A DNA stretch of 64,000 nucleotides, taken from NCBI GenBank assembly GCA_963575745.1, contig CAUYUJ010000001.1:1984001-2048000 (forward strand), read 5' to 3'. The DNA is from Prorocentrum cordatum. Lineage: Eukaryota. Positions 1 through 64,000 of this stretch are shown here, piece after piece. Position 1 is the stretch's first letter. Every line of letters begins with the position of its first letter. A program made the translations under genes and the position numbers. Under the pieces are notes generated by a model. The model had not been told where the DNA came from. It did not search any database and was given only the letters and a program-made list of their open reading frames with translations.

Positions 1-256
1 CGCATCCAGTCCTCCTAAACCCCAGTCCTCACAATCCCCCCCACACTCCTGAGAGCACTCCTCGAGGCAGCCCCGCTCAATAAGAGCAGAGGAACACGCG
101 CGTGCGGCGGCGCGCGAGGCACTGGTAGCAAAACTCTGTCTGTACGGTATCCTCTTCTTCGTCGTCGTCGTTGTCGCCGCCGCCGACGTCGTCTCGTCGC
201 CGTCGTCGTCGTCGTCGTCGCCGCCGCCGCCGTCGTCGTTGCAGTCGCGGTCGCAA

Positions 257-287
<31 letters not shown>

Positions 288-323
288 GGCCGTCGTCGTT
301 GCCGTCGCCGTCGTCGTAGTGGT

Positions 324-385
<62 letters not shown>

Positions 386-785
386 GGGGGCCCCCTCAGA
401 GGACTAAGATGGCCCAAAGACGGCATCAAGAGGGCCCCAAGAAGGCTACAAGAAGGACATATTTTTATTTGCTTGTACTTCCTTGAGGCCATCGTCTGCC
501 AAAGCCCCTGAAGCCCCAAGACGCGAAGGAGGACGAGGATGGGGAGGCGGAGGAGGGGGGGGGAGAAGGGGGAGGGCGTGATCGCCGAGCGATGCACCTG
601 ATGTTCGACGCTTCGCGCATTCCCTTGAGCCCCTCCTCAAACGATGCCCAACGCAGCAATGAAATGATGGGGATAGGAACGAGAAGGAAGGAGGCAGGGG
701 ACGAGGACGACGACGACAACGACGACGCCACTGCCCGTCTGTCCCCATTTTGTGCCGAGCGTGGCCCGCCGCTGCTCTGCCAATC

Positions 786-2060
786 ATGCCCTCGCCCAGG
801 CGCTCGCGCCCACCTCCTGGCGACATGGCCATGCCCAAGGCGCGGCCGCCGTTCAAGAAGCCCCGGCTCCAGATCCGGGCGACGCCCAAGCAGCGGCCGT
901 CGTCCAAGATGCTGCCGCCCGAGCTCTGGCTCCAGTTTCAGCAGACGCCCGAGCTCCAGGGACCCGCGCCTGTGACGCCCCCCAGGCGTTCGCGTCGGGA
1001 GGACGGCGCGTGGCGGCGTCGCCGCATCGGCGGGCCGAAGCAGCCAGCATGTCCGCCGCCTACGCACCTCCTCAAGTCCCCCACGGAGGCGAAGTGCGAC
1101 GGCGACGTCAGTGGCCAGGCGTCGGCATCGGCGGCGCGGACGGCGAGGCGCTCGGCAGTGCCAGTGCGCTTGTGGCACGGCGGGGCGGCGCAGTGGCAGT
1201 GCGCCTGTGGCGCCGACGGCGTCGTCAGGCGGGTGTTACACGAGATCATCATGACCAGCGGGGGGCTCGAGGCAAACTACACCGACGGCCCAATATACTG
1301 CTTCGAGTGCTGGCACCTGCTCCAGGAGGCCAGGCCCGACGTGGAGGGCATCATCATCGGCCCGCCCGATGCAAAGGTCCCAGAGGCCGACGTCGTCGAG
1401 GGCCCGGAAGATGGCCATCAGCTCGTCGAAGAGGAGGCCGACGAAGAGGTCTCAGAGGACGACATCGTGAAAGATGAGGACCCACAGGACGACCATCAGC
1501 TCGTCAAAGAGGAGGCCGAGGAAGAGGAGTACGCGATGGAGGCGGATGCCGCGGCGTGGGAGCTCATGAAGGACGACATCGTGAAAGATGAGGACCCACA
1601 GGACGACCATCAGCTCGTCAAAGAGGAGGCCGAGGAAGAGGAGTACGCGATGGAGGCGGATGCCGCGGCGTGGGAGCTCATGAAGGACGACATCGTGAAA
1701 GATGAGGACCCACAGGACGACCATCAGCTCGTCAAAGAGGAGGCCGAGGAAGAGGAGTACGCGATGGAGGCGGATGCCGCGGCGTGGGAGCTCGACAGCG
1801 CGGAGTCGGAGAACCCGCAGGAGGGGCCTCAGGAGGAGCCGCTTGCGGGCAATCCGCACTGCAAGCAGCGTAGGGGGTGCATCGGATGCGCATCCTCACC
1901 AATGGTGAGGCACGTCTTCAAGTGGGACGGGTGGCACTGGATCCCAGGCGACGTCTACTGCACCCCGTGCTGGCAGTCCTTCTGCAGGGATCATCGGTTC
2001 AGTCGCCTCATGATGGCGGTGCCCTGGACACCCCCGGTGCGGGACCCTCAGACCGATTGA
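786..2060 (+). CDS. Hypothetical protein: two CxxC...YCxxCW putative Zn-binding modules flanking acidic 40-aa tandem repeats
   Basis: Open from ATG 786 (MPSPRR) to TGA. Motifs WQCACG..VRRV..GPIYCFECW and CIGC..VRHV..GDVYCTPCW. Third codon positions are GC-rich. Confidence 0.6.
   Translation: MPSPRRSRPPPGDMAMPKARPPFKKPRLQIRATPKQRPSSKMLPPELWLQFQQTPELQGPAPVTPPRRSRREDGAWRRRRIGGPKQPACPPPTHLLKSPTEAKCDGDVSGQASASAARTARRSAVPVRLWHGGAAQWQCACGADGVVRRVLHEIIMTSGGLEANYTDGPIYCFECWHLLQEARPDVEGIIIGPPDAKVPEADVVEGPEDGHQLVEEEADEEVSEDDIVKDEDPQDDHQLVKEEAEEEEYAMEADAAAWELMKDDIVKDEDPQDDHQLVKEEAEEEEYAMEADAAAWELMKDDIVKDEDPQDDHQLVKEEAEEEEYAMEADAAAWELDSAESENPQEGPQEEPLAGNPHCKQRRGCIGCASSPMVRHVFKWDGWHWIPGDVYCTPCWQSFCRDHRFSRLMMAVPWTPPVRDPQTD
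1458..1793 (+). repeat. 120-bp in-frame tandem repeat, about 3 copies (DDIVKDEDPQDDHQLVKEEAEEEEYAMEADAAAWELMK)
   Basis: Exact 120-nt periodicity in lines 1441-1800. The same array is at about 15000-15335. Confidence 0.95.
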
Positions 2061-2718
2061 TTGCGAGATGGCCCAGGGTTTGTGCGGTGTGAGGCTTGTA
2101 CACAGTTGAGAGTTGAAGCATTGCTGTAGGCTTTCGGCGGGGACGCTGACGCAACTGAGCTCCTCCGGTCCCGCCGGAAGAAGGTCCAACCTAGCCCTCG
2201 CCTCCTGGCCCTCGCCCTTCTGCTCAACCTCCTGCTCGCCCTCCCCTTCTCCTCGCCCTCCCCTTCTCCTCGCCCTCGCCCTCCTGCTCACTCGCCCTCC
2301 TTCTCACCCTCTCCTCCTCCTGCTGCTCCCCCTCCTCCTCCCCCTCCTCCTCCTCCTCCTTCTTCTCCTCCTCCTCCTCCTCCTCTGCGCCCTCCCCCTC
2401 GCCCCCCGCGGCCAGGTGCCGACCAGCGGCGACGAGGTCAGGGGCATCGTGGCCGCGGATGTCAACGCGTCCGAGGAGCGCGTCGGCGATCCCCCAGTCT
2501 TACCCTCCTCGTCCTCCTCTTCCCCCTACTCCACCCTCTCTTCCCTCCCCCTATTCGTCCTCCTCCTATTCGTCCTCCACCCTCTCTTACCTCTCTTACC
2601 TCCTCCTCGTGTTCTACCTCATCCTGTCCCTCGTCCTTATGCTCACCCTCCTCGTCTTTCCCCTCGCCCCTTAGCTTTCGTCCTCCCCTCGTCCCCCCAG
2701 GAGGCTCTAAGGGGCCAA

Positions 2719-3140
2719 GACTACAGCGACGGCAGCTTCCGCGGCAAGGCCGTGGACGGCATGACGATCTACGAAGACGAAGAAGGGCTCCGAGGGGCCA
2801 AGTCTACAGCGACGGCAGCTTCCGCGGCGAGGCCGCGGACGGGCATGAAGATACGAAGAAGACGAAGAAGGACTCCAAGGGGCCCAGACTACAGCGACGG
2901 CAGCTTCCGCGGCGAGGCCGTGGACGGCATGGCGATACGAAGAAGACGAAGAAGGGCTCCAAGGGGCCTAGACTACAGCGACGGCAGCTTCCGCGGCGAG
3001 GCCGTGGACGGCATGACGATACGAAGAAGACGAAGAAGGGCTCCAAAGGGCCCAGACTACAGCGACGGCAGCTTCCGCGGCGAGGCCGTGGACGGGGCCG
3101 ATCTACGAAGCAAGTTGCACCGCATGCGGCGCAGGTGATG
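2719..3140 (+). repeat. ~84-bp tandem repeat, 5 copies (gactacagcgacggcagcttccgcggcgaggccgtggacggc...)
   Basis: Units start near 2719, 2802, 2887, 2971 and 3055. The array is duplicated at 16261-16680. Single copies occur at about 3857, 10588 and 17393. Confidence 0.93.
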
Positions 3141-3944
3141 GAGAGGAGGGCAAAGAGGGGGAACAGGCAAAGAGGGCGAGGACGGGAAGGGGGCAGGAGG
3201 GGGATGAGGGGTCCGGGATAAGGAAGAGGAGGAGGAGGAGGAGGAGGAGGAGGAGGAGGAGGGGGAGGCGGAGGCGGAGGCGGAGGAGGAGGTGGAGGAG
3301 GAGGAGGAGGAGGAGGAGGAGGAGAAAGACGAGGAGGAGGAGTGGGTGAGAAGGAAGAGGAGGAGAGGGTGAGGGCGGGGTGCCATAGGGACAACTGGTA
3401 CGAGGTGATGATCCACACGGGGGTCTTGGCACCGGGGCTCAGGGTGAGGGAGCGCGGCATCCCTCGTGCGTGGCCGCGTGTGGGAGGGACACCGACATCA
3501 GCGACAACGCGGGTTCCAGCAATGACAGCGACGTCAGCGACAACACGAACGCCTACGTCAGCGAGATCAGTAGCGACAACGCGAACGCCTGCGACTGACG
3601 TCAGCGACAACGTCAGCGACGTCAGCGACAACGCGAGTGCCCACGACCGACGTCAGCGACAACGCGGGTTCCAGCAGGCCGAATAAACATCTCCCCTACT
3701 CTCCCCCTACCACTCCACTCCCTTTCCCATCCTCCATCCTCATCCTCCGACTCCTCCTGGTCCTTCTCGTCCTCTCCCTCGCCCCCCTCCCATCCACCTC
3801 CTCCTGTTTGTCCTCTGTCTCCCCCTTATCCCCCCTATCCTCCTCGTCGGCCCGTTACTACAGCGACGGCAGCTTCCGCGGCGAGGCCGTAGACGGCATG
3901 ACGATCTACGAAGCAATTTGCACCGCATGCGGCGCAGGTGATGC

Positions 3945-4044
3945 NNNNNNNNNNNNNNNNNNNNNNNNNNNNNNNNNNNNNNNNNNNNNNNNNNNNNNNN
4001 NNNNNNNNNNNNNNNNNNNNNNNNNNNNNNNNNNNNNNNNNNNN
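3945..4044. other. Assembly gap (100 N)
   Basis: Run of n characters. Confidence 1.
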
Positions 4045-4106
4045 CGACCGAGGAACCCGAGCGTCGAGTACTACCGCGTTACCCCAGCGATAACTTCGTC
4101 GAAACC

Positions 4107-4550
4107 GTGGGCGATCCGCCCCCTTGGATCGGGCTGTGGTTGCCCGACGTGGGCGACCTCCCTGAGGGGCCGCCCCCGCCCTGGCCCATCTCGCGGGGTC
4201 AAGACTACCCCCCTTTTTGGGCCCCAGAATGGATAGAGCTACCGCTCCCTGGACTTGCGCCTTGGACGTGGTACTACCCCGCACGGCCGAATCAGACCAG
4301 GCCGGAGCGTTGGTTCGTAACGGTGCACGGGGGGCAATGGTTGCCGGGCACCTTCATGAGCGACGAAGCGGACCCGGACGCCGTAGCGATGGTCTGGACG
4401 GCGGGGCCTTCGGAGCCCGTCCCATACAGGTGCCCTCTTGTTTTGGTCTTATGGTGTTGTGTCTTTCCAGCCCACCCTCCTGGTGTTGTGTCTTTCCAGA
4501 CACAACACCATGGTCCATGGCGTTGTGTCTTTCCAGCCCACCATCCTTAG
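4107..4550 (+). CDS. Hypothetical Trp/Pro-rich protein, 5' end uncertain next to the gap; paralogous to 9588..10091
   Basis: EGPPPPWPISRGQDYPPFWAPEWIELPLPGLAPWTWYYP aligns with EGPAAPWPLPYPQEAPLPRWAPDYIEMPLPAQQARCWFFP. Confidence 0.4.
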   Translation: MGDPPPWIGLWLPDVGDLPEGPPPPWPISRGQDYPPFWAPEWIELPLPGLAPWTWYYPARPNQTRPERWFVTVHGGQWLPGTFMSDEADPDAVAMVWTAGPSEPVPYRCPLVLVLWCCVFPAHPPGVVSFQTQHHGPWRCVFPAHHP

Positions 4551-5536
4551 GTACACGTGGTGCGACTATTTTGTGGAGGAGGGCATCCTTGCGCCTCCAA
4601 CATGGTGATGCTGCGCGGCGGCCCGCCGACGATCACGAGCTAAAGCAGGCCTCCTCCTCCTCCTCCTCCTCCTCCTCCTCCTCCTCCCCCTCCTCCTCTA
4701 CCTCCTCCTCCTCCTCCTCCTCCTCCGCCTCCTCCTCCGCCTCGTCGTCCTCGCCCTCCTCCTCCTCCTCCCCCTCCTCCTCTACCTCCTCCTCCTCCTC
4801 CTCCTCCTCCTCCTCCTCCGCTTCCTCCTCCGCCTCGTCGTCCTCGCCCTCCTCCTCCTCCTCCTCTTCCCCATCCTCCGCCCCGCGCGCGGCCCTCCCC
4901 CGGCGGCGCCGAGAGGGCGGGAGGTGGGAGGGGGATTGGAGGAGGAAGGGGGGCCGAGCAGGGAGGAGGAGGGAGAAGAGAGGAGGAGGAGAAGGAGGAG
5001 GAGGAGCAATGGAGCACTTCGAGGGCGGCCCTCGGGCCTTTTTTCGAGCCGCGCCGGTCCGTCCTGGCTAGTTTTTCGAGCCGCGCCCAGCCGTGGCGAC
5101 AAGAACCTCCAGGAGCGCCCAGAAACTTCCGAAGCGACGACGACGACGCGGACGCCGACGTCGACGTCGACGTCGACGTCGACGTCGCCGACGTCGACGT
5201 TGACGTCGTCGTGACCACTCACCTGAACGCGCACCAACGCCAATCCCAGTAGTACCAGCGAGTATCGCCCTCGCCGGGGATGATCATTGAGGGCGGCTGG
5301 CCCGTGCGCTGATTGGATTCGAGGCATACAGGTCGCGCGTCTTGGGGCAGCTCGAGGGCCGCGGGCATCCATGGCTCCCCAGGCAGTTCTGGAAAGGGCC
5401 AGTCGTCAGGCAAGGGCTCCTCATGATATGCGATTGCTTCAATCCTGCTGTGTGTACGCTCCGTGGCCTCCACGAACAATGACGCTACTTTGAGGGTCTT
5501 CGCCCGCGGGCCGGTCAGCGCGCAAAACGCGCAAAA

Positions 5537-5583
5537 CGCTTGTAGAGAACAGACCAAGACTCTTGGTCTGTTCTCTACAAGCG
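5537..5583. repeat. Perfect palindrome with 23-bp arms and a 1-nt spacer
   Basis: cgcttgtagagaacagaccaaga-c-tcttggtctgttctctacaagcg. Confidence 0.95.
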
Positions 5584-6238
5584 GGATTCGGATACTGGCT
5601 TGTGGTGGCGGGAAAACTGGTGAAGGCAGTCACCGTCGTGGTCGCCGTCGTCGTTGTCGTCGTGATCGTCGTGGTCGCCGTCGTCGTCGTGTTCACCGTC
5701 GGTCGCCGTCGTCGTCGTCATCCTCGTCGCAGTCGCCGTCCTCACTCATGGTCACCCCCATCCTCTCATGCTTCCTAATCCCTGGCATGCCACCCCCGCC
5801 CTCCTACCTCCTCCCGTTCCTGCCGGAGGCGACCCGCGACGTGGACTGGATGCTCTGCGGCGACAGGTGGCCTCTGGAAGAGTTGAGGCTAAAGGGGGCA
5901 CTGAAAGGCGAGGCGGATGGGGGGGCGGAGGAGGAGGAGGAGAGGGAGGGGGAGGGGATCAAGCATGAAGGCGGAAGGGGGATGGGGAAGGAGTGAGACA
6001 AAGAGGAAGAGCCACGCGGGCGAGGGCCACCCCAGGGTGGTCGAGGGAGCTGGCGTTTGTCCCACTCCCCCGCCAGCCGCGTCCAGATCCTCCAAGCCCT
6101 CGCCGTCCCCGTCCTCCTCCTCCTCCTCCTCCTCCTCCATCCTCGCTTTCCTTCTCCCCAATGTGGGGGAGACGGCCTCCTCCTGCTCGCCCTCCTCCTG
6201 CTCGCCCTCCGCTTCCTCCTCGCCCTCCTCGGCCCAGG

Positions 6239-6709
6239 TCCCAGAAGCTGGCGAAGGTAGAGAGGGCGCGCCACGGCGTGCTGGAGTTCCTCGGCGTGCA
6301 GAGCGATCTGCACTGGAGAGGAGGCGGCGAGGTGATGCACGAGGTGACATCAGTGATGCCAGCGTTCGTCCAGCGTTGGACGGCGTCTAACTTGTACGAG
6401 GGAGTCACGGTGCAAGTGCGGCCGGGCGGGTCTTGGAAGATGATCAAGTCGGTTGCGAGCGGCATGCATTTCTTGTGCATGCCATTCTATGCCGACCTCT
6501 GCCCGGCGAACAATCGTCTCAAGGCTTACGTGGCTGCCGAAGTACAGAAGTGGAACGTGGGCAGGGTGATTGGCAAGGTGCTCTTCCACGCGATGGTCGC
6601 TAACTGCATCAGCAAGGCAACCGAGCTCATCCCAAAACTGCGCAGTGTCGTGAAGAGCTCGGCGCAGGTGGCGACGGGAGTGGAAGGGGAGGAGACGGCC
6701 AGGAGGTAG
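6239..6709 (+). CDS. Possible coding segment or exon of unknown function
   Basis: Non-repetitive, protein-like part of ORF 5993..6709 (QKLAKVERARHGVLEFLG...KVLFHAMVANCISKATELIPKL) between purine/pyrimidine tracts. No family recognised. Confidence 0.3.
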   Translation, partial: SQKLAKVERARHGVLEFLGVQSDLHWRGGGEVMHEVTSVMPAFVQRWTASNLYEGVTVQVRPGGSWKMIKSVASGMHFLCMPFYADLCPANNRLKAYVAAEVQKWNVGRVIGKVLFHAMVANCISKATELIPKLRSVVKSSAQVATGVEGEETARR

Positions 6710-6929
6710 GAGGAAAGCGAGGAGCTTTAGAGAGGGGTGGTGGCAGCAAGAGGAGAAGGAGGCAGAGAAGGTGGAGGAAACAGTTACTGGAGCGCATGGG
6801 ATGGCCCCCCGCTATCACTCCCTCCCTCTTTCTCGCCTCTCCCCCTCATCCCTTCCCTCTTTGGCTCGCCCTCCCCACCACCCGCCACCCCCCTCTCCCT
6901 CTCCTCGCCCGCCGCCGCACTTGCCTTAG

Positions 6930-7976
6930 GTGACAGTTCACGAGCTCACCAAGGAGGAGATAGAGTGGCACGCGCTCCGGGCCCATCCGGCACACGGCAT
7001 CCGCGCAGACCTCATCTGCAGGGCCACCTTCCACAGACCGACGCGGACGAGGGGACGAGCTGGCGATGATTGCGAGCACGTTGCCCGGGGACTGGATCGC
7101 GCAAACGTTTGCGCTCACAACTTGCTCCATCAACGGCGGTGGTCAGCCTCAGGAGCAGGAAGACGCAGAGGAGGCAGACCTCTGTGTGAACGATGCCGAA
7201 ATCACCGTCCGAGCGAGCGTATATTGTGCTTGTGGCACTGCAGAAGACTTATCGGACCAGGATGTACTCCCGAGAGGTGTTCATTGGTTGAGTTTCCAAG
7301 AGTGGCTCGTCAGAGAGTGGGTGTCTGTGTAGACTGCATAGCAACATCGTCTCGGTTCTGGACAAGTGACGCTCTCAGAGTTTCTGAAATGACACCGGAG
7401 TGGCCGAGTAACCTCACCATGAACTGGGCCATGAGCTGGACTACGAGCATCGAGGTGCCTAGGTGCTCTATCAGGCACAAGGCGTCGGAGTGCGCGGCAG
7501 GGCCGCGCTTGCTACGGTCAAGAACACCGATGGCAAGAGTAGCGCAGCTCTTGGTAAAGATCACGATCAAGCTGTGTTTCCGAGTTCACGGATATCGAGA
7601 TGCGACGTTGCGGAGCGCTGCAGCTGCTGAAGACAGGCCCATGGAGATCTACGAGGATAGCCAGACCGCGACCAGTTTCCTGTGCGTCGTGCACGCATGG
7701 TTCTTCGCGCAGCTCAAGAAGATGCACGTCGACCGCGGCCTAGAGTACCAGTTCGTGCCGGGCATCAAGGCGCTCATTAAGACAGGGGCGCCAACACGCG
7801 CATACAAAGACTTCGGGAGGAAGATGCAGAAAGCTGGGGGCCAGCGCGCGCACACCAACCAGAAGTCGAACTGGGCTACAGGATTCGGGCCCCAAGCTTT
7901 CAGGACTCGGGTCCCAAGCTTTCGGCGATTCGATCGATTTGCTCTCCCCCATCTACCCGGGGCGGCACTCAGGTAG
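6930..7976 (+). CDS. Hypothetical protein with a Cys-rich segment
   Basis: 348-aa high-complexity ORF. The LCERC...CLWHC...GPGC...C...CVDC cluster suggests metal binding. No family recognised. Confidence 0.3.
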   Translation: MTVHELTKEEIEWHALRAHPAHGIRADLICRATFHRPTRTRGRAGDDCEHVARGLDRANVCAHNLLHQRRWSASGAGRRRGGRPLCERCRNHRPSERILCLWHCRRLIGPGCTPERCSLVEFPRVARQRVGVCVDCIATSSRFWTSDALRVSEMTPEWPSNLTMNWAMSWTTSIEVPRCSIRHKASECAAGPRLLRSRTPMARVAQLLVKITIKLCFRVHGYRDATLRSAAAAEDRPMEIYEDSQTATSFLCVVHAWFFAQLKKMHVDRGLEYQFVPGIKALIKTGAPTRAYKDFGRKMQKAGGQRAHTNQKSNWATGFGPQAFRTRVPSFRRFDRFALPHLPGAALR

Positions 7977-9587
7977 TTCGGATGGGCCAGGAGTCGATAG
8001 GCCAGGGGCCGGGGGCCGTGGCTCTGGGGCCCCAGAGGAGGGGACGTCGGGAGGGGGAGTCAGCAGGAGTCGGGCGGTGGAGGGGGAGATTAGGAGGGGG
8101 TGCAGGAGCAGTCAGCTCAGGGGCGTACCATGTATCCCAATTCCTATCCCGGCCCATCACATTAATATCCCTGTCTGAGATCATACAGTAGTATACATAC
8201 ATAGAGTCTGACCGCGTCATGCGATTAACAAAGTTTCGAGATCTCCCCTTCGCTGGCGGGCTCCAGGAGAAGTAGGGCGAGGCAGGATGAAGGGGGGGGG
8301 ATACGGGGCATGGGAGGGGATGGGGGAGAATGTCCTCCGAGGGCGGGGAGGGATCGAAGGAGTTGGACAGGGCGGTGCGACAAGGGCAAGGGCGGCAAGA
8401 GCAAGCGCGGGAGGCGGTGCAATGGCAAGGGCAAGCGGGGGTCCGCGAGGGGCAACGGCGTTCGTAACGACAAGGGCGAGACGTTCACGACGACGTTAAA
8501 GAAGCGAGCCGCTGAGCTTCAAAAGACAAGAGTCAGTGGGCCGGGCCCCGAGAAGAGGGAGAACAGCAGCAAGGACAAGGAAGATGAGAGGTCGGCGGTT
8601 AAGGCCTGCCCTCAAGAGAAGGCCGCGGCCACTATGGCCGGGGCGGGCCTCAGGCCCAAGGTGGCACCGACGGCAAGGGCAGCGTCGGCGTCGGCATCGT
8701 TGTTTGGCATCGGCGCCAGCGACATCAGCTGCGCCGGCATCCAGGTCGGGCGCGGCATCCGCGGCGCCAGGGACACCGTCAACCAGGATCGGAAGAAGCT
8801 AAGACGGAGGAGAGGAAGAGGAGGAGGAGGAGGAGGAGGAGGAGGAGGGGGATGAGGGGGAGGAGCGGGAGAAGGAGGACGAGGGAGAACGGGTGCGGTA
8901 GGAGGGCCAGCAGCATCATCAGTCGGTAGAGGGCGAGTAGGTCGATCATGAGAGGGGGGCAGGACAGGGCGTTCATGGGCGCGGGGGAAATGGGGAGGTC
9001 AGCGAGGGGGAGGTGAAGGCGGGAGCGGGGGAGGGGGGCGAGGACGATGCGGATGAGCAAGTAGACGAGAGCAGGCGTGGGCCAGTCACGCCGCTGTCGC
9101 CTCCTTTCGCGGGCTCGTCTTCGTTAATCGATCGACAGGAGAGGGGGCGCAGAGCAGGGGGCACGGTCTGGGAGTTGTTGGCTGAGCCTTCCCCCCCTCG
9201 CCCCCAGCCTCCGATCCCCCGAATGATCCGACGGAGAGGACGCCTGATCCGCCGGGTGCGCCGCCGCCGTGGATCGCGCCCCGCGAGGTCCAGGCGCAAT
9301 ACGATGACACAGAGATACAGAGAGAGTGAGAGAGAGAGAGAGAGGAGAGAGGTGATGACGGTAGTGACAATGATGACGGAGACTGAGAAGGGGGGAGAAG
9401 ACACCAGGCCGATGATCGCGGCGGCGATGATGACAAGGATCTGGATGAATAGGGGGAGGAGAAGGAAGAGGCGCAGGCGGAGGAGGGGGAGGAGGAGGAG
9501 GATGTAGAGTGACGCCATAGCACAGATGCTCCCCCCTCCTCTCCCCTCCCCACTCCGCTTCCTCCCGAGCGCTTTTGCGGCTCAGAG

Positions 9588-10091
9588 ATGTCGATTTCGT
9601 CCGACGACGAGGAACAGAGGCCGGAGCTATACCACCTTGCAGCTCCACACCTCGGACTGGGCCTCCCCAATAGAAACACCCTCATTGAAGGGCCTGCGGC
9701 ACCGTGGCCCTTGCCGTACCCTCAGGAAGCCCCCCTGCCGCGATGGGCCCCCGATTATATCGAGATGCCGTTGCCGGCCCAACAAGCACGCTGTTGGTTC
9801 TTTCCCTGGCAATCTGTTCGGCCCCACATCCCGGAGTGCTGGGTCCTCGCATTTCACGATGATTATCGGCGCGAGGACGCGAAAATGCTAGCGCTGCTCT
9901 GGCCAGACTTCGCGGCAGAGGATGGGCGCCCTTACAAGTACCCGTGGGCGCGAAACGGGGTTTCAGGCTATTTTTCCACCTCGTGGACCTCTAGGGGCGA
10001 GCCCAATCGGTGCCGAATATTATATTCGGCACGAGGTGATATTATATTGTATTGTGCCTATATTCGGTGCCGAATATTATATTATGCCTAA
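9588..10091 (+). CDS. Hypothetical Trp/Pro-rich protein, paralogue of 4107..4550; 3' end runs into AT-rich repeats
   Basis: ATG start and similarity to the 4107 ORF as described for that feature. Confidence 0.4.
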   Translation: MSISSDDEEQRPELYHLAAPHLGLGLPNRNTLIEGPAAPWPLPYPQEAPLPRWAPDYIEMPLPAQQARCWFFPWQSVRPHIPECWVLAFHDDYRREDAKMLALLWPDFAAEDGRPYKYPWARNGVSGYFSTSWTSRGEPNRCRILYSARGDIILYCAYIRCRILYYA

Positions 10092-10140
10092 TATTATATC
10101 GGTGCCGAATATTATATTGTGCCTAGATTCGGAATATAGG

Positions 10141-12012
<1,872 letters not shown>

Positions 12013-12178
12013 AGACAAGGACAGACAACGACGACATACGACGATTCGGGCCAGAGGCCCCCAAGAGGCCCCCAGGAGCCACCAAGGAGGCCCGAGCCCC
12101 ACCTCCTCCTCCTCCTCCTCCGTAGCTTTTGTGGCCCCATTTGAGGTGCGTCGCTTCTCTGGAGAGCGTGCCGGTGCG

Positions 12179-13396
12179 ATGTCGGCGCACGACTGGGAGG
12201 CTCCAGACACCTGCCCAGAGATTATCGAGCTCCGCGGCGGAGAGCGGAGAGATGCTCCACGGCACAAGTTCTACGAGACGAAGACTAAGGGAAAGTACTG
12301 GCAGTGCGAGCTGTGTGGAAACCAGGTGACGGCAGGTCACCTTGCCAGCTCGGGTCATCAAGCTCGCATTGGAAACGGAGTTCCACCAGACCGTTCCTAC
12401 ATGGTGTATTGGGAGAAGTGGGTAAAGATCAAGATCGTCAAGGTCATTACCCACGAGTTCTACGGGGGCCCACCGTCGCAAGAAGACGATGATGGTCCTG
12501 CCGCCGCTGGCGCTGCCAGACCGCAGCTGGCGCTCCCAGCGCCGCAGTCACAGGCGACGCGGACGCCAGCAGATGCGGCGGCGGCGGCGGCGCCAGCAGC
12601 TGCGGCGGCGTCCGACAGGCAGACGGCAGCTCTGATCGAGAAGCAGAACCAGCTCGTTGTCTCTTTGGGCGAGCTGGTCGAGAAGCGCGACAGGCAGATG
12701 GAAGCTCTGATCGAGAAGCAGAACGACATGGTTGCGAGGGTGGCCGAGCTGGTCGAGAAGCACAGGGACGCATTCACCAGCCTGGTGAACACTCATACCC
12801 AGGTGGCCACGACTCAGGCCGAGCTGATCGGGAAGGTGGACGCTCTGATCGACAAGCTGGACGCTCACACCCCAACGAGGATGAACAGACTGATCGAGAC
12901 GGAGACCGAGCTGTCGGTGAAGCTGGACGCTCTGATCGGCAAGCTGAACGGGTCGGGCGCGGACCCACGGCTCGCAGCATCGGCGGCTTCGCACGGCGAC
13001 GGCACGGCGGCGGCGGTTTCGCATGGCGGCGGCATGGCGGCGGATAGCGGCGGCATGGGCGGCGCCGGCTGCATGACTCAGGATTATTTCGGCAGCGTCG
13101 GCCTGCCGGTCGGCGTCGATGGCGGCACGCATGGCTGCGACAGCAGCGGCGGCCTGGACCACGGCGCTCCGTTGGGCGCCGACAGCGGCGCGCAAGGCGG
13201 CGGCGGGGGCGGGGCTTGGGAGCAGTGGCAAGCCGACGGCGGCACGCAAGGTGGCGGCTGGGGCGAGGCTTGGCAGAGAGGCGGCAACGGCGGCGACGAC
13301 GGCACGGAAGACGGGTCGCAAGGCAACGGCAGGGGCGGCCCCTGGGCGTTTGCGGACGACCGCGGGGATCAGCGCGGCCGGGGTAGAGGCTGGTGA
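12179..13396 (+). CDS. Hypothetical protein: N-terminal C2H2-like Zn finger, repeated coiled coil, Gly-rich tail
   Basis: ATG 12179 (MSAHDW). Motif WQCELCGNQVTAGHLASSGH, then repeats DRQxxALIEKQNxxVxxxxELVEK and DALIxKL, then a G/W-rich C-terminus. Intronless, with GC-rich third positions. Confidence 0.65.
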   Translation: MSAHDWEAPDTCPEIIELRGGERRDAPRHKFYETKTKGKYWQCELCGNQVTAGHLASSGHQARIGNGVPPDRSYMVYWEKWVKIKIVKVITHEFYGGPPSQEDDDGPAAAGAARPQLALPAPQSQATRTPADAAAAAAPAAAAASDRQTAALIEKQNQLVVSLGELVEKRDRQMEALIEKQNDMVARVAELVEKHRDAFTSLVNTHTQVATTQAELIGKVDALIDKLDAHTPTRMNRLIETETELSVKLDALIGKLNGSGADPRLAASAASHGDGTAAAVSHGGGMAADSGGMGGAGCMTQDYFGSVGLPVGVDGGTHGCDSSGGLDHGAPLGADSGAQGGGGGGAWEQWQADGGTQGGGWGEAWQRGGNGGDDGTEDGSQGNGRGGPWAFADDRGDQRGRGRGW

Positions 13397-13547
13397 CAGT
13401 GGCGTGGTAACCATGCATGCCGCCGCATACGCATGAGCAAGCTGCTCTCTTTGAGCGCCTTTTGGTCGCGCTCCAGTGCGCTCGCAGTTCTCCACCACCC
13501 TTCTCCATCCATCTCTGACCTCTCCCACCCCCAGCCCTCCTCCTCCT

Positions 13548-13803
13548 CGCATCCAGTCCTCCTAAACCCCAGTCCTCACAATCCCCCCCACACTCCTGAG
13601 AGCACTCCACGAGGCAGCCCCGCTCAATAAGAGCAGAGGAACACGCGCATGCGGCGGCGCGCGAGGCACTGGTAGCAAAACTCTGTCTGTACGGTATCCT
13701 CTTCTTCGTCGTCGTCGTTGTCGCCGCCGCCGACGTCGTCTCGTCGCCGTCGTCGTCGTCGTCGTCGCCGCCGCCGCCGTCGTCGTTGCAGTCGCGGTCG
13801 CAA

Positions 13804-13834
<31 letters not shown>

Positions 13835-13870
13835 GGCCGTCGTCGTTGCCGTCGCCGTCGTCGTAGTGGT

Positions 13871-13902
<32 letters not shown>

Positions 13903-16900
13903 TCGTCGGCCGTCGTCGTCGTCGTCAGGGGGCCCCCTCAGAGGACTAAGATGGCCCAAAGACGGCATCAAGAGGGCCCCAAGAAGGCTACAAGAAGGAC
14001 ATATTTTTATTTGCTTGTACTTCCTTGAGGCCATCGTCTGCCAAAGCCCCTGAAGCCCCAAGACGCGAAGGAGGACGAGGATGGGGAGGCGGAGGAGGGG
14101 GGGGGAGAAGGGGGAGGGCGTGATCGCCGAGCGATGCACCTGATGTTCGACGCTTCGCGCATTCCCTTGAGCCCCTCCTCAAACGATGCCCAACGCAGCA
14201 ATGAAATGATGGGGATAGGAACGAGAAGGAAGGAGGCAGGGGACGAGGACGACGACGACAACGACGACGCCACTGCCCGTCTGTCCCCATTTTGTGCCGA
14301 GCGTGGCCCGCCGCTGCTCTGCCAATCATGCCCTCGCCCAGGCGCTCGCGCCCACCTCCTGGCGACATGGCCATGCCCAAGGCGCGGCCGCCGTTCAAGA
14401 AGCCCCGGCTCCAGATCCGGGCGACGCCCAAGCAGCGGCCGTCGTCCAAGATGCTGCCGCCCGAGCTCTGGCTCCAGTTTCAGCAGACGCCCGAGCTCCA
14501 GGGACCCGCGCCTGTGACGCCCCCCAGGCGTTCGCGTCGGGAGGACGGCGCGCGGCGGCGTCGCCGCATCGGCGGGCCGAAGCAGCCAGCATGTCCGCCG
14601 CCTACGCACCTCCTCAAGTCCCCCACGGAGGCGAAGTGCGACGGCGACGTCAGTGGCCAGGCGTCGGCATCGGCGGCGCGGACGGCGAGGCGCTCGGCAG
14701 TGCCAGTGCGCTTGTGGCACGGCGGGGCGGCGCAGTGGCAGTGCGCCTGTGGCGCCGACGGCGTCGTCAGGCGGGTGTTACACGAGATCATCATGACCAG
14801 CGGGGGGCTCGAGGCAAACTACACCGACGGCCCAATATACTGCTTCGAGTGCTGGCACCTGCTCCAGGAGGCCAGGCCCGACGTGGAGGGCATCATCATC
14901 GGCCCGCCCGATGCAAAGGTCCCAGAGGCCGACGTCGTCGAGGACCCGGAAGACGGCCATCAGCTCGTCAAAGAGGAGGCCGACGAAGAGGTCTCAGAGG
15001 ACGACATCGTGAAAGATGAGGACCCACAGGACGACCATCAGCTCGTCAAAGAGGAGGCCGAGGAAGAGGAGTACGCGATGGAGGCGGATGCCGCGGCGTG
15101 GGAGCTCATGAAGGACGACATCGTGAAAGATGAGGACCCACAGGACGACCATCAGCTCGTCAAAGAGGAGGCCGAGGAAGAGGAGTACGCGATGGAGGCG
15201 GATGCCGCGGCGTGGGAGCTCATGAAGGACGACATCGTGAAAGATGAGGACCCACAGGACGACCATCAGCTCGTCAAAGAGGAGGCCGAGGAAGAGGAGT
15301 ACGCGATGGAGGCGGATGCCGCGGCGTGGGAGCTCGTCAGCGCGGAGTCGGAGAACCCGCAGGAGGGGCCTCAGGAGGAGCCGCTTGCGGGCAATCCGCA
15401 CTGCAAGCAGCGTAGGGGGTGCATCGGACGCGCATCCTCACCAATGGTGAGGCACGTCTTCAAGTGGGGCGGGTGGCACTGGATCCCAGGCGACGTCTAC
15501 TGCACCCCGTGCTGGCAGTCCTTCTGCAGGGATCATCGGTTCAGTCGCCTCATGATGGCGGTGCCCTGGACACCCCCGGTGCGGGACCCTCAGACCGATT
15601 GATTGCGAGATGGCCCAGGGTTTGTGCGGTGTGAGGCTTGTACACAGTTGAGAGTTGAAGCATTGCTGTAGGCTTTCGGCGGGGACGCTGACGCAACTGA
15701 GCTCCTCCGGTCCCGCCGGAAGAAGGTCCAACCTAGCCCTCGCCTCCTGGCCCTCGCCCTTCTGCTCAACCTCCTGCTCGCCCTCCCCTTCTCCTCGCCC
15801 TCCCCTTCTCCTCGCCCTCGCCCTCCTGCTCACTCGCCCTCCTTCTCACCCTCTCCTCCTCCTGCTGCTCCCCCTCCTCCTCCCCCTCCTCCTCCTCCTC
15901 CTTCTTCTCCTCCTCCTCCTCCTCCTCTGCGCCCTCCCCCTCGCCCCCCGCGGCCAGGTGCCGACCAGCGGCGACGAGGTCAGGGGCATCGTGGCCGCGG
16001 ATGTCAACGCGTCCGAGGAGCGCGTCGGCGATCCCCCAGTCTTACCCTCCTCGTCCTCCTCTTCCCCCTACTCCACCCTCTCTTCCCTCCCCCTATTCGT
16101 CCTCCTCCTATTCGTCCTCCACCCTCTCTTACCTCTCTTACCTCCTCCTCGTGTTCTACCTCATCCTGTCCCTCGTCCTTATGCTCACCCTCCTCGTCTT
16201 TCCCCTCGCCCCTTAGCTTTCGTCCTCCCCTCGTCCCCCCAGGAGGCTCTAAGGGGCCAAGACTACAGCGACGGCAGCTTCCGCGGCAAGGCCGTGGACG
16301 GCATGACGATCTACGAAGACGAAGAAGGGCTCCGAGGGGCCAAGTCTACAGCGACGGCAGCTTCCGCGGCGAGGCCGCGGACGGGCATGAAGATACGAAG
16401 AAGACGAAGAAGGACTCCAAGGGGCCCAGACTACAGCGACGGCAGCTTCCGCGGCGAGGCCGTGGACGGCATGGCGATACGAAGAAGACGAAGAAGGGCT
16501 CCAAGGGGCCTAGACTACAGCGACGGCAGCTTCCGCGGCGAGGCCGTGGACGGCATGACGATACGAAGAAGACGAAGAAGGGCTCCAAAGGGCCCAGACT
16601 ACAGCGACGGCAGCTTCCGCGGCGAGGCCGTGGACGGGGCCGATCTACGAAGCAAGTTGCACCGCATGCGGCGCAGGTGATGGAGAGGAGGGCAAAGAGG
16701 GGGAACAGGCAAAGAGGGCGAGGACGGGAAGGGGGCAGGAGGGGGATGAGGGGTCCGGGATAAGGAAGAGGAGGAGGAGGAGGAGGAGGAGGAGGAGGAG
16801 GAGGAGGAGGAGGCGGAGGCGGAGGCGGAGGAGGAGGTGGAGGAGGAGGAGGAGGAGGAGAAAGAAGAGGAGGAGGAGTGGGTGAGAAGGAAGAGGAGGA

Positions 16901-17480
16901 GAGGGTGAGGGCGGGGTGCCATAGGGACAACTGGTACGAGGTGATGATCCACACGGGGGTCTTGGCACCGGGGCTCAGGGTGAGGGAGCGCGGCATCCCT
17001 CGTGCGTGGCCGCGTGTGGGAGGGACACCGACATCAGCGACAACGCGGGTTCCAGCAATGACAGCGACGTCAGCGACAACACGAACGCCTACGTCAGCGA
17101 GATCAGTAGCGACAACGCGAACGCCTGCGACTGACGTCAGCGACAACGTCAGCGACGTCAGCGACAACGCGAGTGCCCACGACCGACGTCAGCGACAACG
17201 CGGGTTCCAGCAGGCCGAATAAACATCTCCCCTACTCTCCCCCTACCACTCCACTCCCTTTCCCATCCTCCATCCTCATCCTCCGACTCCTCCTGGTCCT
17301 TCTCGTCCTCTCCCTCGCCCCCCTCCCATCCACCTCCTCCTGTTTGTCCTCTGTCTCCCCCTTATCCCCCCTATCCTCCTCGTCGGCCCGTTACTACAGC
17401 GACGGCAGCTTCCGCGGCGAGGCCGTAGACGGCATGACGATCTACGAAGCAATTTGCACCGCATGCGGCGCAGGTGATGC
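13548..17480 (+). repeat. Segmental duplication, copy 2 (of 1-3944)
   Basis: Direct comparison with 1-3944. Confidence 0.97.
14328..15602 (+). CDS. Second copy of the double-CxxC / acidic-repeat hypothetical protein
   Basis: Differs from 786..2060 by about 7 substitutions (e.g. W/R, G/D, C/R). Confidence 0.6.
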   Translation: MPSPRRSRPPPGDMAMPKARPPFKKPRLQIRATPKQRPSSKMLPPELWLQFQQTPELQGPAPVTPPRRSRREDGARRRRRIGGPKQPACPPPTHLLKSPTEAKCDGDVSGQASASAARTARRSAVPVRLWHGGAAQWQCACGADGVVRRVLHEIIMTSGGLEANYTDGPIYCFECWHLLQEARPDVEGIIIGPPDAKVPEADVVEDPEDGHQLVKEEADEEVSEDDIVKDEDPQDDHQLVKEEAEEEEYAMEADAAAWELMKDDIVKDEDPQDDHQLVKEEAEEEEYAMEADAAAWELMKDDIVKDEDPQDDHQLVKEEAEEEEYAMEADAAAWELVSAESENPQEGPQEEPLAGNPHCKQRRGCIGRASSPMVRHVFKWGGWHWIPGDVYCTPCWQSFCRDHRFSRLMMAVPWTPPVRDPQTD

Positions 17481-17905
17481 AGAGGAGGGCGGAGAGGGGG
17501 AACGGGCAGGGCGGACACGGGGAGATGCATAACTGGAGCAAGAGGGCGAGGAAGGGAAGGGGGCAGGAGGGGGATGAGGGGAGGAGGAGGAGGAGGAGGA
17601 GGAGGAGGAGGAGGAGGAGGAGGAGGAGGAGGAGGAGGAGGGGGAGGAGGGGGAGGAGGAGGAGGAGGAGGAGGAGGAGGAGGAGGAGGAGAGGAGGAGG
17701 AGGAGGGGGAGGAGGAGGAAGAGGAGGAGGAGGAGGAGGAGGAGGAGGAGGAGGAGTAGAAGAATGAGGAGGGAGAGGAAGAGGGGAAGCCCCCGAGGTG
17801 AGTGCAGGTCCGCAGGGTTTCGGACGCGCCAGAGCTCGTGGTCAGAGCTCGTGGCCTGAAAGGGCGTCACGTCATCGTCGCCGCCGCCGCCGCCGCCGCC
17901 GCCAT

Positions 17906-18015
<110 letters not shown>

Positions 18016-18031
18016 GGTCGTGGTCGTCGTG

Positions 18032-18087
<56 letters not shown>

Positions 18088-18579
18088 AGTCATCGTCGTC
18101 GTCGTTGCCGTCGACGTCGTCGTCGTCTTCGTCGGGGCGACGAGGAGGGGTTTGGGGAGGGGAGGGGGTTGAGGGGGCTTCACGTCGAGGTTTGAACCTC
18201 GGACCTCGAGGATGGAGGTTCGAGGCGTTCTGGCCTTTGGTGGCCGTCCTTGTCGCCGCGGCTGGACGCAGCTCGAAGAGCTGGTGCGTTTGGACCCCAG
18301 GAAGAATCCGGGGGCCCATTTTGAGCGGATTTGGGCCGAGGGGGGAGGAGGGGGAGGAGGAGGAGGAGGGCGACGACGATGAAGAAGACTACAGTAGGAA
18401 GAGAAAGAGGAGCGCAAGGAGCTGCCCCCGCCTCCTCCTCCTCCTCCTCCTCCTCCTCCTCCTCGTCCTCCTTTCTGCTTGGCGCTTCCCCTCCCTCCCG
18501 CCCACCCTCCATCCCTCCTCCCTCCCCGCGTCCCCCCGCCCCCCCTCCCGCCCATTGCGCCCCCCCAGTCCCGTCGCTT

Positions 18580-18637
<58 letters not shown>

Positions 18638-18734
18638 TCACATGGCTCACGCCATTCCGCCGACCCCCAGATGGAGCGGCCGCTTGCAATGGCTCGCGCC
18701 GTTCCGCCGACCCGCAGAAGGAGCGACCGCTTGG

Positions 18735-18799
18735 CTGCCACACATATTCCCTCGCTCTTGGCCCAAGAGGGTCCAAGAGCGAGGGAATATGTGTGGCAG
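18735..18799. repeat. Perfect hairpin with a 27-bp stem and 11-nt loop
   Basis: ctgccacacatattccctcgctcttgg-cccaagagggt-ccaagagcgagggaatatgtgtggcag. Confidence 0.95.
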
Positions 18800-19762
18800 G
18801 CTCCAGTATGATTCCCAAGAGCTCCCAAGATAGTTGCAAGGTCATTGCGGTCCAAGAAATCCCCCCATAAGAAGGGCGTGTTGGGAAGATGATGTGGAGG
18901 GGGATGAGGAGGGGGATGCGAGGGGCACACGGGAGCTGAGGAGGGATGATGATGTGGAGGGGGATGATGGGGGTCACGGAGTAGGAGGAGGAGAAGAAGG
19001 AGGAGGACGAGGAGGAGGAGGAGGAGGAGGAGGGGGAGGAGGAGGAGGGGGAGGAGGCGGTGGGGGAGGAGGAGGAGGGGAAGGGGAAGGAGGAGGAGGA
19101 GGAGGAGGAGGATGAGGAGGAGGAGGCGGAGGCGGAGGAGGAGGAGGAGGGGGGGGAGGAGGAGGGGAAGGAAAAGGCGGAGGGGAGGAGGCGGAGGAGG
19201 GGGAGGCGGCGGAGGAGGAGGCGGAGGCGGAGGAGGAGGAGGAGGAGGAGGCGGAGGAGGCGGATGCGGAGGAGGAGGAGGAGGAGGAGGAGGAGGAGGA
19301 GGAGGAGGAGGAGGAAGAAGAGGGTGCCCGCCCAGGTGGCGGTGTTCGTAGTGCTCGAGACAATTCTTCGCTTTCTGCGTATCCCCACGACGCCCATCCA
19401 AAAGCCCCGGAATGGAAGTACGGCCAGATTTTTTGTTCTTGTGAATGTAGCCGAAAGCCCGAGGGCACAAACCACTCCTACGTGTTCGCGCCGCAACCCG
19501 GGAGCGCGGATCATTCGTACGTGTTCTAAGAGAGTCGCGCCGCGCGGAGTGCGCGAGGCCGCTCCTAGCATGCATTCTGCATGCTGCTGCATGCTGCATG
19601 CTGCATGCAACATGCAAAACCATCCTCCACTTCATCTACATCTCACCATCCACCGGATATGATGAGATGTACGTGGGCGAGGAAGAGGAGGAGCAGCAGG
19701 ATCAGCAGCACCAGGGGCAGAGGAGGTACGAGGAGTGTCGTCGTCGTCGTCGCCGCCGCCAC

Positions 19763-19888
<126 letters not shown>

Positions 19889-19890
19889 GT

Positions 19891-19934
<44 letters not shown>

Positions 19935-21415
19935 TTCGTCGTCTTCGTCGTCGTCGTCGTCTTCGTCGTTGTCGCCCCGCCCAAGTGGCGATGTGCGTGC
20001 TGCACCAAGCGAAGCGCATCGCGGAGCGCGATGCGGCGATGCGCATTGCCGCCCGTGGAACCCTGTGCCGCTCATACTTCTCCCCTTCTTTCCACTCTTC
20101 TTCTTCCTCTTCCTCTCTCCTCTTCTCTTTTCCTCTCTCCTCTTTCCCTTGCGTATTATTATTTCCTCTCTCCTCTTCTTCCCCCCTATATATTACGTAT
20201 GGGCCCGATGTTTTTAGATGGGATGCGGTTGGAAGCGGCGGTCCTCACATGATGTATGATAAAAATATGACAATGATTCATGAAAATAAGAACTGCACAG
20301 AAGGGACGGGGGCCCTGGGGGCCCGCCGTGACTCCCGCTCTGCAGGCTCAATAAGCGGAAGGACCGCATGCGGCGCCGTGTCATTGGATCCTTCGGTGGA
20401 GATCTTTGCGGGGCTACGAATTATGCGTGGTGTGTGCCGAAATTGGCCGGAGGCCGCATGCGGTAGCATGCTGCTGAAGCTTTCGGTAGAGCCACGAAAC
20501 GTGTGATGGGTGTGCCGAGGTGGGCGGGGGGATGCGCCGCATGCCGCCACTGAGGCCTTCGATGTGCCGCCAGCGGCGGGGGGGGCCGCATGCCGCATGC
20601 CGCATGCGGCGCCATGCCACTGAGGTCTTCGGTGGAGCTCCCTGTGGGGCCACGAAATGTGTGAGGGGCGTGCCGACATGGGCGGGGTGGGCGTGCGTGC
20701 CATGACACGGAGGCCTTTTGGTGGAGTTCCTTGTGGGGCCGCGAAATGCGAGAGGAGTCCGAATGCGTTTGAGACCTTCGGTGAAGCTTCCTATGGGGCG
20801 CGTGAGGGGGAGGAGGATGGAGGGGGAAGTGGGAAGAAGGATGAGGAAGGTGAGACGCGGGGCGCTGCGGATTCAAAACGAGCATTAACATACCTTATCT
20901 GGGCGGCATGTGCGCACTACGAATACGAATCTGGGCGGCCAGTGCGCTGGGGAGAGCGCGGGGGCGACCAAACCAACATCAAAGCTCCAGCCGGCACGAA
21001 GGACTGCGAAAGTGCCCCCTCGTGACTCCCTCCCCCTTCTCGATCATCCGCCTTCCTCCACCTTCTCTGTTGGGCGGAGGTGGTCTAGCGCGGTTCCTCT
21101 CCCAACCCCATTGTTCCTCTTCGGGGAAGGGGTTAAGACTCCTCCTCCTGCCCCTTCCCTTGGGCATGGATGAGGGTACTGCGAGGGATTCGAAGGTCCA
21201 AGATGGTTCCAACATTGTTTTCCATAGCTCAAAACAGCCTCCGAGATGGCCCAAAACAGCGCGCTCCAAGATTCCCCCAAGAAGTTCCGCGACCGCACCA
21301 AGACGGGCCCAAGTGGCCACAGAGACTCACGACGAGGCCGCCAAGAGGCCCGAATCGCTAAAATGCATTATTCCCGACACTCCAGGGTAAAGTTGGGTAT
21401 TGGTTTTGGGCGATT

Positions 21416-21555
21416 GAATAAACGTAATGTATGTCAATTTCGGTTTTCGGAACATGAATAAAAGTAATTTGTGTAATTTCCGTTTTCCCGCAAGTGAATA
21501 AAAGTAATTTATGTAATTTCCGTTTTCCCGCAAGTGAATAAAAGTAATTTATGTT
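21416..21555 (+). repeat. AT-rich ~40-bp tandem repeat, about 3.5 copies
   Basis: Units read gaataaaagtaattt(a/g)tgtaatttccgttttcccgcaagt. Confidence 0.9.
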
Positions 21556-21753
21556 CCCTCCTTTTGGGGTTTCGGTTCGTGGTCGGCCAGGTAGTACGAT
21601 TGGCCCCCATCAGCCTATGACGCCCGAGCGGGCCTGCATGCGCCGCCGTTCCGACCGACGTTCCCGCAGTGGCCTGTTTTTTTCAGATACAGGTCCGAGC
21701 CCGCCGACCGACTCGCCGCATAACCTGGCGAGCACCAACTTCCCAGCGGCCGG

Positions 21754-22100
21754 TTAGGCGTCATCGTCCACGCTGGCGCCTGGACTAACCTCCGGCGGTT
21801 GTGTTTCGCGAGATGAACCTGGCCGACAGAGCCCAGAAGGCGAAGCTTGAGCCCGCGGAGGAGATCGAGCTGCCGACTCCATTGCACGGGGCAGGAGTGA
21901 GCAACGGCTCGCAGGTTGCGCATTGGCAGGTACACTCCCCCATCGCAGTTACCACCCGCGACGGCGTGAGCACGCAGCGCAGCACGCGTGCTCCCGCACT
22001 GGGGGGCGACGGCTTTGATCTCCCAGCCATGCTCGGCCTGCAGTCCGCGCGGCCTATCTGCCGGTTTGAGGAGACGGGCCTCGCGCGCAAATTCCTCGCG
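21754..22100 (+). pseudogene. Retropepsin (aspartic protease) remnant
   Basis: LGVIVHAGAWTNL (a degenerate VDxGA motif), a frameshift, then DLPAMLGL. Confidence 0.55.
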
Positions 22101-22344
22101 CTTCTTGGCCCCGAAGTCCGCGAAATCAATTGGCTCCCAGGCGCTATACATTCCGAGTTAGATGGCGTCGGCCCCAAGTGGCCACCAACGCATACCAGTT
22201 GACAACTTTGATCGACTCCAGCCACCAACATGGGGACTACCACCGAAACAGCTCACACAGCTAGCAGTGAGCAGCAACCACCAGGACAACGACAACAGCG
22301 ACGGCCGCGAGTTCAAGAAGCTCAAGATCCATCTTGCAAGCCCC

Positions 22345-22660
22345 AACGCACGAGCACATGCGCCGGGCGCGCTTCAGGCGGGAGGCCGCGACCTGCACGC
22401 CGGCGCGGACGTCGGCGTTGCGACGTGTGGTTGCGAACTGGCGTCTACTGGCGCGGCAGCTCTTGCGCCGCCGGGCACCTACCTTCGGATCGCGTCGCGC
22501 GCAGGACTAGCTCTCAAGGGTGCCGTCGTCGAGGGCGGAGCAGTGAACCCCGACGCCCGCGGCGAGATCCAGGTGATCACGCACAACGCCAGCCCGCGGA
22601 CGTTCGCGGTCGAGCGGAGCCGAGGGGTCGCCCAAGTCACTTTACTGGTACGCATCATCG
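22345..22660 (+). pseudogene. dut: dUTPase domain inside the retrotransposon, degenerate
   Basis: DLHA..ASTG..APPGTYLRIASRAGLALKG..VEGGAVNPDARGEIQVITHN...RGVAQ follows trimeric dUTPase motifs I-IV (DL; RSG; GVIDxDYRGE; RIAQ). Confidence 0.85.
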
Positions 22661-23985
22661 TGGATTCCGAGACCGTTGTCTTTTCCAATTTTCCTCCATT
22701 TTTTGTGGATCCAGGGGCTCTGGACACGCCTGCGCGACGCGCCTCAGCGACGACCTCATTCCGCTGGAATCGGGCACCACAGCGTCACCAGGGCCCCCCG
22801 GTATCTGCGTCGCCGAAGACCCCGCGCAGCAGCCCCATTGGGAGGAGGACGGGTCAGCCCGCGCGGCGGGCCCGGCCGACCTGCCCCAGCAAATTTGGGC
22901 AACGGGGCCAGGACGCCCCGTCTGGGCCCTGGAGAGGAGACGGGGCGCGCCACGAACACTACAGTATCACGGCTTCGACGTCATGCGCACGGCCGAGTTC
23001 GACGGGCGCAGCCTGGGCGTTGGCCGGTAGCACATCCCAAGCTCCACCTGCAGCGTGGCGCGGATCACCCACGACACGGACCGCGACGAGAAAGACTTCA
23101 TTCTCGACCCCTTTCCCGATTGGCGCCCCCGAGTCATGGAACCTGGCGCCGGGGTCGCGGCCCACGGCCGCCGCGGCCAACTATGGAAACGACCGCCAGT
23201 GCGACAGGTGATGGATGCGCGCGTGCCCCTCCTGACACAGCGCAGGGCCTGCCGCGTGCCCTTGGTTCCAGAAGCCAAACGCAGCAGCGCAGTTTGCGCG
23301 GTGCTTGCTGGGGCGCCCATCTGCAACCAGCTGCGCGGGCGGCGGGGCGATCGTCAGCCGGAGGGCGCGCGCGGCCTCGATGCGCCGCGAGGCCCAGCGT
23401 TGCGCGCCATGCTGCATAAGCACTTCAATCAGCGCGGGCGCGACACGAATGCGCGCCCTCGACGAGGCGCGACGGCAGCTTGCGCGCCAGACTCGAACGC
23501 GCCCCCCAGTCCCACGGGCACGCGCAGACGCGACGCCAAGCCGCTCACAACGCCACGCGACGCCCAGCGACGCGCACAGGACCACAGAACACGAACATCC
23601 CGCAGCAGCACAGTTCGAGGACGACCTGAACGGTCAGTCCCGGGGGCCTCAGAAAACGAAGAGAAAGAAGGACCGTGCGCCCAAGGCACCTACGCGGGCC
23701 GCGGAGGGGCCAGCGCGACGACTGCGGCACTGACTTCACAGGTCTGGCCCCGCATTTTCTGGGCATCCCAGCCATTGGCCAGCGCGGTCGCGCCGACGAT
23801 CGCGACGACGACGACCTCCACAGCAGCCTTGCCTCAGGCTTGCCCACGCGGTGGTTTCGGGGCTCTTCGGCTCCGGCATCGGATCGCCATCCGGCGATTG
23901 CTCAAAAGTCACGGCCCAAAACGTCATAGTCTACCTAGTTCGACGAAATATACCACCTCCTCACTCACCCTACCTCCGTCGATAC

Positions 23986-24630
23986 GGCATTGACATCATG
24001 GAGACAGGCGGTGAGGAGGCGCGGGCCAGCAGACTCGCCGTCCGCCGCCGCCTCAGAGCGGGCGCCAACTTCGACTGAGCAACAGGTTTGTTCATCGACG
24101 ACGAGAACCAGCAGAGAGCCCTGGCGCGACATATCCGACACAATCGACCCTCAGTGGTCACCATGGGTCCCATCTGCTAGCCTTTCGGTCGTTAGGCCAT
24201 TTTCAATTACGTATGCAACTGCCGCACTTGGCTGCGCTCCTACGCGGACGGGGCCCGATCGGCCGACTCTGTGGCTACATGGCACTGCTACAGCTGCAGC
24301 TCGGCGGCTACTTCGCCAACGAGCTGCCCGACCCATCGCGGCCGTTCGTCGAGCCGCCTTGGAAGGTGGCGCCGGCAGTACCGGGCGCGCGCAAGGTCAT
24401 CTTCAACCGGCGCCAACTGGGACTTCGAAATCGTTGCGCGGGTATTTTGAGAGACCACTGGCCTGGTCTCCAACGCCCCAGGGCACCTCGAGCAGTTCGA
24501 GAGCCTCAAGTGCACCAGAATGCGCGCCCGCGTGCACGTCGGGGGCCGCAGCAGCACCGACGCCCAGGTCTGGCTTTGAAAGATGGACGAGCGGCTCGTC
24601 CGGGGCATCGTGGACTTACGCCGCCGCCTG
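23986..24630 (+). pseudogene. C5 cytosine-methyltransferase-like domain remnant in the copia pol
   Basis: Read across stops and frameshifts: IDIMETGGEEARAS (motif I-like), ANFD*ATG, VVTMGPIC*PF (PxC, motif IV), YFANELP (ENP-like, motif VI), FNRRQLG, LVSN..LKC, AQVWL*KMDERLV. Collinear with the domains at 42700-43432 and 45240-45985. Confidence 0.6.
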
Positions 24631-25289
24631 AAACGCTCGCATCTCGCGAACTATGTTCGCGAATGCGACGTCGAAACAGCAGCCTGTCCAGCAGCGGCCT
24701 CCCGGGCCACAGCGGGCGAAATCGGGGGCGCCATGGCCGCCGAGCGCGCGCGCTACTCGCGCAAGGCGCGCCGGCGCAACGCGCGGTCACTTTCGCCCAT
24801 GTGCTCCCGAGAAACGGCAACTAGCAGGCATCCTAACGGCGCCCGGCTGCGCTGGGAATGCCCAGGCTGCCGCGAGGAGAAAGAACGCGATCTCCCTGCG
24901 CGCGCCCGCGAGTTAAGCAAGCGCAGGTTCGCGGGCCCGCGCAGACGGCCGCGCCCGCGCGCCAGCCAACGCCCCCAAGCACCAGCGCGACCGGGAGGAC
25001 CAGCAAGCTCAACTGCCTGGAGGAGCCGACCTCGGAGCAGCAGACGAACTCGACTTGCCGCCGGCACCCGCAGGCGCGCTCATCGCCCAGCGTTGGAGCT
25101 CAGGGTGGCGTTTCCGGCAATTCAGCTGGACCACGACTACGAGCCAGTGCAGCAACCAGTTGAGTACCGAGACGTTCAGCACCGCGAGCTGCCGACGCCT
25201 CTGCGGGCAATCCAGCGCCTGCTGGCTGGGCTCGCTTCGACATCACCACGCCACTACGAGCGCCACGTGGCGACTCGCACGAGACATTT

Positions 25290-26050
25290 GCGAGAGCTAC
25301 GTAAGCTGCACCCCCAGCGGTGGCGCGCCACCGCGGAGGAAATGGCACGAGCGCTACGAGCAGCCAACATGCCACAGGCCATCCTCTACATCCTCCCTAC
25401 GGCGGTCAACGACTGCAGGGGGCGTCGCAAGTGGTTGCCACCAGCAAGCCAGACCGCCCCCACACTACGCCTTTCGATCCGAGTAGACCTGACGTCGAAT
25501 GCGACATCCTTCACTACATGAGCTACATGATACAGCACTTGATCTGCTGCGCCTCAAGGCGGCGCACTGGCCAGAAGCTCGCGAGCAGGTGCGCCTCAAC
25601 ACTGCTGGCGGCCATCGACTGGTCGCGGATCCAACAGTTCGGCTCGATGGAGACTTTCATCGTGGACGACGGCGGGATGACCTCTGAGTGCATTCATTGT
25701 GGAGGAGATGAGGATGCGAGGGGCGCAGGTGGACATCCGAGCTCCACGCCAGCACGCTCGTTTCATAGAGCGACGTGGCGCAATTCTACGACATGCGCTA
25801 CGCGCCCCCGGGGAGCGGCTGGAGCGCGAAGGCGCCGCCGCCCACTTCGACTCCGTGCTGGCCCACGCTGTCTTCGCGGGCAACAGCCTCACCCTTTCGT
25901 GGGCGGCGCAACCCCGCGCAACGTCGTCTTCGGCGACGGCCCCGCTGCTGGTGGCGTAGCGCAGCCCAGCCAGCTGCATCGGCGCATCCGTGACGTCGCC
26001 TTGCAGCGCATGATCAAGTATACTCCCATCGCCCGCGTTAACCGTGCCCT
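25290..26050 (+). pseudogene. Retroelement integrase remnant
   Basis: LRKLH..W.ATAEEM..L...DCRGRRKW (degenerate HHCC finger); VECDILHY..HLICCASR; QFGSMETFIVD; QHARFIERRGAILRH. Confidence 0.7.
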
Positions 26051-27149
26051 CCGGACACGCGCCGCGGAGACCGGAGGGGGGCGCTTCAACGTGGGTGACC
26101 AGGTGGAGATCCACCGGCCTCCTTGCACGAAAGACGCGTCGGGCTGGGAGCACGTTCCATTCTGTGGATCCAGCCAGAGCTTCAGACTGCAGGACGCACG
26201 GGCCTTCACCAGTGCCGTCTTCGACGCCATGGGCACCGGCGTGGCGCGAGCAGGCCTGGCCTGGAACCGCATGGAGGACCGCGGGGGGCGCGTCGCGGCA
26301 GGCCCAGGTGCCCGGACCTTCGGCCACTGGGAGGACGAGAAGGACAGGTAGTCGACCGAACAGGCTTGGCAACGGCCTGATGTCCTCGAGGCTCTGCGCC
26401 ACTTGTTCCGCATATGCTTTCAGTTACCAGACGTTCGGGCCGTGAGTCTTGTGCGTGGTCAGAAGTCTGCGGGCGATTGGCTGGGCTGCACCCGGAGCCT
26501 CGTTATTTGGCGGCCCCCATCGGAGCCCGAGAGACCTCCGCCAACTGCACTTGGACGGCGTCAAGTTCGACGCCCGCAGCCTCGTCGGCTAGCAGTTGCA
26601 GAACGCTCGCGTCATCCAAGTCATCTAGGGTCGCGAACATATATGATTGCAGCTGGCGCCGCGCAGGACCAAGACACGGCGTTCGACGGTCGCGTTATCG
26701 ACGCCCCCGAGGGCGCCGCCAGCGTCATCGAGGGCGGTTCACTATCAGCCCTGTCAGTGACACCCAATGAGGTCGACAGCGACTTCTCCGGCCACATCCA
26801 GCAGCTGACGCTGGCAGCCAGGCAGGAAGTCGAGGGGGCATAGGACCTCGCCCAGGAGCTGCAGGAGCTGGAGAGCACCGACAGCCAGCAGAAGGCCTAC
26901 GCTGCCGTCGAGCACGCGACCGCCAGCACGGGCCGCAGGCCACGCGAGTGGCGCGCCGGAAGACGCAGCACCGGCGTCTGCATGTCCACGCGCAGTGCCA
27001 CTACTACCTGCGCGGCGCCCCTTTGGGCGACTGCGCCAAGCTTGAAGAGAACGAAGGAGGAGAACACGTGGATTTGCACTTGGGCCCAGGAGTGCGACAG
27101 GCATTCCTCAGTTCCGCGACGGCAGTTATGTTTCCGACACGCCCACGAC

Positions 27150-28830
27150 AGCCGTGCTAAAAGTATACGCCGTTGTCATGACCGCGGCAATCGAGCGCGA
27201 CACCGCTCTCCTGGCCAAGGAGGAGGTATCGAGGCTGTCCAAAGAGGTGGCCGCAGCCATCCTCGAGGTGCTCACCATCTGGGTCAGGCACCATCGTTTT
27301 GAGCGGCGACCCCTCAATGGCGGTCGAGGCGTCGCGGGCTCCAGGCGCGCGGTCGAGTGGAAGCGCTAGAAGGGGCCGGGCGGCAATCTCCGATGCCGCG
27401 CGGCGCTGAGGGGCTCCGCGACGCGGGCGCCAGCGCCCTCGAGACGTTCGCCGGCGCGGCGAAGCGGGCGCCCCAGCGCATCCTGTCCTTAGAGGCGGCT
27501 TGTCGCCCAGACTGGGCGTGCGTCGCCGTGGACGTCGAGAAGGCGCTCCAGCGCGTGAACTTCACCCTGCCGCCCAGCAGTGCTGCCATCCTCGGGCGGG
27601 CCCCAGGCTGCGAGTACTTCGACGAGCGGACCGAATGCCTGCGCAGCATCAGGCCAGACACGGGCTGCAAGAATGCGCCCGGGGCTTTCTCCATGAAGCT
27701 CACCGGGGTCACGCGCTCGCCCGAGTGCAACGCCAAGTTGACGCGGTGGTGCGGTGGGGCCCAGGCCCAGGGCTCGAGGTCAAACGTGAGGCGTCTGGCA
27801 CATGTGTCTCCGGCGGCTCAGAGCTACTGCTCACGCTGTCCACGCACGTCGACGACTTGAAGATTGTTGGGCGCAAGGAGCACGCAGGCAGACTCATCGG
27901 CCACATCGAGAGCGTCTTCGGAAAAATGCAGAGCGACTTCGACGACTTCACCAACTGCGGCGCCCACCACCGCAGCGCCGACGATGCTGCAGCGCTCGAC
28001 CAGGACGAGTGCATCGACGCGCTGACCCCCGTCGGGCACGTCGACCTGGCCGAAGCAAAAACCGACGAGCCGGCAGGAGGTCCGCTTCCAGACCTCGTCG
28101 TCTCCCTCCTCAGAGCGGCCGCTTACGCGCTGCTCGCGCAGCGCCGCGTCGCGGCGTGCGCCGCCGCGCTGCATAGAGTGCCAACATCAAGCTATGCATC
28201 AGGCGCTCGACGCAGCTGAAAGCCGCGGTTCTGGCCACGCAGGAGATCAAGGCGCGCGTCGCATTCCCAGCGATGGAATGTGGCAGCCGGCTGTGCGCGC
28301 ACAGCAACGGCTCGTTCAAGCGCGAGGAGGAGACGGGATGCGGCATGCGAGGCGCCGTATATGCGCGTCGTGGCAAGTGTCGCAGAACCAGGCAGGAGGT
28401 ATGCCACCTGTTCGACGCCGTGGGTCGTCTACACAAACTTGCGCGTCCAATTTCACTCGGCTCAGAGCTGCTCGCCGCCTGCAGAGCAGCCGACGGAATG
28501 TGGGCCGACCTCCTGGTCCTCCGCGAGATGGTAGGTGGATTTGTTTCAGCCGAGGAGACCTAAAGATTGAGGGAGGAGGAGGCTATGCCGTGCTGGCCGA
28601 ACTCGTGATGGACGGCATTTCCGTGTTTTCAGCCCTGGCCGTGGACCCTGCTCGACAGCCATCAGAGGGCAGCATGGCCGCGCGCGTCTGGTGGCTGTCC
28701 GATCAGCTACGCACCAGACGAATCGACTACACCTTGTGGTGCGACACCAGAGAGGCGCGCGCCGACCCAACGACGAAGGGCCACACGGGCCGCGAAATAA
28801 TTTTGAGTATCATGGACGGCGGTTTCAGCC
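27150..28830 (+). pseudogene. Copia-type reverse transcriptase and RNase H remnant
   Basis: QRILSLEAA..DW..VAVDVEKALQ; STHVDDLKIVG; HSNGSFK; ELLAACRAAD; WCDTREARADPTTKG (copia RNase H ADxxTK). Confidence 0.85.
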
Positions 28831-29089
28831 ACGATGACAATAGCGTCAAGGTGAGAGACGAGAAACTGAAGGAAGCCACGCCCACCTCACAACGCAGCAG
28901 TCGTGCCAACAAGAAGATCGACGATTCAATTGGTTGAGCCACCTGGCGCCGCATCTCCCGAGGTGTGTTCGCGAGTGCAGTCAGGCTCGCATACCGCGAA
29001 CTGCGTTCGCGAAGACGACACAGTCCATCAGAGAGAATTATCCCGGCAGGAGGAATGGGGAGACGGCGCGAGGCAGGAACGGGATATGA

Positions 29090-30700
29090 CAGGAGAGCTG
29101 GCCGCGGTCACGGCGTCAGAGATCGCGGCAGCTCTGCGTGCCATGAAGGCCGGCAGAACAGGTGCAGACGACGGGCTTGTCATGGAAATGTTGCGGACGG
29201 GACATGTCGAGTTGATGAACGATTTGGCTTCCTATTTCACAGACGTGCTGGTCGGCGCCATGGAGCCGCCGAGCGAGTGCAAAGTTGCACGAGTGTCTGC
29301 GATTGTCGAGAAAGGTTCGCGAAGCGAGCTGAAAAATTGCAATCCGATATCGATCATTCCGGCAATGGCTAAGCTGTTCAGCACTGTGCTATACCGGCGT
29401 ATCCGCGACCAGGTCGAGCAGAGATATCATGAGGATCAGTGCGGCTTCCGGAGTGGCAGAGGCTGTGACGACGCTCTACACGCGCTGCGCATGGTGGCGG
29501 AGAAGTCCGGGGAGCGCGGGAAGGAGCTGTGAATGGCTACACTGGACGTCGAAAAAAAAGCATTCGACAGAGTGCACCACGCGCAGCTGTTCGAAGCCTT
29601 GAAGGCAGCGAATGTGGGCCCAAGTGTTGTCAACGTACTCCGGGCGCTCTATCGGGACATGTCGGCCCACGTCCAGGCGGCCCCGGGGTCGGAGAGCAGG
29701 CGCTTCCAAGTGCAGCGCGGTGTCCGGCAGGGGGGCCCGTTGTCACCAGTTTTGTTCAACCTGATCATGACACAGATTCTAGACGAAGCGAGCTGCGTCT
29801 GGCAGCGGCGCGGCTATGGCACTATTGTCGGCCAGGCGCTCAACGGACGGCGCCTCACGCGCGTGGCCTTCGCAGATGATGTGACCTTGACTTCGCGGAC
29901 GTGGACGTCGTTGAAGCGCATGATCTTGGCTTTGAAGGCTGCTCTACAGAAGAGAGGCCTTCAGTTACACCCGACAAAATGCAAAGTGCAAGCAAATCGG
30001 CCAGAAGCGTCGCGGAGGGGGGGCGTCGAATTGGAGGGCGGCTTCTCGGTCAAGGTGCTGGAAGAGGGCGAACCTTTGGAGGTGTTGGGCACGATGCTTT
30101 CCTTGACCGACGCGACAAAGGTTGAGACCGAGCATAGAGTAGCCACTGGTTGGCGCAAGTTCTGGGCAATGCAGAAAATGCTGCTGAACAGAGACGCCTC
30201 CCTTTCCTGCAGACTGAAGCTCTTCGACACGTCTGTTGGTGCATGCGTCTTGTGCGGCTCGAACTCCTGGACGCCGCGCGCGGCGGAGATCCGCTTCCTG
30301 ACGGCTGCGCAGAACAAGATGCTGCGCCGGATTTGCGGCTTCAGGCGCGCGCCAGAGGAGCAGCGGCACGCTCGGGTCCAACGGGCGACAAGGCGCGGGA
30401 CAAGGCGCAGGCGGTGGGAGTGCGAAGGTGGCCGGAGGCGCACGCCCAGAGGAAATGGTCGTGGGCGGGCCATGTTTCGAGAATGACCGCCGCGCCATGG
30501 GCGTGGAGAACGACGTTATGGAGAGATTCTGAATGGACCCGGGACACGAGGAACGACGGCCGGGGCCGGCTGACCCGACCTTCGCGCGTGAGGCGCATGA
30601 AATGGGAGGACCAGATGAGGCGTTTCTGTACGACGGAAGGACACCGCAGCTGGACCGCAGTGGCCGGGAACCGCGACAGATCAGCCTCTCAGATCAGCGC
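29090..30700 (+). mobile_element. 5'-truncated, disrupted non-LTR retrotransposon (RTE-like LINE) reverse transcriptase
   Basis: EIAAALRAMKAGRTGADDG; PISII; QCGFRSGR; LDVEKKAFDRV; GVRQGGPLSPVLFN; AFADDV; KWSWAGHVSR; RMKWEDQ. In-frame stop at 29530 and a frameshift near 30390. No endonuclease visible. Confidence 0.9.
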
Positions 30701-30929
30701 GAGTGGTTCGCAACGCGGTGCGCCCGATCTCCGAGCCTCTACGGAGCTGCACCCCCTTCCACCTTTCACTTTTGACCCGGCAGAGCAACCTAACAGCGAT
30801 GTGTATAAGCATATCTGGACGCATTCCCCTTAAGATTCAGGTGGGAATCCAGTTGTAGAGTTCTGCTGTTCTCGCAGTCGCAGTCGCATTCGCAATGACA
30901 GTCGCAGTGGCAACGGCCTTCGGAACCAA

Positions 30930-31190
30930 TGAACACCTAAGGATTCCGAGGGGTTCCTAGGGCATCCTTAGGCATCCTCAGGAATACACGGGGATCCTTA
31001 GGAGTCCTTAGGAGTCCTGAGGAAGCCGGATTCCCAGGGTTTCCTAGGGATTCCTCAAGATTCCAAAGGAATCCTAAGGATTCCTAAGGATTCCTGAGGA
31101 TGCTTAACTATGCCTATGGATTCCTAAGGATGCCCACGGCCTCCTAAGGATTCCTAGGGATTCTTAAGGATTCCAATGGATTCCTACGGA
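30930..31190. repeat. Degenerate 10-bp satellite (ggattcctaa)
   Basis: Repeated ggattcctaa / ggcatcctta / ggagtcctta units. Confidence 0.85.
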
Positions 31191-32281
31191 TGCCTCAGCC
31201 TGCTTCTGTCTCAGCCTCAGCCTCAGCCTGCTTCGGCTTGCCTCAGCCTCAGCCCTAGCCTGCCTCGGCCTCAGCCTCGGCCTGCCTCAGCCTCAGCCTC
31301 AGCCTGCCTAGGCCTCAGCCTGAGTCAGCCTCAGCTTCAGCCTGCCTCGGCCTGCCTCGGCCTCAGCCATTTTCAGCCTCAGCCTGCCTCGGCTTGCCTC
31401 AGCCTCAGCCTCAGCCTGCCTCGGCCTCAGCCTGCCTCAGCCTTCCCTCCCCCCCCCATTCAGCTTCACCTTTCCTCATCTTCGGCCTGCCTCGGCGTCA
31501 TCCTCAGCCTCAGCCTCAGTCTCAGCCTCAGCCTGTCTCGGCCTGAGCCTGCCTCGGCCTCAGCCTCAGCCTGCCTCAGCCTCAGTCTCAGCCTCGGCCT
31601 GTCTCAGCTTCAGCCTGCCTCAGCATCAGCCTCAGCCTCAGCCTCAGCCTCAGCCTGCCTCGGCTTGCCTCGGCCTCAGCCTCAGCCTGCCTTGGCCTCA
31701 GCCTCAGCCTGCCTCGGCGTGCCTCAGCCTCAGCCTCACCCTCAGCCTGCATCAGCCTCAGCCTCAGCCTGCCTCAGCCGCAGCTTGCCTCAGCCTCAGC
31801 CTCAGCCTCAGCCTCAGCCTCAGCCTCAGCCTGCATCAGCCTCAGCCTCAGCCTGCCTCAGCCGCAGCTTGCCTCAGCCTCAGCCTCAGCCTCAGCCTCA
31901 GCCTGCCTCAGCTTCAGCCGCAGCCTCAGCCTGCCTCGGCTTGCCTCAGCCTCAGCCTGAGTCTGCCTCAGCCTCAGCCTCAGCCTCAGCCTGCCTCAGC
32001 CTCAGCCTACCTCAGCCTCAGCGTCAGCCTTCCTCAGCCTCAGCGTCAGCCTCTCAGCCTCAGCCTGCTTCAGCCTCAGCCTCAGCCTCAGCCTCAGCCT
32101 CAGTCTCAGCCTGCGTCAGCCTCAGCCTGAGTCTGCCTCGGCCTCCGCCTGCATCAGCCTCAGCCTCAGCCTGCCTCAGCCTCAGCCTCCCTCAGCCTCA
32201 GCCTCAGCCTGCCTCGGCGTGCCTCAGCCTCAGCCTGAGTCTGCCTCGGCCTCAGCCTGCCTCGGCCTCAGCCTGCCTCAG
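31191..32281 (+). repeat. (GCCTCA)n hexamer-based satellite
   Basis: About 1.1 kb of cctcag/cctg variants. Confidence 0.95.
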
Positions 32282-32284
32282 TTC

Positions 32285-32683
32285 GGGCATTCAAAATATG
32301 GCACACGACGGGCGTTCTGGGAACACGAAGATCACGAAGTGACCCAGAATTGGCTCCGGGCAATGAAAATATAGTACAGGAGTGGTGTTTTGGGAACTCG
32401 AAGAACACGAAGTGGCCTACAGTTGGCCCCGGGCATTCAAAATGTGGCCTGGGAGTGGTGTTCTGGGAACACGAAGAACACGAAGTGGCCTAATGTTGGT
32501 TCCAGGCATTCAACATGGGGCCTGGGAGTGGTGTTCTGGGAAGACGAAGAACACGAAGCGGCCTACAGTTGGCTCCGGGCATTCAATGGCCTGGGACTGG
32601 TGTTCTGGGAAGACGAAGAACACGAAGTGGCCTACAGCTGGCTCCGGGCATTTAAAATGTGGCTTGGGAATGGTGTTCTGGGG
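32285..32683 (+). repeat. ~73-bp minisatellite, about 5.5 copies
   Basis: Units read ggcattcaaaatgtggcctgggagtggtgttctgggaacacgaagaacacgaagtggcctacagttggctccg. Confidence 0.9.
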
Positions 32684-35514
32684 AGTGCCCGGATCCTCCC
32701 TGGCACCCGCTCAGACCGTCCTGGGGAGTCCCGGGGAGTCCCCGGATCCTCCCCGGCATCCGCCCAAAACTCCCTGGGGAGTCAAGGTGCTCTCTTTTGA
32801 ACCCATTAGAAACCTATCAGTCTTCGCTGCTAGGGGAAAAAAGGTGGAAAAGTTTGCATGTCGCGCACTGCGTTCGCGAATGCTACGGAGTCAGCATGCC
32901 AGTGAGTGGGTCGCCTCCTCGTACTATGGTCGAGGGGCCGAACGTGTCGCACAGTTGAGCAAGCTAGTGATTGAGTTCTTGCCCCCTCCAATAACCTGCT
33001 GCTCGCGCAATTCTATATATGGAACCTATACTCGCGTCTCAAGTACGGACTCTCGCGGGGAACTTTCTTGCACGTGCTTCGGCAACAGACACAGTTGGGA
33101 ATGTTTACTGCAAGTACTCCGGCTGCAGATACAGCCAGCTGGAAATTTGATTGCAAGTGCTTCGGTTGCAGGTACACCCGGAATTTGTACTGCAAATGAC
33201 CCGGCTGAAGGAACAGCCGGAGACTTGTCTGCAAATCGTCCAGTTGCAAATTTCAACCAGAAGGTTTATTGCAAGTGCTGGCGCTGTAATTAGAATGAGG
33301 AGGGTGGTCAGTAGAACCTCCTGCTCTGCACCCTGGCCTGTCTGGAATTGTTTAGTCTAGCCAGTCCGTTGTGTTTCGGGTTTCTCCAGGTTGGAAAGCC
33401 ACCGAGGCACGACGGACCCTCTTGAACACCAGACTCGAAAGGTAGGTTACGTATGCTTGTCGGGCGTGGGAGGGCCTTTTTTTCCGTTGCCAGTTTGTCT
33501 TCCGGCTAGCATCCCGCGCCCGCTCTACTACACACATCGCTTTTAGACATACCTTCCGCTCTACGCTGAAAGATTATTGTTTCACCGTCCGTTTGACATT
33601 TCGAGTCCTCTTCCCTCCCTCCTCCTCTGTGCTCCCTGCCTTTTTTCCTCCGTTTCTCTTTACATCCTCCCTCCTCTTTGTCCTCTACTCCTCTCACCCG
33701 TCAATCCATTATCCTTCCTCGCTCTCACCTTCCATTGCGCATCCCCTTCCCCTTTTTTCTTCCTCCTTGTCGTCCTCCTCCTCCTTCTCCTCCTGGTCGG
33801 CCTCTTCCTCTGCAGAGTAACCATGCGCCTACGTCCGATCCGATCCGACCCTCCTCCTCCTCCTCCTCGCCCTCGTGTGGGACGGGGCTCTCCCCCAGGC
33901 CACGTCGCGCCTGGCGCTGCGGCTGCCAACCGGGCAGCGCATGCAGAGGAAGTTCCTTCCGACCGCTACCCTCAGGAGAGGGGCAGGGGCGGGATTCCAT
34001 GTCAGGGGCAGCGTTAGGGGGACATTGGCTAATTGAGGAATGCATCGGCAAACAATCTCAGAAAAATCGCCGATAGGGGCCAGATAGCCCATGCCGCCCA
34101 GGAACGCGTGGTTCTACTATCGAGAGCTTGTCGCCGATCTATCGATGATGCGTCGCCGTTCCCAGGTCCATGCGGGCGTGAGCTGCGTGCTCATTGGCCT
34201 TCTAGCCCTCCATTCGATTCACCGCGTTGCGGTTTCTGCCTGTCTTTCGGATGAGGATGCCTAGTTCTGAATGTTTCAATTGGCGCTGCCCGTCGCCCTG
34301 CTCGTCCTCGTCGCTTGTCGAGATTATTCCTGAGCGAAGCCATCATGTTGTCCACACCGGGCGAAGAAGCCCCGTTACTCCATTACGTTGCCAGATCGTT
34401 TAGGATTCACCTGCTTGACCTGTGAGTTGGCAGGCACCGCGCCTGTACCTAGACAGTTTCACGGTTCGTCTAGCCGCCAGCCTGTTTCGGAATGGCTCTC
34501 CAGGCCAATTCTTCTGTTAGCATCATTCGCTTGTTATTCATACAGGCAGCACTAGTCGCCCCCCAGCAGAGCCCACCACCCCAGCTGACATGCAGCACCA
34601 TCATAGTTCCCACTGACTGTCCGAAGCCATGGCTGAGTTTCTCTTCGTGTCGCGTCGAGGCGGACGGCCGGTACTTCGAATAGTTATTGGTGGAACAGCG
34701 CCTGAGTCTTCATTCCACGATATGACTGCACTTTCGTCCGTGCTGCCTCACCTGCGTGTGCGCAATGTTCGTTGCATTCCTCACACGCGAGCAGATTTTG
34801 ACAGAAGCGGAATCCGTCCAATGCAGGCAGAATTTGAGACACATGGAGTTTAGCGGAGGGACGTGTACGATTGGGCCGATTGCGTCGGCTTTATGCAAGA
34901 GAACAAGGAGAAAGACCTGGTGATACCGGAGCGCTTCACACTCAAGGAGGGCGGGAATGAAAGATGTAGGCAAGTGGTTGTGGGCAGGCAGAAGGAGGGG
35001 TGACGCAAGTGTCCACCGCGGTTCGAGGCAGAAGCGTGACTTCGTTTCAGCGAACATACAGGTTTGTCACCCTCCTCGGTTGTACATATGTTGCCTCGTC
35101 TGTTCTGCACAATCCATATCTGATCCCCCACACACGTCACAATGTATTACGTATACTCTTGCCAAGGCTGGCCAGCACAATCAGCAATATCCATTTATGG
35201 CAACGTTGGAATGGGTTTGAGGTGGAGGGGGTGTGCTTTGGGCGGTATGTCGTATCTGTGTGCGGGCCGAAGCCCGTGTCTGCCCGCTAACACAAGCGTA
35301 TTCCCCAACCTCGTGCTCAGAATATTTTGCAGGAGCAGCTGTTGACGTCGCTGATTAATTGTTTCCGTCCCCGCCTCATGCTGTTGCGAAGTTCAGAGCC
35401 AGCGCTCTTCACGAGACGGATCTGCGAACAAGAGGGAGAAGGAGAGAGAGAGAGAGAGAGAGTGGTCATATCCATCCAAATAAATCCGAAAGGTGCTTTG
35501 TGGGTTTGCGTGGG

Positions 35515-36150
35515 CCCCCGGCTCCCCGAGCCTCCCGGGGCCTCCCAGGGGCCATGAAACGGCTCCGGAAGGCACCCAGAGAGGTCCTAAACGGCGCCGG
35601 AGCTCCCCTGAGGGTCCCCTGAGAGGCCCGACGCGGCGCCAGAGCTCTCCAGAACAGCCCCGAGACGGCCCACGCAGGCCCCGAGACGACCCAGACGGCT
35701 TTCAGGCGGCCCAAGACGTTCTCCAGACGGCCCCCTGCGCCCCCAAAAAAGCCCCCGGACAGCTCCAGGGGGGTCCACGGGATCCCCCATGGGAGCTCCA
35801 CAGAGCCAAAAACGTCACTTTCCATATGTAATCTGTACAGGATTACCGGATTCGACATTTTCCTGATCGAATCCCCCACAGGTCCCCGCGATCGCCCAAG
35901 ACAGCGCCCAGGACGGCCCAAAAATGGCCCGGACGGCCCGAGGACGGCCAAAGAGGCGCCCAGAACTGCCCGAGAAGACCCCAAGACACGCCCAAGAGGG
36001 GCCCAGGAGAGCCCATGATGGCCCCAAGACGATCCAAATGGCGCCCAAGATGGCTCCAGACGGCCCCCAAGACGGCCCTCGAGGCGCCCTCCACCGCCCA
36101 AGACGGCCCCGAGCCGCCCGCACCCTCCCCCGCCGGAGCCACCCCTTCTA
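35515..36150 (-). repeat. Dispersed low-complexity repeat family (gggccgtcttggg / ggcctcttggg type), related to 57000-57790 and 60840-61400
   Basis: cccaagacggccc motifs here; the reverse-complement motifs occur at 57.0-57.8 kb and 60.8-61.4 kb. Confidence 0.6.
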
Positions 36151-37146
36151 AGGAGAGTCGGCGCCAGGTGCGAACGCCGAACGCGGCGCGCGCCACCGAC
36201 ACTCGATCCTCACAACTCCGTGGACTTAATCCACGGGTCCACACTAGTATCTATATATATATATATTTATCGAGAAAGAGATACATAAAGAGAGAGAGAG
36301 AGAGAGAGAAAAACAAGAAAAAACGAGCAATCAAAGCCATCACATGTTCATCTTAGCGCAGCCTGAGGCGGATGAGAAACATTGGCAGAGTCGACGACAT
36401 CCGACTTAGCTGACCGAAGGCTCGGTGTGCAGCCGCCTGTTCCATCAGGTTTGGGCAACTGTGGTCTGTTTATCCACACTGCAGTTGCTCGGCGCCGCTC
36501 ACGCATACTAGAGCTCAGGCCTACCCGTCCTATGCAAAGCAGACAGCGGTTGCTCCCCTGGTCCGTCCCATTCCGTTGCAGGGGGGGAGGTGGAGGGCAG
36601 GAGGAGAGGGGAGGGAAGAGGGACACAGCCGGGGAGCGGAAGAGGGCTGGGGATTGGGAGGTGCGAGGGGAGGTGCGAGGAATGTGAGGGCATCGGGCTT
36701 CGATGAAAGGGGATCCAGTATCGAGGGTCCTGACTTGAAGATCGAGGGCCGAGGTTCGGGGAACAACATCTTTGGAGCTACTCGTGATCCTTCTTGTGCC
36801 TCCAGATGTTTCCCCAGGCCTCTGGGCACCCCTGACGGCCTCCAGGTCCTGCAGGGAGCGGGGGATCAGGGCCCCGTGAAGCATGGCCTTGTCAGCCAGG
36901 ACTCTGCCACACCAGGCGGCAGAGAGGCGAGATTGGAGGACGTCTCGACGCACGGCTGCAGTGGCCCCCCAGAGCGCTACCGTCCTGGCTCCTCCACACA
37001 TCTACATACGCAGACACCCGCCAATGGATTGTTCTTGGGCCTCAGGGGAGGGCGGCGGTGTATGAATTATTATCAGGAGCCAGCGACTTTATGCACCGCA
37101 ACCCTTCCTGAGGGTACATACAAAATTCTTCAGAGGGTGTCTGTGT

Positions 37147-37147
37147 A

Positions 37148-37195
<48 letters not shown>

Positions 37196-37314
37196 CATAC
37201 ATACATACATACATACATACATACATACACACACATACATGCATACATACATACATACATACATACATACATACATACATACATACATACATCTACGTAT
37301 CTACATACATATAT
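37147..37314. repeat. (TA)n/(TACA)n microsatellite; apparent target of the DIRS-like insertion
   Basis: The tract ends at the element's left ATG, and TATATATA resumes at 43880. Confidence 0.9.
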
Positions 37315-37394
37315 ATGCGTTGTGCTTGCACATTAATGATCTCTTGCTGCGTTCAGTGCCGTATGTCGCAACTTATGCTCAAGTTTTTCCAGGA
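37315..37394 (+). repeat. Split direct repeat A1
   Basis: atgcgttgtgcttgcacattaatg...caagtttttccagga is identical to 43588-43667. Confidence 0.97.
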
Positions 37395-37407
37395 GAGGAT
37401 TTCCCGG

Positions 37408-37833
37408 ATGGGGGCTCAGTCCGCCCTCATCGAGTCCTTCCAGACCGCAGGGATCCGCGCTCTCGAGCTGCTGGCGCTGCGCCAGTCCCTGCTCTCGGCG
37501 GTGCCCCAGTGCCCCGCTGTCTCGCTGGCGTGCCCGCCCGCGAACGTCACGTGCCCCGTCCAGGTCTGCCCAGCGCTGGCCTGCCCCACGCCAGCGTGCC
37601 CCGTGCCGCTGGTGAACCTCTCCTGCCCGCCTGCAGGAGTGGCGCTCGGGCCTGACGGGCTTGACGTGCCCTCGGCCTGCTGGGGGTACCTGGCGGGGGT
37701 CTCCGCGGGGCTCGGGCTGGGCGGTGCAGTCTGGCGGCGCGGCGGCCGCGCCGGCGCCGAGTCGGCGGGAGTGGGAGATCGAGCGCGGGAGCAGCTGCAG
37801 CTGATCAGGAGACGCAATGGCGAGAGTAGGTGA
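37408..37833 (+). CDS. Small element-encoded ORF (141 aa) with Cys-Pro repeats and a predicted C-terminal membrane segment
   Basis: [42 protein letters not shown], then [20 protein letters not shown]. Overlaps the gag start. Confidence 0.6.
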
Positions 37834-39139
37834 CTATGTGCTCTTCCAGTACGACTTGCCTGGACCGCCTGTGTATCATGAAAGGCTCGTGACGGGGGTC
37901 TCGATAGGGGATCCAGGTCTCGTCAGCACGTATTCGCCTGATGGAGACCACTATGCAGAATATACGACGTCGGACGACCTCAGAGATGTGCGGTGGTCGG
38001 GGACGCAGGGCGCGACCCCGCCCGGTGTCAACCCGGCCCACGTCTACCGCTTCCGCCAGGTGCCGACGGCGGCGGAGGTCCAGCAGCTGATCCGCGAGGG
38101 CTCGCTCCTCGTCGGGGGCGTGGCGCCGCCTGCTGCCGCTGCCCCCGCCGCCGCGGCGGCGCCCGCGGCGGGTCCTCCCGCGGCGGCCGCACCCCAGGGA
38201 GCCATCGTGCCTCGCGGCGCTGGCGTGGTGGGAGGAGTCCCGCGCGCTGGGGCCGCGGCCGCCCCCGCAGCGGCTGGCACAGTGTGGCTGGCGATCGAGG
38301 ACTACCAGGGGATGCGGCGCGGCGAGCAGATGCCTGACCCGCTCCCGCAGGGCGCCGTCGTTCACGGAGACCTGGCGCTGGTGCCTCATGCAGGGGGCTT
38401 CGTCGGAGCGCGCCAGGTGGCCATGGCCGACGTGGACGCCTTCGTCGTGGACGACCTGCGCGTGCTGCCCGTGCGTTTCAACCAGCAGGGGGCGCGCCGC
38501 CGCCCATACAGCGAGGCCGTGGACATGCAGATCGTGGACGAGCCCGAGGGCGGCATCATGCTGCAGGGGCCTCGCACTACTGACTGGGTGCTGCGGTCGT
38601 ATCGTAATGCCGGGCTCACGCCAGTCACTCATCATTCGAACTGGCTGAGGTCGGCGCGTATCCCTGATGGAGATCGCTCGGTTCACGAACACGAGGTTCT
38701 GTGCCACGTGCTGGAGGCGATGGTGACCGTGGATCAGCTCAATGCCCCAGCGCTCCAGAGCGCTGAGCTCGTCGTGCGCAGGATTCAGGTCATAGAAGAC
38801 GCTCACTCGGCCTCTCCCTCGAACCCGGACTACTCCGCGGCCGACGAGTTCATGGGCTGGGCCACTCATCGCCAGGGCGCCGCGGTCGCGCCCGACTTGC
38901 AGCGCCACGTTGCCGCGGGCGTGCGCGACCGGGCCGCGATCCTCAAGGAGGCTCGCAAGGCGAAGGAGGAGCAGAAGCTGCGCCGCGGCAAGGGGGCGGC
39001 AGGACCGACGCCAGCGGCACTGGCGGGCAGGGAGCATGACGGCTCCCAGTCGCGGGGGCTGGCCGGCCCGCGACGGACACAAGGCCTGTGGCGCCTCGGC
39101 GGCACGCACCTTCCGTCCTCACGCTGTTCCTGGCGCTGA
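37817..39139 (+). CDS. Gag-like ORF of the DIRS-like element
   Basis: Intact 440-aa ORF in the gag position with GC-rich third positions. [22 protein letters not shown] and a basic KEARKAKEE end. Assignment is mainly positional. Confidence 0.7.
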
Positions 39140-39257
39140 GGGTCGTGGGGTACCGACCGACTGTGGCCGTGGGGGCCCAGCGGCACGCACCTCACGTCCT
39201 CCAGCCAGGGCAGCCTTCGGGGATCGGGAGGTACCGACCGTCCGAGGATCGTGTGAC

Positions 39258-41480
39258 ATGGGACGCCCTCCTGGGCTGAGAGCAGCTGAAGATCGCCAGC
39301 GTGATCTGTTCCCGCTGCCCTCCATTCAGCCGACTCCGCCTACTTCTGCGCCAGCGTCTACGTCGACGAGGCGAAGGCTGGCTCACAGGCGGCAGACGGA
39401 GCAGTGTGCCAATGATGCCATTGCGGGCCTCAACGCTCTCCATCCTCCTTGCGAGCAGCGTGGGCCCATCACGGCGGCTCAGCGACTCGCGACCGCCACC
39501 ATTTTGAACGAGGTCAGGATGGCCCCGAAGTCTGACACTCAATTTTCTCGCCGTGGAGCCGCGAAGGAGCTCCTGGCCTCCAGCCTGTCCTACACCGCGG
39601 ACGAGGCACCGAGTCCCGTGGTAAGGTACGTCAGATCCCGAGTCGACATCCCAGAAGTGGGTGCGGTCATACCTCCTGTCGAGTCGGTGCTCGACGGGAT
39701 CGGGAGGAACTACGTGCTGGACTACGAGCAAACGATGATGAAGACTCCCGACGAGTGGTCCCGCGTCTTGGATAGCGAGCCGCCCGTCACTCCCTACATG
39801 GGCGAAGTTTTGAAGCGTGACCCTGTGGCGTACAACACCTTCATCGGCGACCTGGTGAAGGCTAACATGCTGGGGTTCACGAACCGCCCGAAGGACCTGG
39901 TCACCCCTTTCTTCGTGGCCAAGAAGAGTGGAGCACAGCGTCTCGTCTGGGACGCTAGAGTGCCAAATCGACGTTTTCGCGACCCGCCGCCGCTGGCCAT
40001 GGGGACATCGGCTGCGCACGGACGCCTTCAGCTACCTGATGATCGTGAGGAGGGCGGCAGCTTCAGCACCAAGCTCTTCTGTGCCCAGGCGGATGTGCGC
40101 AACTACTTCTACGCTCTCGGCCTGAGGGAGGAGCTGGGACTGTTCTTCTCGCTGCCGCTGGTGTCACAGGCTTCGTTGTCGCAATGGGGGGTTGAGGCAG
40201 TGGACACTCCCGAGGGCCCCTCAGGGGGCTGGGTCTGGCCGTTCCTGCGGGTCGTGCCGATGGGCTGGTCTTGGGCTTTCTGGCTTGGGCAGCGTGCGAA
40301 TGCGCGCGTCCGCTGCTCTGCCTCGGGGCTCGGGTTCCCGCGGGTGCTGACCGATCACGGTCCGGTGCCCCCGCTCGACGGGGGGGCCCTTGCCTCTTAC
40401 CCTATTGCGATAACATCAACGTGATCGGCACTGACCCTGACAAATGCAATGTCCTGATGCACCAGATCTGCGACGCCTGGAGGAAGCATGGCGTGCAGAT
40501 CCACGAGGTGGTTGAGGCCACCGACGTCTTCACCGGCCTCGGCCGCCTGATCGACGGCGCGTCTGGGCGAGTTTTCTCACGGCCCGAGCGCTCCGAGCGC
40601 CTCCGCCAGGCCTCACTGTGGCTAGAGCAGCGCCCTAGAGTCACGGTGAGGGAGGTGGAGAGGTATGTGGGTCATCTCATTGATCATTTGATGCTGAAGA
40701 GGGAGCTGCTCTCGATCCTCAGGAGTTTGTATGATTTCGTCAGAGATTGCTATCACGTGCGAGCACGTCTCTGGCCCTCAGCTGCCCGCGAAGTCGAGCA
40801 GTGCCGTCGCTTGCTGCCGCTGATGTCTGCTAACCTTCGGCTTCAGTGGTCGCCGACTGTCTTCGCCTAAGACGCTTGCCTGACGGGTATGGCGACGTGC
40901 CAGACAACACTGTCATCGGATCTTGTCAAGCGCATCGGGTCAGTCAGTGAGAGATGGAGATATCGCATGCCTTCGGCTATCTCGGCACGCCGGTCAGCTC
41001 TGGGAGTCCGTTCTGGATGCGACGAGGCCTCGGAGGGGCCGTTCGACGTCTTCAGCGACGTCGAGACCGTCAAGGCCCCCAGGAGTACCAGCATGGACCT
41101 TGTCAAGGACCCCTGGGAGCTCAACCCGCAGTTCACAGAGGTGCCCGTCCAGGCTCTGCAAGGCCCCCAGTGGAAGCAGGTGGTCTCGGCCAGGGTTCAC
41201 GTCAAGGAGCCCATCACGATTATCGAGGGGAGGGCTTCGAACATGACATCACGTCATATCACATGGGCACAGGCCTCTTTTGGTCTCCGTCATCTGCGTT
41301 TCGGGGACAACCTCGGCACCGTGCTCGCGCTCGGACGTGGGCGATGCTCCTCCTACCCCCTTCTGCTGTGCTGCCGCAGAGAGGCTGCCTACTCCGTCGC
41401 CACTGCGTCGCGGTTCGAGCATCGGTGGATACCTTCGGAGCTCAACCCTTCCGATGAAGGGTCGAGGCGCTGGGATGCCA
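39258..41480 (+). pseudogene. DIRS-type RT-RNase H (pol) with one frameshift (~40385, G-run) and one stop (40868)
   Basis: PFFVAKKSGAQRLVWDAR.PN; ADVRNYFY; PMGWSWA; PYCDNINVIG. RNase H motifs VFA*DAC, IIEGRA, FGDNL, RWIPSELNPSDEGSR. Confidence 0.9.
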
Positions 41481-42848
41481 AGTCGGGAGGTATCTCGCCT
41501 GCCCCGCGCGGCGCCCGTCAAGCGCCCGGCTGCCAGCCCCAAGATTGCGCAGAAGAGCTTCCTGAAGGGCAGGACGTTCGTGGGGGCGACGAAGGAGGAG
41601 AGGATCGCTCACCGTCTGCGGGCCTCTGGGCCGTTCGCGATGGTGGGGGAGGACGAGAGGAGCTTCCTGGAGTGGAACGCGGTGGCGCCCGAGACCCAGG
41701 GATACTACAAGGACGCCCTCGACGACTTCCAGACGTTCGTGGACCTCTTCGGGCTGCCGCTGCGCACCGCTGCTCAAGTCGACCTGGCGCTGATGAACTA
41801 CGCCGATTACGCCTGGAGCATCGGGCTCGAGAGAGCCGCCGTCCTGAAAACATATGCCGCGTACATCTCGGCGCACCCCGACTTTTCCCGAAAGAGGTCG
41901 CTCCGCCTGCCGCGTTTCTGTCGGGCCCTCCAGGGTTGGAAGCGCCTGGACCCAGGCCAGACGCGCCCGCCTATGCCCTGGCAGGTGGTCGCGCTGGTCG
42001 CACTGGTGATGGCCACGCAGCTGGGGTCCCCGCACGCGGCGCTCATGGTGATGACGATGTTCTGGGTGTACCTCAGGCCCTCCGAGGCCGTCGGCCTGCG
42101 CGAGCAGGACCTCTTCCTCCCCTCGGGCTCGCGCACGGACTACGGCTTCAACCTGCACCCCAGCGCGAGGGGCGAGTACAGCAAGACCAGCATGTCGGAC
42201 GTGAGCTTGCTCCTCGATTCGGTCGAGGTGCCCTGGCTGGGCCCGCTGCTGGCGCGCGCGAGGTCGGGAGACCCGCAGGCGCCGCTGTTCCGTCTCACCG
42301 CCGCGCAGCTCGGCGTCCTGTGGCGCCAGTCGCTGGAGCGGGCCGAGGTGCCCACCAGGTACGTGCCCTGCCAGCTCCGCCACGGGGGCCCGTCGCACGA
42401 TCGCCTCAAGAGGTATCGATCCATGGGCGAGATCAAGAGGCGCGGGCGGTGGGCCAGCGACTACACGATGAAGCGCTACGAGGCCCATGCGCTGGCGCAG
42501 CAGGAGCTCGCAGCGCCCCCGGACGACGTCCGCCGCAGGGCCGAGGCGGCGCCCGCGAAGCTGCACGCCGAGCTCGAGAGGCTCCTGGCGCGGCCCCAGA
42601 GGCCGCGGACGGCCACGCCGTCGGCGCGGCTGCAGGCGGCGCCCGCGCCCAGCATGCGCCGCCCCGCACCTTCTGCCAAGGTGCCGCAGCCCGCGCCCGT
42701 GCCAGGTTTTTCGTCGAGCTCATGTGCGGCTCCGCCGCCTTTGCCAAGGCCGTCCACGCCGCCGGCTGGGCTTCGGAAGGCTGGGACTACGCTGATGACC
42801 CGCGAGCCGACCTTCTTGATGAATCCCTCATCGACAGTCTGGTATTGA
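41475..42848 (+). CDS. Tyrosine recombinase (integrase) of the DIRS-like element
   Basis: YLRPSE (Arg I), SKT (Lys), CQLRHGG (Arg II), RGRW, KRYE (catalytic Tyr). Confidence 0.9.
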   Translation: MPSREVSRLPRAAPVKRPAASPKIAQKSFLKGRTFVGATKEERIAHRLRASGPFAMVGEDERSFLEWNAVAPETQGYYKDALDDFQTFVDLFGLPLRTAAQVDLALMNYADYAWSIGLERAAVLKTYAAYISAHPDFSRKRSLRLPRFCRALQGWKRLDPGQTRPPMPWQVVALVALVMATQLGSPHAALMVMTMFWVYLRPSEAVGLREQDLFLPSGSRTDYGFNLHPSARGEYSKTSMSDVSLLLDSVEVPWLGPLLARARSGDPQAPLFRLTAAQLGVLWRQSLERAEVPTRYVPCQLRHGGPSHDRLKRYRSMGEIKRRGRWASDYTMKRYEAHALAQQELAAPPDDVRRRAEAAPAKLHAELERLLARPQRPRTATPSARLQAAPAPSMRRPAPSAKVPQPAPVPGFSSSSCAAPPPLPRPSTPPAGLRKAGTTLMTREPTFLMNPSSTVWY

Positions 42849-43432
42849 GGATCTCACGGAAGGAGGTCGCGGGGGTGCATGTTGGCCTGGACTGCAAAAC
42901 GTGGAGCCGGGCAAGGAAGAATGATGGACGGGGTCCGCCGCCACTCAGGGACGACGCGAACGTGCACGGCCTCCCTCGGCTGGCGGCGGCGGACGCTGAG
43001 AAGGTTAGGATCGCCAATCGTCTGCTCGCTAATGTTCTGCGCCTGCTGGCTGCTGCCGTCGAGGCGGGAGTCCCTTTCTCTCTCGAGAACCCTCGCTCGT
43101 CTCGCCTCTGGCTGGTCCCGGAACTTCTGGACAGGGCCCGCGAAGCTCACGCCGAGTGGGCTTCTGTTGATTACTGCCAGTATCAGGTCCCCTGGAAAAA
43201 GTCGACAACCTTTTTGCTATCCAATTGGCTGCCAGCGCAGCCGTCCCTCCGCCTGTGTACAGGCTGTCAAAAAAGGTGTAGTGCCACTGGTAAGGCGCAC
43301 ATAACACTGAAGGGTAAAGACCCGCTCGGTGTGTTCTGGACCTCGAGAGCGCGTCCTTACCCCGCGGCGCTCTGCAAAGATCTCGCAGCGCTGGTGGTGG
43401 CCAAGGCCAAGACACTGGATGGCAGTGGGTAG
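42700..43432 (+). CDS. C5 cytosine DNA methyltransferase-like domain, uninterrupted
   Basis: FFVELMCGSA (motif I), GWDY..D..ADL (II/III), VHVGLDCKTWSRAR (IV Cys), FSLENP (VI), DYCQY..PWKKST (VIII-like), ARPYP..LC (X-like). Confidence 0.8.
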
Positions 43433-43879
43433 GGGCTCAGAGTCTTGAATGCCGCTCGCTCAGTCTGGTCAGGTCAGCGCCCTCGTGCTGCCCTGTCACC
43501 GCCTGCCGCTCGTTCTCTTGAATTGCTTCGAAGCAGCGGAGCATGCCGAAGGAAAAGTGATCTTGGCACGGGTAGCAGCCTAAACTCATGCGTTGTGCTT
43601 GCACATTAATGATCTCTTGCTGCGTTCAGTGCCGTATGTCGCAACTTATGCTCAAGTTTTTCCAGGACCCGCCTGCCGTCCCCATCTTCCACCTTCCTGG
43701 GCGTCACTTCGCCAACCCAGGGGGCTCAGAGTCTTGAATGCCGCTCGCTCAGTCTGGTCAGGTCAGCGCCCTCGTGCTGCCCTGTCACCGCCTGCCGCTC
43801 GTTCTCTTGAGTTGCTTCGAAGCAGCGGAGCATGCCGAAGGAAAAGTGATCTTGGCACGGGTAGCAGCCTAAGCTCATG
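43432..43879 (+). repeat. Right-end split repeats B1 (43432-43590), A2 (43588-43667), B2 (43721-43879)
   Basis: Direct sequence comparison. Confidence 0.97.
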
Positions 43880-45239
43880 TATATATAGTCATGGCGCACT
43901 GGCGTTTCGAAGTCCTCGCCGACGGGGCTCGGCAAGGCGCCCGCGCACAGGCTGCTCGAGGAGACTCCTAGCGAGCAGTCGGCGCGCGCCCGGGACGCTG
44001 CGTCCCCGCCCGCGGGCCGCTGAGACACCCCGGGTCTCCGTGCAACCTTGATGCGGCTGGCTTCGGCCTCGAGTCAGCCTCAGCAGGGGTGGGAGGAGAG
44101 GAAGCGGAGGAGGATCGGATCGGATCGGATCAGCTGCAGTCAGCTTCTGCCGGGGGCGTGTCGCGGCCAAGTGTGCCACAAGAAGCCACGGGCCTGTTCA
44201 AAACAGGCGTATCCGATCGTGGGGTCCAAGTGATGTGACCCTTATCGACAAACTCGACTGTGGAAGCACGAGCAAAGATACATGACAGGGCACCTGACGC
44301 CCAACATACCCCCACCCAATCACAATTCATCATAATCAACCCATCTCCCACCTCCTCCTCATAGGCGGGGGGCAGGCACGCGCGGCGCGCCTCGCCGATG
44401 TAGGTGTTCCCGACCCATCGGGACGGATGGCACGGGGGGAGAAAGCAAGTCATGAAGCACGAGCACGCTGCTGCTGCGGCTTGCTCTCTTTCTTTCTCTC
44501 TCTCTCTCTCTCTCTCGCATACAAAAAGAAGAAAGACAAATCATGCCAACTCGACGGCGCACATATGAAAATCGTGCTGCACAAGCCTAACCAAGGCACG
44601 TTTGTGATGAATAAAGATAATAACACACCATCAGAAATCCTCCTCCTCCACCTCACATGTAATCATACCCTAACCTCCTGAAGTCAAGTGCGTGTAGCAG
44701 CTCGAAACCGTTGGTGCAAATCAGCCTGGACGAAATCCCGATTCGACGAACTCATGTCTCTAGCATGCTCGCCGAACAGGTTCATGGACGCAATGGGGAA
44801 CCGTCTTGCATCAGCCTCTCTAGCACTTCTCCGTCTGAGAGTTTCTGCTCGATTCTCTGTTATTCTATCAAGCAGTGACTGGGAGAGACAGGGGGGAGGT
44901 TTAGGGGGATGGGGAAACAGACGAAGTGGAATCCTCTCGTCTGTCCTGAGATGGTAAAATCGGCCGAACCTCAACAGCAGACAGGATGGCAATCGAATGA
45001 GAGTTCTCCAAATCCTGATCATCGTTGGCAGGCTCGTCACCTGTGGTCAGGTCGAGAGCTTTCCTAATGTGTGCAATGGTCGACTCTCCTCTCGTCGATC
45101 TAGCCACGGCGAAATCAGGACCCATCTCAGGAGCGTCCGAAGAACACCGAATAGACTCAACAAACAACTTACGTAGAGCTAGAGTCTCTGTGTGGTCTGA
45201 TTCCTAAACACAAAATCTACAGAAGGCAACACTACATTC

Positions 45240-45985
45240 AGAAGAGCCTGACCTAAAACTGTGCACATCGCCTCCGGATCGACTTTCTTGGGGGCAGTTC
45301 TGAAAGTCTTCCTGTCAGAATCCCGTCCGAGCAAAGTATTGTGAGCTCTGGGTCCGTGGCTACACTTGCCCCTCCAGGAGTTCTTAGCAACATGTCAGGC
45401 AAAGTCCCTAGACGTATAGCAAGGATACCTGTGGGTGCCCTGCCCGCCAGCTGTCCGAATTCGCACTGGTCAAACTCAGTAGATGAGGCACACGGGGCAC
45501 TGGCGAGAGCTCTGGCAGGCCTAAAGCTCCAAGACGGAGCAGCTCTCGGTTTCCAGACAGGGGAAGCATGATGTTCTCCCAACCCACATCTTCCTACTTC
45601 AGCACATACCGAGAGCAACTCGATGTGTGACATGAATAGAACATTCGCGATCTGAACCTGAAGCCGCTGCCTAGGGATGATGGCCTCTATGCCCCATGGT
45701 GCAGCCCAGGAACGCAGCGGAGGGGGGCCTCCGTCCTTTCAACGTGCAGCCGAAAAAGTTTCGCACGGAGGCCCCCTTCCTACTGCAGCAACTCTGCCTG
45801 CCCGAATGTGTTCAATCCAAAAACTTCCTGTGGCAGGCTTGCTGAGGTCGCCCGCTTCTTTGTCTATGATGATATCAAAAGGCAAACACCTGAGCTCTAC
45901 ATTCGGAAGAATAGTTTCTAGCATTATCTCAACGGCCGCCCTGGCGCCGCTTTCCGCAAAAGAGATTAGCACTAAAAATCGTCCT
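45240..45985 (-). pseudogene. C-terminal C5 methyltransferase-like domain of the LINE ORF2
   Basis: LFCGKRRQG (motif I, across a frameshift); FDII.D..GDL; GPPCETFSAAR*KDGGPPPLR (IV); LGEHH (VI-like); FDQCEFG..PT; AHNTLLGRD..FRTAPKKVDPEAMC. Confidence 0.8.
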
Positions 45986-47433
45986 ACGCATCAATATACG
46001 TGGAACGGGGTCTGCAAGGGGTCCAGTGTAGGCCTCACGCTCGAAAAGGCCAAACCAAGAGAAGACCGCGGACGGATCCGGGAGCTGGCTGTCCTACCTC
46101 GAATTGCTGTAGTTATTGCCTAGACCAACCTGTGACATGCTGGAGTGTGTTCTGTATATGTAACTGCGCCTGCCCACGTGTGTACATGCCCCGCACCATC
46201 TGAGCGACTGGATCGATGGGGCCTGGAAGCACACGTGACGGCATATGTGCATGTGAGGTGGACTAACCCCTCCTACGTGCTTGCTGGTTAGTTTGATGCT
46301 CTTCCAAAGTCAACCTTTCTTGTTCTTCGCTTGAAAGAACAGGTACGTTGATCAAACGAAAAAAAAAGCAAGAAGGTCTCCATGAGGTGACATGTCTGAG
46401 AAGGGGGGGCCTCGAGGAGAAGGTGCGGCGGCAAGCGGCACATGTCGGCCCAGACACGTGCCGTCTCGTCAGCCCTATCACCGCAACGTGTAAAGAGCGA
46501 ATGTGTGTACCCTAGGACGGGACGGATAAAGTTTCAAACTCACAAAATGGGCATCTCATTTCTGGAACTTGCGGGTCATCCTGAACATCTCGGGCTGGCG
46601 GAAGGCCCGCTCTTTGCAAATCCGGCAACACCTTTTTTTGCCACCGAGCCCCATCCACATCCCTTCTGGCTTGTTCGGCGCAAGCCTTGAGCGCCTCAGC
46701 CAGGGTACGCTTCCATGCCTGCGGTGATGACTTGACCGTGTTAACCCACATCTGAGGGTCCGCAATTGGGGTGGGAAAAGGAACAAGGGAGTGGTGGCTA
46801 GCCCTCAACCGCAGCAAGTCATCCTGGACATGATGTAACCAAGACCTCCTGTTCGTGCCATGTGCTTGTTTGTGTTCTGAGTGTAGAAGTGCCAGTAGCG
46901 GGCCTGGGGCCGCATTCAAAACTTGACCCAACAAACGCAGACGAAAATTCGAAGCACTATTATGATAGAAGGGCGAGCAGCAATAGCCATGACTTCCTCA
47001 TCCGTAGGTCCGTGCGCTTCAAACCTAGGAAGACGTAAGACCCTTCTATACTTTTTAGCGTGAGCAGTTCTAAGAGTAACCACGTCACTTCCGTAAAAAT
47101 CGCACCATGTTCCTGCTCCATACAGCGCCGAGTTCAGTACTAGCGAATTTGTAAAGACCAGTCTGGGTAAACATGTATCACTAGATGCTTGTCTACACGC
47201 CCTGCTCAAGTGCATAAAGTGGCACACGTGCCTCTACGTCTCCATGAACAAGCTCAGGGCCAAGTACTGCCCGGTCCATTAGCACAGCACCGAAATATAC
47301 TGACCTGCGCGAGTGCCACTACACACGAGCATGCGCACAGGCAAGCGCGCACCAATTGTATGAAATACATATTACCGAAACGCAGCAGATCCAGGACCAT
47401 GCAAACGTAGCGTAATCTCAGTTTGCCCCGCCT

Positions 47434-48500
47434 TCAGGCGGGGAACAAGACCTGCAGGGGCAAAAGAGTTGACTGCGATCCTGCAAAAATCTTCTCGAGG
47501 TGCCGCTTGAATACTTCCAGAGAAGCCAGGAACGCAAGCATGGAATTATCTGCGTAAACTTGATCCGGAACAAATACCTTAGAGTTGCCGGCAGCATCCT
47601 CAAAGATGTTCGCTCCTGGTGCGTCCAGGGTGAACATGATGTCCATCGCCTCAACAACGATGAACACCAGGGTGCGTACAGGGCGAACACAGTTCATGAC
47701 CTCAGCAATGATGAAGAGAAACAGTGCATCTCCAAACGTTGTCCCTGGACGAGTACCTCGGAAAGTCACAGCAGCGCGCGTGGCCCCAGGGAATAAAAAC
47801 CATCCCATCCGGAAAGCCTCTTCGACCAAAACCAATAAGGTGATCATTGAGGTCATGTCGTTGCAAACACGGCAATTCTTGAAGTCGTTGCGCGAGCAAT
47901 GCTAAGTGTGCATCTGGAAGCCCAGCATCTGCCAGCAACGCCTTTAAGGACTCAGGCGCGTGATCTGTCTTGAGCACAAGCTCCCGAATAGCAATGAAAA
48001 AGGCGTTCATAACGTCCACAAAAAGCACGGCCAGACAATCCAGCCTTGTGTGAGTATTTCTGCTCTGCCGGGTATACCTGCATACTGATGGTCAACCATT
48101 GCCTGTTGCATTGTTGGCATTAACTTGCGTCGTGGATTTGCGTGATGTGCCTTGTCTATGTGCGAAGCAACTAGAATTGATATTGATGCTGTCGTAGTAT
48201 AGGCATTGCCCTTGGCCTTAGGCATTCTAGGTAAATCTCCGCCATCCGAGTGTAAAGGTTCTGATATAAGATGGCCAGCCTTGACAGACTCAGACAATGG
48301 ATAGTATGCCTTAGCCAATGCACTAGCACATGCGCGCACAAACAAACCGTGTAGCCCGTCAGAACCTCCAGCACTATTCTTAGTACCTCTGAGTCCCCTA
48401 TGAAAATCTTGGAGAGTAGGGATATTTTGAATGCGCCTGCTTGCCGTGTCCTGCTCGAGACCTGTCGCAAAAGGTGTCCACGAACGTCTGCGGCGCAACC
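47434..48500 (-). pseudogene. Non-LTR reverse transcriptase remnant
   Basis: AGGSDGL; HQYAGIPGR; LFVDVMNAF; GTRPGTTFGDALF; VYADNS. Confidence 0.85.
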
Positions 48501-49439
48501 TTGGCCGCTAGCTTCTGGTCAAGAAAAATGTTCCAGCCACGGCTCCGTGGCCTGCTGGACAGTAGAAACATGCTCTCCAGTTGGACCTTCAATAGCGGGC
48601 AGCACCTTAGCCCGGCGATGTCGTTTGCCAGCCGCACCACGCCTGCGCAGCGCAGCAAACGCATCGCCAAACTCTTTGGCCGGCCATAAATCCCCGATCG
48701 AATCAGCCAATTCGTTGAGGGACCAATCGACTTCTCGACGCGAATGCGCATGTGCTGCTCGATTGAGGGGTTGTACTAATATGAACTGTAGAGCCTGTAT
48801 GCGATGCGATAACAGCCGACACAGTAAATCCAATCCAGTCAAGCATCGAGAGCCAGCCTGATGACGTGTAATCCTCGGGATATCTCCGATAAACCTGCAC
48901 CAAGTAACCCAACTTCGAGCATTACAGAACCTGTCAACGTCGCACATAAAATTGTCGGCCAGCAGCGACTGAACATTTTCCTTGGCAAACGTTCCAACTC
49001 TACCTGCAAGCGCCAGGAGGCTGTGCTGAGTCGTTGAAACCCAGTCGGCAACGAAGATGTCCTCGCTTTTCGTCGCCAGCACATGCCAAGCCCTAAAATG
49101 GACTGCCTGCCAGAGGTTCGTAACCAAGTGCCGGAACTGCCTGGTACCCCTTCGATGCGACCGAATCGACGCAAGATTACCGAGTGTGATCCCCGACAAC
49201 CCTGCTTTATTGTTCTGTCGGTCTTGGTTAACGAATCATGTTTCCATTCCCTGACGTGCGTGCTGCGTGACAAGCGCGCAGTGCTCCGTAGGCGGTGCCG
49301 CCCACGATGGCGCAGGGCATGTCTGCATATGCAAATTGGAAGCCCGAGTGCACTCTGGACCTTGAAGCATGCGCCTGTCCAGCTGCGGCTTCGAGGATAA
49401 CGCACTTAGGCTGGCCCGTGCCGAACGCGCAGGCGCGCT

Positions 49440-50280
49440 GACACTCAACTGGACAAGGTAATGATCAGGTTGAGAGACAGTGAGCTCGACATCCTTATTT
49501 ACTTCTGACCCCGAGGAATACTGCAAGCACTTCTTAGGGGCGCCAATACAGTCAATACGTTGCGTAGGGAAAAATCCACCAGGAGGGGCCCAGGTTTTGC
49601 GGTCGACCGCGGGGCCCATAAACGTGCAAGGCAAATGCAAATCCAGCTCCCTAAGCATTTGATGCATACATGTCCCACAGATGGACTCCAGCTCTGCCCT
49701 CACACTTCCAATAGACTCCACCGTCGCGCTGGCATCCATAAGTAAAAACAGATAGTCGGCCTGGCCAGCCCTTCTTCTCAATGTAGCTGCAGTATCCTTC
49801 CACCATGCAAGTATACCACTGTTGTTATGTCCTGAATGTGGTGCGCGTGCCACACAAAAAGTAACACTGAAAGAGGCCAGCGCAAGATTAACGACCAGCA
49901 GTGTAGGTGTAGCAGCCGCCACGTTAAGCTTGTTCCTGGAATTTCTTGTCCTTCCTGCCTGGAATGAATTACTTCTGTGAGCGAGACCGTATAGAGCAGC
50001 CGTGATTCCCAGACTCATGTCTTGGGCCATGTAATTCAAGAAAAGATCCGACATGGCACCATCCAGGATTAAGGCATACGAGTCTCAGCAGTACCAACAA
50101 CCGTAAAATCATAATGTCGGAATTGTTCAGCTAGAAGCCTAGGACGACCCGCCATATAAATTCCAACATATCTAGGACCATGCTTATGGTTGTTGCTCGT
50201 GTTCTTGCCAAGGCACTTGATCTTCTTAGGTTGCAAAAGTGTGAGCACATTAGCAAAAGCTGAGCGAAATTTTAACCGTG
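49440..50280 (-). pseudogene. APE-type endonuclease remnant
   Basis: FANVLTL; VVGTAETR; VARAPH; LLMDASA; QRIDCI; QPDHYLV. Confidence 0.8.
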
Positions 50281-50519
50281 AGAACGGGTCTGGCCCCTGC
50301 GAGCTTTCCAGAGTAAAAGATCTGGAACACGTCCAACGCACCTTTGCATTGGAGGATACTCATTTGGGGCTGTTGAGTCAACGATGATCATGTTCCGTTG
50401 CCGAATGGTCGGATATTGCCGTCTTCCACCGGTCGGCAATAGCGGCAGCCATGCCCACAACGCCGACAGTGGATCGTGTAAAAAATGCAGCCACGGACAC
50501 GCGACATTATTCTCTATTA

Positions 50520-50999
50520 TACCCGTGCTTGCTAACGCTGCAAGTGTGCCCACGTATTCGTTAACAGGATGCTGTGCGTGTGCATGAACATGTTTGAGTA
50601 CTGCCATGTGCGTGTACATGAACACGTGAAATACCGAACGCAAACATGATGATAAGCCTGCCAATGGTGGTATGTCCCATATGCCTTGTGCTGCGTTCGT
50701 GACAACAACGTTGTCCAGATTTAAATGAAACTGGACATCTGCAAATGGAGACTGGATTGCCCACGACATCGCCCACAATAGAGCGCGTGTCTCTGACACT
50801 AAGCTGAGCTGCGTGGGCGCCACAAAAAATCATCTCTAAGAAACGAGCCTGCATGATCGACGAAATGATGATACCCGCCGCTTCCAGAAACGATGAGGAC
50901 ACAGAAGGCCCACGAAGGTTTCACATGTGTGGGGGCAGAGCCCCCACCACCATCAGTAGAGATTTCGATGCGTATAGTATCTGATATGTCCCCGTCCAA
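50520..50999 (-). pseudogene. RNase HI-like domain located upstream of the endonuclease
   Basis: ISTDGG..SWAF; SETRALLWA; LNLDN; HVHAHAQHPVNEYVG. Confidence 0.75.
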
Positions 51000-51204
51000 A
51001 TCTGATAAGGACTGGAAGAGGCACGACGTACAATCTAGAAGGAACCTTTCATTGTTTCGCCAATCAGTATTGAGTACCTCCCCCCATGGACGGAGTAGCG
51101 AAAAACGATATCTGGATTATCTACGTAAGTGGGCTTGACCCCTTGAAATATCTGATAGGAATCATGATCGGAGGAGTCGTGGCCGATCATGTCCCTGCCT
51201 GATG

Positions 51205-52595
51205 CTACCCCGGCGGCTCGTAGCCCTCCCTCAGGACAGTGTCGTCTATGTCTTCGACACCTGGTGGAGAGGCCGCCGCCACATCGACCGAAGTTTCCAC
51301 CGCGACCGTAGATGCACCGTGAGCCGGTGCTCGTCGGCCTAGCGAAGGACTTCTGTTCGGGCGACGTTTGGGCTGGTGATCTGGATCGTTCCTGTGAGCT
51401 CCACCCCTCTTTGGCGTAGCCACTGGATGCTGTCGTGCCCTATGCGGTAGTGCCGTTGGTACCATCTGTGGAGCAGCTGCATCCTCCGTATGTCTCGCTC
51501 TCTCTGCTGACTCCACGTGTGATGCACCACCTCGTAATGCAGACATCGAAGCTTCGTGCATGCTGTTGACTGCGGTAACTTGAGCACCAATCGCATTGAC
51601 ACTCGCATCGATATGAGACTGATACGCAGTGAGTGAGGTAGCAATATGTGCCAACTGTCTTTGCATGATCGCCATGTCTGATAAGTGCTGCTGTTGCTGA
51701 TGCTAATTACTGGTGTTTCTGCGGCGCACTTTGCTGCTGTGCTCCAACAGGCAACAGCGCGTTGGGAGTTGAGGGCGCCGCATCTCCTGGCGGCGTTGCT
51801 GCACCCGTCACCTCTGCGTCCATGTCCGAGGCTGTCGACCGTAATTCTATCATAGTTTCGTGGTGCCTTTGAACCCATTCGACTGCGAGCTCTCGTTTGT
51901 CCTGCAGTTCGCTGAGATGTTGTTTTGTCTTTTCTATCTTGTTGTCTATGTCCTCGAGTCTGACTTCCGATCTTTGAAGCGCCGGTTCCTGTCTGGATAA
52001 CTGATCTTTGCGAGGTCGACACAGATGGATGCCCGTCAAAACAACAAAGTACCATGAGCGCTCTTCGTACGCCATCTCGCCAGATCTCTCTTTTAGCCTG
52101 ATTGTGCCAGCAAGATCTCTCAACTCTTGCATGCGCTCTGTGATGAGCGTATTTACTGCGCTCTCTGGCGGAGGCTGCTGGTTCTAACTCTCCTGGGACA
52201 TGCTGGTGCAGCCGTGCCTCCGAAGGAAGAGCAGGGATGATGCTCAGAGGCCTCTGATTCTCGTCCCTGTAACCATCCTCCTCCTCGTCTGCGAACGTAG
52301 CCGACGGAGACCTCGTACGTTGCTGACGCTTCGTAGTAGACTGTCTTTCGTCCGTGTCGATCTGAGTGGCGGGACTCTGACCTGATGTTTTTCCCTGACG
52401 AGTGTTGTCACTTCCTCTCGGACCGTTGGACTGAGCACGTACTTGATTGTTCTTGACCCACGGCTGTCTCTCGAATGTATCCGCAATCTGAGCCGAGCCG
52501 TACTCCGTCCTCGAAGTGGCACAACTCCTGCAATTTTGTCTCTCCAAGAAGTTTCACGTCGCACAAGAAGCACAAAACCACGACTTGGAGGACAT
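51205..52595 (-). pseudogene. LINE ORF1 remnant with a RanBP2-type Zn finger and coiled coil
   Basis: ATG at 52595 gives MSSKSWFCASCAT*NFLERQNCRSC (W-x-C-x2-C-x3-N-x6-C-x2-C). Downstream RLEDIDNKIEKTKQHLSELQDKRE. Confidence 0.65.
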
Positions 52596-53046
52596 AGAGC
52601 GATGACGATTGAGTAGCCGTCTTGCTTTGATGACAGTGTACTCAGACAATCGAGCGATGACACGAGCCTGAGCTCGTGCTTCCCTCTGCCTGCGATGTCA
52701 AGCGGGGTTGACTTTCTTCCGCCGATGTCCACAGAAATTCTCGGCAGGCGCGGTCAGCCACACTCAGTGGCCAACGCGCTGGCTCCGAACGCTGGTACAG
52801 TATATGGAATGTATGCTGTCCTCAAAGGGCAAGCGCCCCGCCTCGTCGCCGCGTGAGCAGCGGACCCAGACGGGAATGTGGATTGGGGGGACGCCGCGTT
52901 CGGGCCTAGGAGGAGGAGAAGGAGGAGGAGGAGGAGGAGCACAGGGAGGAGAGGAGGAGGAGAAGGAGGTGGAGGAGCAGGAGGAGGAGGAGGAGAACGA
53001 GGAGGAGGAGGAGGATTGAGGGAGTATGCCGAGGAGGGAGGGCGAG

Positions 53047-53422
53047 ACGATGATGATGATGATGATGATGATGACGACGGTGGTCATGATGATGTTGCTG
53101 ATGATGATGTCGATGCTGATGATGATGATGTTGATGCTGATGATGATGATTTTGCTGCTGATGGTGATGGTGATGGTGACGGCGATGGGGATGATGATGA
53201 GGCTGATCACGATGATTGTGGATAAGATGATGGTGATGTTGATGTTGTTGATGACAATGATGGTGGTGTTGATGATGGAGATGGTGATGATGAGTGCGAT
53301 GTTAATGATGCTGGTGGTAGTGCTGATGATGCTGATGATCATGATGAGCATGATGGTGGTGAGTATGTTCCTAATGCTGGTGATGATGATGGTGCGTTAC
53401 TGATGATACTGATGATGGTCAC

Positions 53423-53456
<34 letters not shown>

Positions 53457-53911
53457 CTGATGATGATGATGATCATGATGATGATGATGCTGATGATGAT
53501 GATGTTGAAGAGGATGCAGATGATGCTGGTGGTGATGATGATGCTGATGATAATGATGGTGATTATGCTGATGATGACAATGCAGAGGATTCGGATTAAT
53601 ATAAGGATGGTGAGTATGATGATGGTGATGATGTTGATGAGGATGATCATGTCGATGATGATGAGAAGGATGAGGTTGACGATGAGGATGATGATGATGA
53701 TGGTTGTGGTGGTGATGGTGGTGGCGTTGATGATGGCATTTGTGGTGGTGATGGTCGTTGTGGTGATGATGATGAGTGAGTGCGATGGTGAAGATGATGA
53801 TGGTGATGATGATCGTGACGAGTGCAATGATGATGCTGATGATGATGGTGATAGTGGTAATGACGATGCTGATGCTGATGCTGATGATGGTGATGATGGT
53901 GCTGGTGACGG

Positions 53912-53946
<35 letters not shown>

Positions 53947-54194
53947 TGAAAGATGATGGTAGTGATGATGATGATGGTCATGATGATTGTGAGTGATGGT
54001 GATGGTGACGATGATGATGAATTCGATTGTTTTGATGATGATGATGCTGAGAGTGGTGGTGATGTTGATGGTGGTTGTGGTGTCGGCGATGTTGATGATG
54101 ATCGTGATGATCGTGGTGATGATGATGACGATGACGATGGTGTTTGACACGATGGCGGTGATGATGCTGATGGACATGCAGATGATGTTGATGT

Positions 54195-54226
<32 letters not shown>

Positions 54227-54400
54227 GTCATGATCGTGGTAATTGTGATGGTGATGGTGATGGTGATGGTGATGGCGATGGTGGTGGTGATGATTCTAGT
54301 CATGATGATAAAGGTGGTCATGGTGACGATTGTAAAGGTGGTGATGGTGATGATGATGCTGATGATGATGACGATGATAGAAACAGCGATGATGATTGAG
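53047..54400. repeat. Degenerate (GAT)n microsatellite, ~1.35 kb
   Basis: gat/ggt/gct/gtt triplets throughout. Confidence 0.97.
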
Positions 54401-56509
54401 GCGAGTAAGGAGGATGACGATCCAGGAACATGGGGGATGAGGCGGTCGGAAGAGGGGGTCGTGCAGGGGGGGATTGCTGGCGCCTCGGGTCAGACGAGCT
54501 TCCCGTCGGCGGAGCTGAACGAGATGGAGCGCACGGTCGAGGACGGGGCACGCCCGCCACCTCCCTGCCGAACGGTCGAGGACGGCAGTCGAGGATGGCC
54601 CACTATCGAGGAGGAGGAGGAGGAGGGAGGAGGAGGGAGGAGGGAGGAGGGAGGGAGGAGGGGGGAGGAGGAGGAGGAGGAGGAGGAGCAGGAGGAGGAG
54701 GGAGGAAGAGCAAGAGGAGGAGGAGGGAGGAGGAGGAGGAGGAGGAGGAGGAGGGAGTAAGAGCAGGAGGAGGAGGAGAAGGAGGAGGCGAAGGAGGAGG
54801 AGGAGGAGATCGAGGATGGCATTGGAGTGCATACGCAGCCGAGCATCAATGCTGACAGCACTGAGCACGGAGTGCACCGTGGAGTGTGGCGGTCGAGGAT
54901 AGCAGTATGGAGAACGGACCACACGGCGTCCTTGTCTTCTTTGTTCCTGTTGCCCTCCCAAGTCGTTGTCCTTCTCCTGCTGCTTCAGCCCTCTCGTCGC
55001 GCTCCGCCTCCTCGCTCTTGTCCGGGGCGTGGTGCCTGTCCTTCTGCACCCTCCCCCTCATCCTCGCCCCCCGTCCCCTTCATGTTCTCGTCGGAGGCTT
55101 GCGGGTGGGATCGCACTGAAGCGGAGGCCCCTAACCCCCTAACTGGAACTTCGTCTTCGTGTTCGTGTCGCTCGGGAGGGCGAGGCGAAATTGCCCGAGG
55201 GCGACGATGTGCCGATCGCAGCTACGGCCAAGTCGGACAACATGATTCTACGTGTGTTTTGCTGTGACGCGCAGTAGTGGTACGTGGGTTGTCCCGTGGG
55301 TTGTCCCGTGGGTGTCCTGTGTGATAGATAGCGGGGGTAACATTCAGATCTGCAGAGCGAACTGCAAGCCGACATGTGCATCAAAATTGAGAGCTTCGAT
55401 GATTTAGGCACGCAGCTCGTTCGATTCATCGGTTTGGAGACACCTCACTGGTTGGTATTAGTGCTGTTTCGGGCGTAGCCCGAATTCTTGTCGCTTCGCG
55501 TATCCCCACCAGAGAGGTCACCGCTTCTGTCCCCGGCCGCGGCATTTAGGTTTGCCTGACCCTTGTGACGGCGCGCGGCTCTCCCGCGTGCGCTCGCGAA
55601 GAAAAAAGTACCCCCACCAGATTTGCACGCCGCCTGACTTTGGTCCTCTTCCTGGACCTGGTCGCGTACTAATTCATCCGCCATTTTGGTGTGCATCGGG
55701 GCCTTCTTCCTGGCCTTCGTCGGCTTCGGCGTGTAGCACCTGTTCTTCAGGGTCGGTTTCGTCTCCTGAGTGGCAGCGTAGCCCGCTCCTGTTGCTTAGG
55801 GCCCAATTTAGCCCGCTGCTTGTTAGCTGCGCGTTGACTTGACACCGTGCGATGTGTCGCGACGGCCGCGATCAAAAAATATCCCCGCCAGCTCACCCTC
55901 GGCTCAGCTCAGCCACGGCGCGGCTGCGCCCCCCGGCGGTGGGTATTGCCCTTTTTCGGCGCGCGCGCCGGCATTTAGGTTGTTCGTAGCCCGAGCAAAC
56001 TCTGCTGACGCTGCGGGCGCATTCGCCTGCGGCCGCGACGGAAAAAGTATCCCCACCAGCCCATCCCAATACAGTAGCTTTTGCGAAGCATAGCGCGTGC
56101 CCCCTTCTGCCCTCGGAGGAGGAGGAGGAGGGGGCGGAGGAGGCGGAGGCGGAGGAGAGCGAGGAGGGAGGAGGAGGAGGAGGAGGAGGAGAGAGAGAGA
56201 GAGAAAGAGGAGGCGGAGGCGGATAAGGAGGAGGAAGAGGAAGAGGAGGAGGAGGAGGAGGAGGAGGAGGAGAAGAGAAGGATAAGGAGGAGGAGGGGGA
56301 GGAGGAGGAGGAGGAGGAGGAGAGAGAGGAGGAGGAGGAGGAGGAAGAGGAGGAGGAGGAGGCGAAGGAGAAGGAGGAGGAGGCGGAGGAGAAGGAGGAG
56401 GAGGAAGAAAACATGACGATCAGAAGAGCGTCCTCGGATGTCTTTTTTTATAAAAATTATCTCAGCGCGACCCTACCTAGGAGTTGGAGCCCCTTAAGAA
56501 AGGAGCAGG

Positions 56510-56990
56510 AGCTAAGCTAAGCTCAGCGAAGATAGCTAAGCTGAGCTAAGATGAAATAAGCTGAGCTGGGCTAAGCTAAGCTAAGCTACGCTAAGCTAAG
56601 CTAAGATGGGATAAGCTAGTCTAAGCTGAGCTAAGCTGAGCTGAGCTGAGCTGAGCTAGGCTAAGCTAGGCCAGGCTAGGCTAGGCTAAGCTAAGCTAGG
56701 CTAGGCTAGGCGAGGTTGAGCTAAGCTAAGCTAAGCTAAGCTAAGCTAAGCTACGATGAGATAAGCAACGCTAAGCTAAGATCAGCTGGGCTAAGCTAAG
56801 CTAAGCTAAGGTAAGATCAGGTAAAGTAAGCTAAGCTAAGCCAAGCTAAGCTAGGCTAGTCTAAGCTAAGCTCATATGAGATAAGCTAAGCCAAGCTAAG
56901 TTAATCTAAGCTAAGCCAAGATGAAATATGCTAAGCCAAGCTACGCTAAGCTAAGATAAGCTAGGCTAAGCTAAGCTGAGCGAAGCTAAG
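56510..56990. repeat. (GCTAA)n pentamer satellite
   Basis: gctaa/gctag/gctga units. Confidence 0.95.
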
Positions 56991-58799
56991 CGGGGCGGAT
57001 GCCGGGGGAACCGCGGGGCGGATCCTGGGGGAACCGCTTCGGGCGGGGAACACTGCCCGGCCCTTTAAGCATACAGGGCAAGAACCCTTCTAGGCAGAGC
57101 CTAGGTAGGGAAAAAAGCCTGTTGGAGCGTCTGGGGGGCATTTTGGGTGCTTCGGGGATTGTATTGGAACCTCTTGGGGGCCTTTTGGGAGCCTCTTGGA
57201 GGCCTCTTGGGCGCCTCTTTGGGCAGTGTGGGCGCCTTTGGGGGCCCTCTTGTGGCGTTTTCGGGAGCCTTGGGGACGCTCCTGGAGCCATTGTGGAGGA
57301 CATCGATCAAAAAAAATGGGTTTTTCAATTAGCGCTTCCCCCCAGGAACCACCAAAATCGCCTCCTGGACCCCTCTCGGAGCGCTCTTGGGGCGTTCTTG
57401 GGGCGCTTTGGGGCCGTCTTGGGGCGCTCTCGGGCCTCTCTTGGGGCCCTCTTGGGCCATCTTTGAGCCATCTTGCGGCTTCGGAAGTCTATCGCACGCG
57501 AACGGGCGACGATGCAAACATTATTGGTGTTCCTTGGGTTTTTGATGGATTTTGGCCCCTTGGAGGCCTCCTTGGAGATTTCGGAGGCCTCTTGGAGCCG
57601 TCGTGGGGCGGTCTTGGGGCTTGTCGGAGCATCTTCGGAACCATATTGAGGCATCTTAGGCTATCTTGAGCCATCTTGGAGCTCATGTGGGGCTCTCCGG
57701 GGCATTCCTGGGGCCGTCTTGGGCCACCTTGAACGCTCCAGCTACCAGCGTCCCCCCCCGTCCCGGTCCATGGGAGGGGGTGGAGGGAGGGGTCAAGCTA
57801 CCCACCCGCCCGCAAGCCGTCGAGCTCACTCCCACCAGCCCTCCCAACACTTACGTAACACCCGAGCCTAAGCATGTTCAGCGCTCGTCTTTGGATGTGC
57901 TGGGAACCAACGCCGACCCCAGGTGCGCGACGCTTGGGCGAGGTGCGCCACGCGTGCCAGGGACGCCACGCGTGCCAGGCACTCCTGGGGCCCGAGCGTA
58001 CCAGGCACGCCTGGTGCGCCAGATGCGCCACGTGCTCCGAGTGCGCCAGGTATGCTGCACACCCCATCAGCGCCAGGTGTGCCATGTTCGGGGCACGTGT
58101 AGAGTGCGTCAGGTGCGTCTGCGCACGTGACGGCACATATCGGGAAACATGTCGGCCCCCGCCAACCCTGTCGGAAACCAATGCTCATCATTGTGTTTGG
58201 TGGGCCTGCGCACAGCAGGCCACGCGCCACCACACCCGCCGTCCCTGTCAAAAACTATGTGACAGTGATCGCGGGATGGCAGCGCATGGTCCAGATTTAG
58301 CCGCGAGGTGCATTTTGTTCTGGTTTTTGTCACCTGCGCACGGCAGGGAATATGCTGGCACCCTCGCTGTCCCTGTCAAAAATTTGCCCCAAAATGCATT
58401 TTGCATTCAAGACGTTGCCTCAGGGATACGGTTCAAGATGTCCGTTGGCGGGCCTCACGGATATGATTCAGGATGTCGCCCCAAAGTGTAGTTTGCATGG
58501 TTTTCGGCCAGGGATGGGAGGGGGCGCATCGGGTTGGCCGCGCATGCTCCACATGTGGAGGCAGAGTGCGGTTTGTATTGTCTTTCGACAGGGATAATGA
58601 TGGGAGGCGGGGCGCCATGGTGTCCTCAGGGAGGGGGTGCATACTAATAAGGAACAGTGATAAAACCCTCCTCGAAGGGGAAGAAGGCAGTTGGAAGAGG
58701 AGCCCTAAAGGGCTGGTGGGATTTGCTTCTGGTGAGGCGAGGTAGACTGCCTGAACTGACTGGACTGGACCGGTCGCGCCCGATCGGCGGCTGTTTGAT

Positions 58800-59010
58800 G
58801 TTCGGCCGCGAACACAAAATTGATGGTGCAACCCAGAAAAGGCAGTTTTATTCTCGACGGCCGAGAGCGCAACCTATGGCGATCAATAGTCGGCAGTCTT
58901 ATTATCGGCGGCCGAGCGGGAAACGTATGGCGCAAGCAACGGGAGGCTGATTCCTCCCCGGCGGCCAAAAACAGGACCGATGGCGCAACCAAAAGGAGGC
59001 AGTTTTCTCC
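58800..59010 (+). repeat. Degenerate ~52-bp minisatellite (left part); continues at 60340-60590
   Basis: Units like tattctcggcggccgagcgcgcaacctatggcgcaacc occur on both sides of the panE-like gene. Confidence 0.7.
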
Positions 59011-59015
59011 AGTAG

Positions 59016-59052
59016 CCAGTAGCCATGTTGGCTCAAGCTGTTCTGGCTTGAG
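59016..59052 (+). other. Dinoflagellate spliced-leader relic(s)
   Basis: gtagccatgttggctcaag (59019-59037) matches 18 of 19 nt at the 3' end of the DinoSL DCCGTAGCCATTTTGGCTCAAG. It is followed by ctgttctggcttgag, a possible older relic of CCATTTTGGCTCAAG. Confidence 0.85.
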
Positions 59053-59131
59053 TCAGTTGCTCGGGCTGCTCCCGGCGCCGCCTCCGCTTCGCTGGGATCC
59101 CTTCGTGCCGGGCACCGTGTGGCCGTTGGCG

Positions 59132-60289
59132 ATGGAGGTGCCCCGCATCGCGCTGCTCGGCGTCGGCGGGGTGGGGGGGTGGGTCGGCGCCAGGCTGCTG
59201 GAGGCTGGCAGGGGCGCCGCGGAGGTCGTGCTAATCGCCCGCGGGGCCCACGGCTCGGCCCTCCGCGAGCGCGGCCTCCGCCTGCGCGTGGTGTCGGTCG
59301 ACGGGCCAGCCGCGGTCGTCGAGGCGGGGCCAGGCGCGGCGGAGGTGTACAGCAGCATCGAGGAGGCTGTCCAGCAGAAGGCCAAGCCTGTCGACTTCGT
59401 GGTGCTGGGCGTCAAGACTTGGCAGGTCAGGGAGGCCGCCGCGGAGGCCAAGAGGCTCCTCTCGGAGAAGGGCTGCGTGGTCACCACGCAGAACGGCGTG
59501 GAGGCCCCCTTGCAGGCTGCCGAGGCTGTGGGCTCCGACCGAGTGCTCGCGGGCGTGGCCAAGGTTTTGTCTTTCATCGCTGAGCCTGGGGTCGTTGAGA
59601 TGAAGGAGAAGCCGGCGTCGTTGCATTTTGGCGAGGCCTTCACCACGGGTGGCAGGTCGATCACGGTCTCGGACGGGCCCGCGGCCGTGCGCAGCGCCCG
59701 GGCGGATTGGTTGGCGGCAGCCCTCGGCAAGTGCAACGGCATCGATTCGGGCGTGGCCAGCAAAAGCATGTGGTCTGTGATCTGGGAGAAAGCCGTCATC
59801 ATGTGCTGCATGGGGCCCATCGGTGCCCTGACGCGCGCGCCTCTGGACAAGCTGTGTGGCATACCAGAGACGAGGTGCCTGTTCGAGAAGGCCATGGTGG
59901 AGGTCGGCGCCTGCGCCGCGAAGGCGGGCCACCTCTCGCCAGAGGACACCCCGGGGGAGCTGGCGGCGCGGACGCTGCGGATGCTCGAGGCACAGGGCGT
60001 CCAGCAGCCGGGCATCACCCCGTCCACGCTCCGGGACGTCGTCGTGGGCAGGCCTTCGGAGATCAACGAGCTCACGGGAGGCATCGTGCGGTCTGGGCGG
60101 GCCCTGGGCGTGCCCACTCCCACTCACGACCTCATCCTGGCGGCCCTGCTGCCTCAGGAGCTGAGGGCCCGGGGGGAGCAGCCCTACCAGCTCAACGGCG
60201 TGCCGGGTGGCGCACCGCACGTCGGGGCGGCGGGGGGGTCCGGATGCGAGACAGGAGCGGCCTCGCTTTCTCAGCGCAGTCACATGTAG
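59132..60289 (+). CDS. panE: Ketopantoate reductase (2-dehydropantoate 2-reductase, PanE/ApbA family), intronless
   Basis: RIALLGVGGVGG (Rossmann fold); ARGAH; GVKTWQV; TQNGVE; IWEKA; PSTLRDV..GRPSEINELTGGIV..G..GVPTP. Confidence 0.92.
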   Translation: MEVPRIALLGVGGVGGWVGARLLEAGRGAAEVVLIARGAHGSALRERGLRLRVVSVDGPAAVVEAGPGAAEVYSSIEEAVQQKAKPVDFVVLGVKTWQVREAAAEAKRLLSEKGCVVTTQNGVEAPLQAAEAVGSDRVLAGVAKVLSFIAEPGVVEMKEKPASLHFGEAFTTGGRSITVSDGPAAVRSARADWLAAALGKCNGIDSGVASKSMWSVIWEKAVIMCCMGPIGALTRAPLDKLCGIPETRCLFEKAMVEVGACAAKAGHLSPEDTPGELAARTLRMLEAQGVQQPGITPSTLRDVVVGRPSEINELTGGIVRSGRALGVPTPTHDLILAALLPQELRARGEQPYQLNGVPGGAPHVGAAGGSGCETGAASLSQRSHM

Positions 60290-61528
60290 TGTTCGGGGTC
60301 TGTTCCATTCCGCGAGCAGGCGAAACCAGAAAGCATCGGGCGCTGTTTCCATCGGCGGCCGGAGCGCGAAAGCTACGTCGCAATCAACAGGGGTCACGTG
60401 TATTCTCGGTGGCCGAGCGGACAACCTGTGGCGCAACCAGTAGGAGACAGTGCTTTTCTCAGCGGCCCCACGCGCAATTCAGAGGAGGTTGTTTCATTCT
60501 GGGCGGCCGAGCGCGCAAACTACGGCGCAAACATACACAGGCCATTTTATTTCCGGCGGCCGAGCGCGCAACCCATGGCAACCAACTCTAGACGCTTCGC
60601 GTAACTCCACCAGCCCATCCAGAAACGATGCCCAGACGAGATGCCCTGATCACAGGGTTGTGGAGGAGCATGCAGTGGAATAAAGGGCTGGGTGAGACGT
60701 CCTAATTACCCCAACAGGGGGGGATGGAGGCATCAGAGGAGCAGGCGGAGGAGGAGCAGGAGGAGGAGGAGGAGCAGGAGGAGGAGGAGCGGCGGATAAG
60801 GAAGAAGAGGAGGAGGAGGAGGGCGAACAGAAGGCCAGCAGCCTCTTGGATGCCTCTTTACGTCTCTTCGGATTTCTTCCAAGAGCTTCGTGGAATCCTC
60901 GAGGGGTGTCTAGGGAGCCTCTTGGCAGTCCTGGGGGAATCTTGGGGCGTCTTGGGTGCCTCTGGGGAGCCTCTGGGGCGCTTCTTGGGGGTCTCTTGGG
61001 AGCCTCTTGGGGGCACTTTGGGGGCCTCTAGGGGGCCTCTTGGGGGCCTCTTGGGGCCTCCTGGGCACCTCTCGGGGCGGTCTTGGGGTGCCCTTGGGAG
61101 CCTCGGGGGCCATCTTGGGAACATCTAGGGGGAGATCGATCAAATGATGGGCTGTAGTACATCAGAGTCCCCCCCAGGAGGCCTACATGTGGCCAAAACC
61201 TTTTTGTAACATCAGTGAGTTGGGTATTCTCGCCGAGACCTCTTGGGGCGTCTTGGGTGCCTCTGGGGTGCCTCTTGGGGGTCTCTTGGGAGCGAGCCTC
61301 TTGGGTGCATCCTGGGGGCCGTTGGGGGGCCTCTTGGGGCCTTCTGGGCACCTCTCGGGGCTGCCTTGAGGCACCCTTGGGAGACTTTAAACGGAGAAGG
61401 TTAAAGGCGAGGTATATATCGAGCATGCACCGCTGCCGTGCCTGGCTCAAGCCGGGCCCGGCCTAATATGTGACTGTGCCTCACCGAGGCGCACGACGTG
61501 TATCTGAGATCGGAAAATACCTTTTCCG

Positions 61529-63958
61529 TTGAAGATGCCCCTTCTATCCTTTACTCCAGATCCCATGCTTCGTCTCGCTCTCTTGCTCATGCGATATGAG
61601 CCAAAGCCTGGGATAGGGGAACGCCTAAGGCGCAACACATACCTAAGCTTACCAGTGCGTTTTCGACTTGGTAGCGGAGCTGGCTACACTCTCGTGTGGC
61701 TGGCTCTCGCTCTGATTCCTGTAATCCACGGCACAACTTGGTGGACTACTACTACGGTGGAATACCATGTTGCGCCGGCTCTGCGAGGAGCGGAGCCAGT
61801 CCGCGATCGAGCTAGCGGGGCAACCCGCGAGCTCGAGACGCTCTCTCCTACTTCACTGCGCTACTTCACTCTCGACTTCCACCAGATGCCAATCGGCAAC
61901 TCGATCGAGAACGTGGTCACCCTGCGGGGCTACCCGCAGCGGGGCCACCTGCATCCCGTGCCAGTCAGGCGCCTCACGGCTACTACGCCAGAGCCTGACA
62001 AACCACAGCCTAAACCAATCACCGAAGCCGAAATGCACATGCACTGGATTAAGATAACTATCTTCGGCATTCTATGGGTAATAATGGGATGTGCTGTGGG
62101 ATACATGCGGCAGGGGATGGACGACACGCGTACTACCGGCCCTTCGTGGGACCCTGCCGGTACTACGCCTTTTCGCGAATACGTTCGCGAAGTACATGCA
62201 TGGATAAACGTAACGAGCGGCAATATGACGCCACCTCAACAAGCTGCAGCACTACAACGAGGCCTTCAAGGTCTTGCTCGTCGTATCGCCATGCAGGTCC
62301 CCTCCCAGATCATCAACTATGGTGTAACTGTCAACGGACAGCCAACGGATGCAGTTACTTATATACTGTACCTATTGAGCACCAAATTTGAAAATCTGGA
62401 AGATGAGCGCCAGCTCAACTCTGGCACTGCCCTTATCGACTTTCGCGTCGAAAGGGGCGAGCGAATCGACTCAGTGTTAGCTCGATTCGAGATGGCCCGT
62501 GACGAGGCTAACTCTGTTGGCTTTGTCATCCCCAACTTTCAGATCCTAACGCTGATCCTTTTCAGAGCGTTAGGCGTTGGCGCGTCACGAGCCCAACACC
62601 TGCTGGAGCCCTTTAATCATCAGATGCCCAGAACACAAGCAGACTATGACAGGCTGCTGACCAGGATGAGGAACTACGGACATGTTGCCGAGCGCTCTCC
62701 TGGCAACATTGCGGGTATCTTCACAGGGCACCACTCACATGCAGGTGTCTACGCCACGACTGCGGGGTCACCCGCTGGTCCTGGCGAGCCAAGTCCCTGG
62801 GCTGACCCAGCCGATATGCCCAACGAGGCCACTGCCTTCTTAGGGCAGACCGGCCAGGCATCGGCAGAGGCAGCTGAGGCGAACGCCTGGTCGAACTACT
62901 CGCCAGGCGCCGCCTACACTGCAAGCCCGCCCTCGGGCACAACCCTCTGGGGCCAAGCGGAGTCATCCGCTCAAGGGTCTCAGCCACCCTCACCGTTTGA
63001 ATCTGGCACTGACACAGATACCTCATCTGACGATGAGCACAATGGCATAGTCTCTGCTGGTAATGACTATCCAGCGGATGACACTCACCTTTCTGAACAA
63101 CAAAGAGCGGAAGCCGCTTTTATGGCTTATCGCAAATCAAAACGCCGTTGGAGGCGCTTTATGAAGAAACCAGTCAGAAAAGTGAGACGTGCAGTACGCC
63201 GACATTTCAAACGATATGGAAAGGGTCGTGGCAAAGGGGGTCGCAGACGCCGCATGCACGGTAGGGGTATTACTGCTTTCCTCACGTCCTTAACTGATAT
63301 AGTTTTTGAAGAAGTTCTTATCGGAGGCAAAGGTCGGGGTCGCAGGCGGACCTCTGATAAGGGAAAAGGGCGCAGGGGCAACCCTAGGGACGCTTCTGGC
63401 AATACTATGAAGTGTCATACATGCGGTAGCACAGAGCATTTGCGCGATCAATGCCCAAAAGGGAAAGGAAAGGGATCCGCACATTTGGCTCAAAACTCTT
63501 TTATGGATGACATAGACTACATTGACTACGAGTTTTACGTCAATCCAGAAGCGGCTCCCGCCGCGGGCTCCTCCACGTATTACGTGATGGCCCGCTACGC
63601 TGAAGTGACCGTAGCCCTGGAAGAGTACGCGGTGACCCTCTTCGACGAGTTCCACGGCTGGGACGAAGTCGACGAGGTCGCGTTCAATGCCTGGTTCGGT
63701 CTTCCAGCGGGGCCACCCGCCGACGACGAGATCTCCGATGCTGAGACCGTCCCGGCGACCGAGGAGGAGCTCGCCGCCGCGCTGGCACCGCAGGTGTTTG
63801 GCATGCCGTTGCTGCCAGATCTTCCGCGAGCTGGCTCGGAAGCGGGAGACGCTGATGACGAAATGCGGGGCCATCCCGCTTATTCTGACTCTGAAGAGCC
63901 GAAGAGGACCATAAGGACATGCTCCAAGAGCAGGTCGCAGAAGCAATCCAGCTCCTGA
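61529..63958 (+). CDS. Gag-like polyprotein of an LTR retrotransposon with a CCHC zinc knuckle; element probably continues past the window
   Basis: GPSWDP..PFREYVREVHAW; QAAALQRGLQGLAR; FRVERGERID..LARFE; basic GKGRG tracts; CHTCGSTEHLRDQC at 63413-63454. Confidence 0.8.
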   Translation: MKMPLLSFTPDPMLRLALLLMRYEPKPGIGERLRRNTYLSLPVRFRLGSGAGYTLVWLALALIPVIHGTTWWTTTTVEYHVAPALRGAEPVRDRASGATRELETLSPTSLRYFTLDFHQMPIGNSIENVVTLRGYPQRGHLHPVPVRRLTATTPEPDKPQPKPITEAEMHMHWIKITIFGILWVIMGCAVGYMRQGMDDTRTTGPSWDPAGTTPFREYVREVHAWINVTSGNMTPPQQAAALQRGLQGLARRIAMQVPSQIINYGVTVNGQPTDAVTYILYLLSTKFENLEDERQLNSGTALIDFRVERGERIDSVLARFEMARDEANSVGFVIPNFQILTLILFRALGVGASRAQHLLEPFNHQMPRTQADYDRLLTRMRNYGHVAERSPGNIAGIFTGHHSHAGVYATTAGSPAGPGEPSPWADPADMPNEATAFLGQTGQASAEAAEANAWSNYSPGAAYTASPPSGTTLWGQAESSAQGSQPPSPFESGTDTDTSSDDEHNGIVSAGNDYPADDTHLSEQQRAEAAFMAYRKSKRRWRRFMKKPVRKVRRAVRRHFKRYGKGRGKGGRRRRMHGRGITAFLTSLTDIVFEEVLIGGKGRGRRRTSDKGKGRRGNPRDASGNTMKCHTCGSTEHLRDQCPKGKGKGSAHLAQNSFMDDIDYIDYEFYVNPEAAPAAGSSTYYVMARYAEVTVALEEYAVTLFDEFHGWDEVDEVAFNAWFGLPAGPPADDEISDAETVPATEEELAAALAPQVFGMPLLPDLPRAGSEAGDADDEMRGHPAYSDSEEPKRTIRTCSKSRSQKQSSS

Positions 63959-64000
63959 GTGCGCCAGCACATCAGCAGATAACCATGAACGACCTGCTGT

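What the first reader, a model, noticed from the sequence alone, without database searches (positions are those of the whole stretch)
21754..28830. Copia-type element with both a dUTPase and a DNMT-like domain between protease and integrase
Seen: the order is PR (21754), dUTPase (22345-22660), about 1.3 kb unknown, DNMT-like (23986-24630), IN, RT (HVDDL), RNase H. Established: dUTPases are typical of some retroviruses and uncommon in copia elements, and dinoflagellate DNA contains 5-hydroxymethyluracil. Inference: the element carried enzymes to control the base chemistry of its cDNA, excluding uracil and adding 5mC. This may be an undescribed copia architecture.
Basis: partly seen in the sequence, partly recalled or inferred. 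Interest (0 to 1): 0.8.

Follow-up and report, generated by a model that had tools for sequence, protein, structure and literature searches.

The report
Decayed dinoflagellate copia element, extra enzymes
This is a dead, truncated copy of a very divergent copia-like jumping gene of dinoflagellates whose living relatives carry unusual extra parts, among them a dUTP-destroying enzyme and two domains that look like DNA cytosine methyltransferases.

Summary
Window 21.6-28.87 kb (+) carries, in the stated order, protease, dUTPase, a poorly conserved stretch, the "DNMT-like" segment, integrase, RT (HVDDL at 27845) and RNase H. This copy is dead: it has many stops and frameshifts, no gag and no LTR pair.

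It is colinear with intact relatives from metagenomes and dinoflagellate proteomes.
- ORF1 is gag-CCHC-RING-protease.
- After a stop or frameshift, ORF2 is domain W, a linker, domain X, a Cys/His region, integrase, RVT_2-type RT and RNase H.

The dUTPase is fused in frame after the protease in one sublineage only. It is present in P0001/2/3/5/9/10, P0151-P0154 and the window, and absent from 0 of 20 metagenome loci.

The "DNMT-like" segment is domain X, found in all 11 ORF2s that reach it. No sequence method links X to C5 methyltransferases (Pfam, PDB profile, hhalign). However, an AlphaFold model matches only C5 DNA methyltransferases at the top (Z 6.6-8.8), and the E-x-C-G-G, P-x-C and E-Q-P motifs are invariant. 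The "unknown 1.3 kb" holds W, a second domain with the same kind of fold that lacks those motifs.

The architecture is real and, as far as I searched, undescribed. Methyltransferase activity is inferred, not shown.

The parts
21607..22160 (+). Retropepsin-like protease remnant (end of ORF1). It lies in two frames, and the catalytic D is replaced by H at 21769.
   Evidence: tblastn of P0154 246-429 and P0153 33-173; motif position; the family protease profile A1 is found in 20 of 20 loci.
22162..22698 (+). Protease tail plus linker ('APSGHQRIPVDNFDRL...GLPPKQ') and dUTPase (Pfam core 22375-22644). The motifs are decayed and the C-terminal motif is lost.
   Evidence: Pfam PF00692 E 1.8e-11; P0001 60% identity, E 4.7e-56; tblastn; translation.
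23160..23339 (+). Weak remnant of ORF2 domain W ('GRRGQLW...ACRVPL').
   Evidence: hmmsearch with the ORF2 N-terminal profile, positions 101-162, E 0.007 in a small search space. It is colinear with the next part at the expected spacing.
23714..23872 (+). Conserved ORF2 linker motif ('RDDCGTDFTGL...GLPTRWFRGS').
   Evidence: hmmsearch, profile positions 289-342, E 8e-6.
23986..24640 (+). It runs through frames 1-3-1 with 3-5 stops. Remnants 'METGGEEAR', 'GPIC*PFG' and 'FANELPDPS' are visible.
   Evidence: 8 of 8 ORF2 proteins hit it; L005 ORF2 371-591, E 9e-12; frames read.
24641..24888 (+). Cys/His-rich region between X and IN ('WECPGC' at 24853).
   Evidence: HSPs of L012 ORF2 and P0267 extend to 24882/24888; motif read.
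25194..26147 (+). Integrase (zinc-binding N-terminus and DDE core), in two frames with 4 stops in one HSP.
   Evidence: L016 ORF2 850-1180, E 4e-21; Pfam rve at the same ORF2 positions in relatives.
27112..28177 (+). Reverse transcriptase, in three frames, with HVDDL at 27845.
   Evidence: L016 ORF2 1502-1866, grouped E 7e-67; Pfam RVT_2 there in relatives; the window piece 27411-27713 falls in the family clade.
28213..28826 (+). RNase H and the end of ORF2.
   Evidence: L016 ORF2 1878-2081 of 2097.

Best explanation
Window 21.6-28.87 kb is a dead copy of a deep-branching Ty1/copia-like retrotransposon family of dinoflagellates. The copy is 5'-truncated and has no LTRs. In intact members, ORF1 encodes gag-like, CCHC knuckle, RING finger and aspartic protease. 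In one sublineage, which includes this copy, ORF1 also carries a dUTPase fused to the protease tail. ORF2 is reached across a stop codon or a frame change. It encodes domain W, a conserved linker, domain X, a Cys/His region, DDE integrase, RVT_2-type RT and RNase H. Shown: the colinearity, the in-frame PR-dUTPase fusion, and the conservation of X. Inferred: the dUTPase travels with Gag-PR into the particle and lowers dUTP, so that the cDNA takes up less uracil, as in betaretroviruses and non-primate lentiviruses. X is a much-diverged C5-methyltransferase-type domain with a conserved cysteine and glutamate, and it most likely methylates nucleic acid, perhaps the element's own cDNA. W is a catalytically dead copy of the same fold that may partner with X.
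For: dUTPase: Pfam E 1.8e-11. Relatives P0002, P0153 and P0154 carry protease (DSGA) and a complete dUTPase in one ORF (Pfam 121 bits for P0154). The six family dUTPases, including the window's, form one clade (SH-aLRT 88), and the window is sister to P0001 (98). Family: 20 metagenome loci. The protease is followed by the ORF2 N-terminus in 17 of 20 loci; the other 3 contigs end first. L016 is intact, with ORF1 of 955 aa and ORF2 of 2097 aa carrying rve and RVT_2. RVT_2 reaches 56.5 bits in P0269. The window maps colinearly to ORF2. In the RT tree, the family plus the window piece form one clade (94/96) next to RVT_2 copia RTs and apart from gypsy and LINE. Domain X: 10-sequence alignment with invariant E-x-C-G-G, G-x-N-x-D, P-x-C, E-x-P and others. 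The AF2 model has pLDDT 78.6 and pTM 0.82. In the all-against-48,161-chain search, ranks 1-10 are all C5 DNA methyltransferases (Z 8.5-6.6, 151-194 residues aligned). In the second look, all 50 listed entries are C5 methyltransferases (Z 8.8-6.9) spanning motif I to the C-terminal helix. Among the nearest ESM Atlas clusters, the third-ranked (all three at 0.96) is auto-named a cytosine-5 methyltransferase family. Domain W: model pLDDT 79.3. Its top hits are M.HhaI at Z 9.5 and 3g7u at Z 9.3, with DNMT3L, Dnmt2, MET1 and DIM2 at 8.7-8.8.
Against: No sequence method links X to C5 methyltransferases. Pfam gives no hit at E <= 10 for 3 members. phmmer and a profile against PDB sequences give nothing relevant. 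hhalign gives probability 0.1% against E. coli Dcm and 0.4% against an 8-sequence C5-methyltransferase profile. Foldseek found no PDB match at E <= 0.001. Z values of 7-9 are in the range the tool calls common for models without a true relative, and short-chain dehydrogenases follow from Z 6.5. For W, generic Rossmann-like and receiver folds are interleaved at Z 8.9-9.0. The models rest on only 8-10 sequences. X has P-x-C rather than the P-C of motif IV (motif definitions are recalled, not from a call). The dUTPase variant is linked to ORF2 only in this decayed window copy, because the intact PR-dUTPase proteins come from contigs of 1-2.3 kb. No LTRs were seen in the window.
Confidence: 0.7

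Rival explanations
1. X and W are conserved Rossmann-like domains of the pol polyprotein with some other role, such as nucleotide or nucleic-acid binding, another transferase, or a structural part of the pre-integration complex. Their likeness to C5 methyltransferases would then be only a shared general fold.
For: All sequence tests failed. The Z values are middling, and dehydrogenase, receiver and TIR folds lie close behind, or between the methyltransferases for W. Foldseek gives no match at E <= 0.001.
Against: For X, ranks 1-10 of 48,161 chains and all 50 listed entries of the second look are C5 DNA methyltransferases, aligned over the whole catalytic domain. The invariant residues fall in the order glycine loop, acidic residue, Pro-x-Cys, Glu. 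Although not significant, the hhalign path placed these against motifs I, IV, VI and VIII of the methyltransferase profile.
Confidence: 0.3
2. The stretch is a mosaic: a dUTPase gene fragment and/or an unrelated MTase-like fragment inserted into or beside a copia remnant (nested insertions or chance adjacency).
For: The window copy is heavily decayed and lacks LTRs. A different element, a LINE RT, abuts its 3' end. 0 of 20 metagenome relatives carry the dUTPase.
Against: PR-linker-dUTPase is a single intact ORF in P0002, P0153 and P0154, and the same linker is present in the window. X and W sit inside one ORF with IN and RT in L016, P0263, P0267 and P0269. Order and spacing in the window match the intact ORF2 throughout.
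Confidence: 0.03
3. The family is not a member of Ty1/copia proper but a separate deep lineage of LTR-type retroelements that only shares the IN-before-RT order.
For: The stem branch of the family in the RT tree is long (2.54). The join to the copia RTs has weak support (79/64). Pfam RVT_2 scores are below the curated cut-off in 3 of 6 members tested, and rve is below cut-off in all. The extra domains are unlike canonical copia.
Against: RVT_2, never RVT_1, is the family hit in 6 of 6 members, reaching 56.5 bits in P0269. The order is PR-IN-RT-RH. Chen et al. 2017 (PMC5776459, whole text read) placed ~10 kb Symbiodinium elements with IN-RT-RH and LTRs in Ty1-copia, but I did not test whether those are the same family.
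Confidence: 0.15

Closest known systems
SmTCL1-4, Ty1-copia-like LTR retrotransposons of Symbiodinium microadriaticum (Chen et al. 2017, PMC5776459; whole text read)
   Same: Dinoflagellate host, about 10 kb in length, integrase upstream of RT, RNase H, and RT grouping with Ty1-copia.
   Different: The paper names only IN, RT, RNase H and LTRs. It does not mention a RING, a dUTPase or methyltransferase-like domains. Identity of family with the one here was not tested, because no SmTCL sequence was at hand.
SymbioLINE-Dnmt, SymbioDIRS-Dnmt3 and KnitGypsy-Dnmt3 (de Mendoza et al. 2018, PMC5890265; passages read)
   Same: These are retrotransposons, two of the three kinds from Symbiodinium, that carry a cytosine-methyltransferase domain in their coding region. 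The authors proposed that they methylate their own cDNA.
   Different: Those DNMTs are found by Pfam PF00145 and sit in LINE, DIRS or gypsy elements. The paper states that Symbiodinium Copia 'lacks any DNMT domain'. Domain X is invisible to PF00145, lies N-terminal to a DDE integrase in an RVT_2 element, and is preceded by a second, motif-less copy of the fold. A 2025 paper (PMC12344493, passage read) mentions DNMT3 in 'LTR Copia and DIRS' elements, citing the 2018 work and using PF00145 searches.
dUTPase-bearing retroelements: fungal and plant Tcn1-like chromoviruses (PMC2864245, listing only), and betaretroviruses and non-primate lentiviruses (recalled)
   Same: A trimeric-type dUTPase is encoded inside gag-pro-pol next to the protease. 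Chromovirus-like proteins P0160, P0163, P0169 and P0173 here show PR-dUTPase-RT.
   Different: Here the dUTPase ends ORF1, after the protease and before the recoding site, in a copia-type element. The family dUTPases form their own clade, apart from the gypsy and copia ones sampled.
Other RVT_2 (copia-type) polyproteins with a dUTPase in public data (P0197, P0227, P0231, P0235; unnamed ENA/Logan sources)
   Same: Copia-type RT plus a dUTPase in one polyprotein.
   Different: In those, the dUTPase lies between the integrase C-terminal SH3 domain and the RT, not after the protease. Their dUTPases fall in other clades, so they were probably gained separately.
'Retrovirus-related dUTPases' expanded in a clade C Symbiodinium genome (Shoguchi et al. 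2018, PMC6001144; passages read)
   Same: Many intronless dUTPase genes in a Symbiodiniaceae genome, some with RVT domains.
   Different: These were reported as a gene-family expansion, and no element architecture was given. Whether they are the same family was not tested.
DNMT3A-DNMT3L pair (PDB 2qrv, 4u7t and others)
   Same: An active C5-methyltransferase domain works with an inactive copy of the same fold. DNMT3L is among W's hits (Z 8.7-8.8), and DNMT3A and DNMT3B are among X's (Z 7.3-8.2).
   Different: Here the two domains lie in tandem in one polyprotein. hhalign finds no W-X sequence relation.

Membership tests
Ty1/copia (Pseudoviridae-type LTR retrotransposon) | RT of the RVT_2 (PF07727) type | tested here: met
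   RVT_2 is the only RT family hit in 6 of 6 family ORF2s (28.7, 28.7, 30.8, 33.2, 34.9 and 56.5 bits; cut-off 31.6). The window copy itself gives no Pfam RT hit, but its RT piece falls in the family clade.
Ty1/copia (Pseudoviridae-type LTR retrotransposon) | Domain order PR - IN - RT - RNase H | tested here: met
   Colinear tblastn map of the window on intact ORF2s, with the protease upstream.
Ty1/copia (Pseudoviridae-type LTR retrotransposon) | Long terminal repeats flanking the element | tested here: not met
   Self-blastn of the window gives no direct repeat pair around 21.6-28.9 kb. The copy is 5'-truncated and a LINE fragment follows its 3' end. LTRs of intact family members were not examined.
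Ty1/copia (Pseudoviridae-type LTR retrotransposon) | gag with a CCHC zinc knuckle upstream of the protease | tested here: inconclusive
   Present in relatives: a CCHC string was read in P0159, P0229 and P0259, and L012 ORF1 gives a zinc-knuckle Pfam hit. It is absent from this copy, where nothing of ORF1 upstream of 21607 was found.
dUTPase (PF00692, trimeric type) | Profile match above the curated cut-off | tested here: met
   44.4 bits against a cut-off of 22, E 1.8e-11. P0154 scores 121.2 bits over the full-length profile.
dUTPase (PF00692, trimeric type) | Intact catalytic motifs (five conserved motifs; definition recalled) | tested here: not met
   The window copy reads 'GAVNPDARGE' where relatives have 'GVVDPDYRGE', and it lacks the C-terminal 'RG..GFGSTG'. 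Relatives P0002, P0153 and P0154 have all of them.
C5 DNA cytosine methyltransferase (PF00145) | Significant sequence or profile similarity | tested here: not met
   Pfam at E <= 10: no hit. PDB phmmer and profile searches: none relevant. hhalign probability 0.1% and 0.4%.
C5 DNA cytosine methyltransferase (PF00145) | Catalytic-domain fold | tested here: inconclusive
   The predicted model's best matches are only C5 methyltransferases: ranks 1-10 of 48,161 chains, and 50 of 50 listed in the second look, at Z 6.6-8.8 with rmsd 3.9-5.1 over 151-199 residues. The Z values are middling and Foldseek gives no E <= 0.001.
C5 DNA cytosine methyltransferase (PF00145) | Motif I glycine loop, motif IV Pro-Cys nucleophile, motif VI Glu (definitions recalled) | tested here: inconclusive
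   Invariant E-x-C-G-G, P-x-C and E-(Q/H)-P occur in that order in 10 of 10 sequences. The spacing in motif IV differs (P-x-C). Residue-level superposition was not available.
C5 DNA cytosine methyltransferase (PF00145) | SAM-dependent methyl transfer to cytosine C5 | not testable with these tools
   This needs a biochemical test.
SymbioLINE-Dnmt / SymbioDIRS-Dnmt3 (de Mendoza 2018) | LINE (endonuclease + RVT_1) or DIRS (tyrosine recombinase) backbone | tested here: not met
   The backbone here is DDE integrase plus RVT_2. The RVT_1 fragment at 28.9-30.5 kb is a separate element lying past the end of ORF2.

The most novel reading that the evidence does not exclude
The copia-like family, which may be the commonest LTR type of dinoflagellate genomes, carries a hidden tandem methyltransferase module in its pol. 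An inactive W domain would pair with an active X domain in the manner of DNMT3L and DNMT3A. The module would methylate the element's cDNA or nearby DNA. This would be a further, independent and far older capture of a DNMT by retrotransposons, missed by all PF00145-based surveys. It could be a possible contributor to the unusual genome-wide CG methylation of Symbiodiniaceae. One sublineage would add a dUTPase, so that both the uracil and the 5mC content of the cDNA are set by the element itself.
Probability: 0.25. Interest if true: 0.85.

Novelty: new variant of a known kind. Interest (0 to 1): 0.6.

Why it matters
Retrotransposons that carry their own DNA-modifying enzymes are rare. In dinoflagellates they have been tied to an exceptional, genome-wide CG methylation (de Mendoza 2018). 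That work, and later surveys based on the Pfam DNMT profile, reported that the abundant Copia elements of Symbiodinium lack any DNMT domain.

If domain X is a working methyltransferase, the copia-like family has carried such an enzyme all along in a form that profile searches cannot see. The question of who writes dinoflagellate 5mC, and whether elements mark their own cDNA, could then be tested with a defined protein.

The family also gives a clean natural comparison for what a retroelement gains from a dUTPase, because closely related members exist with and without it. The RING finger in gag-pro and the DnaJ tail in some pol proteins add to a picture of unusually gene-rich retroelements.

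The window copy itself is a pseudogene with no function.

Tried and rejected
- The word-indexed search for longer relatives of the window's dUTPase frame found nothing. The full phmmer scan was needed.
- No whole genome is held for the window, so genome-wide copy counts and a full-length copy with LTRs could not be obtained. The loci could not be used as genome handles either.
- Earlier-findings look-ups by place, words and two sequences returned nothing.
- A Pfam scan of 64 plus-strand frames and of 60 minus-strand frames plus 8 more plus-strand frames gave only dUTPase, RVT_1 and chance-level rows.
- Pfam on domain X at E <= 10, and phmmer and profile searches against PDB sequences, gave nothing relevant.
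- hhalign of W against X found no relation (probability 0.2%).
- hhalign of X against E. coli Dcm, and against a profile of Dcm plus seven phage C5 methyltransferases, was not significant.
- Foldseek against the PDB gave no match at E <= 0.001. Its lowest E-values were PIWI and endonuclease V rows with TM about 0.2 and rmsd 13-16, which I discount.
- tblastn of ORF2 N-termini against 22.6-24.1 kb gave only chance-level rows, apart from the start of X.
- Sequencing runs: one DNA holder with 0.23 of the words, and no RNA holder listed.
- The complex prediction of W with X was not available.
- The origin of the dUTPase is unresolved. The tree has few columns and no taxon labels, and it shows only that the family clade is apart from the multi-repeat dUTPases that include the Breviolum protein P0155.
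- I considered that the LINE RT at 28.9-30.5 kb plus segment X might be a SymbioLINE-Dnmt. I rejected this because IN, RT and RNase H of the copia type lie between them, and X is part of ORF2 in intact relatives.


Full report
**Observation.** The window between 21.6 and 28.9 kb is GC-rich (0.58-0.66) and open in many frames. The longest plus-strand frame within the element (21.6-28.9 kb) is 349 aa.

Pfam on 26 long frames, then on 64 plus-strand frames of 45 aa or more at E <= 5, recognised only two things. One is a dUTPase (PF00692, E 1.8e-11, 44.4 bits, cut-off 22) at 22375-22644. The other is an RVT_1 reverse transcriptase at 29.3-30.0 kb, outside the finding. A further scan of 60 minus-strand and 8 plus-strand frames gave only that same RVT_1 and two chance-level rows.

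- 'GRLGVIVHAGAWTNL' (H at 21769) and 'THVDDLKIV' (27845).
- 'VVTMGPIC*PFG'.

So the dUTPase stands on its own. The other domains had to be tested through relatives.

**State of the copy.** Self-comparison of the window gives no direct repeat pair around the element.
- Alignments to intact relatives jump between frames. The protease uses 2 frames, X runs 1-3-1, integrase uses 2, and RT/RNase H runs 1-3-2-1-3.
- Stops lie inside the HSPs: 3-5 in X, 4 in the integrase and 1 in the RT.
- Nothing of ORF1 upstream of the protease was found before 21607.
- A LINE-type RT starts where ORF2 ends.
This is therefore a 5'-truncated pseudogene without recognisable LTRs.

**Relatives of the protease-dUTPase part.** phmmer of the 349-aa frame against 1.84 billion representatives gave 2364 hits at E <= 0.001.
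- The best hits, P0001 (60% identity, E 4.7e-56), P0002, P0003, P0005, P0009 and P0010, also share the stretch upstream of the dUTPase.
- P0002, P0153 and P0154 encode a DSGA protease, a conserved tail and linker ('APSGHLLIPVDDYEK...GGLPPKQ'), and a complete dUTPase in one ORF. The window has the same tail and linker.
- P0154 also has a RING finger upstream.
- A search with P0002 among longer proteins found 108 proteins. Among them are RING-domain proteins of Polarella glacialis and Durusdinium trenchii, and unnamed ones up to 1801 aa.
- In those proteins the C-terminus is the protease. The N-terminal half is a gag-like region followed by a CCHC string. That half matches a second fragment in the window at 61.9-63.8 kb.

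**Intact elements.** A protease alignment (A1) recovered 20 metagenome loci.
- The protease profile is found in 20 of 20 loci.
- The N-terminus of a second ORF follows it in 17 of 20. The contigs of L002, L014 and L020 end first.
- The two ORFs are separated by exactly one in-frame stop in 10 loci, by a frame change or overlap in 6, and are fused in 1 (L001).
- L016 is complete. ORF1 is 955 aa with a RING. ORF2 is 2097 aa with rve at 947-1036 and RVT_2 at 1561-1826.
- Eight more ORF2 proteins were found (P0262-P0269). RVT_2 scores 56.5 bits in P0269 and 34.9 bits in P0267.

**Colinearity.** The window maps onto ORF2 in order:
- W remnant 23160-23339 (weak, E 0.007).
- Linker motif 23714-23872 (E 8e-6).
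- X 23986-24640, hit by 8 of 8 proteins.
- Cys/His region up to 24888.
- Integrase 25194-26147.
- RT 27112-28177.
- RNase H 28213-28826, ending 16 residues before the end of L016 ORF2.

**dUTPase.** None of the 20 loci encodes it. Only the linker residues matched, in 13 loci. It therefore marks one sublineage.
- In a tree of 80 dUTPase domains, the six family members including the window form one clade (SH-aLRT 88), and the window is sister to P0001 (98).
- That clade is apart from the sampled gypsy and copia dUTPases, and apart from the multi-repeat dUTPases that include the Breviolum protein P0155. Deeper forks are unresolved.
- Other RVT_2 polyproteins in public data do carry a dUTPase, but between the integrase SH3 domain and the RT. 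Chromovirus-like proteins have PR-dUTPase-RT.
- The window's own dUTPase has lost key residues and its last motif.

**Domains X and W.** X is about 230-280 aa and is present in all 11 ORF2s that reach it: L005/P0262, L012, L016, L017 and P0263-P0269.
- The ten-sequence alignment has invariant E-x-C-G-G, G-x-N-x-D, P-x-C, E-x-P, P-W, several Cys/His, and W-x-W.
- Sequence methods see no known family.
- The AlphaFold model (pLDDT 78.6, pTM 0.82) gave no Foldseek hit at E <= 0.001. The rows with the highest probability were DNMT3A/B/L.
- The search against 48,161 representative chains put ten C5 DNA methyltransferases first: 3g7u at Z 8.5, DIM2 8.1, DNMT3B 7.5, then DNMT3A, DNMT1 and MET1 at 7.3, down to M.HhaI at 6.6. 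Dehydrogenases follow from Z 6.5.
- In the second look, all 50 listed entries are C5 methyltransferases (Z 8.8-6.9, 161-199 residues).
- Of the three nearest ESM Atlas clusters (all at 0.96), the third is auto-named a cytosine-5 methyltransferase family.
- W (model pLDDT 79.3) also has M.HhaI (Z 9.5) and 3g7u (Z 9.3) first, with DNMT3L, Dnmt2, MET1, DIM2 and DNMT3A at 8.7-8.8. Here generic Rossmann-like and receiver folds are interleaved. W keeps only P, G and W invariant.
I read X as a much-diverged C5-methyltransferase-type domain that is still under constraint at candidate catalytic positions. I read W as a motif-less copy of the fold. The tool's own warning applies: Z of 7-9 can arise without kinship.

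**Classification.** The order PR-IN-RT-RH and the RVT_2 hits place the family with Ty1/copia. In a 23-row RT tree, the family plus the window piece form one clade (94/96) beside RVT_2 RTs carrying dUTPases. That join is weak (79/64) and the stem is long, and the gypsy, caulimovirus and LINE RTs lie on the other side. No canonical reference sequences were available.

**Mechanism (inferred).**
- ORF1 products build the particle, and the protease cleaves them.
- In the dUTPase sublineage, the enzyme is made with every Gag-PR molecule, so it is packaged and lowers dUTP where the cDNA is made.
- Read-through or frameshifting gives Gag-PR-Pol.
- W-X would act on nucleic acid in the particle or the pre-integration complex, most simply by methylating cytosines of the cDNA as proposed for other DNMT-bearing elements.
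- The role of the RING finger is unknown.

**Literature.**
- de Mendoza et al. 2018 (PMC5890265, passages) found DNMTs in Symbiodinium LINE and DIRS elements and wrote that Copia 'lacks any DNMT domain'.
- A 2025 survey (PMC12344493, passages) used PF00145 at E < 1e-4 and mentions DNMT3 in 'LTR Copia and DIRS' elements, citing that work.
- Chen et al. 2017 (PMC5776459, whole text) described ~10 kb Ty1-copia-like elements with IN, RT, RNase H and LTRs only.
- Shoguchi et al. 2018 (PMC6001144, passages) reported expanded 'retrovirus-related dUTPases' in a clade C genome, some with RVT domains.
- Searches for dUTPase with copia, dinoflagellate or Symbiodinium, and for methyltransferase domains in dinoflagellate copia elements, showed no description of this architecture. 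Supplements were not read.

**Limits.**
- The link between the dUTPase variant and ORF2 rests on this one decayed copy.
- The fold evidence rests on shallow alignments.
- No activity, expression or LTR data were obtained.

Noticed in passing
window 28870-30483 (+): A 5'-truncated LINE-type element lies just past the end of the copia ORF2. Pfam RVT_1 gives E 8.8e-23 in frame 29533-30483, and a weaker N-terminal piece in 28870-29529 (one frame change).
   Followed up: partly
window 61937-63790 (+): A second fragment of the same family matches the gag-like N-terminal half of ORF1 of many relatives (for example P0240 228-683, E 1e-52). It runs towards the window's end.
   Followed up: partly
window 1-3944 and 13548-17480; Ns at 3945-4044: A segmental duplication of 3.9 kb at 99.4% identity, the first copy ending at an assembly gap of 100 N. 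There are further 89-94% repeats between 10.2-11.2 kb and 17.0-18.1 kb.
   Followed up: no
L016:2-2866, L003:6866-10642, L012:4419-9983; P0154, P0159, P0229, P0259: A RING finger (zf-RING_2, E down to 4.5e-11) sits between the CCHC knuckle and the protease in ORF1 across the family. This is an E3-ligase-type domain inside a gag-pro protein.
   Followed up: partly
P0262 2116-2166, P0263 2106-2149; L005:2-2581: One subfamily has a pol about 400 aa longer, with a DnaJ (J-domain) hit after RNase H.
   Followed up: no
L005:7127, L012:9984, L013:5984, L008:2313, L016:2864, L001: The ORF1-ORF2 junction varies. It is a single in-frame TAG or TGA in 10 loci, an overlap or frame change in 6, and a continuous ORF in L001.
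   Followed up: partly
P0197, P0227, P0231, P0235 (unnamed ENA/Logan proteins): Ordinary RVT_2 copia polyproteins with a full dUTPase between the integrase SH3 domain and the RT. This second, differently placed dUTPase gain in copia-type elements did not appear in my literature searches.
   Followed up: partly
P0155 (Breviolum minutum model symbB.v1.2.031287): A protein with a UBR-box zinc finger followed by three tandem dUTPase domains. Other multi-repeat dUTPases (P0004, P0006, P0012) cluster with it.
   Followed up: no
L003:2-6769 then 6866-10642; L012:1-3258 then 4419-9983; L005:2-2581 then 2924-7126: In three contigs a pol end is followed within about 0.1-1.2 kb by the next gag. This fits tandem elements sharing one LTR, or LTRs collapsed in assembly.
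   Followed up: no
window 31160-32680, 52990-54320, 56480-57030: Long arrays of short tandem repeats (periods of about 9-22 nt). GAG/GTC-type triplet runs are scattered through 0-20 kb.
   Followed up: no

What the first reader, a model, noticed from the sequence alone, without database searches (positions are those of the whole stretch)
23986..45985. Three retrotransposon classes (copia, DIRS, LINE) each carry a collinear cytosine-methyltransferase-like domain
Seen: the domains at 23986-24630 (+, copia), 42700-43432 (+, DIRS) and 45240-45985 (-, LINE) share the same motif order: motif I-like E/LxxG, (P/D)xC, E(N/H/L)x, (D/N)x(C/R)xxG-like, then C...H..L.G...(Y/W)P..L. Established: DNMT-bearing retrotransposons have been described in Symbiodinium dinoflagellates. 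Inference: one methyltransferase module is shared across unrelated retroelement orders, possibly so that each can methylate its own cDNA. A copia-type carrier seems the least familiar case.
Basis: partly seen in the sequence, partly recalled or inferred. Interest (0 to 1): 0.88.

Follow-up and report, generated by a model that had tools for sequence, protein, structure and literature searches.

The report
Hidden cytosine-methyltransferase domain in dinoflagellate retrotransposons
Two of the three flagged stretches (in a DIRS element and beside a decayed LINE) are real copies of a very divergent cytosine-methyltransferase-like domain that standard domain libraries miss, while the "copia" stretch in this window cannot be told from chance.

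Summary
Partly confirmed. The window is dinoflagellate DNA; the closest protein (93% identical) is from Prorocentrum cordatum.

- **The family:** at least 4582 cluster representatives. The motif IV cysteine and the ENP glutamate are nearly invariant. hhalign links it (98.8%) to small viral-contig methyltransferases that pass PF00145.
- **LINE copy:** a second, broken copy (45182-45990, -) lies downstream of decayed endonuclease and RT remnants. These remnants match a metagenomic ORF with Exo_endo_phos and RVT_1.
- **Copia stretch:** 23986-24630 scores at noise level in every profile test. However, a Copia-type polyprotein with this domain between protease and integrase exists elsewhere (locus L059).

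The idea of one module shared across retroelement orders therefore holds, but not through this window's copia stretch. DNMT-bearing DIRS and LINE elements are already known in Symbiodinium. This Pfam-invisible family, in the slot where classical DIRS1 elements carry a methyltransferase described as Dam-like, is a new variant. Catalytic activity is inferred, not shown.

The parts
37315..43879 (+). DIRS-type tyrosine-recombinase retrotransposon with split direct repeats in the order A-coding-B-A-B
   Evidence: Repeat A: 37315-37394 = 43588-43667 (100% identical). Repeat B: 43432-43590 = 43721-43879 (99%). Polyprotein relatives map across 37916-43429.
37817..39139 (+). ORF1, gag-like (440 aa from ATG)
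   Evidence: ORF list. Residues 151-522 of P0033 (Polarella glacialis polyprotein) align to 37916-39121 at 41% identity. No Pfam family was found.
39036..40424 (+). ORF2, DIRS-type reverse transcriptase
   Evidence: tblastn of P0012, P0004 and P0033 onto 39285-40400, frame 3. The relatives carry weak RVT_1 matches.
40889..43432 (+). ORF3: RNase H region, long linker and the C-terminal methyltransferase-like domain. It is preceded by an in-frame TAA at 40868-40870.
   Evidence: P0053 and P0030 align in frame 2 from about 40364 across the stop.
41454..42848 (+). Tyrosine recombinase ORF, nested in another frame inside the RH-MT linker of ORF3
   Evidence: Translation P0173 matches P0005, P0004, P0032 (residues 797-1096) and P0078. 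The same nested arrangement appears in most metagenome relatives.
42704..43429 (+). Minimal C5-cytosine-methyltransferase-fold domain (242 aa). Motifs: ELMCG (I), GLDCKTWS (IV), ENP (VI), CQYQVPWKKST (VIII-like), C..C..H putative zinc module, PYP (X-like).
45182..45990 (-). Decayed second copy of the same domain (one in-frame stop, one frameshift; GPPCETFS retained, ENP degraded to EHH)
   Evidence: Three collinear profile matches, 79.3 bits in chain.
46266..46997 (-). C2H2 zinc-finger-like remnants between the RT remnants and the methyltransferase remnant
   Evidence: Weak zf-C2H2_4 match, E 0.013, at 46266-46511. The CPFCEF...H motif was read from the translation.
46919..48507 (-). Decayed LINE-type reverse transcriptase fragments
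   Evidence: Fragments 48010-48507 and 47705-48091 match the L017 ORF at E 1e-5 and 1.7e-4, collinearly. That ORF has RVT_1 at 40.9 bits, above its cutoff. ESM Atlas lead for 47437-47901: 24 of 30 hits in RVT_1 clusters, score 0.94. Pfam found nothing on the window fragments themselves.
49239..50084 (-). Decayed apurinic-type endonuclease of the same LINE-like element
   Evidence: blastp to the L017 ORF E 1.2e-9. That ORF has Exo_endo_phos at 36 bits, above its cutoff. ESM Atlas lead: Exo_endo_phos clusters, score 0.94.
23986..24630 (+). The 'copia' stretch: motif-like strings only, not supported as a methyltransferase domain
   Evidence: see the observation check.

Best explanation
The window is dinoflagellate DNA, closest to Prorocentrum cordatum.

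It holds a young DIRS-type retrotransposon (37315-43879). Its pol reading frame ends in a 242-aa minimal member of the C5-cytosine DNA methyltransferase superfamily. The domain belongs to a very large family that Pfam does not detect. That family sits at the C-terminus of dinoflagellate DIRS polyproteins (RT, RNase H, nested tyrosine-recombinase ORF, then the methyltransferase), which is the slot where classical DIRS1 elements carry a methyltransferase described in the literature as Dam-like. A second, pseudogenised copy lies at the 3' end of a decayed LINE-like element on the minus strand (RNase H-like, endonuclease, RT, C2H2, then the methyltransferase).

Shown: homology of the two copies, the C5-MTase fold, the sequence link to PF00145-positive viral-contig methyltransferases, near-invariance of the motif IV cysteine and the motif VI glutamate, and the carriers.

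Inferred: the domain binds S-adenosylmethionine, flips a cytosine, attacks C6 with the motif IV cysteine and transfers a methyl group to C5. A small Cys3-His module would stand in for the usual target-recognition domain. The element would thereby methylate its own cDNA or new insertion, blending into the heavily CG-methylated dinoflagellate genome.

The 'copia' stretch of this window is most likely a chance motif resemblance in GC-rich decayed sequence.
For: - **Sequence link:** the A1 profile against two viral-contig ORFs gives hhalign probability 98.8%, E 7.8e-17, over 171 columns. Those ORFs pass PF00145 (30.6 and 32.6 bits, cutoff 22) and match phrog_757 'DNA methyltransferase' at E 1e-27 and 4e-26. 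They share the CQYG..W.K.T signature.
- **Family size:** 4582 representatives at E<=1e-3 and 145 at E<=1e-30.
- **Conservation over 152 domains:** C64 146, E128 152, N129 150, P130 152, R82 152, G89 152, C185 152, C192 151, H199 149.
- **Carriers:** of 40 metagenome loci with at least 3.5 kb upstream of the domain, 38 have DIRS RT, 38 have RNase H and 38 have the tyrosine recombinase.
- **Host names:** of the 20 clusters looked up, 5 carry names: 2 Prorocentrum cordatum, 1 Polarella glacialis, 2 Symbiodinium natans.
- **Young element:** terminal repeats are 99-100% identical.
- **LINE context:**
Against: - Pfam PF00145 does not detect the domain: 0 hits for the window copy at E<=1, and only 2 of 38 family members at E<=10, best 0.019.
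- phmmer and the A1 profile against PDB sequences give only sub-significant matches, E 0.2-1.
- Motif I keeps only F-x-G, motif VIII is WRKxT rather than QxRxR, and motif X is PYP rather than GN(S/A)V.
- The window's own copy has Asp where 136 of 152 relatives have the Pro of the PC motif.
- The pol frame of the window copy needs a frame change near 40370-40420 and carries a TAA at 40868, so this copy may be defective.
- Nothing here shows methyl transfer or SAM binding.
- For the LINE, Pfam finds nothing on the window fragments. The L017 relative is cut by the contig end before the point where a methyltransferase would lie, so linkage of the domain to the LINE rests on strand, order and proximity only.
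Confidence: 0.7

Rival explanations
1. One reading: the copia stretch 23986-24630 is also a decayed copy of the same methyltransferase module, so all three element classes in this window carry it.
For: - The motif I to motif IV spacing read from the sequence (ETGG to PIC, about 56 codons) is close to the family's 55.
- The stretch lies between the dUTPase (22375-22645) and integrase-like sequence. This is the position where the Copia-type polyprotein of L059 carries the domain, between protease and integrase.
- The element is so decayed that its RT gives only E 0.023 against L059, so a miss is weak evidence.
- The best read-through tile ranks 12 of 5100.
Against: - All profile scores are at noise level: 3.4, 3.8, 5.2 and 2.8 bits, and unrelated loci score higher.
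- Only the motif IV neighbourhood scores at all. There is no motif I, motif VI or C-terminal match.
- No PF00145 match and no relatives.
Confidence: 0.17
2. The domain keeps the C5-MTase fold but is not a DNA cytosine methyltransferase. It may act on RNA as DNMT2 does, modify another base or transfer another group, or serve as a non-catalytic DNA-binding module.
For: - Motifs I, VIII and X are diverged, and a small Cys3-His module replaces the target-recognition domain.
- The window copy has D-C rather than P-C.
Against: - The catalytic Cys and the ENP Glu are nearly invariant over 152 diverged sequences, which argues for retained covalent catalysis.
- The nearest sequence relatives are annotated as viral DNA methyltransferases.
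- Retrotransposon-borne DNMTs of Symbiodinium and Klebsormidium were reported to methylate CG de novo (PMC5890265, abstract and sections 6 and 9 read).
Confidence: 0.25
3. The minus-strand remnant at 45182-45990 is not part of the LINE-like element. It is a stranded 3' fragment of another element, for example an old DIRS, that happens to abut the LINE's 3' end.
For: - The 275 nt between the zinc-finger remnants and the domain have no continuous frame.
- The L017 relative does not reach this region.
- In 38 of 40 informative loci the domain is DIRS-borne.
Against: - None of 169 family polyproteins gives a DIRS RT, RNase H or recombinase hit on the minus strand at 46-51 kb.
- The remnant has the same strand and order as the endonuclease, RT and zinc-finger remnants.
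- It is only 26-36% identical to DIRS-borne copies and sits on a long separate branch.
Confidence: 0.25

Closest known systems
SymbioDIRS-Dnmt3 (de Mendoza et al. 2018, PMC5890265)
   Same: A dinoflagellate DIRS-type element with A-coding-B-A-B repeats. It has a cytosine-methyltransferase-type domain in the Pol polyprotein and a separate tyrosine-recombinase ORF.
   Different: Those domains were found with PF00145 and cluster with Dnmt3 (section 6 read). The domain here is missed by PF00145, is only about 240 aa, has a Cys3-His module in place of a target-recognition domain, and links instead to phrog_757-type small viral methyltransferases. I made no direct sequence comparison with SymbioDIRS-Dnmt3.
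SymbioLINE-Dnmt (same paper)
   Same: A dinoflagellate LINE carrying an orphan C5-MTase.
   Different: There the DNMT is in an ORF upstream of the RT ORF. Here the remnant lies downstream of the RT and C2H2 remnants, and PF00145 does not detect it.
Classical DIRS1 'MT' domain, described as Dam-like N6-adenine methyltransferase (PMC3266345 passages; PMC5890265 section 6; bioRxiv 10.64898/2026.05.21.726589 sections 6, 8, 13)
   Same: The same slot: the C-terminal end of pol after RT and RNase H, with the recombinase ORF overlapping pol.
   Different: No Dam-type Pfam hit. The motifs are PC and ENP rather than DPPY (read; DPPY is recalled). No row or 39 is titled as an adenine methyltransferase, which is no evidence of difference.
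KnitGypsy-Dnmt3 and EpiLTRs (LTR elements with DNMT domains)
   Same: An LTR-type retrotransposon polyprotein carrying a C5-MTase, as in L059.
   Different: Those are Gypsy or chromovirus-like elements with Dnmt3- or DNMT4-related domains at other positions. L059 is RVT_2 (Copia) type with this family's domain between protease and integrase.
phrog_757-type small viral DNA methyltransferases (viral-contig loci L081, L082)
   Same: The motifs DLFAG..GWS, SPPCEAFS, IENP, CQYG..W.KPT and C..C.H, and a similar length of about 250 aa. hhalign gives 98.8%.
   Different: They are stand-alone genes on viral contigs and are detected by PF00145. In the tree they form a long-branch outgroup to the monophyletic transposon family.

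Membership tests
C5-cytosine DNA methyltransferase superfamily (PF00145) | AdoMet-MTase fold with C5-MTase topology | tested here: met
C5-cytosine DNA methyltransferase superfamily (PF00145) | Motif IV Pro-Cys with the catalytic cysteine | tested here: met
   Cys in 146 of 152 and Pro in 136 of 152 family members. The window DIRS copy has Asp-Cys. The LINE remnant has PPC.
C5-cytosine DNA methyltransferase superfamily (PF00145) | Motif VI Glu-Asn-Val (glutamate that protonates N3) | tested here: met
   E 152 of 152, N 150 of 152; Pro replaces Val in 152 of 152.
C5-cytosine DNA methyltransferase superfamily (PF00145) | Motif I FxGxG, motif VIII QxRxR, motif X GN(S/A)V (motif definitions recalled) | tested here: not met
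   Only F-x-G is kept. The family has WRKxT and PYP instead.
C5-cytosine DNA methyltransferase superfamily (PF00145) | Score above Pfam's gathering cutoff | tested here: not met
   0 hits for the window copy at E<=1. Only 2 of 38 members hit at E<=10, best 0.019.
C5-cytosine DNA methyltransferase superfamily (PF00145) | Significant profile link to proteins that pass PF00145 | tested here: met
   hhalign 98.8%, E 7.8e-17. The partners score 30.6 and 32.6 bits against a cutoff of 22.
C5-cytosine DNA methyltransferase superfamily (PF00145) | SAM-dependent methyl transfer to cytosine C5 | not testable with these tools
   Needs a biochemical or heterologous methylation assay.
Dnmt3 / SymbioDIRS-Dnmt3 | DNMT domain detectable with PF00145 and placed in the Dnmt3 clade | tested here: not met
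   PF00145 detection fails. Tree placement with Dnmt3 sequences was not tested, because no such sequences were at hand.
SymbioLINE-Dnmt | DNMT in an ORF upstream of the RT ORF | tested here: not met
   The order on the minus strand is endonuclease, RT, zinc finger, then the domain.
Dam-like MT domain of classical DIRS1 | Dam-type N6-adenine methyltransferase domain | tested here: not met
   No Dam-type Pfam family at E<=1 for the window copy or at E<=10 for 38 members. The motifs read are of C5 type.
DIRS order (tyrosine-recombinase retrotransposons) | RT plus RNase H plus tyrosine recombinase, and split direct repeats instead of LTRs | tested here: met
   Pfam Phage_integrase did not hit the recombinase ORF. 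Its recombinase nature rests on homology to relatives and on R...HxxR...Y motifs read by eye.
LINE (non-LTR) for the minus-strand element | Apurinic-type endonuclease followed by LINE-type RT | tested here: inconclusive
   There is no Pfam hit on the window fragments. They do match, collinearly, an ORF with Exo_endo_phos and RVT_1 above cutoff, and the ESM Atlas leads agree.
Ty1/Copia for the 22-28.8 kb element | RVT_2 reverse transcriptase and rve integrase, in the order PR-INT-RT | tested here: not met
   No RVT_2 or rve hit at E<=0.1 in read-through frames or at E<=10 on the ORFs. The only signs are HVDDLKIVG-type motifs read by eye and an E 0.023 match to the L059 RT.

The most novel reading that the evidence does not exclude
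This Pfam-invisible family is a third and possibly the most abundant lineage of retrotransposon-borne cytosine methyltransferases in dinoflagellates. It would derive from a small phage- or virus-type methyltransferase (phrog_757-like). It would have taken the C-terminal pol slot where classical DIRS1 elements carry a methyltransferase described as Dam-like, and then passed from DIRS to Copia and LINE elements. Being active, it would contribute to the near-complete CG methylation of dinoflagellate genomes that lack DNMT1 and DNMT3.
Probability: 0.3. Interest if true: 0.78.

Novelty: new variant of a known kind. Interest (0 to 1): 0.6.

Why it matters
Surveys of transposon-borne DNA methyltransferases have relied on PF00145 (PMC5890265, Fig. 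1 legend in section 6). A family with thousands of members that this model misses means the methyltransferase load of dinoflagellate retrotransposons may be seriously undercounted.

It shows a cytosine-type enzyme in the pol slot where classical DIRS1 elements carry a methyltransferase described as adenine-type. It also shows the same module in DIRS, Copia-type and probably LINE elements.

If the enzymes are active, they are candidates for writing the unusual genome-wide CG methylation of dinoflagellates. At about 240 aa they would also be among the smallest C5-methyltransferases, with a zinc module in place of a target-recognition domain.

Tried and rejected
**Copia element**
- The search for homologous proteins on the copia read-through and on the dUTPase ORF, both in 'longer' mode, found nothing.
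- A self-comparison of the copia-like element found no other copy in the window.
- No LTR pair flanks 21.5-28.9 kb.

**LINE element**
- The search for homologous proteins on the LINE remnant piece in 'longer' mode found nothing.
- phmmer of the LINE RT-like and endonuclease-like fragments against the PDB found nothing useful.
- AF2 of the endonuclease-like ORF without an alignment gave pLDDT 36 and was not used.
- tblastx between the plus-strand LINE RT (28870-30483) and the minus-strand LINE found nothing at E<=0.01.

**The domain and its wider context**
- phmmer of the domain against the PDB found nothing.
- tblastn of the domain against phage genomes gave only E 0.4 noise.
- No whole genome is held for this window.
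- No RNA holder was listed for the DIRS element.
- Earlier scan notes held nothing for this genome.
- An isolated C..C..H..L.G match at 7592-7693 (+), 9 bits as a tile and 4.3 bits in a longer scan, has no collinear partners and was treated as noise.

**Literature**
Searches found only the 2018 paper and its follow-ups on DNMT-bearing dinoflagellate retrotransposons. None described a PF00145-negative family. The supplements of PMC5890265 were not read and may bear on this.


Full report
**What the window is**

The window is GC-rich (50-68%) eukaryotic sequence with one run of N. No whole genome is held for it. The closest database protein to its DIRS polyprotein is 93% identical and is an unnamed product of Prorocentrum cordatum. 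Other named relatives come from Polarella glacialis and Symbiodinium natans. I therefore read the window as dinoflagellate DNA.

**The DIRS copy**

The long ORF 40871-43429 (+) ends in a 242-aa stretch, 42704-43429. It carries the strings ELMCG, GLDCKTWS, ENP, CQYQVPWKKST, a C..C..H pattern and PYP.

- Pfam finds nothing at E<=1, and phmmer against PDB sequences finds nothing.
- An exhaustive HMMER search of 1.84 billion cluster representatives finds 4582 proteins at E<=1e-3 and 145 at E<=1e-30. Many of these are the C-terminal end of polyproteins of about 1400 aa. Of 18 long hits scanned against Pfam, 7 have a weak RVT_1 match.
- An alignment of 38 short members (A1) gave an AlphaFold2 model with pLDDT 94.4.
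- In Foldseek against the PDB, all 50 listed rows are C5-cytosine methyltransferases: DNMT1, DNMT3A/B, MET1, Dnmt2, M.HaeIII and M.HhaI.

**The sequence link to C5 methyltransferases**

The A1 profile against PDB sequences gives only E 0.2-1. Of the 32 matches listed, 23 are C5-MTases, aligned at motifs I and IV. A scan of viral contigs found two small ORFs, in L081 and L082, that bridge the gap.

- They match the family profile at 1e-11 and 2e-9.
- They also pass PF00145, at 30.6 and 32.6 bits against a cutoff of 22.
- They match phrog_757 'DNA methyltransferase' at E 1e-27 and 4e-26.
- They share the family's CQYG..W.K.T signature.
- hhalign of A1 against these two gives 98.8% probability and E 7.8e-17 over 171 columns.
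- The Copia-borne member in L059 hits phrog_757 directly at E 2.4e-6. The window copy does not.

The family is therefore a divergent branch of the C5-MTase superfamily.

**Conservation**

The following counts are over 152 domain sequences, none more than about 50% identical to another.

| Position | Role | Count of 152 |
|---|---|---|
| Motif IV Cys | catalytic nucleophile | 146 |
| Motif IV Pro | precedes the Cys | 136 |
| ENP: E / N / P | motif VI | 152 / 150 / 152 |
| Motif II position | Asp or Glu | 135 |
| C158, C185, C192, H199 | putative zinc site | 149, 152, 151, 149 |

The zinc site is inferred, because I could not measure distances in the model. Motif I keeps only F-x-G, motif VIII is WRKxT and motif X is PYP. 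The window copy has Asp in place of the motif IV Pro.

**The DIRS element**

Its ends are set by split direct repeats in the order A-coding-B-A-B. Repeat A is 37315-37394 and 43588-43667, 100% identical. Repeat B is 43432-43590 and 43721-43879, 99% identical. The near-identity of the repeats suggests a recent insertion.

Mapping relatives onto the window gives this layout:

- a gag-like ORF at 37817-39139
- RT at 39285-40400 in frame 3
- RNase H from about 40370 in frame 2
- a tyrosine-recombinase ORF at 41454-42848 in frame 3, nested inside the frame-2 linker
- the methyltransferase domain in frame 2

There is a TAA at 40868-40870 in the pol frame.

Among 80 metagenome loci fetched with A1 (139 confirmed relatives), 40 have at least 3.5 kb upstream of the domain. 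Of those, 38 have the DIRS-type RT, 38 have RNase H and 38 have the recombinase. The recombinase is mostly a separate ORF nested in the pol ORF.

This is the classical DIRS1 layout: pol made of RT, RNase H and MT, with an overlapping recombinase ORF (PMC3266345, passages read). The classical MT domain, however, is described as Dam-like (PMC5890265 section 6; bioRxiv 10.64898/2026.05.21.726589 section 6). The domain here is of cytosine type.

**The LINE copy**

On the minus strand, three collinear pieces cover profile positions 28-239 with one stop and one frameshift: 45742-45990, 45256-45738 and 45182-45394. The chain score is 79.3 bits. The copy is only 26-36% identical to any DIRS-borne member.

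Upstream on the same strand lie more remnants.

- Pfam does not recognise them, apart from a weak C2H2 finger.
- They match, collinearly, a 1491-aa ORF in L017: endonuclease E 1.2e-9, RT pieces 1e-5 and 1.7e-4.
- That ORF has Exo_endo_phos and RVT_1 above their cutoffs, and a weak N-terminal RNase_H.
- ESM Atlas leads agree.

The element therefore reads as RNase H-like, endonuclease, RT, C2H2, then the methyltransferase domain, all decayed. The L017 ORF is cut by its contig end before the point where a methyltransferase would lie. Linkage of the domain to the LINE is thus probable (about 0.7), not shown.

**The copia stretch**

The motif-like strings exist. No test separates them from chance.

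| Test | Result |
|---|---|
| A1 profile, collinear chain | 3.4 bits, rank 64 of 1264 windows |
| 152-sequence profile | 3.8 bits |
| Read-through tiles | 5.2 bits, rank 12 of 5100; several unrelated loci higher |
| Copia-subgroup profile | 2.8 bits, rank 20 |
| tblastn with the L059 polyprotein | no hit at E<=10 |
| PF00145 in read-through frames | none at E<=0.1 |
| Database relatives | none |

Pfam also gives no RVT_2 or rve match for this element. Its copia nature rests on motifs read by eye and on one E 0.023 match to the L059 RT.

**A true Copia-type carrier elsewhere**

L059 has a first ORF with CCCH zinc fingers, followed by a 2205-aa ORF. In that ORF I found:

- a protease-like DTG region, read by eye
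- the methyltransferase domain at residues 435-677, E 5.6e-70
- an integrase-like region (HHCC and DDE read by eye; SH3_retrovirus E 0.0085)
- RVT_2 at 31.1 bits, just under the 31.6 cutoff

In a quick tree, its domain nests among DIRS-borne members with moderate support (SH-aLRT 87-92). The viral pair forms the outgroup to a monophyletic transposon family (support 100). The window's LINE copy sits on a long branch of 3.14 and is unplaced.

**Comparison with what is known**

DNMT-bearing DIRS and LINE elements of Symbiodinium, and a Gypsy element of Klebsormidium, were described in 2018, with de novo CG methylation shown for retrotransposon DNMTs (PMC5890265: abstract and sections 6 and 9 read). 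Dual-methyltransferase LTR elements appeared in a 2026 preprint (section 8 read).

According to the 2018 paper's Figure 1 legend, its DNMT genes were counted by the PF00145 domain. The family here is missed by PF00145 in 36 of 38 members even at E<=10. In addition, the LINE remnant lies downstream of the RT rather than in an upstream ORF1.

My literature searches found no description of such a family. I did not read the supplements of the 2018 paper.

**Verdict**

The finding is a new variant of a known kind. Catalytic activity and self-methylation of cDNA are inferences from conserved catalytic residues and from the published behaviour of other transposon-borne DNMTs.

Noticed in passing
window 22375-22645 (+), in ORF 22162-23208: A dUTPase domain (Pfam PF00692, E 1.8e-11, above cutoff) lies in the decayed copia-like element, upstream of the integrase-like and RT-like remnants. 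It looks like an accessory dUTPase in an LTR-type retrotransposon of a dinoflagellate. The Copia-type locus L059 shows no dUTPase.
   Followed up: partly
window 28870-30483 (+): A second, unrelated LINE-type RT (RVT_1, E 8.4e-31 in the read-through frame) follows the copia-like RT remnant. It is followed by arrays of 10-bp and 16-22-bp tandem repeats at 30936-32717. It has no methyltransferase-like domain and no similarity to the minus-strand LINE.
   Followed up: partly
window 41454-42848 inside 40889-43432 (+); also L007, L009, L012, L023, L035 and others: The tyrosine-recombinase ORF lies wholly inside the pol ORF in another frame. It overlaps a linker of about 400 codons between RNase H and the methyltransferase domain that stays open. 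The arrangement recurs in most of the 38 informative metagenome relatives, so a long two-frame overlap is conserved in this DIRS lineage.
   Followed up: partly
window 50275-50829 (-) and L017 ORF residues 81-226: An RNase H-like segment lies upstream of the endonuclease in the minus-strand LINE-like element (read by eye). The L017 relative has a weak RNase_H match (E 0.0054) at its N-terminus. This is an unusual position for RNase H in a LINE.
   Followed up: no
L017 (metagenome locus), minus-strand ORF 3-4475 and plus-strand DIRS 4699-8258: The same LINE family and a DIRS element with the methyltransferase domain lie next to each other on this contig as well, head to head here and tail to tail in the window. 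This may be chance in a repeat-rich genome or a shared insertion preference.
   Followed up: no
window 17400-20000: Long purine-rich GGA/GAG-type arrays and related 9-12-bp periodic repeats lie upstream of the copia-like element.
   Followed up: no
window 37127-37332: An (AT)n/(ATAC)n microsatellite directly abuts the left repeat A of the DIRS element.
   Followed up: no
L081 and L082 (viral contigs): Small stand-alone C5-methyltransferases (256-338 aa) on viral contigs share the CQYG..W.KPT and C..C.H signatures with the retrotransposon family. They are candidates for the source lineage.
   Followed up: partly
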